Positions 1 through 39,411 of a DNA stretch of 39,411 bases are shown here, in pieces. This DNA comes from Leucoraja ocellata (lineage: Eukaryota). The notes under the pieces were generated by a model. The model ran no database searches, was not told the origin of the DNA, and saw nothing but the letters and a program-made list of their open reading frames with translations. The translations under genes were made by a program, and so were the position numbers. The stretch lies in contig JAWMAR010004817.1 of assembly GCA_036785375.1 (NCBI GenBank), positions 1 to 39,411 on the forward strand, given 5' to 3'. Position 1 is the stretch's first letter. Each line of letters opens with the position of its first letter.

Positions 1-220
1 GGTGGGAGTATGGAACAAGCAGCCAGAGGAGATAGTTGTGCCAGGGACTATCCCAACGTTTAAAAACCAGTTAGACAGGTAAATGGATATGACAGATTTG
101 GAGGGATATGGACCCAATACGGGCAGGTGGGACGAGTGTAGATGGGTCGGTGGTCGATGTGTGAAAGTTGGGCCGAAGGGCCTGTTTCCACACTCTATGA
201 CTGACTCTCTTTGACTCTAT
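1..220 (+). mobile_element. CR1-clade LINE 3' end (also ~14560-14800 and ~29680-29935)
   Basis: Decayed ORF2 C-terminus (WNK.PEEIV...FKNQLDR), GGCCGAAGGGCC stem-loop and CTCTATGA-type tail. Confidence 0.8.
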
Positions 221-1144
221 GGGGCATCATGTAGCATCTGCGGATCGGCATTTGCGGAGGTAATAATGAACAGCCACGAGCCAGTGCAATCTTTCGCGTG
301 TTCACGTTGCAAAGTTTCTCCCTTGTCAGTTTTGCCCGTGCCCGTGCTGGAGTGCCCGTGTTCCATTCAACTTTAATTGACTATGGATGTGCTGTATATA
401 GAATTCCTGTCTTCCTTCAAAGCCGAAAGAACTCTGGAAGTAGGCGGTGAGAGCCAATATGACCCCTTTTACTTCACTCATATGTGCATTAATTTGGTCA
501 GGCGACCTTTACACTTTGAGTCGTGAATTACTGCGCATTACAACAGGATAGTATCACAGACCACTTTTACAAGCACGACACACGTCGGGTAGTCAAAATA
601 GCCCCCAAAAACGGCAACTTTACTGACATTTGTAGTGATGTTCTGTCCCCTCAGGTCTTTTCTAAATGATCTGATACACAAGTAGAAGGGCAGCCTGTGG
701 GGTTTATCATTTCTAAAATGACAAAGATATCTAAATATAGATTTAATGTGCTTTTTAATAAAACAGTGCTGATGCTGTGACTGTGATCATGTTATGTTCA
801 GCGATACGGAGGTAGACAAAAATGCTGGAGAAACTCAGCGGGTGAGGGAGCGAAGGAAATCAGCGATACGGATTCAGTTGGTCCGTTTAGATAAAATATT
901 TCTATTCCGTTTTCATTGTTGATTAAACAGTTACCGAATATAATATTTAAAACTCGCAATCTGTTTAGTGTATATCTGCGGGGGGTTCATACAGAACATT
1001 AAAGATTGTTTGTTTATAAAGAAGGGACAACTGTGACAATCCTTTTCATTCTGCTGGATGTATGAAGCTTTTTAGAAACACAAGTCTCTAAAATAAGACC
1101 TGCGTGTTTCACAGGGGCGAATATTTTGAGGAAGAATCTGGCAA

Positions 1145-1230
1145 TTTCTGATTGGCTTCGACGAGCATACCGGTTTGATTGGTTTGGATAATTAAACACA
1201 CGGTGACATATCGTCATTCCATTTATAAAG
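1145..1230 (+). promoter_or_regulatory. IgL copy 1 promoter: two inverted CCAAT boxes, split CRE-like element, TATA box
   Basis: ATTGG at 1151 and 1178, TGACATATCGTCA at 1204-1216, TATAAA at 1224-1229, about 70 bp upstream of the ATG. Identical in all three copies. Confidence 0.7.
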
Positions 1231-1299
1231 AGAGCCAGAGAGCAAGATTACACGCCACTTGTCCTGGAAACTGCCGCCCCATCGGAGCTCAGTCGGTTA

Positions 1300-1354
1300 A
1301 TGAACATGTCTTATTGGATCCGTGTGGTCGGTGCGTTGGTGTTTTGCGCAGTTT
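1300..1354 (+). CDS. IgL: IgL copy 1 leader exon (MNMSYWIRVVGALVFCAV)
   Basis: ATG at 1300 (second in-frame ATG at 1306), hydrophobic signal peptide, phase-1 donor GTGAGT at 1355. Confidence 0.9.
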
Positions 1355-1472
1355 GTGAGTATTTTACTTCCCTGGACATTATACTTATTTCTGTTCACCA
1401 TTAATTTGGGATTACCTCCCACACTTCAACAAACTTAACAATTTTTTTTTTCTGATATTTCTCCTTTCTCAG

Positions 1473-1817
1473 ACATAAGCGCGGCTGTTACAGTAACTCA
1501 GCCGCCTTCGATGTCCACCTCTACGGGACAGAACATACAAATACCCTGCACCATATCGGGTGCCAGTTCGGGCGCTAACTATGTCTCGTGGTACCAACAG
1601 ATTCCTGGCAAAACTCCCAAGTATCTATTCTACCATTATACCGGCGGCAGCATTTATAAAGGCACGGACATTCCAGACCGTTTTTCCATCTCGGTGTCAG
1701 GCAGCTCTGTAACATTCGCAATATCTAACGTTCAATCGGTGGATGCTGCTGACTATTACTGTGCCAAAGGGGATAGTGGTTTACATTTCGGTAAAGGAAC
1801 GAGGCTGGGTATTGGCG
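1473..1817 (+). CDS. IgL: IgL copy 1 germline-joined VJ exon
   Basis: Polypyrimidine tract plus AG at 1471-1472. V-set hallmarks TQPPS, first Cys, WYQQ, PDRFS and DYYC run directly into the J motif FGKGTRL. Donor GTAAGT at 1818. Confidence 0.96.
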
Positions 1818-2811
1818 GTAAGTAAAATATATTCTTCGAACAGCGCGCTGTTTTCATTTTGTTTTAATGCAGATATTGCTTGATTTAATGTCCTGAGTTC
1901 ACCTGATACTTGATTGGGCCAGTTGTATTTCAGTGCAGATGGTGCGATCTTGCTATACAGATGTTCCGAGTTCACTTGGACGTAACTCAGTGAAATGACT
2001 GGGAAAGCGAGCTAATGCTTTGTCTTGAGCTTCGTTCAATAACTTGCGGAAATATTTGCAGTGATTGTCCAGATATGAAAGGAAATTGCTTGAGTAACGG
2101 GTTCATCAACGTTAATATTCAGCACTGTCAAAAATCCGGTTGACGGGTTGAACAAGGATATCAAAATGCCAAATGCGAAAGGAGAAAGTTTCGCACATTT
2201 CCTTCAGAAATTGTGTTTAATACGTAGAGCAGCTTTTCGTGGACGCAGCCGTGTATTTCAAATTTAAATGAACATTCGAACTACAATGTAATTCTTGCTT
2301 GTGAACTATATCTGCGAATCGGTGACCGTGGCCTTCGAAGACTAGTTTCCATATATTTTTGCCGAACTTAAATAGCGTCGCCCTCCATCTCAATGGGGCC
2401 AACAATTAAATAAGTTTAAATCTGTTATTATAAATGTCGCGACCGCGAATCGTTTATATCTGCTGATATATTTAAATAAATGTAAATCCGGAAATGTGTA
2501 GTAAAATGAATATTATAAAAGTTATAATGATGTATTCAGTTTTATAAAATACTGCAGCCATGATCTATCACAGATGGGTTTCCCGGTGTTTATACAGAGG
2601 GTAGACAGGATCTATTTTAGTTGCTTTCACGCACTTTATTTATTGTTCACCCAATTACAATAAACACACTATAATGGTTTGAAAAAGGTCGAGAATAAAA
2701 CGACATTTCTATAAATGAATAAATGAGTGCTTTAATGAGATGTATTTTCGGTAAATAATGATATCTCAACGACAGCATTTCTCCAATTAAATGTGACTTC
2801 TTATTAAACAG

Positions 2812-3133
2812 ATCCTCGGGCACCGATCGTGACGGTCCTGCCGCCTTCAGCCGATGAAGTTACCTCAAAGGGCATCGCCACCCTGGTGTGTTTGGTGAAC
2901 GGCTTTAATCCGGGCTCGGTCGCCGTGAGTGGACAGTCGACGGCAGTGCAAGAAATAGCGACGTTGAGACCAGCCCGATCCAGCAGGATAAGGACAACAC
3001 GTTCAGTCTCAGCAGTTACCTGACTCTGACAGCCTCAGACTGGAACTTACACGACCTTTACTCCTGTGTGGTTAAACACCAGGCTCAGGCAAACCCACTT
3101 AAGACAACTATCGAGAGATCCAGCTGTATCTGA
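2812..3133 (+). pseudogene. IgL: IgL copy 1 constant exon (type II/lambda-like) with a 1-bp frameshift
   Basis: Acceptor AG at 2810-2811. Reads GCCGTGAGT at 2922-2930 where copies 2 and 3 have GCCGTTGAGT, giving a premature TGA at 3021-3023. The ancestral stop is at 3131-3133. Could be an assembly indel. Confidence 0.8.
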
Positions 3134-3396
3134 TGTTGGAAACGTGAGGCTGACCTGACTAAGTTAGTTTATCATCATTGGGTTCGTCCATGTGACAAAG
3201 TTAGTAATGTACTGGACTTCGGTGTTTTCGTTCATAAATGCCATTTGTAGTTGAAACTTCGATTTTTATGACGTTCACTTTAAATGTAGTTCTTTCGAAA
3301 GAATGTCGTTCTTGAATGAAGCATCAAGTAGATTCAATTGCGTTATCCAACAGCATGGATGTTGTTATTGTACCCATGGTATCTTTGTAGCCGTTC

Positions 3397-3402
3397 AATA
3401 AA
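3397..3402 (+). terminator. Polyadenylation signal, IgL copy 1
   Basis: AATAAA about 265 bp after the stop, followed by GT/T-rich sequence. Conserved in all copies. Confidence 0.7.
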
Positions 3403-4524
3403 GTTTAAAAAACGCATTTCAAATGCATTGTTGATTCCCTTTGGTTTATTTCTGACCCGAACCATGATGGCTTAACACGGGTTGCGTTGTCTCGTAGATG
3501 TGAGCTAGCAACACTGATTTTGATTCTCTATTTCGATCACTAATTGCAATCGTACAACAGTCGTGAGCCACTCGTCCATTTATACCACGCGTTCTACAGC
3601 GCTTTGTCAGTCCGTGAATCAGAAAAAGAACCATATAAACCAAGCAGGGCAAACGTGTTCTTAACCCCAAATTATCACAGAAATAAACATAAAAGACTGT
3701 TCATACTCAGTAAGTCGGGCGGTATGTGGGAAGTGAGAAATAGATTAGACGTTTCAGGCTGTTTAAAAAAATAAATAAAACAAACGTCCCTACCAGCCTC
3801 GTGCGTTCAGGGTTTGTTAAATATGTCTTTGTTCATAATGTGCCCGGTTACATAATTAAATAAAATACGTGTGCATACGTGGAAATCAGGAAATTTGGAA
3901 ACGACATTAATTCCCAACACATCAGCAGGTTTCTGTAAACTGATGGGTTGTTCGCACCTCCCCTTTACACCCCTCGCACTAAGCATGGCACCTCCATCCT
4001 TCATCACAGAAGGCCGTGACTTTCACACTAATCGGTGACGGGGTTTGTATTTAAATATTTACAAATATTACACCTTATTTCTTCTTTATTTCTTCTGATT
4101 GTCAGCTTTAAAAGAAACAGGGTGATTATTGGCGTTAGCAGAACAAGTCACTGAGTTTGTATGTGGCGTGTCCGTGTCTCACGGTGGTATTACACGGGAA
4201 CTGGGTAACAACACTCTCAATAAAGCAAGATAATATCTACAGAAAGATGCGATGAGTGCACGGCAGCTTCATATATACAGGAGCAGAAAGAGAGCGAGGG
4301 GTGGGAGAGAGAGAGAAGAGAGAGGGGGGGGGGGAGAGGGGTGAGAATAGGACGGGGGCGGGGTTAATAGCGAACAATGAGGGAACTATATGCTATAGTT
4401 AGAGGACATTCAGTCACGGACAAACCCCTGACCTCTGTCACAAATCGCTTTTCACTTATTGCAAGCTTTATTCCCAATTATTTTCACGTTACATGAGCAA
4501 CCTGGGCTTAAGTCTTAATGAATG

Positions 4525-4736
4525 GGAAGGAGCTGCAGATGCTGGTTTAAAGCAAAGATAGACACAAACATCTGGAGTAAATCAGCGGGTCAGAAAGCAT
4601 TTCTGGAGAAAAGGAATCGGTGAAGTTTTGGGGCGAGACCCTTCTTCAGACTGTTTGAAGAAAGGTCTCGATCCGAAATGTCACCTACGCATTTTCTGCT
4701 GAGATGCTGTCTGACCCGCTAATTTACTCCAGCTTT
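4525..4736. mobile_element. Palindromic Penelope-like terminal repeat with decayed hammerhead cores (also 34573-34783; mostly deleted in unit 2)
   Basis: About 80-bp imperfect inverted arms centred near 4652, with (C/T)TGAAGA-stem-GAAA motifs at the centre. Family assignment is inferred from the motif. Confidence 0.6.
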
Positions 4737-5125
4737 ATAGAAACATAGAAACGTAGAAAATAGGTGCAGGAGTAGGCCATTCGGCCCTTCGAACCTGCAC
4801 CGCTATTCAATATGATCATGGCTGATCATCCAACACAGTATCCTGCACCAGCCTTCTCTCCGTACCCTCTGATCCCTTTAGCCACAAGGGCCACATCTAA
4901 CTCCCTCTTACATATAGCCAATGAACTGGCCTCAACTACCTTCTGTGGCAAAGAATTTCAGAGATTCCAGAGATGTGTGAAAACATGTTTTCCTCATCTC
5001 GGTCCCAAAAGATTTCCCCCCCTTTCCTTAAACTGTGACCCCCTGTCCTGGACCTTCCCAACGTCGAGAATAATCTTCCTGCATCTAGCCTGTCCAACCC
5101 CCTAAGAACTTTGTAAGTTTCAGCC
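4737..5125 (-). mobile_element. CR1 LINE 3' fragment (also 19158-19482 and 34784-35172)
   Basis: (CATAGAAA)n tail on the + strand, GGCCATTCGGCC stem-loop, and minus-strand ETYKVLRGLDRLDAGRLF. Confidence 0.85.
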
Positions 5126-5555
5126 ATGATCTCATTATGTGTCTTATCTTTTCTAAATGATCCGGATTGTATGCATTTTTGGCTGATTCGAATAAATGGT
5201 CACATATCTGCAATTGCTCACCTGCTGGTTAGTTATTTTGGAAATTCCTCTAAATCTGTAAATACTGAGCCTACTTTCACTCGGAAAAAATGGTCAATTA
5301 AAACGCCTTGACTATGCCCCTCATTCAAATCACCATTATACCCTCCCTGTTCAAAGGAACCAATTCCGGTTATTCTCAGGCTGCCATTATCATGCCCATT
5401 TTCTTCCCAATTTCTTCTGCGGCTTGTAATGAAGGAGCCGAAAACAAAGATTTCCTTGCCTTTTCCTTCCGTTCCCGTAGTGTCCTGGTTATCCATTGTG
5501 AGCTCCACCTTTCCCTGGTCATCGATATCGGTTTTCATTTGTTCTGAATCTTTTC

Positions 5556-5762
5556 ATAGAGACATAGAAACATAGAAAATAGGTGCAGAAGGAGGCCATT
5601 CGGCCCTTCGAGCCAGCACCGCTATTCAATGAGATCATGGCTGATCGTCCCCAATCAATAACCCGTGCCTGCCTTCTGCCCATATCCCTTGATTCCACTA
5701 GCCTCTAGAGCTCTAACTCTCTCTTAAATCCATCCAGTGATTTGGCCTGCACTGCCCTCTGT
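5556..5762 (-). mobile_element. CR1 LINE 3' end (also ~19923-20132 and ~35609-35789)
   Basis: Same 8-bp tail and stem-loop as the 4737 element. Confidence 0.85.
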
Positions 5763-6380
5763 GACAGGTACTGACCCAAAATGCCGCATTTTCTCCTGTC
5801 TCGTAATGTAATTACAACATTTTACCATTGCCTTTCGAAGATGTCTATGTGTGAGCGCCAGGACCGGCGAGAAAATCATGCACTTACACTCATGCCATGT
5901 ATAAATGCTGTCGGCCTCTCTCGCTCATCATCCGCGTGAATGCTGTTAAACACGATGTCAGTGTCATAACTTCAGATCTATCCACGATGGCCCACAATGT
6001 CTGTGCGAACCTAATGCCAATGTCATCTGCCATCCATATATAATGTCTATATCCCTCCATTACCTATCTGTTCACGTGTTTGCCTAAATGTCTCTTGAAC
6101 CTTGCTGGGTATCTACTTACACCGCTTCGTCTAGCAAAGCGTTGCACACTTTCTGTTTAAAAAAGACATGCAAAGTGTGGCCCCTTCAAACGTCCCCTCG
6201 CCTACTTTAATAAACTATATTATATAATACTTCGGCCCTGGACTCCTAAGTAAAGCGACTTATCTTCACTAAGGGTAATAGATAGGGATAGGATATCGAT
6301 GCAGTGTCTGGCCAACAACACATTAATCCCCAAAATAAATCAATGGATAGGGATTCAATAAAACGACAGTGTTAGTTAAC

Positions 6381-6584
6381 GTGTAGGAAGGAACTGCAGA
6401 TGCTGGTTTAAATCGAAGATCGATACAAAATGCTCGAGTAACGCAGCGGGACAGGAAACGTCTCTAGATGGAAGGAATGGGTGACGTTTCGGGTCTGAAT
6501 CAGGGTCTCGACCGGAAAGGTCACAAATTCCTTCTGTCCAGAGATGTTGCCTGTCGCGCTGAGTCACTCCAGCATGTTGTATCT
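6381..6584. mobile_element. Second palindromic Penelope-like terminal repeat (also ~20750-20953; absent from unit 3)
   Basis: Same GAAGGAACTGCAGATGCTGG family, inverted arms, centre CTGAA(T/G)CAGGGTCTCGACCGGAAA. Confidence 0.6.
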
Positions 6585-6639
6585 AATGTTGGTTAAGGTC
6601 TGTTTCGTTTTAGAGAGCTCGGAAAAATGCTGAAAATGC

Positions 6640-6890
6640 TGAAACCTCCAGGGTGGTTATCTTCGGTTTGCTTCCAATTCCTCGTGCTGGCGAGAGCAGG
6701 AACAGGGAGATACGGGACCTGAATGTATGGCTGAGGAACTGGTGCAGGGGCAGGGATTTTGATTCTTAGACCACTGAGATGTGTTTTGGAGTAAGGGGGA
6801 TCTGTACAAAAGGGACGGATTGCACTTTAACAGACGGGGGACCAGCATTCTGCAGGCAGGGTTTCCACTGCTACACAGGTGGTTTTAAAT
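6640..6890 (+). mobile_element. CR1 ORF1 esterase (SGNH-like) fragment, disrupted (also ~21018-21270)
   Basis: Translates as TSRVVIFGLLPIPRAGESRNREIRDLNVWLRNWCRGQGF...DLYKRDGLHFNRRGTSIL, with in-frame stops. Confidence 0.75.
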
Positions 6891-6894
6891 TAAA

Positions 6895-7156
6895 CTAGAC
6901 CAAGTGCAGACCCGTTTGGGGGGAGGGGGGGGGGGGGGGATTTTCTTTAAAATTTGTACATAAACGACGAAATTTAATCAGGAGTGGATACTTGGAATGA
7001 AAAATGAAATCTCTACCGAAATGGAAACATTCTGGGCGTTTGTGGGTCTGGTGTTGGCGTAGCAACGAATCAAAGGCTGGCACCCACAAGCTGGGAACCA
7101 CAAGTCAAGCAGAAACACAGCCAGCCAGCAACCAGCCACAGAGTTTTAATATTATA
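6895..7156 (-). mobile_element. Short, internally deleted non-autonomous Helitron (also 21273-21530; variant at 36454-36791)
   Basis: CTAG 3' terminus at 6895 followed on the minus strand by T. Shares terminal sequences with the adjacent long copy, head-to-tail. Confidence 0.7.
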
Positions 7157-8787
7157 CTAGACCAAGTGCAGACCCGTTGGGTCTGTTTCCCCATCGCGCG
7201 TTTGCGGGGGAAGAGGGGGGGGGGGGGGGGGCTGGGGCATCACACTCACACTAACCGCCCCCCAAACACACAGATGGGGGGGAGGGGGAGAGGGGGAGAC
7301 GGGGTGGGGAGAGGGGGTGGGTGAGAACAGGGGAGGGAGGAGAGAGGGGGAGGAGGAAACGGGAGAGATTTGGGAGAGGGAGAGCAGAGCGGGGTATGGG
7401 GAGAGAGAGGGGGATGGGAAGGGGGAGGATAGTGGGGAGTGGGAGGAGAGCGGGGAGGTCAGGAAGCGGGGGGGTAGGGGGTGGGAGAGGGGTAGCGGGG
7501 ATTGGTGCAAGAGAGAGGTGAAGGGGGGAGATGGGGGCGAAGAGAATGGGAGGGGGGAGATGGGGGCGAAGAGAAGTGAGGAGGGGGTAGGAGGGGAGGA
7601 GGGAGAGGGTGAGGACAGAGGGCGGAAGGGGAGGAGGAGAGTGGGGTGGGGGAGGGGATGAGAGAGGGGTGGGGGAGGGGGAGAGAAGGGTGGGGGAAGG
7701 GGAGAGACGGAGGAGGAGGGAGGAGGGGGAGGAGGGAGGGGAAGGAGGAGGGAGAGGGGGAAGAGTGTGGAGGGAGCGGGAGAGTGGAAGGGGCGGGGGA
7801 ATGGGGGGGAGAGGGGTAGGAGAGAGAGAGGGCGAATAGTGGTGAGGGAGGGGGAGGATAAAAGTGCGGAAGAGGGGCAGAGGGGTAGGGGGAGTGGTGG
7901 AAGAGGCAGAGGTGGGTAGGGGGGAGAAGTGGGGGGAGAGAGGGGTGGGGGTTGGCGTTGGAGGGGTGGAGGGAGAGGGGTGAGGAGAGAGGGGGAAAGG
8001 GAGGAGGAGAGGGGTGTGGGAGGGGTGAGAGATGGTGGGGGGGGAGGGGGAAGATGGTGGGGAGGCGGAGAGAGGAGAGAGTGAGGAGAGGATGGAGGGG
8101 AGGGGGAGGGAGGAGGGAGAGGTGGAAGAGTGTGGAGGGAGGGGGAGAGGGGTAGGGGGTGGGGGGGGAGTGTGGAGGGAGGGGGAGAACGGAGAGAGGG
8201 GGAAGAGTGGATGGGAGAGAGAAGGGAGGGGGAGAGAGATGGGTGGGGGAGGGAGATGGGGAGGAGTGGGGGATGGGGGGTGGGGGTGAGATAAGTGTAA
8301 GGCTGGGGAGGGAGGGCAGGAGGGAGATGGGGTAGGGGAGGGAGGGCGAAGAGTATGGAATGAGGGGGAGAGGGGTGGGGGATAGAGGGGAAATAGTGGG
8401 GAGGGAGAGTGGAAGGGGGAGGGGTAGGGAAGTCCATCTGTTCCCCATTCCCTATCACCCCCAATCCTCTTTCTCTATTCCCACACACGCGATGACGCGC
8501 TTCGACACAGGCTGCGGGGGTGGGGGGAGGGGCTGGTGCTGGGGCTGCGGCAAAGGCATATGTAAATTGATCCATTCCGATTGGACATCCGTGAACATTG
8601 GGCATTGTGACATCACACGATGGAACGTTCAACAACATTCGATGGGTGAGAGCTGTTTTTTTTAAATTTGGTGGGTTGGGGGGAGAAGGATTTTATTAAA
8701 AATGTGTACATAAACACGACGAAATTTATGGAGTGGATACTTGGAATGAAAAGTGAAATCTCTACCGAAATGGAAAAAATCTGGGCG
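7157..8787 (-). mobile_element. Non-autonomous Helitron with a purine-rich internal tract, 5' end deleted (also 21531-23139)
   Basis: The minus strand ends CAGACCC-AAC-GGGTCTG-cacttggt-CTAG|T, a subterminal hairpin plus CTAG, which is the canonical Helitron 3' end. Confidence 0.75.
7205..8430 (+). repeat. G/A-rich low-complexity tract (also ~21580-22790 and ~36840-37180)
   Basis: About 1.2 kb of almost pure purine G-runs. Source of the spurious Pro-rich and Gly-rich ORFs. Confidence 0.95.
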
Positions 8788-9849
8788 CACTGGTGATCAT
8801 TTTCCAATGTTCAATAGATTGAGGATCGGTTCCTGTGGATTGGAGGATAGCTAATGTTTTCCCAGTTTTCAAGAAAGGAGTGAGAGAGAAAACGGGGAAT
8901 TACAGGCCAGTTAGCCTGACTTCGGTGGTGGGAAAGATGCTGGAGTCAATTATTAAATATGTAATAATGGGGCATTTGGATAGCAGTAAAAGGATTAGTC
9001 CAAGTCAACATGGATTTATGAAAGGGAAGTCATGCTTGACTAATCTTCTGGAATTTTTTGAGGATATGACAAGTAAAATCGATCAAGAGGAGCCAGTGGA
9101 TTTAGTATATCTAGACATCCAGAAAGCCGTTGTTAATGACACAAAGCTGGGTGGCAGTGCGAACTGTGAAGAGGATGTTAGGTGGTTGCAGGGTGACCTG
9201 GACAGGTTGAGTGAGTGGGCAGATGCGTGGCAGATTTCAGTATAGGAGTAAAGAGGTACTTCTGCAGTTGTATAGGGCTCTGGTAAGACCACATCTGGAG
9301 TATTGCGTACAGTTTTGGTCTCCTAATCTGAGGAAGGACATCCTTGTGATAGAAGCAATGCAGCGTAGGTTCACGAGATTGATCCCTGGGATGGCGGGAC
9401 TGTCCTATGACGAAATATTGAAAAGACTAGACTTGTATTCGCTGGAGTTTAGAAGGATGAGGGGGTATCTTATGGAAACATATAAAATTATAAAAAGGAC
9501 TGCACAAGCCAGATGCAGGACAAATGTTCCCAATGCTGGGCGAGTCCAGAACCAGGGGCCACAGTCTTGGAGGCCATTTAAGACTGAGGTGAGAAAAAAC
9601 GTTTTCACCCAGAGAGTTGTGAATTTGTGGAATTCCCTGCTACAGAGGGCAGTGGAGGCCAAATCACTGGATGGGTTTAAGAGAGAGTTGGAGCTCTAGA
9701 GGCTAGTGGAGTCAAGGGATATGGGGAGAAGGCAGGCACGTGTTATTGATTGGGGACGATCAGTTAAGATCGCAATGAATGGCGGTGCTGGCTCGAAGGG
9801 CCGAATGGCCTCCTTCTGCACCTATTTTCTATGTTTCTATGTTTCTATG
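8788..9849 (+). mobile_element. CR1 ORF2 (RT) remnant with internal deletions and 3' tail (also 23140-24927)
   Basis: NYRPVSLTSVVGKMLE, QHGFMKGKSCLTNLLEFF, LYRALVRPHLEYC, and a (TTTCTATG)n tail at about 9825-9848. Confidence 0.92.
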
Positions 9850-10099
9850 AAAAGATTCAGACCAAATGAGACCCGAAATCGACGATCAGGGATAGGTGGA
9901 GCTCACAATGAACAACCAGAACACTGAGGGAAGGGGAGAAAAAGGCAATGCCGGGAAGACTCAAATGTCTGCTGTTGGCTCCGTCAGAAAAATTACAAGC
10001 CGCAGAAGAAATTGGGCATGATCATGGCAGCTCGAAAGTAATCGGAATTGGTTCCTTTGAACAGGGAAGGTATAATGGCGATTTGAATGAGGGACATAG

Positions 10100-10615
10100 T
10101 CCGCTCACCCAACCTATATCCAAGTCACCCTACAGCCCCATACCACCTTCCTCATACCTCACACTGTCACCCAGCTTTGTGTCATCCGCAAACTTGGAAA
10201 TGTTACTTTTAATTCCCTAATCAAGATCGTTAATATACATTGTAAATAACTGGGGATCCAGCACTGAGCCTTGCGACACCCCACTAGTCACTACCTGCCA
10301 TTCTGAAAAGGATCCATTAATTCCTTCTCTTTGCTTCCTGCCAGACAACCAGTTCCTTATCCATGTAAATACCCTACTCCCAATACCATGTGCTCTAATT
10401 TTGCACACTAATCTCTTGTGTGGGACCTTGTCAAATGATTTTTGAAAGTCCAGATACAACACACCATCTGGCTCTCCCTTTTCCATTCGACTTGATAGAT
10501 CCTCAAAAGTTTCCGGAAGATTAGTCAAGCATGATTTCCCCTTCATAAATCAACACTGACGTTGTCCGATCCCTTCATTGCTTTCCAAATACGCTGCAAT
10601 TACATCTTTAATAAT
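10100..10615 (-). mobile_element. CR1 RT fragment (also ~25190-25700)
   Basis: YLDFQKSFDKVPH and SGVSQGSVL on the minus strand. Confidence 0.9.
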
Positions 10616-10654
10616 TTAATAATATTAAATTCCGGACTGACAGATTATTGATTG

Positions 10655-10800
10655 GTTATGGGTGACAGGGGGTACGGAAATAAGACATTAGAATGGGGTA
10701 GAGAGGTTAAGTTGGATCAGCCATTATTGAATGGTGGAGCAATCTTGATGGGCCGAATGGCCTAATTCTGCTCCTAGAACAATGAATTTATGAACATGAA
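10655..10800 (+). mobile_element. Short CR1-type 3' end (also ~25740-25870)
   Basis: GATCAGCCAT..TTGAATGG..GGGCCGAATGGCCT motif. Confidence 0.65.
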
Positions 10801-11636
10801 TTATGCGTCTGGTTCTTGAATGCCTTGGAGACCATTTTGTTGAGGCTATACAATATGATTAGAATGGATTATGTTGACGGCACAGACTGTGGGCTTGTTG
10901 CACTTGTGGCAAAGAGAGACAAAGGATGGGATTATGTCATTAAAATAAAAACTTAATCCTGTACAATGTCGGACTTCTTGAAGGTTTTCGGAGCTGAGGT
11001 CATCACGAGATGTGGCGAGGAAGTGATCACAGCCATTTTGCTATTTTTGATGCATTATCAGAGTCTTGAGAATTTGGTATTGAGTGGGGAACTGGAATGA
11101 GATGGAATGGAGATAGATTATTTTGGTTCCAACACGATCTTTATTATAGAAAATACGAGAAAATACTCATATAGCAGGAAATCGCACTCCTTTCTGCTCG
11201 TTAAGCCTGAATAATAAGAAGTCACATGAATTTCTCCTCTTCCAGATTCCCGTTTGCTATAGCTGGCCTGGAGAACTCGAAAGTCCTTGCACATTTCTGG
11301 GTCTAATGTGCAATCTTTCTCTGTGTCTCTTGAAGATGATTTCCGTGAGCTGGATCGAAACATTCATTTATACAATGAATAAATCTGATCTCGAAACAAA
11401 AGTAAATTCAGTTTTAAAACTAGTTGTTCTTCTTTGTACTCAAGTAACAGTAAGCTAGTTATTAAAGCAAGGGCCGAGCTAATCTCGGATGTCTCTCAGA
11501 ATGAAATTAAGATATCCCAATAGACATCTGGAAGTGCAGCGGGGTCAACACTGTTTTGTTCGTACACCTTGACCTCTTTCTTGACTGTTCAACTTTAAAC
11601 AATCCTTCGTCAATGCACTCTGCTCAATCTTTGACA

Positions 11637-12750
11637 TGGCATTGACATGGGTAGGGGATTGGTTTGGAAACAGGAAACAAAGAGTAGGAATAAACGGGTC
11701 CCTGCCAGAATGGCCGGCAGAGGCGAGTGGAGTGCCGCAAGGCTCAGTGTTGGGGCCGCAACTATTTACAATATATATATTAATGATTTAGATGATGAGA
11801 TTAAAAGTAACACTAGCAAATTTGCAGATGACACAAAGTTGGGTGGCATTGTGAACGGCGAAGAGGATGCTAGGAGGTTGCAGGGTGACTTGGACAGGTT
11901 GAGTAAGTGGGCAGATGCAAGGCAGATGCGGTATAATGTAAACAATTGTGAGTTTATCCATTTTAGTGGCAAGAACAAGGAGGCAAATTTCAATCGAATC
12001 TCAATGGTGTCAGATTAGGAAAAATGGAAGTGCAGCGAGACCTGAGTGTCCATGTACACCAGTCAATTAAAGAAAACATGCAGATACAGCAGGCAGTGAA
12101 GAAAGCTAATGAGGCGTTGGCTTTCATAACGAGAGGTTTTGAGTAGAGGATTAAAGAGATCCTTCTGCAGTTGTACAAGGCCCTGGTGAGACCACATCTC
12201 GTGCATTGTGTGCAGTTTCGGTCTCCTAATTTGAGGAAGGACATCCTTGCTATTGAGGCAGTGCAGCGTAGGTTTAAGAGGTTAATCCCTGGGATGGCGG
12301 GAATCTCATATGAGGAAAGATTGGAAAAATAGGGCTTGTATTCACTGGTATTTAGAAGGATGAGGGGGCATCTTATAGAAACGTATACAATTATAAAAGA
12401 ACTGACAAGCTAGTCGCAGGAAAAATGTTCCTAATGATGGGGGAGCCCAGAACCAGAGGCCACAATCTAAGAATAAAGTGGACGCCATTTAAAATTGAGA
12501 GGAGAAACATTTTTCACCCAGACAGTTGTGTATTTGTGGAATACTCTGCCACAGAAGGCCATAAAAGCCAATTCACTGGACGAATTTAAAAGTTAGATAG
12601 AGCTCTCGGGGCTAGCGGAATCAATGGTTATGGGGAGAACGCAGGCACGGGTTACTGATTGTGGATGATCAGCCATGATCACAATGAATAGCGGTGCAGG
12701 CTTAAAGGGCCAAATGGCCTCCTTCTGCACCTATTTTCTATGTTTCTATC
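11637..12750 (+). mobile_element. CR1 ORF2 3' portion with tail (also ~26740-27846)
   Basis: GVPQGSVLGP, YINDLD and KFADDTK RT motifs, many frameshifts, TTTCTATG tail. Confidence 0.9.
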
Positions 12751-12894
12751 TAACTTGGACACATCTAATTCATCAACGTTATTCATTTGTATGATGATTG
12801 AGTCTTTGGAAACGCAGTATTTATTGCCTATCCAAAAGTGGGAACACAGAGACACAAGGAACTGCGGATGATAAAACACGAAGTGCTGGAGTAA

Positions 12895-13570
12895 CACGGG
12901 GTGTGCCTCAGGGTTCGGTGCTGGGCCCGTTAATGATTGTCATCTATATCAATGATTTGAATGGGATCATACTTAGTAAGATTAGCAAGTTTGCAGATGA
13001 TACAAACGTGGAAGGTTTTGCAGATAGTAGAGATGGTTGTGAAAAAAGTGCAGCAGGGTCTGGATCAATTGGCCAGGTAGGCTGAGGAATGGTTGATGGA
13101 ATTTAATGCAGAGAAATGTGAAGTGTTGCATTTTGGGAATTCTAACATAGGCAGGACCTGCGCAGTCGACGGTAGATCGGGTGGTCAAAAAAGCTTTTGG
13201 CACATTGGCCTTCATCAGCCCGTGTAATGAGTATAGAGGTTGGGAGGTCTTGTTGCAGATGTATAAGACGTTGGTGACGCCGCATTTAGAGTATTGAATT
13301 CAGTCTGGGCAACCGTATAGGAAAGATTTCGACAAGCTGGAAATGGTACAGAGAAGATTTACGAGGATGTTGCCATGACTAGATGGTGTGAGGTATAGGG
13401 AGGGGTTGAGTAGGCCTGGACTCTATTCGTTGGAGCGCAGAAGTTGAAGGGAAACCTCATAGAGGTGTATAGGGTCGTGAGAGGAATAGATCGGGTGGAT
13501 GTATAGTCCCTTGCCCAGAGGAGGACCGGGTTCATGGTGACGGGCAAAGAATTAATAGGAATCTGAGGGG
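12895..13570 (+). mobile_element. CR1 RT fragment of a different subfamily (also ~28004-28678)
   Basis: GVPQGSVLGPL, YINDL and SKFADDT, with a decayed C-terminal domain. Confidence 0.85.
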
Positions 13571-13571
13571 T

Positions 13572-14555
13572 TCCTATTCAATGTGTGCAAGACACGCTTT
13601 GATACAATTCAAGGTGGTTCACAGAGCTCATATGTCAAAAGATAAGTTAACTCGTTTTTATGGTCATATGAATCCTACCTGTGACAGATGTAAATCTGAA
13701 GTGGCCTCACTGACTCATATGTTTTGGTCCTGCCCTTCTTTGGAAAAATATTGGAAATAATGTTTTGTTACTATTTCTGTAGTCTTAGGCATAGGTTTAC
13801 AAACTGGAATTACTGCAATTTCTGGGCTGCCAATGTTAGATTCTAATCATTTGTCCCGCTCCGCCCATCGGTTGATTGCTTTTACCACATTAATCGCCAG
13901 AAGATCTATTTTATTCAAATGGAAAGACTCCTAACCCTCCGACCACACTCCAGTGGTATTCGGAAACGATATAATGTTTAAATTTTGAAAAAATCAGCAG
14001 TGACACTGTTGAACCCTTGGTTAAATTTGATAAGACTTGGGTAAAATGTATTGAACATTTTCATACACCATAAATTGCTCCCTCTTTAACCGTTATAAAA
14101 AATATTTTATCTCTATAGGGTGGAACAGACATGACGACAAACAGACTTACATTGTTGAAATTCTCAGTTCAGATTCGGGTTTGCTTTGCTTTGTTAAACT
14201 ATTTTATTTTTATGCGTATTTTATTATTATTATTATTATTATTATTATCAAATTTTTTCTTTTTTTTCTTTCTTTAGTTTAGGGGGTCTTTTTTCTGTCT
14301 ATTTCTTTTTGTGCTTTTTTTTTACATTTATAAGTTTCCTTTTAAAGATTTAACTATATTAACATAGAGACCTGGAGGTCTAGATTCATTGTGTATTTTG
14401 ACATTGGTCTCATATCAGGTTATATCTGTTATTAATGTAATCCTGATCCCTATGTATCAATACCATTGTTATGTTTATCATTATTCTTTTTGTTCTGTTT
14501 TTTATGTTTTATTTTTGGAAAGAAAACAATAAAAAGATTTGTTTTTAAATAGAAA
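13572..14555 (+). mobile_element. L1-clade LINE 3' end (also ~28680-29680)
   Basis: Translates as MCARHALIQFKVVHRAHMSKDKL...CDRCKSEVASLTHMFWSCP, the L1 C-terminal zinc knuckle. T-rich 3' UTR with (TTA)n, then AATAAA and an A-rich end. Confidence 0.8.
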
Positions 14556-15722
14556 GGAATATGAGGGGCAACTTTTTCCCACAGAGGGTGGTGGAACAAG
14601 CAGCCAGAGGAGATAGTTGTGCCAGGGACTATCCCGACGTTTAAAAAACAGTTAGACAGGTAAATGGATATGACAGATTTGGAGGGATATGGACCCAATA
14701 CGGGCAGGTGGGACGAGTGTGGATGGGTCGGTGGTCGATGTGTGAAAGTTGGGCCGAAGGGCCTGTTTCCACACTCTATGACTGACTCTCTTTGACTCTA
14801 TGGGGCATCATGTAGCATCTGCGGATCGGCATTTGCGGAGGTAATAATGAACAGCCACGAGCCAGTGCAATCTTTCGCGTGTTCACGTTGCAAAGTTTCT
14901 CCCTTGTCAGTTTTGCCCGTGCCCGTGCTGGAGTGCCCGTGTTCCATTCAACTTTAATTGAATATGGATGTGCTGTATATTGAATTCCTGTCTTCCTTCA
15001 AAGTCGAAAGAACTCTGGAAGTAGGCGGTGAGAGCCAATATGACCCCTTTTACTTCACTCATATGTGCATTGATTTGGTACAGGCAGCCTTTACACTTTG
15101 AGTCGTGAATTACTGCGCAATACAACAGGATAGTATCACATACCACTTTTACAAGCACGACACACGTCGGGTAGTCAAAATAGCCCCCCAAAACGGCAAC
15201 TTTACTGACATTTGTAGTGATGTTCTGTCCCCTCAGGTCTTTTCTAAATGATCTGATACACAAGTAGAAGGGCAGCCTGTGGGGTTTATCATTTCTAAAA
15301 TGACAAAGATATCTAAATATAGATTCAATGTGCTTTTTAAATTAAACAGTGCTGATGCTGTGACTGTGATCATGTTCAGCGATACGGAGGTAGACAAAAA
15401 TGCTGGAGAAACTCATCGGGTGAGGGAGCGAAGGAAATCAGCGATACGGATTCAGTTGGTCCGTTTAGATAAAATATTTCTATTCCATTTTCATTGTTGA
15501 TTAAACAGTTACCGAATATAATATTTAAAACTCGCAATCTGTTTAGTATATGTACGCGGAGGGTTCATACAGAACATTATAGATTGTTTGTTTATAAAGA
15601 AGGGACAACTGTGACAATCCTTTTCATTCTGCTGGATGTATGAAGCTTTTTAGAAACACAAGTCTCTAAAATAAAACCTGCGTGTTTCACAGGGGCGAAT
15701 ATTTTGAGGAAGAATCTGGCAA

Positions 15723-15808
15723 TTTCTGATTGGCTTCGACGAGCATACCGGTTTGATTGGTTTGGATAATTAAACACACGGTGACATATCGTCATTCCAT
15801 TTATAAAG
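15723..15808 (+). promoter_or_regulatory. IgL copy 2 promoter (CCAAT x2, CRE-like, TATA)
   Basis: Identical to the copy 1 promoter. Confidence 0.7.
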
Positions 15809-15877
15809 AGAGCCAGAGAGCAAGATTACACGCCACTTGTCCTGGAAACTGCCGCCCCATCGGAGCTCAGTCGGTTA

Positions 15878-15932
15878 ATGAACATGCCTTATTGGATCCG
15901 TGTGGTCGGTGCGTTGGTGCTTTGCGCAGTTT
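15878..15932 (+). CDS. IgL: IgL copy 2 leader exon (MNMPYWIRVVGALVLCAV)
   Basis: ATG at 15878, signal peptide, donor GTGAGT at 15933. Confidence 0.9.
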
Positions 15933-16053
15933 GTGAGTATTTTACTTTCCCGGACATTATACATATTTCTGTTCACCATTAATTTGGGATTACCTCCCAC
16001 ACTTCAACAAACCTAATATTTTCTCTTTTGTTCTGATATTTCTCCTTTCTCAG

Positions 16054-16398
16054 ACGTAAGCGCGGCTGTTACAGTAACTCAGCCGCCTTCGATGTCCACC
16101 TCTACGGGACAGAAAATACAAATACCCTGCACCATATCGGGTTCCAGTTCAGGCGCTAAGTTAGTCTCGTGGCACCAACAGATTCCTGGCAAAACTCCCA
16201 AGTATCTATTCTACTATTCTAGCAGCGGCACCATTCATAAAGGCACGGACATTCCAGACCGTTATTCCATCTCGGTGTCAGGCAGTTCTGTAATATTCGC
16301 AATATCTAGCGTTCAATCGGTGGATGCTGCTGACTATTACTGTGCCAAATGGGATAGTGCTTTATATTTCGGTAAAGGAACGAGGCTGGGTATTGGCG
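16054..16398 (+). CDS. IgL: IgL copy 2 germline-joined VJ exon
   Basis: AG at 16052-16053, intact V-set domain fused to FGKGTRL (CDR3 AKWDSALY), donor GTAAGT at 16399. Confidence 0.96.
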
Positions 16399-17392
16399 GT
16401 AAGTAAAATATATTCATCGGACAGCGCGTTGTTTTCTTTTTATTTTAATGCAGATATTGCTTGATTTAATATCCTGAGTTCACATGATACGTGATTGGGC
16501 CAGTTGTATTTCAGTGCAGATGGTGCGATCTTGCTGTACAGATGTTCCGAGTTGACTTGGACATAACTCAGTGAAACGGCTGGGAAAGCGAGCTAATGCT
16601 TTGTCTTGAGCTTCGTTCAATAAATTGCGGAAATATTTGCAGTGATTGTCCAGATATGAAAGGAAATTGCTTGAGTAACGGGATTCACCAACGTCAATAT
16701 TCAACACTGTCAAAAATCTGCTTGACGGGTTGAACAAGGATATCAAAATGCCAAATGCGAAAGGAGAAAGTTTCGCACATTTCCTTCAGAAATTGTGTTT
16801 AATACGTAGAGCAGCTTTTCGTGGACGCAGCCGCGTATTTCAAATTTAAATGAACATTCGAACTACAATGTAATTCTTGCTTGTGAACTACATCTGCGAA
16901 TCGGTGACCGTGGCCTTCGAAGACTAGTTTCCATATATTTTTGCCGAACTTAAATAGCGTCACCCTCCATCTCAATGGTGCCGACAATTAAATAAGTTTA
17001 AATCTGTTATTATAAATGTCGCGACCGCGAATCGTTTATATCTGCTGATATATTTAAATAAATGTAAATCCGGAAATGTGTAGTAAAATGAACATTATAA
17101 AAGTTATAATAATGTATTCAGCTTTATAAAATACTGCAGCCATGATCTATCACAGATGGTTTCCCGGTGTTTATACAAAGGGTAGACAGGATTTATTTCA
17201 GTTGCTTTCACGCACTTTATTTATTGTTCACCCAATTAAAATAAACACACTATAATGGTTTGAAATAGGTCGAGAATAAAACGACATTTCTATAAATGAA
17301 TAAATGAGTGCTTTAATGAGATGTATTTTCGGTAAATAATGATATCTCAACGACAGCATTTCTCCAATTAAATGTGACTTCTTATTAAACAG

Positions 17393-17715
17393 ATCCTCGG
17401 GCACCGATCGTGACGGTCCTGCCGCCTTCAGCCGATGAAGTTACCTCAAAGGGCACCGCCACCCTGGTGTGTTTGGTGAACGGCTTTAATCCGGGCTCGG
17501 TCGCCGTTGAGTGGACAGTCGACGGCAGTGCAAGAAATAGCGACGTTGAGACCAGCCCGATCCAGCAGGATAAGGACAACACGTTCAGTCTCAGCAGTTA
17601 CCTGACTCTGACAGCCTCAGACTGGAACTTACACAACCTTTACTCCTGTGTGGTTAAACACACGGCTCAGTCAAACCCACTTAAGACAAATATCGAGAGA
17701 TCCAGCTGTATCTGA
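17393..17715 (+). CDS. IgL: IgL copy 2 constant exon (type II/lambda-like), intact
   Basis: C1-set motifs ATLVCLV, VEWTVDG, FSLSSYLTL and YSCVV, with the penultimate Cys (SSCI*) used for the H-L disulfide. The spliced CDS is 55+345+323 = 723 nt, in frame. Confidence 0.96.
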
Positions 17716-17979
17716 TGTTGGAAACGTGAGGCTGACCTGACTAAGTTAGTTTATCATCATTGGGTTCGTTCATGTGACAAAGTTAGTAATGTATTGGACT
17801 CAGTGTTTTCGTTCAGAAATGCCATTTGTAGTTGAAACTTCGATTTTTATGACTTGTTCACTTTAAATGTAGTTCTTTCGAAAGAATGTCGTTCTTGAAT
17901 GAAGCATCAAGTAGATTCAATTGCGTTATCCAACAGCATGGATGTTGTTATTGTACCCATGGTATCTTTGTAGCCGTTG

Positions 17980-17985
17980 AATAAA
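17980..17985 (+). terminator. Polyadenylation signal, IgL copy 2
   Basis: AATAAA at the homologous position. Confidence 0.7.
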
Positions 17986-20900
17986 GTTTAAAAAACGCAT
18001 TTCAAATGCATTGTTGATTCCCTCAGTTTTATTTCTGACCCGAACCATGATGGCTTAACACGGGTTGTGTTGTCTCGTAGATTTGAGCGAGCAACACTGA
18101 TTTTGATTCTCTATTTCGATCACTAATTGCAATCGTACAACAGTCGTGAGCCACTCGTCCATTTATACCACGCGTTCTACAGCGCGTTGTCAGTCCGTGA
18201 ATCAGACAAAGAACCATATAAACCAAGCAGGGCAAACGTGGTCTTAAACCCCAAATTATCACAGAAATAAACAGAAAATACTGTTCATACTCAGTAAGTC
18301 GGGCGGTATGTGGGAAGTGAGAAATAGATTAGACGTTTCAGGCTGTTTAAAAAAAAAATCAAAAACGTCCCTACCAGCCTCGTGCGTTCAGGGTTTGTTA
18401 AATATGCCTTTGTTCACAAGGTGTACCGCTACATAATTAAATATAATACGTGTGCATACGTGGAAATCTGGAAATTTGGAAACGCCATTAATTCCCAACA
18501 TATCAGCAGGTTTCTGTAAACTGATGGGTTGTTCGCACCTGCACTTTACACCCCTCGCACTAAGCATGGCACCTCCATCCTTCATCACAGAAGGCCGTGA
18601 CTTTCACACTAATCGGTGACGGGTTTTGTATTTAAATATTTACAAATATTACACCTTATTTCTTCTTTATTTCTTCTGATTGTCAGCTTTAAAGAAACGG
18701 GGTGATTATTGGCGTTAGCAGAACTGCCACTGAGTTTGTATGTGGCGTGCACGTGTCTCACGGTGGTATTACACTAGAACTGGGCAACAACACTCTCAAT
18801 AAAGCAAGATAATATCTACAGAAAGATGCGATGAGTGCACGGCAGCTTCATATAGACACATGCAGAAAGAGAGCGAGGGGTGGGAGAGAGAGAGAGAGAG
18901 AGGGGCGGGGGGTGGGGGGGGAGAGGGGGGTGAGAATAGGACGGGGGCGGGGTTAATAGTGAACAATGAGGGAACTATATGCTATAGTTAGAGGACAATC
19001 AGTCACGGACAAACCCCTGACCTCTGTCACAAATCGGTTTTCACTTATTCCAAGCTTTATTCCCAATTATTTTCACGTTACATGAGCAACCTGGGCTTGA
19101 GTCTTAATGAATGGGAAGGAGCTGCAGATGCTGGTTTAAAGCAACGATAGACACAAACCGCTATTCAATATGATCATGGCTGATCATCCAACTCAGTATC
19201 CTGCACCAGCCTTCTCTCCATACCCCCTGATCCCTTTAGCCACAAGGGCCACATCTAACTCCCTCTTACATATAGCCAATGAACTGGCCTCAACTACCTT
19301 CTGTGGCAAAGAATTTCAGAGATTCCAGAGATGTGTGAAAACATGTTTTCCTCATCTCGGTCCCAAAAGATTTCCCCCTTTTCCTTAAACTGTGACCCCC
19401 TGTCCTGGACCTTCCCAACGTCGGGAACAATCTTCCTGCATCTAGCCTGTCCAACCCCCTAAGAACTTTGTAAGTTTCAGCCATGATCTCATTATGTGTC
19501 TTATCTTTTCTAAATGATCCGGATTGTATGCATTTTTGGCTGATTCGAATAAATGGTCACATATCTGCAATTGCTCACCTGATGGTTAGTTATTTTGGAA
19601 ATTCCTCTAAATCTGTAAATACTGAGCCTACTTTCACTCGGAAAAAATGGTCAATTAAAACGCCTTGACTATGCCCCTCATTCAAATCACCATTACACCC
19701 TCCCTGTTCAAAGGAACCAATTCCGGTTATTCTCAGGCTGCCATTATCATGCCCATTTTCTTCCCAATTTCTTCTGCGGCTTGTAATGAAGGAGCCAAAA
19801 ACAAAGATTTGAGTCTTCCCGGTCTTGCCTTTTCCTTCCGTTCCCGTAGTGTCCTGGTTATCCATTTTGAGCTCCACCTTTCCCTGGTCATCGATATCTG
19901 GTCTCATTTGTTCTGAATCTTTTCATAGAGACATAGAAACATAGAAAATAGGTGCAGAAGGAGGCCATTCGGCCCTTCGAGCCAGCACCGCCATTCAATG
20001 AGATCATGGCTGATCGTCCCCAATCAATAACCCGTGCCTGCCTTCTGCCCATATCCCTTGATTCCACTAGCCTCTAGAGCTCTAACTCTCTCTTAAATCC
20101 ATCCAGTGATTTGGCCTCCACTGCCCTCTGTGACAGGTACTGACCCAAAAGGCCGCATTTTCTCCTGTCTCGTAATGTCATTACAATATTTTACCGTTGC
20201 CTTTCGAAGATGTCTATGTGTGAGCGCCAGGACCGGCGAGAAAATCATGCACTTACACTCATGCCATGTATAAATGCTGTCGGCCTCTCTCGCTCATCAT
20301 CCGCGTGAATGTTGTTAAACACGATGTCAGTGTCATAACTTCAGATCTATCCACGATGGCCCACAATGTCTGTGCGAACCTAATGCCAATGTAATCTGCC
20401 TGCCATATATAATGTCTATATCCCTCCATTCACTATCTGTTCACGTGTTTGACTAAATGCCTCTTGACCCTTGCTGGGTATCTACTTACACCGCTTCTTC
20501 TAGCAAAGCGTTGCACACTTTCTGTTTAAAAAAGACATGCAAAGTGTGGCCCCTTCAAACGTCCCCTCGCATACTTTAATAAACTATATTATATAATACT
20601 TCGGCCCTGGACTCCTAAGTAAAGCGAATTATTTTCACTAAGGGTAATAGATAGGGATAGGATATCGATGCAGTGTCTGGCCAACAACACGTTAATCCCC
20701 AAAATAAATCAATGGATAGGGATTCAATAAAACGACAGTGTTAGTTAACGTGTAGGAAGGAACTGCAGATGCTGGTTTAAATCGCAGATCGATACAAAAT
20801 GCTCGAGTAACGCAGCGGGACAGGAAACGTCTCTAGTTAGAAGGAAAGGGTGACGTTTCGGGTCTGAAGCAGGGTCTCGACCGGAAAGGTCACAAATTCC

Positions 20901-23462
20901 TTCTGTCCAGAGATGTTGCCTGTCCCGCTGAGTCACTCCAGCATGTTGTATCTAATGTTGGTTAAGGTCTGTTTCGTTTTAGAGAGCTCGGAAAAATGCT
21001 GAAAATGCTGAAAATGCTGAAACCTCCAGGGTGGTTATCTACGGTTTGCTTCCAGTTCCTCATGCTGGCGAGAGCAGGAACAGGGAGATACGGGACCTGA
21101 ATGTATGGTTGAGGAACTGGTGCAGGGGCAGGGATTTAGATTCTTAGACCACTGAGATGTGTTTTGGAGTAAGGGGGAACTGTACAAAAGGGACGGATTG
21201 CACTTTAACAGACGGGGGACCAGCATTCTGCAGGCAGGTTTGCCACTGCTACACAGGTGGTTTTAAATTAAACTAGACCAAGTGCAGACCCGTTTGGGGG
21301 GGGGGGGGGGGATTTTCTTTAAAATTTGTACATAAACACGACGAAATTTAATCAGGAGTGGATACTTGGAATGAAAAATGAAATCTCTACCGAAATGGAA
21401 ACATTCTGGGCGTTTGTGGGTCTGGTGTTGGCGTAGCAACGAATCAAAGGCTGGCACCCACAAGCTGGGAACCACAAGTCAGGCAGAAACACAGCCAGCC
21501 AGCAGCCAGCCACAGAGTTTTAATATTATACTAGACCAAGTGCAGACCCGTTGGGTTTGTTTCCCCACCGCGCGTTTGCGGGGGAAGAGGGGGGGGGGGG
21601 GGGCTGGGGCATCACACTCACACTAACCACCCCCCAAACACACAGGTGGGGGGGAGGGGGAGAGGGGGAGACGGGGTGGGGAGAGGGGGTGGGTGAGAAC
21701 AGGGGAGGGAGGAGAGAGGGGGAGGAGGAATCGGGAGAGATTTGGGAGAGGGAGAGCAGAGCGGGGTATGGGGAGAGAGAGGGGGATGGGAAGGGGGAGG
21801 AGAGTGGGGAGTGGGAGGAGAGCGGGGAGGTCAGGAAGCGGGGGGTAGGGGGTGGGAGAGGGGTAGCGGGGATTGGTGCAAGACAGCGGTGAAGGGGAGG
21901 GGGGAGATGGGGGCGAAGAGAGGTGAGGAGGGGGTATGAGGGGAGGAAGGAGAGGGTGAGGAGAGAGGGGGGAAGGGGAGGAGGAGAGTGGGGTGGGGGA
22001 GGGGATGAGAGAGGGGTGGGGGAGGGGGAGAGAAGGGTGGGGGAAGGGGAGAGAGGGAGGAGGAGGGAGGAGGGGGAGGAGGGAGGGGAAGGAGGAGGGA
22101 GAGGGGGAAGAGTGTAGAGGGAGGGGGAGAGTGGTAGGGGGCGGGGGAATGGGAGGGGGAGAGGGATAGGAGGGAGAGAGGGGTAATAGTGGTGAGGGAG
22201 GGGGAGGATAAGAGTGCGGAAGAGGGGCAGAGGGGTAGGGGGAGTGGTGGAAGAGGCAGATGTGGGTAGGGGGGAGAGGTGGGGGGAGAGAGGGGTGGGG
22301 GTTGGCGTTGGAGGGGTGGAGGGAGAGGGGTGAGGAGAGAGGGAGAGGGCAGAGAGGGGGAAAGGGAGGAGGAGAGGGGTGTGGGAGGGGTGAGAGATGG
22401 TGGGGGGGAGAGGGGAAGATGGTGGGGAGGCGGAGAGAGGAGAGAGGGAGGAGAGGATGGAGGGGAGGGGGAGGGAGGAGGGAGAGGTGGAAGAGTGTGG
22501 AGGGAGGGGGAGAGGGGTAGGGTGTGGGGGGGTGTGGAGGGAGGGGGAGAACGGAGAGAGGGGGAAGAGTGGATGGGAGACGGGAGGCGGAGAGAGATGG
22601 GTGGGGGAGGGAGATGGGGAGGAGTGGGGGATGGGGGGTGGGGGTGAGATAAGTGTAAGACTGGGGAGGGAGGGCAGGAGGGAGATGGGGTAGGGGAGGG
22701 AGGGCGAAGAGTGTGGAGTGAGGGGGAGAGGGGTGGGGGGAGAGAGGGGAAATAGTGGGGAGGGAGAGTGGAAGGGGGAGGGGTAGGGAAGTCCATCTGT
22801 TCCCCATTCCCTATCTCCCCCAATCCTCTTTCTCTATTCCCACACACGTGATGACGCGCTTCCACACAGGCTGCGGGGGTGGGGGGAGGGGCTGGGGCTG
22901 CTGCAAAGGCATATGTAAATTGATCCATTCCGATTGGACATCCGTGAACATTGGGCATTGTGACATCACACGATGGAACGTTCAACAACATTCGATGGGT
23001 GAGAGCTGTTTTTTTTTATTTGGTGGGTTGGGGGAAGAAGGATTTTATTAAAAATGTGTACATAAACACGATGAAATTTATGTAGTGGATACCTGGAATG
23101 AAAAGTGAATTCTCTACCGAAATGGAAAAAATCTGGGTGCACTGGTGATCATTTTCCAATGTTCAATAGATTGAGGATCGGTTCCTGTGGATTGGAGGAT
23201 AGCTAATGTTTTCCCACTTTTCAAGAAAGGAGTGAGAGAGAAAACGGGGAATTACAAACCAGTTAGCCTGACTTCGGTGGTGGGAAAGATGCTGGTGTCA
23301 ATTATTAAATGTGTAATAATGGGGCATTTGGATAGCAGTAAAAGGATTAGTCCAAGACAACATGGATTTATGAAAGGGAAATCATGCTTGACTAATCTTC
23401 TCGATTTTTTTGAGGATATGACAAGTAAAATGGATGAAGGGGATCCAGTGGATTTAGTATAT

Positions 23463-24247
23463 AGTATTTAGTATAGGACGTACATGATAAATGGTAGGGA
23501 ATTGAAGAATACAGTTGAACAGAGGGATCTGGGTATAACCGTGCATAGTTCCTTGAAGGTGGAATCTCATATAGATAGGGTGGTAAAGAAAGCTTTTGGT
23601 ATGCTAGCCTTTATAAATCAGAGCATTGAGTATAGAAGCTGGGATGTAATGTTAAAATTGTACAAGGCATTGGTGAGACCAAATCTGGAGTATGGTGTAC
23701 AATTTTGGTCGCCCAATTATAGGAAGGATGTCAACAAAATAGAGAGAGTACAGAGGAGATTTACTAGAATGATGCCTGGGTTTCAACAACTAAGTTACAG
23801 AGATAGGTTGAATAAGTTAGTTCTTTATTCTCTGGAGCGCAGAAGGTTAAGGGGGGACCTGATAGAGGTCTTTAAAATGATGAGAGGGATACACAGAGTT
23901 GATGTGGACAAGCTTTTTCCTTTGAGAATAGGGAAGATTCAAACAAGAGGACATGACTTCAGAATTAAGGGACAGAAGTTTAGGGGTAATATGAGGGGGA
24001 ACTTCTTTACGCAGAGAGTGGTAGCGGTGTGGAATGAGCTCCCAGTGGAAGTGGTGGAGGCAGGTTCATTGGTATCATTTAAAAATAAATTGGATAGGCA
24101 TATGGATGAGAAGGGAATGGAGGGTTATGGTATGAGTGTAGGCAGGTGGGACTAAGGGGAAAAAAATTTGTTCGGCACGGACTTGTAGGGCCGAGAAGGC
24201 CTGTTTCCGTGCTGTGATTGCTATATGTTATATGTTATATGTTATAT
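23463..24247 (+). mobile_element. Young 5'-truncated CR1 insertion nested in an older CR1, unit 2 only
   Basis: Uninterrupted 223-aa ORF2 C-terminus (23484-24155) and a (GTTATAT)n tail. The empty site GATTTAGTATATCTAGAC is present in unit 1 near 9099-9116. Confidence 0.92.
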
Positions 24248-27200
24248 CTAGACATTCAGAAAGCCTCTGATAATGAAACAAAGCTGGGTGGCAGTGTGAA
24301 CTGTGAAGAGGATGTTAGGTGGTTGCAGGGTGACCTGGACAGGTTGAGTGAGTGGGCAGATGCGTGGCAGATGCAGTATAATATGGATAAATGTGAGGTT
24401 ATCCACTTCGGTGGCAACAACAAGGGAGAAGATTATTATCTCAATGGGGTTAGGTTAGGTAAGGGGGAGGTGCAGCGAGACCTGGGCGTCTTTGTACAGC
24501 AGTCGCTGAAAGTTGGCGTGCAGGTACAGCAGGCAGTGAAGAAAGCTAATGTTGGCCTTCATAACAAGAGGCTTTCAGTATAGGAGTAAAGAGGTTCTTC
24601 TGCAGTTGTATAGGGCTCTGGAAAGACCACATCTGGAGTATTGCGTGCAGTTTAAGACTGAGGTGAGAAAAAACGTTTTCACCCAGAGAGTTGTGAATTT
24701 GTGGAATTCCCTGCCACAGAGGGCAGTGGAGGCCAAATCACTGGATGGATTTATGAGAGAGTTAGATAGAGCTCTAGAGGCTAGTGGAATCAAGGGATAT
24801 GGGGAGAAGGCAGGCACGTGTTATTGAATGGGGACGATCAGCTAAGATCGCAATGAATGGCGGTGCTGGCTCGAAGGGCCGAATGGCCTCCTTCTGCACC
24901 TATTATCTATGTTTCTATGTTTCTATGAAAAGATTCAGAACAAATGAGACCCAAAATCGACGATCGGGGAAAGGTGGAGCTCACAATGAACAACCAGGAC
25001 ACTAGGGAATCGGGAGAAAAAGGCAAAGCCGGGAAGACTCAAATGTCTGCTGTTGGCTCCGTCAGAAAAATTACAAGCCGCAGAAGAAATTGGGAAGAAA
25101 TTGGGCATGATCATGGCAGCTCAAGAGTAACGGAATTGGTTCCTTTGAACAGGGAAGGTATAATGGCGATCTGAATGAGGGACATAGTCCGCTCACCCAA
25201 CCTATATCCACCCTACAACCCCATACCACCTTCCTCACACCTCACACTGTCACCCAGCTTTGTGTCATCCGCAAACTTGGAAATGTTACTTTTAATTCCC
25301 TAATCTAGATCGTTAATATACATTGTAAATAACTGGAGATCCAGCACTGAGCCTTGCGACACCCCACTAGTCACTGCCTGCCATTCTGAAAAGGATCCAT
25401 TAATTCCTTCTCTTTGCTTCCTGCCTGCCAACCAGTTGCTTATCCATGTAAATACCCTACTGCCAATACCATGTGCTCTAATTTTGCACACTAATCTCTT
25501 GTGTGGGACCTTGTCAAATGATTTTTGAAAGTCCAGATACAACACATCAACTGGCTCTCCCTTTTCCATTCGACTTGTTACATCCTCAAATGTTTCCAGA
25601 AGATTAGTCAAGCATGATTTCCCCTTCATAAATCCACGCTGACGTTGTCCGATCCCTTCATTGCTTTCCAAATACGCTGCTATTACATCTTTAATAATTT
25701 AATAATTTTAAATTCGAGATTGACAGATTCTTTATTGGTTATGAGTGACAGGGGGTACGGAAATAAGACATGAGAATGGGGTAGAGTGGGATCAGCCATT
25801 ATTGAATGGTGGAGCAACCTTGATGGGCCGAATGGCCTAATTCTGCTCCTAGAACAATGAATTTATGAACATTAATTATGCGTCTGGTTCTTGAATGCCT
25901 TGGAGACAATTTTGTTGAGGTTATGCATAATTGGACATTATAATGCATTATGTTGACGGCACAGACTGTGGGCTTGTTGCACTTGTGGCAAAGAGAGACA
26001 AAGGATGGGATTATGTCATTAAAATAAAAACTTAATCCTGTAAAATGTCGGACTTCTTGAAGGTTGTCGGAGCTGAGGTCATCACGACGTGTGGGGAGGA
26101 TGTGATCACAGTCATATTGCTATTTTTGATGCATTATCAGAGTCTTGGGAATTTGGCATTGAGTGGGGAACTGGAATGAGATGGAATGGAGATAGATTAT
26201 TGTGGTTCCAACACGATCTTTATCATAGAAAATACGAGAAAATATTCATAAAGCAGGAAATCTCACTCCCTTCTGCCCATTAAGCCTGAACTGATAGAGA
26301 CGGCGGTTAATAATAAGAAGTCACATGAATTTCTCCTCTTCCAGATTCCTGTTTGCTATAGCTGGTCTGGAGAACTCGAAAGTCCTTGCACATTTCTGGG
26401 TCATGATCTAATGTGCAGTCTTTCTCTGTGTCTCATGAAGATGAGTTCCGTGAGGTGGATCGAAACATTCATTTATACAATGAATAAATCTGATCTCGAA
26501 ACAAAAGTAAACTCAGTTTTAAAACTAGTTGTTCTTCTTTGTACTCAATTAACAGTAAGCCAGTTATTAAAGCAAGGGCCGAGATAGTCTCGGATGTCTC
26601 TCAGAATGAAATTAAGATATCCCAATAGACATCTGGAAGTGCAGCGGGGTCAACGCTGTTTTGTTCGTACACCTTGACCACTTTCTTGACCAACTTTAAA
26701 CAATCCTTCGTCAATGCACTCTGCTCAATCTTTGACATGGCATTGACATGGATAGATGATTGGTTTGGAAACAGGAAACAAAGAGTAGGAATAAACGGGT
26801 CCCTGCCAGAATGGCCGGCAGAGGCGAGTGGAGTGCCGCAAGGCTCAGTGTTGGGGCCGCAACTATTTACAATATATATATATTAATGATTTAGATGATG
26901 AGATTAAAAGTAACACTAGCAAATTTGCAGATGACACAAAGTTGGGTGGCATTGTGAACGGCGAAGAGGATGCTAGGAGGTTGCAGGGTGATTTGGGCAG
27001 GTTGAGTGAGTGGGCAGATGCATGGCAGATGCAGTATAATGTAGACAATTGTGAGTTTATCCATTTTGGTGGCAAGAACAAGGAGGCAAATTTCAATCGA
27101 ATCTCAATGGTGTCAGATTAGGAAAAATGGAAGTGCAGCGAGACCTGAGTGTCCATGTACACCAGTCAATTAAATAAAACATGCAGATACAGCAGGCAGT

Positions 27201-29331
27201 GAAGAAAGCTAATGAGGCGTTGGCCTTCATAACGAGAGGTTTTGAGTAGAGGAGTAAAGAGATCCTTCTGCAGTTGTACAAGGCCCTGGTGAGACCACAT
27301 CTCGAGTATTGTGTGCAGTTTCGGTCTCCTAATTTGAGGAAGGACATCCTTGCTATTGAGGCAGGGCAGCGTAGGTTTAAGAGGTTAATCCCTGGGATGG
27401 CAGGAATCTCATATGAGGAAAGATTGGAAAAATTGGGCTTCTATTCACTGGTATTTAGAAGGATGAGGGGGATTCTTATAGAAACGTATACAATTATAAC
27501 AGAACTGACAAGCTAGTCGCAGGAAAAATGTTCCTAATGATGGGGGAGCCCAGAACCAGAGGCCACAATCCAAGAATAAAGTGGAGGCCATTTAAAATTG
27601 AGAGGAGAAAACATTTTCACCCAGACAGTTGTGTATTTGTGGAATACTCTGCCACAGAAGGCCGTAAAGGCCAATTCACTGGACGAATTTAAAAGTTAGA
27701 TAGAGCTCTCGGGGCTAGCGGAATCAATGGTTATGGGGAAAACGCAGGCACGGGTTACCGATTGTGGATGATCAGCCATGATCACAATGAATAGGGCTTA
27801 AAGGGCCAAATGGCCTCCTCCTGCACCTATTTTCTATGTTTCTATCTAACTTGGACACATCTAATTCATCAACGTTATTCATTTGTATGATGATTGAGTC
27901 TTTGGAAACGCAGTATTTATTGCCCATCCAAAAGTGGGAACACAGAGACACAAGGAACTGCGGATGCTGGAATCATGATAAAACACGAAGTGCTGGAGTA
28001 ACACGGGGTGTGCCTCAGGGTTCGGTGCTGGGCCCGTTAATGATTGTCATCTATATCAATGATTTGAATGGGATCATACTTGGTAAGATTAGCAAGTTTG
28101 CAGATGATACACACGTGGGAGGTTTTGCAGATAGTAGAGATGGTTGTGAAAAAAGGGCAGCAGGAACTGGATCAATTGGCCAGGTAGGCTGAGGAATGGT
28201 TGATGGAATTTAATGCAGAGAAATGTGAAGTATTGCATTTTGGGAATTCTAACATAGGCAGGACCCACGCAGTCGACGGTAGATCGGGTGGTTAAGAAGG
28301 CTTTTGGCACATTTGCCTTCATCAGCCAGAGTAATGAGTATAGAGGTTGGGAGGTCTTGTTGCAGATGTATAAGACGTTGGTGACGCCGCATTTAGAGTA
28401 TTGAATTCAATCTGGGCACCCGTATAGGAAAGATTTCAACAAGCTGGAAATGGTACAGAGAAGATTTACGAGGATGTTGCCATGACTAGATGGTGTGAGG
28501 TATAGGGAGGGGTTGAGTAGGCCTGGACTCTATTCTTTGGAGCGCAGAAGTTGAAGGGAAACCTCATAGAGGTGTATAGGGTAGTGAGAGGAATAGATCG
28601 GGTGGATGTATAGTCCCTTGCCCAGAGGAGGACCGGGTTCATGGTGACGGGCAAAGATTTAATAGGAATCTGAGGGGTTCCTATTCAATGTGTGCAAGAC
28701 ACGCTTTGATACAATTCAAGGTGGTTCACAGAGCTCATATGTCAAAAGATAAGTTAACTCGTTTTTATGGTCATATGAATCCTACCTGTGACAGACGTAA
28801 ATCTGAAGTGGCCTCACTGACCCATATGTTTTGGTCTTGCCCTTCTTTGGAAAAATATTGGAAATAATTTTTTGTTACTATTTCTGTAGTCTTAGGCATA
28901 GGTTTACAAACTGGAATTACTGCAATTTTGGGGCTGCCAATGTTAGATTCTAATCATATGTCCCGCTCCGCCCATCGGTTGATTGCTTTTACCACATTAA
29001 TCGCCAGAAGATCTATTTTATTCAAATGGAAAGACTCCTAACCCTCCGACCACACTCCAGTGGTATTCGGAAACGATATCATGTTTACATTTTGAAAAAA
29101 TCAGCAGTGACACTGTTGAACCCTTGGTTAAATTTGATAAGACTTGGGTAAAATGTATTGAACATTTTCATACAACATACATTGCTCCCTCTTTAACCGT
29201 TATACAAAATATTTTATCTCTATTGGGTGGAACAGACATGACGACAAACAGACTTACATTGTTGAAATTCTCAGTTCAGATTCGGGTTTGCTTTGCTTTG
29301 TTTTTTTTAAACTATTTTATTTTTATGCGTA

Positions 29332-29367
<36 letters not shown>

Positions 29368-30853
29368 CAATTTTTCTCTTTTTTTTCTTTCTTTAGTTTA
29401 GTCTTTTTTTTGTCTATTTCTTTTTGTGCTTTTTTTTACATTTATAAGTTTCCTTTTAAAGATTTAACTATATTAACATAGAGACCTGGAGGTCTAGATT
29501 CATTGTGTATTTTGACATTGGTCTCATATCAGGTTATATCTGTTATTAATGTAATCCTGATCCCTATGTATCAATACCATTGTTATATTTATCATTATTC
29601 TTTTTGTTCCGTTTTTTATGTTTTATTTTTGCTTTTTTTGGAAAAAAAAACAATAAAAAGATTTGTTTTTAAATAGAAAGGAATATGAGGGGTATCTTTT
29701 TCCCACAGAGGGTGGTGGGAGTATGGCACAAGCAGCCAGAGGAGATAGTTGTGCCAGGGACTATCCCAACGTTTAAAAACCAGTTAGACAGGTAAATGGA
29801 TGTGACAGATTTAGAGGGATATGGACCCAATACGGGCAGGTGGGACGAGTGTAGATGGGTCGGTGGTCGATGTGTGAAAGTTGGGCCGAAGGGCCTGTTT
29901 CCACACTCTATGACTGACTCTCTTTGACTCTATGGGGCATCATGTAGCATCTGCGGATCGGCATTTGCGGTGGTAATAATGAACAGCCACGAGCCAATGC
30001 AATCTTTCGCGTGTTCACGTTGCAAAGTTTCTCCCTTGTCAGCTTTGCCCGTGCCCGTGCTGGAGTGCCCGTGTTCCATTCAACTTTAATTGAATATGGA
30101 TGTGCTGTATATAGAATTCCTGTCTTCCTTCAAAGCCGAAAGAACTCTGGAAGTAGGCGGTGAGAGCCAATATGACCCCTTTTACTTCACTCATATGTGC
30201 ATTGATTTGGTACAGGCAACCTTTACACGTTGAGTCGTGAATTACTGCGCATTACAACAGGATAGAATCACAGACCACTTTTACAAGCACGACACACGTC
30301 GGGTAGTCAAAATAGCCCCCCAAAACGGCAACTTTACTGACATTTGTAATGATGTTCTGTCCCCTCAGGTCTTTTCTAAATGATCTGATACACAAGTAGA
30401 AGGGCAGCCTGTGGGTTTTATCATTTCTAAAATGACAAAGATATCTAAATATACATTTAATGTGCTTTTTAATAAAACAATGCTGATGCTGTGACTGTGA
30501 TCATGTTATGTTCATCGATACGGAGGTAGACAAAAATGCTGGAGAAACTCAGCGGGTGAGGGCGCGAAGGAAATCAGCGATACGGATTCAGTTGGTCCGT
30601 TTAGATAGCATATTTCTATTCCGTTTTCATTGTTGATTAAACAGTTACCCAATATAATATTACAACTCGCAATCTGTTTAGTGTATATCTGCGGGGGGGT
30701 TCATACAGAACATTATAGATTGTTTGTTTATAAAGAAGGGACAACTGTGACAATCCTTTACATTCTGCTGGATGTATGAAGCTTTTTAGAAATACAAGTC
30801 TCTAAAATAAGACCTGCGTGTAAGGGCGAATATTTTGAGGAAGAATCTGGCAA

Positions 30854-30939
30854 TTTCTGATTGGCTTCGACGAGCATACCGGTTTGATTGGTTTGGATAA
30901 TTAAACACACGGTGACATATCGTCATTCCATTTATAAAG
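30854..30939 (+). promoter_or_regulatory. IgL copy 3 promoter (CCAAT x2, CRE-like, TATA)
   Basis: Identical to the copy 1 promoter. Confidence 0.7.
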
Positions 30940-31008
30940 AGAGCCAGAGAGCAAGATTACACGCCACTTGTCCTGGAAACTGCCGCCCCATCGGAGCTCA
31001 GTCGGTTA

Positions 31009-31063
31009 ATGAACATGTCTTATTGGATCCGTGTGGTCGGTGCGTTGGTGTTTTGCGCAGTTT
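31009..31063 (+). CDS. IgL: IgL copy 3 leader exon
   Basis: ATG at 31009, donor GTGAGT at 31064. Confidence 0.9.
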
Positions 31064-31184
31064 GTGAGTATTTTACTTTCCTGGACATTATACTTATTTC
31101 TGTTCACCATTAATTTGGGGTTACCTCCCACACTTCAACAAACCTAATATTTTCTCTTTTGTTCTGATATTTCTCCTTTCTCAG

Positions 31185-31529
31185 ACATAAGCGCGGCTGT
31201 TACAGTAACTCAGCCGCCTTCGATGTCCACCTCTACGGGACAGAAAATACAAATACCCTGCACCATATCGGGTTCCAGTTCAGGCGCTTACTCTGTCTCG
31301 TGGTACCAACAGATTCCTGGCAAAACTCCCAAGTATCTATTCTACTATTCTAGCAGCGGCAGCATTTCTAAAGGCACGGACATTCCAGACCGTTTTTCCA
31401 TCTCGGGGTCAGGCAACTCTGTAACATTCGCAATATCTAGCGTTCAATCGGTGGATGCTGCTGACTATTACTGTGCCAAATGGGATAGTGGTTTATATTT
31501 CGGTAAAGGAACGAGGCTGGGTATTGGCG
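31185..31529 (+). CDS. IgL: IgL copy 3 germline-joined VJ exon
   Basis: AG at 31183-31184, intact V plus J (CDR3 AKWDSGLY), donor GTAAGT at 31530. Confidence 0.96.
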
Positions 31530-32132
31530 GTAAGTAAAATATATTCTTCGAACAGCGCGCTGTTTTCTTTTTATTTTAATGCAGATATTGCTTGATTTAA
31601 TGTCCTGAGTTCACATGATACGTGATTGGGCCAGTTGTATTTCAGTGTAGATGGTGCGATCTTGCTGTACAGATGTTCCTAGTTCACTTGGCCATAACTC
31701 AGTGAAATGACTGGGAAAGCGAGCTAATGCTTTGATTGAGCTTCGTTCAATAAATTGCGGAAATATTTGCAGTGATTGTCCAGATATGAAAGGAAATTGC
31801 TTGGGTAACGGGGTTCACCAACGTTAAAATTCAACACTGCCAAAAATCCGGTTGACGGGTTGAACAAGGATATCAAAATGCCAAATGCGAAAGGAGAAAG
31901 TTTCGCACATTTCCTTCAGAAATTGTGTTTAATAAGCTTTTCGTGGACGCAGCCGTGTATTTCAAATTTAAATGAACATTCGAACCACAATGTAATTCTT
32001 GCTTGTGAACTATATCTGCGAATAGGTGACCGTGGCTTGCGAAGGCTAGTTTCCATATATTTTTGCCGAACATAAATAGCGTCACCCTCCATCTCAATGG
32101 TGCCGACAATTAATTAAGTTTAAATCTGTTAT

Positions 32133-32478
32133 AATAATAATAATAATAATAACTTTATTTGTTAAGCATCTTAAAAACAACCAAAGCTGACCAAAGTGCT
32201 GTACAGAAAAAAGAAAACAATCAAGACATCATAAAACAGGCAGAACAACAGAACATACAACTAACACGAGGCGCATAAATTACATACAAAAATCCAAACA
32301 ATAAATTAAAAAACATAAAACACGAGTACGAACAACGCAGCAAAACCAAGCAAATAAAGTTAATAAACAATTCAACACCTCACTGGTCTACAAAGGCCAT
32401 GGAGAATAGATATGTCTTCAGGAGTGACTTAAACACAGCTAGAGAAGGGGCCTGTTTAATATAAATTATAAATGTTAT
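32133..32478 (-). mobile_element. L2-clade LINE 3' end inserted in the J-C intron of copy 3 only
   Basis: Minus strand QAPSLAVFKSLLKTYLFSMAF*, GTACAGCACTTTGGTCA 3' motif, (TTA)n tail, and TGTTAT at both ends. Empty site in copies 1 and 2. Confidence 0.85.
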
Positions 32479-32860
32479 TATAAATGTCGCGACCGCGAAT
32501 CGTTTATATCTGCTGATATATTTAAATAAATGTAAATCCGGAAATGTGTAGTAAAATGAACATTATAAATGTTATAATAATGTATTCAGTTTTATAAAAT
32601 ACTGCAGCCATGATCTATCACAGATGGTTTCCCGGTGTTTATACAGAGGGTAGACAGGATCTATTTTAGTTGCTTTCACGCACTTTATTTATTGTTCAAC
32701 CAATTAAAATAAACACATTATAATGGTTTGAAATAGGTCGAGAATAAAACGACATTTCTATAAATGAATAAATGAGTGCTTTAATGAGATGTATTTTCGG
32801 TAAATAATGATATCTCAACGACAGCATTTCTCCAATTAAATGTGACTTCTTATTAAACAG

Positions 32861-33183
32861 ATCCTCGGGCACCGATCGTGACGGTCCTGCCGCCTTCAGC
32901 CGATGAAGTTACCTCAAAGGGCACAGCCACCCTGGTGTGTTTGGTGAACGGCTTTAATCCGGGCTCGGTCGCCGTTGAGTGGACAGTCGACGGCAGTGCA
33001 AGAAATAGCGACGTTGAGACCAGCCCGATCCAGCAGGATAAGGACAACACGTTCAGTCTCAGCAGTTACCTGACTCTGACAGCCTCAGACTGGAACTTAC
33101 ACAACCTTTACTCCTGTGTGGTTACACACCAGGCTCAGGCAAACCCACTTAAGACAAATATCATGAGATCCAGCTGTATCTGA
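32861..33183 (+). CDS. IgL: IgL copy 3 constant exon (type II/lambda-like), intact
   Basis: AG at 32859-32860, open C1-set domain ending SSCI*. Confidence 0.96.
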
Positions 33184-33448
33184 TGTTGGAAACGTGAGGC
33201 TGACCTGACTAAGTTAGTTTATCATCATTGGGTTCGTCCATGTGACAAAGTTAGTCATGTATTGGACTTCAGTGTTTTCGTTCAGAAATGCCATTTGTAG
33301 TTGAAACTTCGATTTTAATGACTTGTTCACTTTAAATGTAGTTGTTTCGAAAAAATGTCGTTCTTGAATGAAGCATCAAATAGATTCAATTGCGTTATCC
33401 AACAGCATGGATGTTGTTATTGCACCCATGGTATCTTTGTAGTCGTTG

Positions 33449-33454
33449 AATAAA
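33449..33454 (+). terminator. Polyadenylation signal, IgL copy 3
   Basis: AATAAA at the homologous position. Confidence 0.7.
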
Positions 33455-36400
33455 GTTTAAAAAACGCATTTCAAATGCATTGTTGATTCCCTCAGTTTTA
33501 TTTATGACCCGAACCATGATGGCTTAACACGGGTTGCGTTGTCTCGTAGATTTGAGCTAGCAACACTGATTTTGTTTCTCTATTTCGATCACTAATTACA
33601 ATCGTACAACAGTAGTGGGCCACTCGTCCATTTATACCACGCGTTCTACAGCGCTTTATCTATTCTTGTGCAACATGATTCAGCCAAAGAACCGTATAAA
33701 CCAAGCTGGGCAAACGTGGTCTTAAACCGCAAATTATCACATAAGTAAACAGAAAATACTGTTCATACTGATATTAGTCGGGCGGTATGTGAGAAATGAG
33801 AAATAGATTAGACGTTTCAGGCTGTTAAAAAAAAAAATCATAAACGTCCCTACCAGCCTCGTGCGTTCAGGGTTTGTTAAATGTGTCTTCGTTCACAAGG
33901 TGCACCGCTACATAATTAAATAAAATACGTGTGCATATCAGTTCCATTAATTCCCAACACATCAGCAGGTTTCTGTAAACTGATGGGTTGTTCGCACCTG
34001 CACTTTACACCCCTCGCACTAAGCATGGCACCTCCATCCTTCATCACAGAAGGTCGTGACTTTCACACTAATCGGTGACGGGGTTTGTATTTAAATATTT
34101 ACAAACATTACACCTTATTTCTTCTTTATTTCTTCTGATTGTCAGCTTTAAAGAAACGGGGTGATTATTGGCGTTAGCAGAACTGCCACTGAGTTTGTAT
34201 GTGGCGTGTACGTGTCTCACGGTGTTATTACACTGGAACTGGGTAACAACACTCTCAATAAAGCAAGATAATATCTACAGAAAGATGCGATGAATGCACG
34301 GCAGCTTCATATAGACACGTGCAGAAAGAGAGCGAGGGGTGGGAGAGAGAGAGAGAGAGGGGGGGGGGGGAGGGGAGAGAGAGAGGGGGTGAGAATAGGA
34401 CGGGGCGGGGTTAATAGCGAACAATGAGGGAACTATATGCTATAGTTAGAGGACAATCAGTCCCGGACAAACCCCTGACCTCTGTCACAAATCGCTTTTC
34501 ACTTATTCCAAGCTTTATTCCCAATTATTTCCACATTACATGAGCAACCTGGGCTTAAGTCTTAATGAATGGGAAGGAGTTGCAGATGCTGGTTTAAAGC
34601 AAAGATAGACACAAAAATCTGGAGTAAATCAGCGGGTCAGAAAACATCTCTGGAGAAAAGGAATCGGTGACATTTTGGGGCGAGACCCTTCTTCAGACTG
34701 TTTGAAGAAAGGTCTCGATCCGAAATGTCACCTATTCATTTTCTCCAGAGATGCTGTCTGACCCGCTAATTTACTCCAGCTTTATAGAAACATAGAAACG
34801 TAGAAAATAGGTGCAGGAGTAGGCCATTCGGCCCTTCGAGACTGCACCGCTATTCAATATGATCATGGCTGATCATCCAACTCAGTATCCTGCAGCAGCC
34901 TTCTCTCCATACCCCCTGATCCCTTTAGCCACATGGGCCACATCTAACTCCCTCTTACATATAGCCAATGAACTGGCCTCAACTACCTTCAGTGGCAGAG
35001 AATTTCAGAGATTCCAGAGATGTGTGAAAACATGTTTTCCTCATCTCGGTCCCAAAAGATTCCCCCCCTTTCCTTAAACTGTGACCCCCTGTCCTGGACC
35101 TTCCCAACGTCGGGAACAATCTTCCTGCATCTAGCCTGTCCAACCCCCTAAGAACTTTGTAAGTTTCAGCCATGATCTCATTATGTGTCTTATCTTTTCT
35201 AAATGATCCGGATTGTATTCATTTTGGCTGATTCGAATAAATGGTCACATATCTGCAATTGCTCACCTGATGGTTAGTTATTTTGGAAATTCCTCTAAAT
35301 CTGTAAATACTGAGCCTACTTTCACTCAGAAAAATGGTCAATTAAAACGTCTTGACTATGCCCCTCATTCAAATCACCATTATACCTTCCCTGTTCAAAG
35401 GGACCAATTCCGGTTATTCTCAGGCTGCCATTATCATGCCCATTTTCTTCCCAATTTCTTCTGCGGCTTGTAACGAAGGAGCCAAAAACAAAGATTTGAG
35501 TCTTCCCGTCCTTGCCTTTTCCTTCCGTTCCCGTATGTCCTGGTTATCCATTGTGAGCTCCACCTTTCCCTGGTCATCGATACCGGTTCTCATTTGTTCT
35601 GAATCTTTTCATAGAGACATAGAAACATAGAAACATAGCCCTTCGAGCTAGCACCGCCATTCAATGAGATCATGGCTGATCGTCCCCACTCAATAACCCG
35701 TGCCTGCCTTCTGCCCATATCCCTTGATTCCACTAGCCTCTAGAGCTCTAACTCTCCCTTAAATCCATCCAGTGATTTGGCCTCCACTGGGAACATGTTT
35801 CCTGCGGGGGGGGGGGGGGGGGGGGGGGGGGTGGAGCTAATCTGACAGAAGCTGATACTGACCCAAAAGGCCGCGTTTTCTCCTGTGTCGTAATGTCATT
35901 ACAATATTTTACCGTTGCCTTTCGAAGATGTCTATGTGTGAGCGCCAGGACCGGCGAGAAAATCATGCACTTACACTCATGGCATGTATAAATGCTGTCG
36001 GCCTCTCTCGCTCATCTTCCGCGTGAATGCTGTTAAACACGATGTCAGTGTCATAACTTCAGATATATCCATGATGCCCCACAATGTCTGTGCGAACCTA
36101 ATGCCAATGTCATCTGCCTGCCATATATAATGTCTATATCCCTCCATTCACTATCTGTTCACGTGTTTGCCTAAATGCCTCTTGAACCTTGCTGGGTATC
36201 TGCTTACACCCCTTCTTCTAGCAAAGCGTTGCACACTTGCTGTTTAAAAAAGTAATGCAAAGTGTGCCCCCTTCAAACGTCCCCTCGCCTACTTTAATCA
36301 ACTATATTATATAATACTTCGGCCTGGACAGAAAACTTTACTCCTAAGTAAAGCGACTTATCTTCACTAAGGGTATTAGAGCAATAGATAGGGATGGGAA

Positions 36401-36791
36401 ATCGATGCAGTGTCTGGCCAACAACACATTAATCCCCAAAATAAATCAATGGACCCCCACGGGAGACGCGGTCCTCCAACTCAAGCCGTTCAGGACTCAG
36501 CAGTGCGGATGTTTTTAAATGGCGTCTTTGAGGCGAGATGCGGGCGCCAGCAGCCGTTATGTTTGCTGTTAGTGGAGGATAGAAGGGTTTTATTAAAACT
36601 ATGTACATAAACACGACGAAATATAATCAGGAGTGGATACTTGGAATGAAAAGTGAAAACTGTACCGAAATTGAAACATTCTGGGCGTTTGTGGGTCTGG
36701 TGTTGGCGTTGCAACGAATCAAAGGCTGGCAACCACAAGTCAGGCAGAAATACAGCCAGCCAGCAGCCAGCCACACAGTTTTAATATTATA

Positions 36792-37676
36792 CTAGACCAA
36801 GTGCAGACCCGTTGGGTCTGTTTCCCCAACGCGCGTTTGCGGGGGGGGGGGGGGGGGGGGCTGCAGGGGGGGAGAGGGGTAGGGGCGTGGTGGAAGAGGG
36901 ACAGGGGTAGGGGGCGGGGGGAGAGATTGAGGGGGGTGGGGGGGAGAGAGGGATGTGGGGTGGGTGCAGGGGGAGGGGGAGGGGGTGGGTGAGGAGAGGG
37001 AGATGAAGAGGGAGGAGGAGAGAGGGGTGGTGAGGGGAGGAGAGAGGGGAGGGGGAGAGAGTTGTGGGGGAGGGAGATGGGGTAGGGGAGGGAGGGGGAA
37101 GAGTATGGAGGGAGGGGGAGAGGGGTGGGGAGAGAGGGGAAATAGTGGGGAGGGAGAGTGGAAGGGGGAGGGGTAGGGACAGTCCATCCCTTCCCCATTC
37201 CCTATCACCCCCAATCCTCTTTGTCTATTCCACACACGTGATGACGCGCTTCGACACAGGCTGCGGGGGTGGGGGGAGGGGCTGGGGCTGGGGCTGCTGC
37301 AAAGGCATATGTAAATGATCCATTCCGATTGGACAACTGTGAGCATTGGGCATTGTGAACGTTCAACAACATTCTATGGGTGAGAGCTGTTTTTTTTTAA
37401 TTGGAGGGGCGGGGGGGGGGGGGGGGGGGGGGGGCGGGGAGAAGGATTTTATTAATAATGTGTACATAAACACGACGAAATTTATGCAGTGGATACTTGG
37501 AATGATAAGTGAAATCTCTACCGAAATGGAAAACATCTGGGCGTTTCTGCGTCTCGTGTTGGGGTAGCAACGAATCAAAGGCTGGCAACCACAAGTCAGG
37601 CAGAACACACACAGCCAGCCTGCCACAGAGTTTTAAATATAGATAGATAGATATAGATATAGAATACAGATATAGA
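36792..37676 (-). mobile_element. Non-autonomous Helitron with both termini
   Basis: CTAG at 36792 with hairpin at 36804-36820. The minus-strand 5' end reads A|TCTATAT... within a TCTA/TCTATA repeat at 37640-37676. Confidence 0.75.
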
Positions 37677-37677
37677 T

Positions 37678-39411
37678 GAGCTTGAGGCTCAGTTAGAGGT
37701 TGGTAGATATGACATTGTGGGGATTACTTTGATGTGGCTGCAGGAGGATCGGGTCTGGGAACAATATTCAGGGTTATACATCCTATGGAAAAGAAAGGAC
37801 AGGCACGTGGGCAAAGGAGGGGTGGGGTAACTCTGCTGGTGAGGGATGGGATTCAGTCCCTTGCGAAGGAAGACATAGGCACTGTGGATTGAGTTGAGGA
37901 ATTGTAAAGGCCAGAAGACACTAATTGATGTTATCTACAGACCCCCATATAGTAGCCCGGATGTAAGGTGTAAGTTGCAGCAGGAGTTAAAACTGGCATG
38001 TAACAAAGGTAATGCCACTGTGGTGATGGGGGATTTCAATATGCAGATAGACTGGGGAAATCAGGTTGGTTCAGGATCCCAAGAAAGAGAGTTTCTGCAA
38101 ACTCTCTCCGAGTGCCTCCGAGATGGATTCTAAGAGCTCTTGTAATGGAGACGACCAGAAAAAACGGCAATTCTGGATTTAGTGTTGTCTAATGAACCAG
38201 ATTTGATAAGAGAACTCGAGGTAAAGGATCCGCTTGGAGGTCGTAATCATAATATGATTAGTTTTAATCTGCAATTTGAGAAGGAGAATGTTAAATTGGA
38301 AGTGTCAGTGATGCAGTTGAACAAAGGGGACCATGAAGGCATGAGAGAGGAGCTGGCCAAGTTAGACTGGAAAGGAATCCAAACAGGTCTGCATCCCAGG
38401 TTCCTCAGGGAGGTGGCTCTAGAAATAGTGGACGCACTGGTGATCATTTTCCAATGTTCAATAGATTGAGGATCAGTTCCTGTGGATTGGAGGATTGCTA
38501 ATGTTATCCCACTTTTCAAGAAAGGAGTGAGAGTGGAAAACGGGGAATTACAGACCAGTTAGCCTGACTTCGGTGGTGGGAAAGATGCTGGAGTCAATTA
38601 TTAAAGATGTAATAATGGAGCATTTGGACAGCAGTAAAAGGATTAGTCCAACTCAACATGGATGTATGAAAGGGAAATCATGCTTGACTAATCTTCTGGA
38701 ATTTTTTGAGGATATGACAAGTAAAATGGATGTAGGGGAGCCAGTGGATTTAGTGTATCTAGACTTTCAGAAAGCCATTGATAATGTCCCGCACGGGAGA
38801 CTGGTGACTAAAATTAGAGCACATGGTATTGGTGATAGGGTGTTGACATGGATAGAAAATTGGTTGGCAGACAGGAAACAAAGAGTAGGAATGAACGGGT
38901 CCTTTTCAGAATGGCAGGCAGTGGCGAGTGGAGTGCCGCAAGGCTCGGTGTTGGGGCCGCAACTGTTTACCATATATATTAATGATTTGGAAGCGAGAAT
39001 TAGGAGCAACACTAGCAAGTTTGTGGATGACACAAAGCTGGGTGGCAGTGTGAACTGTGAAGAGGATGTTAGGTGGTTGCAGGGTGACCTGGACAGGTTG
39101 AGTGAGTGGGCAGATGCGTGGCAGATGCAGTATAATGTAGATAAATGTGAGGTTATCCACTTTGGCGGCAACAACAAGGGAGAAGATTATTATCTCAATG
39201 GGGTTAGGTTAGGTAAGGGGGAGGTGCAGCGAGACCTGGGCGTCCTTGTTCACCAGTCACTGAAAGTTGGCGTGCAGGTACAGCAGGCAGTGAAGAAAGC
39301 TAATGTTGGCCTTCATAACAAGAGGATTTCAGTATAGGAGTAAAGAGGTTCTTCTGCAGTGGTATAGGGCTCTGGTAAGACCACATCTGGAGCATTGCGT
39401 ACAGTTGTGGT
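37678..39411 (+). mobile_element. CR1 ORF2 remnant: APE endonuclease plus RT
   Basis: ELEAQLEVGRYDIVGIT, VIYRPP and MGDFN endonuclease motifs, plus the 254-aa RT ORF at 38573-39337. Confidence 0.92.

What the first reader, a model, noticed from the sequence alone, without database searches (positions are those of the whole stretch)
1588..1680. Long CDR2 V domain paired with a type II/lambda-like C: possible distinct V family or isotype
Seen: the distance from the conserved Trp to the Arg of PDRF is 30 residues rather than the usual 26, so Kabat CDR2 is 11 aa (HYTGGSIYKGT). CDR1 is 13 aa, FR3 has standard length, and CDR3 is short. FR3 is also atypical (SISVS, TFAIS, QSVD). Established: kappa and most lambda V domains have a 7-aa CDR2, while long CDR2 typifies sigma, sigma-cart, lambda-2-like, IGLV4/5 and VpreB domains. 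From memory the C exon most resembles shark type II C, whose usual V partners have a short CDR2. Inference: this may be an under-described V family, a lambda-2-type gene, or a V/C shuffled cluster.
Basis: partly seen in the sequence, partly recalled or inferred. Interest (0 to 1): 0.7.

Follow-up and report, generated by a model that had tools for sequence, protein, structure and literature searches.

The report
Skate lambda antibody genes, long-CDR2 family
These are pre-joined lambda antibody light-chain genes of a skate, from an old, widespread variable-domain family with a long second binding loop, not a new light-chain class.

Summary
In detail: Trp-to-Arg is 30 residues and Kabat CDR2 is 11, with CDR1 13, standard FR3 and CDR3 8. 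All three tandem germline-joined L-VJ-C clusters in the window share this.

The C exon is lambda/type II: 67-69% identical to sandbar-shark lambda chains, 47-52% to sigma. Long CDR2 is common on this C: 48 of 127 lambda-type database proteins, in 18 of 23 species including a ratfish. They form one V clade (99/100) beside the short-CDR2 family. Both families share a chromosome-scale contig in 12 of 16 species.

Lambda-2 is ruled out on length, since its CDR2 is short (PMC5985310). V and C trees do disagree, but inside lambda: the V families are about 50% identical while their C exons reach 90-93% in ratfish and horn shark. That points to C homogenisation, not a cross-isotype swap. No sigma-2, kappa or lambda-2 sequence was obtained, so a sigma-2 origin of this V is untested.

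The flagged copy has a frameshifted C exon; copies 2 and 3 are intact.

The parts
1115..1299 (+). Proximal promoter of cluster 1: two inverted CCAAT boxes (1151, 1178) and a TATA-like site (1224); no exact octamer
   Evidence: 0 of 185 positions vary among the three copies
1300..1354 (+). Leader exon, cluster 1 (ATGs at 1300 and 1306), GT donor
1473..1817 (+). Germline-joined VJ exon, cluster 1 (long-CDR2 family 'B')
   Evidence: (V-set); no RSS-like site in the window
1634..1666 (+). 11-residue Kabat CDR2 (7 IMGT), predicted to lie on the C'-C'' hairpin
1763..1786 (+). 8-residue CDR3; third residue is Gly here but Trp in 49 of 51 family members
2812..3133 (+). Lambda/type II C exon of cluster 1, one base shorter than in copies 2 and 3 (gap near 2925); stop at 3021, 203-aa product
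3397..3402 (+). AATAAA downstream of the C exon, cluster 1
15878..15932 (+). Leader exon, cluster 2
16054..16398 (+). Germline-joined VJ exon, cluster 2 (CDR2 11 aa)
17393..17715 (+). Intact lambda C exon, cluster 2 (spliced product 240 aa)
31009..31063 (+). Leader exon, cluster 3
31185..31529 (+). Germline-joined VJ exon, cluster 3 (CDR2 11 aa)
32861..33183 (+). Intact lambda C exon, cluster 3 (spliced product 240 aa)
11..39411 (.). Tandem array of about 15-kb units (11-14591, 14592-29713, 29714 to the end), one cluster per unit; longest aligned blocks 91-96% identical

Best explanation
Three recently duplicated, germline-joined lambda (type II) light-chain clusters of a skate close to Leucoraja erinacea. 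Chondrichthyan lambda carries two old V lineages: A (CDR2 6-8, FR3 mostly two residues longer) and B (CDR2 9-12, standard FR3). The window genes are a skate sub-family of B. Shown: exon structure, joined VJ, lambda-type C, family membership and V/C tree discordance. Inferred: each intact cluster is expressed without RAG and pairs with IgM or IgW heavy chains through its C-terminal Cys. The long CDR2 extends the C'-C'' hairpin into the binding site, adding germline-encoded variation where CDR3 is fixed and short. V lineages persist while C exons are homogenised between clusters of one chromosome by conversion or unequal crossing-over. Copy 1, the flagged gene, is a pseudogene or an assembly error.
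For: C of copy 3 is 67-69% identical to 3 of 3 sandbar-shark lambda chains, 69-74% to 6 of 6 spiny dogfish chains, and 47-52% to 20 sigma-like chains. Family B: 48 database proteins in 18 of 23 species plus the 3 window copies; one V clade at 99/100 with sharks and batoids. With CDRs, the FR3 loop and J removed, A and B are sister groups against sigma, each with a holocephalan member (83 of 150 rows). A and B hits share the same longest-contig length in 12 of the 16 species that have both. On the C tree B needs 13 changes and an AU test rejects a B clade, p 6.8e-7 (42 of 149 rows). Ratfish A vs B: V 50%, C 93%; horn shark: V 46-49%, C 90-93%. Among the 3 copies, 16 of 96 CDR bases vary against 9 of 246 other VJ bases (p 1e-4), and all 14 pairwise CDR2 differences are replacements. 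The AlphaFold model (pLDDT 92) has strands at 49-55 and 59-62 around CDR2. Published lambda CDR2 range is 3-7 IMGT, and all chondrichthyan lambda genes are germline-joined (PMC5985310, PMC5192425, PMC4279169).
Against: No sigma-2, kappa or lambda-2 sequence is in my trees, and the IMGT pattern 8/7 is exactly that reported for sigma-2, which is also all-joined in skates. With a sigma root, the window C and its skate relatives fall outside the other lambda C exons (100/90, 81/78), and the window C is only 67-71% identical to other skate lambda C exons. The ratfish protein sits in B on a long branch with moderate support (93/72), A has SH-aLRT 21, and the bootstrap had not settled; A was unresolved. 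The database name 'lambda-1 light chain-like' is no isotype evidence, as it is also given to sigma and sigma-2 genes. Expression and antigen contact were not tested; synonymous sites in CDR2 are few (about 8).
Confidence: 0.85

Rival explanations
1. Ancient cross-isotype shuffle: a sigma-2-type V was captured onto a lambda C before the holocephalan-elasmobranch split and founded family B.
For: CDR1/CDR2 of 8/7 IMGT equals the invariant sigma-2 pattern; A and B V domains are only about 50% identical; C exons move between V lineages; PMC5985310 proposes conversion or exon shuffling for C-kappa/C-lambda.
Against: 7 is also inside the lambda range. B and A group together against sigma at 100/100. 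The B profile's best single-chain PDB matches include a chain named IGLV5-37, and the alignments shown score lambda-type chains above kappa-type ones. Not tested directly against sigma-2.
Confidence: 0.08
2. A chondrichthyan lambda-2 gene or a new isotype.
For: PMC5985310 leaves open that lambda-2 survives in unexamined cartilaginous fish. The window C is a somewhat divergent skate lineage.
Against: Lambda-2 has CDR1 5-7 and CDR2 2-3; the window has 8 and 7. C-lambda-2 is reported as its own stable clade, whereas family B C exons are interleaved with type II C exons and share contigs with them.
Confidence: 0.03
3. A recent, skate-specific CDR2 insertion, or an assembly artefact.
For: The window's FR3 and C belong to a skate-specific sub-lineage; copy 1 carries a frameshift.
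Against: The same architecture occurs in galeomorph and squalomorph sharks, rays, sawfish and a ratfish, and in all three copies.
Confidence: 0.02

Closest known systems
Chondrichthyan IgL lambda (type II, NS3)
   Same: Single V-J-C clusters, germline-joined VJ, C 67-74% identical to sandbar shark and dogfish chains, CDR1 13.
   Different: The classical chains retrieved are short-CDR2 family A; the window V is 44-54% identical to them.
[quoted passage not shown]
   Same: V 95.5% and 80% identical to copy 1; C 93% and 91% identical to copy 3; CDR2 11 and 10.
   Different: Both are intact, whereas copy 1 is frameshifted. They are automatic annotations, not described genes.
Hydrolagus colliei immunoglobulin light chain P0154 (nr)
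   Same: CDR1 13, CDR2 11, standard FR3, CDR3 8, lambda-type C.
   Different: V only 48% identical; accession and source paper unknown to me. That type II was first described from this species (Rast et al. 1994) is recalled, not read.
IgL sigma-2 (type I, NS5, sigma-cart)
   Same: IMGT CDR1 8 / CDR2 7; all joined in skates.
   Different: Reported to have its own C clade; the window C is type II-like. No sequence comparison was possible.
Mammalian long-CDR2 lambda V and VpreB
   Same: The model aligns over 109-110 residues with antibody light chains and VpreBJ (3bj9, Z 17.9, rmsd 1.9; best Z 18.7, rmsd 1.6). That several top chains are IGLV4 or mouse V-lambda-x is recalled.
   Different: 36-44% identity; the Z values tie with short-CDR2 chains; orthology not shown; the mammalian lambda V genes rearrange somatically.

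Membership tests
IgL lambda (type II/NS3) | Cluster organisation with one V, one J, one C | tested here: met
   Three L-VJ-C units
IgL lambda (type II/NS3) | VJ joined in the germline | tested here: met
   Open VJ exon in 3 of 3 copies, no RSS-like site in the window. Not diagnostic: skate sigma-2 is joined too.
IgL lambda (type II/NS3) | C domain of type II | tested here: met
   67-69% to 3 sandbar shark lambda chains vs 47-52% to sigma; lambda side of the tree 100/100. Kappa, sigma-2 and lambda-2 absent from the tree.
IgL lambda (type II/NS3) | V domain groups with lambda among all five isotypes | tested here: inconclusive
   Groups with family A against sigma only
IgL lambda (type II/NS3) | IMGT CDR1 3-9 and CDR2 3-7 | tested here: met
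   8 and 7, converted from Kabat 13 and 11 by standard numbering (recalled); ranges
IgL lambda (type II/NS3) | Lies at the lambda locus | tested here: inconclusive
   Indirect: A and B hits share longest-contig length in 12 of 16 species, differ in 2, no data in 2. The window holds no flanking marker genes.
IgL lambda-2 | Short CDR1 (5-7) and CDR2 (2-3) | tested here: not met
   8 and 7
IgL lambda-2 | V and C in the lambda-2 clades | not tested
   No lambda-2 sequence was retrieved
IgL sigma | CDR1 4-7, CDR2 9-10, and sigma C | tested here: not met
   V 35-43% and C 47-52% to the sigma-like set. That set fits sigma by lengths and by the catshark locus position.
IgL sigma-2 (type I/NS5) | CDR1 8 and CDR2 7 (IMGT) | tested here: met
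IgL sigma-2 (type I/NS5) | V and C in the sigma-2 clades | not tested
   No sigma-2 sequence among the hits listed; the C is close to type II instead
IgL kappa | CDR2 of 3 (IMGT) | tested here: not met
   7

The most novel reading that the evidence does not exclude
Family B is a V lineage older than the shark-chimaera split that is either the deep counterpart of mammalian long-CDR2 lambda V and VpreB, or a sigma-2-type V captured onto lambda C. It has been kept beside the short-CDR2 family while their C exons are continually homogenised. That would date both main lambda V architectures to before the bony/cartilaginous fish split. The B profile's best single-chain PDB matches include IGLV5-37, while the A profile's include the lambda-6 chain JTO, but indels alone can drive that ranking.
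Probability: 0.2. Interest if true: 0.6.

Novelty: new member of a known kind. Interest (0 to 1): 0.27.

Why it matters
CDR lengths are used to assign light-chain isotypes. This case shows that in cartilaginous fish an 8/7 IMGT pattern does not by itself mean sigma-2, and that lambda has two old V families. Because these genes cannot rearrange, the germline array is the starting repertoire, so its CDR-focused divergence and C homogenisation can be measured directly from genomes. The two-family split may be thinly documented: I did not see it stated in the parts of nine open-access papers read, but the primary papers were not available. The window genes themselves are ordinary members with near-identical annotated relatives.

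Tried and rejected
Lambda-2, sigma and kappa were rejected on CDR lengths, and sigma also on identity. A mixed-isotype profile search meant to bring in sigma-2 and kappa listed only the best 120 of 356 hits, all lambda- or sigma-type. Single-sequence PDB searches were dominated by multi-domain constructs and did not discriminate. Foldseek and VIA-align confirm a light-chain V fold, but the top Z values tie. Database names were rejected as isotype evidence. No exact octamer and no RSS-like site was found. The first splicing attempt used acceptors one base off and was redone. Rows dropped: P0071, P0113 and P0121 (V incomplete or broken), P0031 (teleost tandem-V model) and one unnamed hit. Nine literature searches showed no listing that describes two chondrichthyan lambda V families. 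Rast 1994 and Criscitiello and Flajnik 2007 were not read, so absence from print is not shown. bioRxiv supplements and metagenome or viral collections were not examined.

Full report
OBSERVATION. The V domain at 1473-1817 has its Trp codon at 1589-1591 and the Arg at 1679-1681, 30 residues apart. Kabat CDR2 is 11 residues (1634-1666), CDR1 is 13, FR3 has standard length and 8 residues lie between the second Cys and the J Phe.

ANATOMY. The window is a tandem array of about 15-kb units, each with one leader / joined VJ / C cluster on the + strand. All splice sites are GT-AG. Copies 2 and 3 splice to 240-aa chains ending in Cys-Ile. Copy 1, the flagged gene, lacks one base near 2925 and stops at 203 aa, losing the second half of the C domain. 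Copy 1 also has Gly at CDR3 position 3, where 49 of 51 family members have Trp. One-base indels occur at 2.9 per kb among the copies, so pseudogene and assembly error are both open. No RSS-like site and no exact octamer occur in the window.

RELATIVES. Three searches were seeded with a window V, a window C and a mixed alignment (the last listed 120 of 356 hits). I examined 150 named chondrichthyan proteins plus the 3 window V domains; 150 of these 153 parsed. They fall into family A (79; CDR2 6-8, FR3 mostly two residues longer), family B (51 with the window copies; CDR2 9-12, 11 in 40) and a sigma-like set (20). B occurs in 18 of 23 species: skates, rays, sawfish, both shark superorders and the ratfish Hydrolagus. 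The sample is biased toward B by the queries and is clustered at 90% identity. The nearest protein, from Leucoraja erinacea, is 95.5% identical in V to copy 1.

ISOTYPE. The C of copy 3 is 67-69% identical to the three sandbar-shark chains named lambda and 47-52% to the sigma-like set. PMC5985310 gives IMGT CDR2 lengths of 3-7 for lambda, 2-3 for lambda-2, 9-10 for sigma, 7 for sigma-2 and 3 for kappa. The window's Kabat 13/11 converts to IMGT 8/7 (numbering recalled), which fits lambda and sigma-2 but not lambda-2, sigma or kappa. The automatic name 'lambda-1 light chain-like' is also carried by sigma and sigma-2 genes, so I did not use it. A and B hits share the same longest-contig length in 12 of the 16 species that have both, differ in 2 and lack data in 2.

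TREES. On 114 V domains B is one clade (99/100) and A is unresolved. With CDRs, the FR3 loop and J removed (83 of 150 rows, 65 columns), A and B are sisters against sigma and each includes a holocephalan; support is 93/72 for B and 94/21 for A, and the bootstrap had not settled. On 113 C domains A and B are interleaved, largely by taxon: B needs 13 changes, at least 8 forced by starred branches. On 42 of 149 C domains an AU test rejects a B clade (p 6.8e-7), and the A and B labels are no more clustered than shuffles (76 and 230 of 500 as low). Within ratfish, A and B are 50% identical in V and 93% in C; within horn shark, 46-49% and 90-93%; the mean over 160 same-species pairs is 49.5% and 76.8%. 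Against my reading: with a sigma root the window C and its skate relatives fall outside the other lambda C exons (100/90; 81/78). I read this as a skate sub-lineage plus a long outgroup branch, but did not test it. Kappa, sigma-2 and lambda-2 are missing from all trees.

MECHANISM. Shown: joined VJ, an intact reading frame in two copies, and divergence among copies concentrated in the CDRs (16 of 96 vs 9 of 246 bases, p 1e-4; 14 of 14 pairwise CDR2 differences are replacements, on about 8 synonymous sites). The model (pLDDT 92) places CDR2 on a strand pair at residues 49-62 and aligns over 110 residues with antibody light chains (Z up to 18.7, rmsd 1.6). From the literature: all chondrichthyan lambda genes are germline-joined, and joined skate type I genes are expressed and possibly mutated. 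Inferred: RAG-independent expression, pairing with IgM or IgW, antigen contact by the long CDR2, and C homogenisation by conversion or unequal crossing-over.

PAPERS SEEN. PMC5985310: abstract, passages, the phylogeny section, supplementary Table 5 and the text of Figure S9. PMC5192425, PMC4279169, PMC2193156, PMC3308330 and PMC5241823: passages. PMC2192082: abstract and reference list only. PMC12227049: passages, one section and rows of Table S1. PMC7677710: one passage, not relevant. Rast 1994 and Criscitiello and Flajnik 2007: nothing beyond citations. Figures with alignments could not be seen and may already show this family.

VERDICT. Real feature, ordinary class: skate members of the long-CDR2 V family of chondrichthyan lambda. 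Not lambda-2 and not a new isotype; the V/C discordance lies within lambda. What remains interesting is the age of the two V families and their untested relation to sigma-2 and to mammalian long-CDR2 lambda and VpreB. Interest 0.27.

Noticed in passing
window 2925-3023: The C exon of the flagged cluster lacks one base relative to copies 2 and 3, giving a 203-aa truncated chain; pseudogene or assembly error.
   Followed up: partly
window 1115-1299 and its copies before 15878 and 31009: The proximal promoter is identical in all three copies (0 of 185 sites vary, against 5.8% in other non-coding parts; chance about 2e-5 for a region picked after seeing the alignment). It has two inverted CCAAT boxes and a TATA-like site but no octamer.
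   Followed up: partly
window about 32138-32455: An insertion of about 320 bp in the J-C intron of copy 3 only, starting with a TAA repeat; looks like a reversed retroposon 3' end.
   Followed up: no
window 8823-9242 and 38531-39334: Reverse-transcriptase fragments (Pfam RVT_1 in 2 of 4 ORFs scanned), probably decayed LINE elements between the clusters.
   Followed up: partly
window about 7250-8300, 21640-22800 and 36850-37450: Long G/A-rich low-complexity tracts, one per repeat unit; possible recombination-prone sites.
   Followed up: no
database proteins P0006, P0007, P0008: The window's sub-family is found only in skates among the hits and is divergent in both V and C; its C is only 67-71% identical to other skate lambda C exons.
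   Followed up: partly
window 4800-6340 and its copies: Downstream of the genes copies 1 and 2 become more alike than either is to copy 3 (47 of 81 variable sites single out copy 3), whereas the J-C intron is even (16/16/17); a hint of mosaic history.
   Followed up: no

Follow-up and report, generated by a model that had tools for sequence, protein, structure and literature searches.

Organization of the Locus

The window analyzed here, a 39,411-bp stretch of DNA from the skate Leucoraja ocellata, contains, in tandem, three leader-VJ-C clusters of an antibody light chain that is already joined in the germline. The clusters lie on the forward strand in a tandem duplication unit that fills the window in three copies (positions 1–39,411), each ~14.6–15.1 kb in length and ~92–96% identical, with the third truncated by the contig end. 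The spacers between the clusters hold many LINE fragments and G-rich simple repeats. Each duplication unit carries a single cluster, in which a split leader is followed by a V-set V(J) exon with the FGXG motif and by a single C1-set exon that ends near the terminal Cys.

In copy 1, the leader exon (1300–1354) begins with an ATG at 1300 or 1306 and closes with a phase-1 GT donor, and is followed by the VJ exon V1 (1473–1817) and the C exon (2812–3133). A 1-base deletion near 2925 shifts the frame of this C exon, reflecting either a pseudogene or an assembly error; the deleted base is present in contigs of all four other runs. Copy 2 consists of a leader exon (15878–15932), the VJ exon V2 (16054–16398) and an intact lambda-type C1-set C exon (17393–17715), and copy 3 of a leader exon (31009–31063), the VJ exon V3 (31185–31529) and an intact C exon (32861–33183). 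All three VJ exons are 345 nt long and match the Pfam V-set domain. In every cluster V and J share one open exon, no RSS-like motif was found in the three clusters of the window, and the V-J join is crossed without a joint by DNA contigs of other runs. The leader to VJ splice (31063 to 31185) is present in both contig sets that are putatively RNA-type (none is on record as RNA), where it is seen for the family, the contigs collapsing paralogues; RNA-type contigs also contain the VJ to C splice, likewise seen for the family. CDRs were delimited on the sequence from their spacing to the conserved Cys, Trp and Phe residues, placing CDR1 at codons 29–36, CDR2 at codons 54–61 and CDR3 at codons 97–104 of the VJ exon.

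Upstream of the clusters is an invariant 194-bp block of promoter and 5′ UTR (1115–1308 in copy 1). In copy 1 it includes two minus-strand CCAAT boxes (1151 and 1178), TATAAA at 1224 and a putative transcription start at ~1252, placed by position, and no consensus octamer was found within the block. In copy 3 the RNA-type contig ends in loose letters before 30961.

Isotype and Copy Family

The long-CDR2 V family that includes the window copies has 38 matches in the assembly. Judged from sequence comparison, the isotype of the window gene is most likely lambda (type II). Among the best 120 protein matches, those with curated names were sandbar shark lambda chains (51–52% identity over the whole chain), and in a phylogeny of V the window sequences fell with lambda and away from the type-I-like and sigma-like sequences (95/91); this placement is that of the V tree, the poorly resolved C tree, which contained one out-of-frame sequence, being left unused. 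Furthermore, window-family copies share contigs with clusters whose V matches the little-skate cDNA AAA59379 and whose C is 62–67% identical to that of sandbar shark lambda. The CDR2 is ~4 residues longer than in the short-CDR2 V typical of sandbar shark lambda. Since the available part of a survey of light chains gives 3–7 residues for lambda CDR2 (PMC5985310), the long CDR2 would mark a subfamily and still allow lambda.

Our first guess, a type I / sigma-2 / NS5 isotype corresponding to Anderson's type I family, was rejected, identity to the type-I-like genes L043/L065 being 38% in V and 44% in C. Three type-I-like genes were found in the assembly, with a C identity to the window family of ~44–48%. 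We take L043/L065 to be type I. No named V-only GenBank entries were found using a mixed alignment.

Divergence among the Three Copies

The differences counted in an initial annotation of this DNA were exact: V1 and V3 differ at 15 positions, one of them synonymous, with 10 of the 14 replacements in CDRs; V2 and V3 at 15 positions in 11 codons, all 11 altering the residue; and V1 and V2 at 21 positions, two of them synonymous. The nine CDR strings given for V1, V2 and V3 were also correct (CDR1 ASSGANY/SSSGAKL/SSSGAYS; CDR2 HYTGGSIY/YSSSGTIH/YSSSGSIS; CDR3 AKGDSGLH/AKWDSALY/AKWDSGLY), as was the absence of differences over ~180 bp of promoter and 5′ UTR, which here extends to the whole invariant block. 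At the non-coding rate, zero differences over 191 bp would have a chance of 0.0006–0.005 per pair. The statement that the paralogues diversify almost only by replacement changes in the CDRs was overstated: of the 21 variable codons, 8 fall outside the CDRs, and between V2 and V3 just 5 of the 11 changed codons lie within them.

The comparison with neutral spacers that the annotation proposed was made against non-coding DNA and showed more CDR differences than expected by chance, with CDR differences at 14/72, 11/72 and 8/72 positions in the three pairs vs. 2.7%, 3.8% and 3.8% in non-coding DNA (Fisher p = 1e-8, 1e-4 and 0.007), corresponding to a divergence of 11–19% in CDRs and 3–4% in non-coding DNA. 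Within the three copies, pN above pS was not significant in any of nine comparisons (Fisher p 0.08–0.54), and dN/dS from three copies is underpowered.

Selection Tests on 19 Copies

An enlarged set of 19 copies, which may combine alleles with paralogues, held ~22 distinct silent and ~63 replacement variants. Replacement divergence exceeded silent divergence in the CDRs (pN 0.164, pS 0.075), above all in CDR2 (pN 0.242, pS 0.036), vs. a pN of 0.025 and pS of 0.040 in the framework. Codon models (our own code, F3x4 frequencies, naive empirical Bayes), including the M7/M8 comparison on more copies that had been called for, gave likelihood ratio statistics (LRT) of 74.8 for M1a/M2a, 75.1 for M7/M8 and 74.6 for M8a/M8. 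Under M2a, omega was 7.3 at 13% of codons, mostly in CDR2, and of 11 sites with a posterior above 0.9, nine fall in CDRs, another falls in the leader and the last is codon 53, adjoining CDR2. The LRT was 47.6 when multi-nucleotide changes were permitted. With the CDRs as a fixed partition, omega was 2.6–3.5; CDR1 alone and CDR3 alone were not significant in the partition test, and framework omega (0.6–0.8) was not significantly below 1.

These copies have probably also exchanged sequence: trees built from the upstream DNA, from the V exon and from the intron are mutually rejected, incompatibility between near sites is below that of shuffled data (p = 0.015), and the CDR combinations among copies form a mosaic. 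An explanation with no positive selection would combine unconstrained CDRs with recombination and either a local high mutation rate or a deeper local genealogy. Several results lean this way. In most null runs, recombination alone was enough to make the site tests nominally significant; silent divergence in the CDRs is about twice that of the framework, and pS rises to 0.2–0.4 in the CDRs of other families; when each distinct variant was counted once, the CDR N/S density ratio was 1.37 (p = 0.32). With a second codon rate class the LRT dropped to 12.4, inside its null and exceeded by three of six null runs; since this test's own recombination null (six runs with short optimisation) reached 28.5, it was set aside. 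As a control, the C exon gave an LRT of 10.1, which is within the recombination null, and no selection is claimed for it.

However, the same calibration leaves a signal in the CDRs. The recombination-only null reached a maximum LRT of 24.5 in 23 runs, vs. the observed 74.8, and the observed partition LRT was reached by 8 of 265 neutral simulations with recombination, some of which raised the CDR mutation rate threefold (5 of 194 at the raised rate), so that the strictest calibrated test, the recombination-calibrated CDR partition, gives p ~0.03. Silent divergence in CDR2 is no higher than in introns despite its high pN, and a deeper genealogy limited to the CDRs would itself require selection. 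The signal also has the same direction in all four families, the other three being represented by 14 distant copies with a long CDR2, 12 lambda copies with a short CDR2 and 19 heavy-chain V copies that bear RSSs. We thus consider an account without positive selection unlikely, though it is the most serious of the alternatives, and the CDR differences are likely kept by diversifying selection, above all in CDR2. The strong positive selection initially proposed is retained as diversifying selection but tempered in strength, because recombination alone often passes the site tests and the rate-variation test matches its null.

CDR3 and the Origin of the Differences

It had further been proposed that germline diversity here substitutes for junctional diversity. 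A CDR3 repertoire would then be rebuilt either by selection on CDR3 or by recurrent RAG joining in germ cells. CDR3 does vary, with 11 distinct sequences among 23 copies, selection is scored at codons 99 and 104, and in the linked short-CDR2 family CDR3 is highly variable and 9 or 11 residues long. Against this reading, CDR3 length is constant at 8 residues, both among the long-CDR2 copies examined (37 of 37) and among proteins from other skates (17 of 17), one CDR3 is common to 9 of the 23 copies, and CDR3 omega is not significant, the signal being centred on CDR2. Moreover, this genome's heavy-chain V genes, which do rearrange, give the same CDR signal, their selection on CDR1/2 being equal to that of the joined genes. 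The proposal is therefore not supported, and a rebuilt CDR3 repertoire appears improbable.

Less probable still is an origin of the inherited CDR differences in AID-type hypermutation acting in germ cells. The CDR changes include doublets (codons 36, 53 and 99), and in the framework 10 of 38 C/G positions in WRC/GYW motifs vary vs. 9 of 89 other C/G positions (p = 0.022). The same enrichment, however, occurs upstream in DNA that is not transcribed (p = 0.035); it is absent from the 5′ J-C intron (p = 0.44) and from the short-CDR2 family, and none of these enrichments is significant after correction for nine regions. Variant density is similar in introns (0.14–0.26) and upstream (0.19), the CDR changes are for the most part transversions, and no footprint of hot-spot-biased variation confined to a transcribed 5′ window was found in framework, upstream DNA or introns. 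Sequencing or assembly errors, for which single-base indels in at least three copies (V1's C exon, L015 and L016) could speak, are a very improbable source, as errors would not spare the 194-bp promoter and concentrate in the CDRs. The same states are also met with in further copies, in contigs from other runs and among Amblyraja proteins, the CDR1 Lys-Leu of V2 being one example.

Comparison with Amblyraja

Seven predicted proteins from one other genus, Amblyraja, formed the cross-species set. In framework and C, differentiation between the two was 0.32 (permutation p < 0.0002) and the nearest neighbour was of the same species in 26 of 26 cases, vs. a differentiation of 0.03 (p = 0.18) in the CDRs, where one of seven Amblyraja sequences had a same-species nearest neighbour. 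At least two residues were shared across species at 13 of 25 CDR positions vs. 8 of 192 elsewhere. Frameworks and C thus sort by species and CDR motifs do not, which suggests that old CDR variants are kept against gene conversion. Shared CDR residues between genera can come from convergence.

This cross-genus pattern may be new: in a search mainly of literature outside subscription, no paper dealt with skate lambda genes in terms of selection or of CDRs shared between species. Anderson 1995 or Criscitiello and Flajnik 2007 may already mention the long-CDR2 V subfamily or conversion. More tentatively, and with odds we would put a little short of even, CDR1/CDR2 cassettes may, much as at MHC binding sites, predate the split of the skate genera, held by balancing-type selection and shuffled by conversion while the rest is homogenised per species; short-CDR2 lambda chains would complement them through CDR3, splitting the paratope between subfamilies with different promoters.

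Interpretation and Relation to Known Systems

Taken together, we favor, with a probability of roughly 0.75, a germline-joined lambda-class array whose CDRs are likely under diversifying selection and whose frameworks, constant exon and flanks are kept alike by duplication and, likely, conversion. One ancient joining event, suggested because every copy has one CDR3 length, would have been followed by amplification, and unequal crossing-over and conversion would then have shuffled and homogenised the copies. Selection for a varied light-chain paratope may favor new CDR replacements and also retain old CDR variants through species splits. Diversity would arise as each B cell chooses a single ready-made cluster out of some tens, and the literature makes subsequent somatic hypermutation likely.

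Skates seem to depend largely on pre-joined light chains, which makes the array a natural experiment in repertoire evolution without V-J rearrangement. The full array permits a formal test, in which selection falls on CDR2 and not on rebuilding of the junction. If true at the DNA level, CDR persistence across genera would provide a clear example of antibody genes in which selection resists concerted evolution, and would hint at long-lived antigens bound by long-CDR2 lambda chains.

In 1989 Tanaka and Nei reportedly found positive selection on the CDRs of germline V genes, with dN above dS, and not in frameworks. Unlike in their system, the germline V exon here also includes CDR3 and J, and duplication involves the entire V-J-C cluster. 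The available parts of two MHC studies (PMC1403747, PMC9992475) describe binding-site variants retained across species while the rest of the gene undergoes concerted evolution, variants that, as here, seem older than the gene regions flanking them; the present case differs in concerning paralogous antibody genes and a protein comparison with one other genus.

The basic pattern is known since 1995, from CDR-biased replacement in joined type I light chains of skate. According to the accessible portion of that study, the type I (sigma-2/sigma-cart) genes of little skate are expressed, present in many copies and germline-joined in all clusters, and their residue differences gather in CDRs with replacements exceeding neutral changes (Anderson et al., 1995; PMC2192082). 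In contrast to these, the window family has a lambda-type C and V and forms one tandem array, and type I copies number at least 89 in little skate in that portion vs. the three type-I-like genes here. Compared with type II / lambda / NS3 chains, the window V subfamily is set apart by its long CDR2 and fixed CDR3, sandbar shark lambda and AAA59379 having a short-CDR2 V, and by a promoter that lacks the octamer carried by short-CDR2 copies. It nevertheless falls inside the lambda clade, as these chains do, and shares the V-J-C minicluster that the consulted sections on cartilaginous fishes describe for type II / lambda / NS3 as always germline-joined (PMC4279169, PMC5192425, PMC5985310).

Organization of the three clusters

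The window consists of three tandem units of ~14.6-15.1 kb, each with a leader exon, one joined 345-nt VJ exon and a C exon. The VJ exons of copies 1, 2 and 3 (V1, V2 and V3) lie at 1473-1817, 16054-16398 and 31185-31529, and no RSS-like motif was found across the three clusters. The closest proteins were 'lambda-1 light chain-like' models from Leucoraja (88%), Rhinoraja and Amblyraja, which identifies the host as a skate. GT-AG splicing of leader to VJ and of VJ to C was observed in two putative RNA-type contig sets, starting at 30961; these differ from V3 at 14-21 positions, and therefore document expression of the family, not of the window copies. The C exon of copy 1 has a 1-base deletion near 2925, absent from contigs in all four other runs, which may mark a pseudogene or an assembly error. 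Single-base indels, again pseudogenes or assembly errors, also disrupt two V exons outside the window (L015 and L016), while L009 has a truncated C exon and L028 a stop within V. In copy 3 only, the J-C intron is interrupted at about 32123-32470 by a high-copy insertion of ~340 bp that contains a TAA run.

A run of 194 bp (1115-1308) shows no difference among the copies, in agreement with the initial annotation of an invariant promoter and 5' UTR. Immunoglobulin light-chain promoters normally require an octamer. Within ~400 bp upstream of the leader, the exact octamer (ATTTGCAT) was missing in 37 of 37 long-CDR2 copies (L001-L037, the window family) and found in 18 of 18 short-CDR2 lambda copies (L047-L064); the close family's promoter has a TATA box and two CCAAT boxes in its stead.

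Copy family and isotype

Across four contigs, the species' own assembly (G000) yielded 38 matches, of which 23 reach ≥88% (close) and 15 fall at 69-74% (distant). Contigs C384 and C531 carry matching copy sets, the closest pair 1.2% apart in the flanks, and may be haplotypes, so the copy set may include alleles. Eighteen short-CDR2 V genes share contigs with the long-CDR2 copies; on C531 the two blocks adjoin and are mostly co-oriented, whereas on C384 they lie ~430 kb apart and are mostly opposed, which may be an inversion polymorphism or a misassembly.

In the V tree, the window V fell inside the lambda clade (support 95/91), apart from comparison genes that we take to be type-I-like and sigma-like. 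One linked short-CDR2 cluster has a V matching little-skate cDNA AAA59379, with 68% identity to sandbar shark lambda. Reviews describe type II/lambda genes of cartilaginous fish as all germline-joined (PMC4279169, PMC5192425), with a lambda CDR2 of 3-7 residues (PMC5985310). Long-CDR2 V relatives were found in rays, sharks and one chimaera cDNA, which shows that this V is old.

Probable selection on the CDRs

The difference counts and CDR strings initially reported for V1, V2 and V3 were all exact on recount. CDRs diverge at 11-19% of bases, against 2.7-3.8% in non-coding DNA, of which ~5 kb was compared (p = 1e-8, 1e-4 and 0.007). The proposal that replacements fall almost only in CDRs holds as this excess, but 8 of the 21 variable codons in the three VJ exons lie outside them, and pN over pS inside the VJ exon was not significant in any of nine three-copy comparisons.

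Codon models were run with purpose-written code on 19 of the 23 close copies; L012 and L015, which nearly repeat L011, were excluded, as was the diverged L022/L023 pair. The mean pN/pS values were 0.164/0.075 for CDRs, 0.242/0.036 for CDR2 and 0.025/0.040 for framework. The likelihood-ratio statistic (LRT) was 74.8 for M1a/M2a (assigning omega 7.3 to 13% of codons, with a posterior >0.9 for codons 1, 30, 35, 36, 53, 55, 56, 59, 61, 99 and 104), 74.6 for M8a/M8 and 75.1 for M7/M8, the check proposed initially, a nominal value of a kind that recombination inflates.

Family copies recombine: regional trees were mutually rejected, and nearby sites were more compatible than when shuffled (p = 0.015). 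In 23 simulated null sets that recombined or converted but evolved without positive selection, the LRT reached at most 24.5 and was nominally significant in most, so nominal p-values carry little meaning; the observed statistic is three times that maximum. It fell to 47.6 when multi-nucleotide changes were allowed and to 12.4 with a second rate class, a value surpassed by 3 of 6 null runs. When CDRs were defined in advance as a partition and given a separate rate, omega was 2.6-3.5 (CDR2 7-9), with CDR1 and CDR3 non-significant on their own; the LRT of this model was matched or passed in 8 of 265 neutral recombining runs. With each distinct variant counted once, the CDR ratio was 1.37 (p = 0.32). 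Positive selection, as first proposed, is thus likely and centred on codons 53-61, with moderate rather than strong statistical strength. In the C exon, codons 41, 81, 88, 90 and 101 (copies 2 and 3) are multi-allelic across copies, but its site-test LRT (10.1) falls within the recombination null.

Germline AID activity was not supported, since introns varied no more than upstream DNA and hot-spot enrichment was as strong upstream as in framework and absent from introns.

CDR3 and other V families

CDR3 has eight residues in all 23 close and 14 distant copies (L038, a partial match, left out) and in 17 of 17 proteins from other skates, and one CDR3 is common to 9 of the 23 close copies. This uniform length and sharing point to a single old joining event, later amplified. 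Germline CDR3s of short-CDR2 lambda copies (L047-L058; G000:C531 864k-936k, C384 151k-220k) are diverse, with 9 or 11 residues (pN 0.25, pS 0.22), the complement of the window family's pattern, and may reflect repeated joining or later divergence.

The initial annotation saw CDR selection as acting in place of junctional diversity. This was supported neither by the uniform CDR3 nor by control families in the same genome. The LRT was 24.0 in 14 distant long-CDR2 copies, near the upper limit of the null, 47.7 in 12 short-CDR2 lambda copies and 53.2 in 19 heavy-chain V copies with a downstream RSS (of 30 retrieved; 11 joined or partly joined copies left out), where all five best sites lie in CDRs. 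The same signal in RSS-bearing genes argues against compensation peculiar to joined genes and makes germline CDR selection general to V genes here. The initial observation is real and correctly counted, its interpretation half right.

Eleven heavy-chain V copies (L092-L102) are partly or fully germline-joined, some with a short D-like stretch and then an RSS-like motif. Multi-copy joined VJ-like exons with very short CDR3 and a non-canonical G-x-G end (L068-L084; G000:C76, C5) fall outside the four light-chain classes as far as checked.

CDR variants across genera

At the protein level, against seven Amblyraja proteins of the same cluster, framework and C sort by species, with differentiation at 0.32 (p < 0.0002 by permutation; same-species nearest neighbour 26/26), whereas CDRs do not (differentiation 0.03, p = 0.18); the site-bootstrap difference was 0.14-0.42. 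The CDR nearest neighbour was of the same species for one of seven Amblyraja rows (~1.7 expected by chance). At least two residues were common to both genera at 13 of 25 CDR positions, including codon 53, versus 8 of 192 elsewhere. Whole motifs recur in Amblyraja, among them GAKL of V2 and also WYYSGTIY, YYESG and GAND, as do both CDR2 lengths, so V2's unusual residues are unlikely to be errors. Two readings fit this pattern: selection may preserve CDR variants in genes that conversion otherwise keeps uniform, or the same residues may have arisen by convergence more than once. Both require selection.

Comparison with known systems

In the openly readable literature, which for the 1995 paper means its abstract, we found no paper that treats selection in the long-CDR2 lambda subfamily or CDR motifs shared between genera. 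According to Lee et al. (2000; PMC2193156), germline joining is due to RAG acting in germ cells. The assembly yielded only three joined light-chain genes that are type-I-like (L065-L067; G000:C94, C230), versus at least 89 in little skate according to the 1995 abstract; collapse, species difference or overcount may explain the gap. That abstract (Anderson et al., 1995; PMC2192082) already reports, for skate type I genes that are all joined and lack junctional diversity, differences preferentially in CDRs with replacements exceeding neutral changes. The window family is a further case of this known pattern, to which retention of CDR variants across genera would be added if confirmed in DNA.
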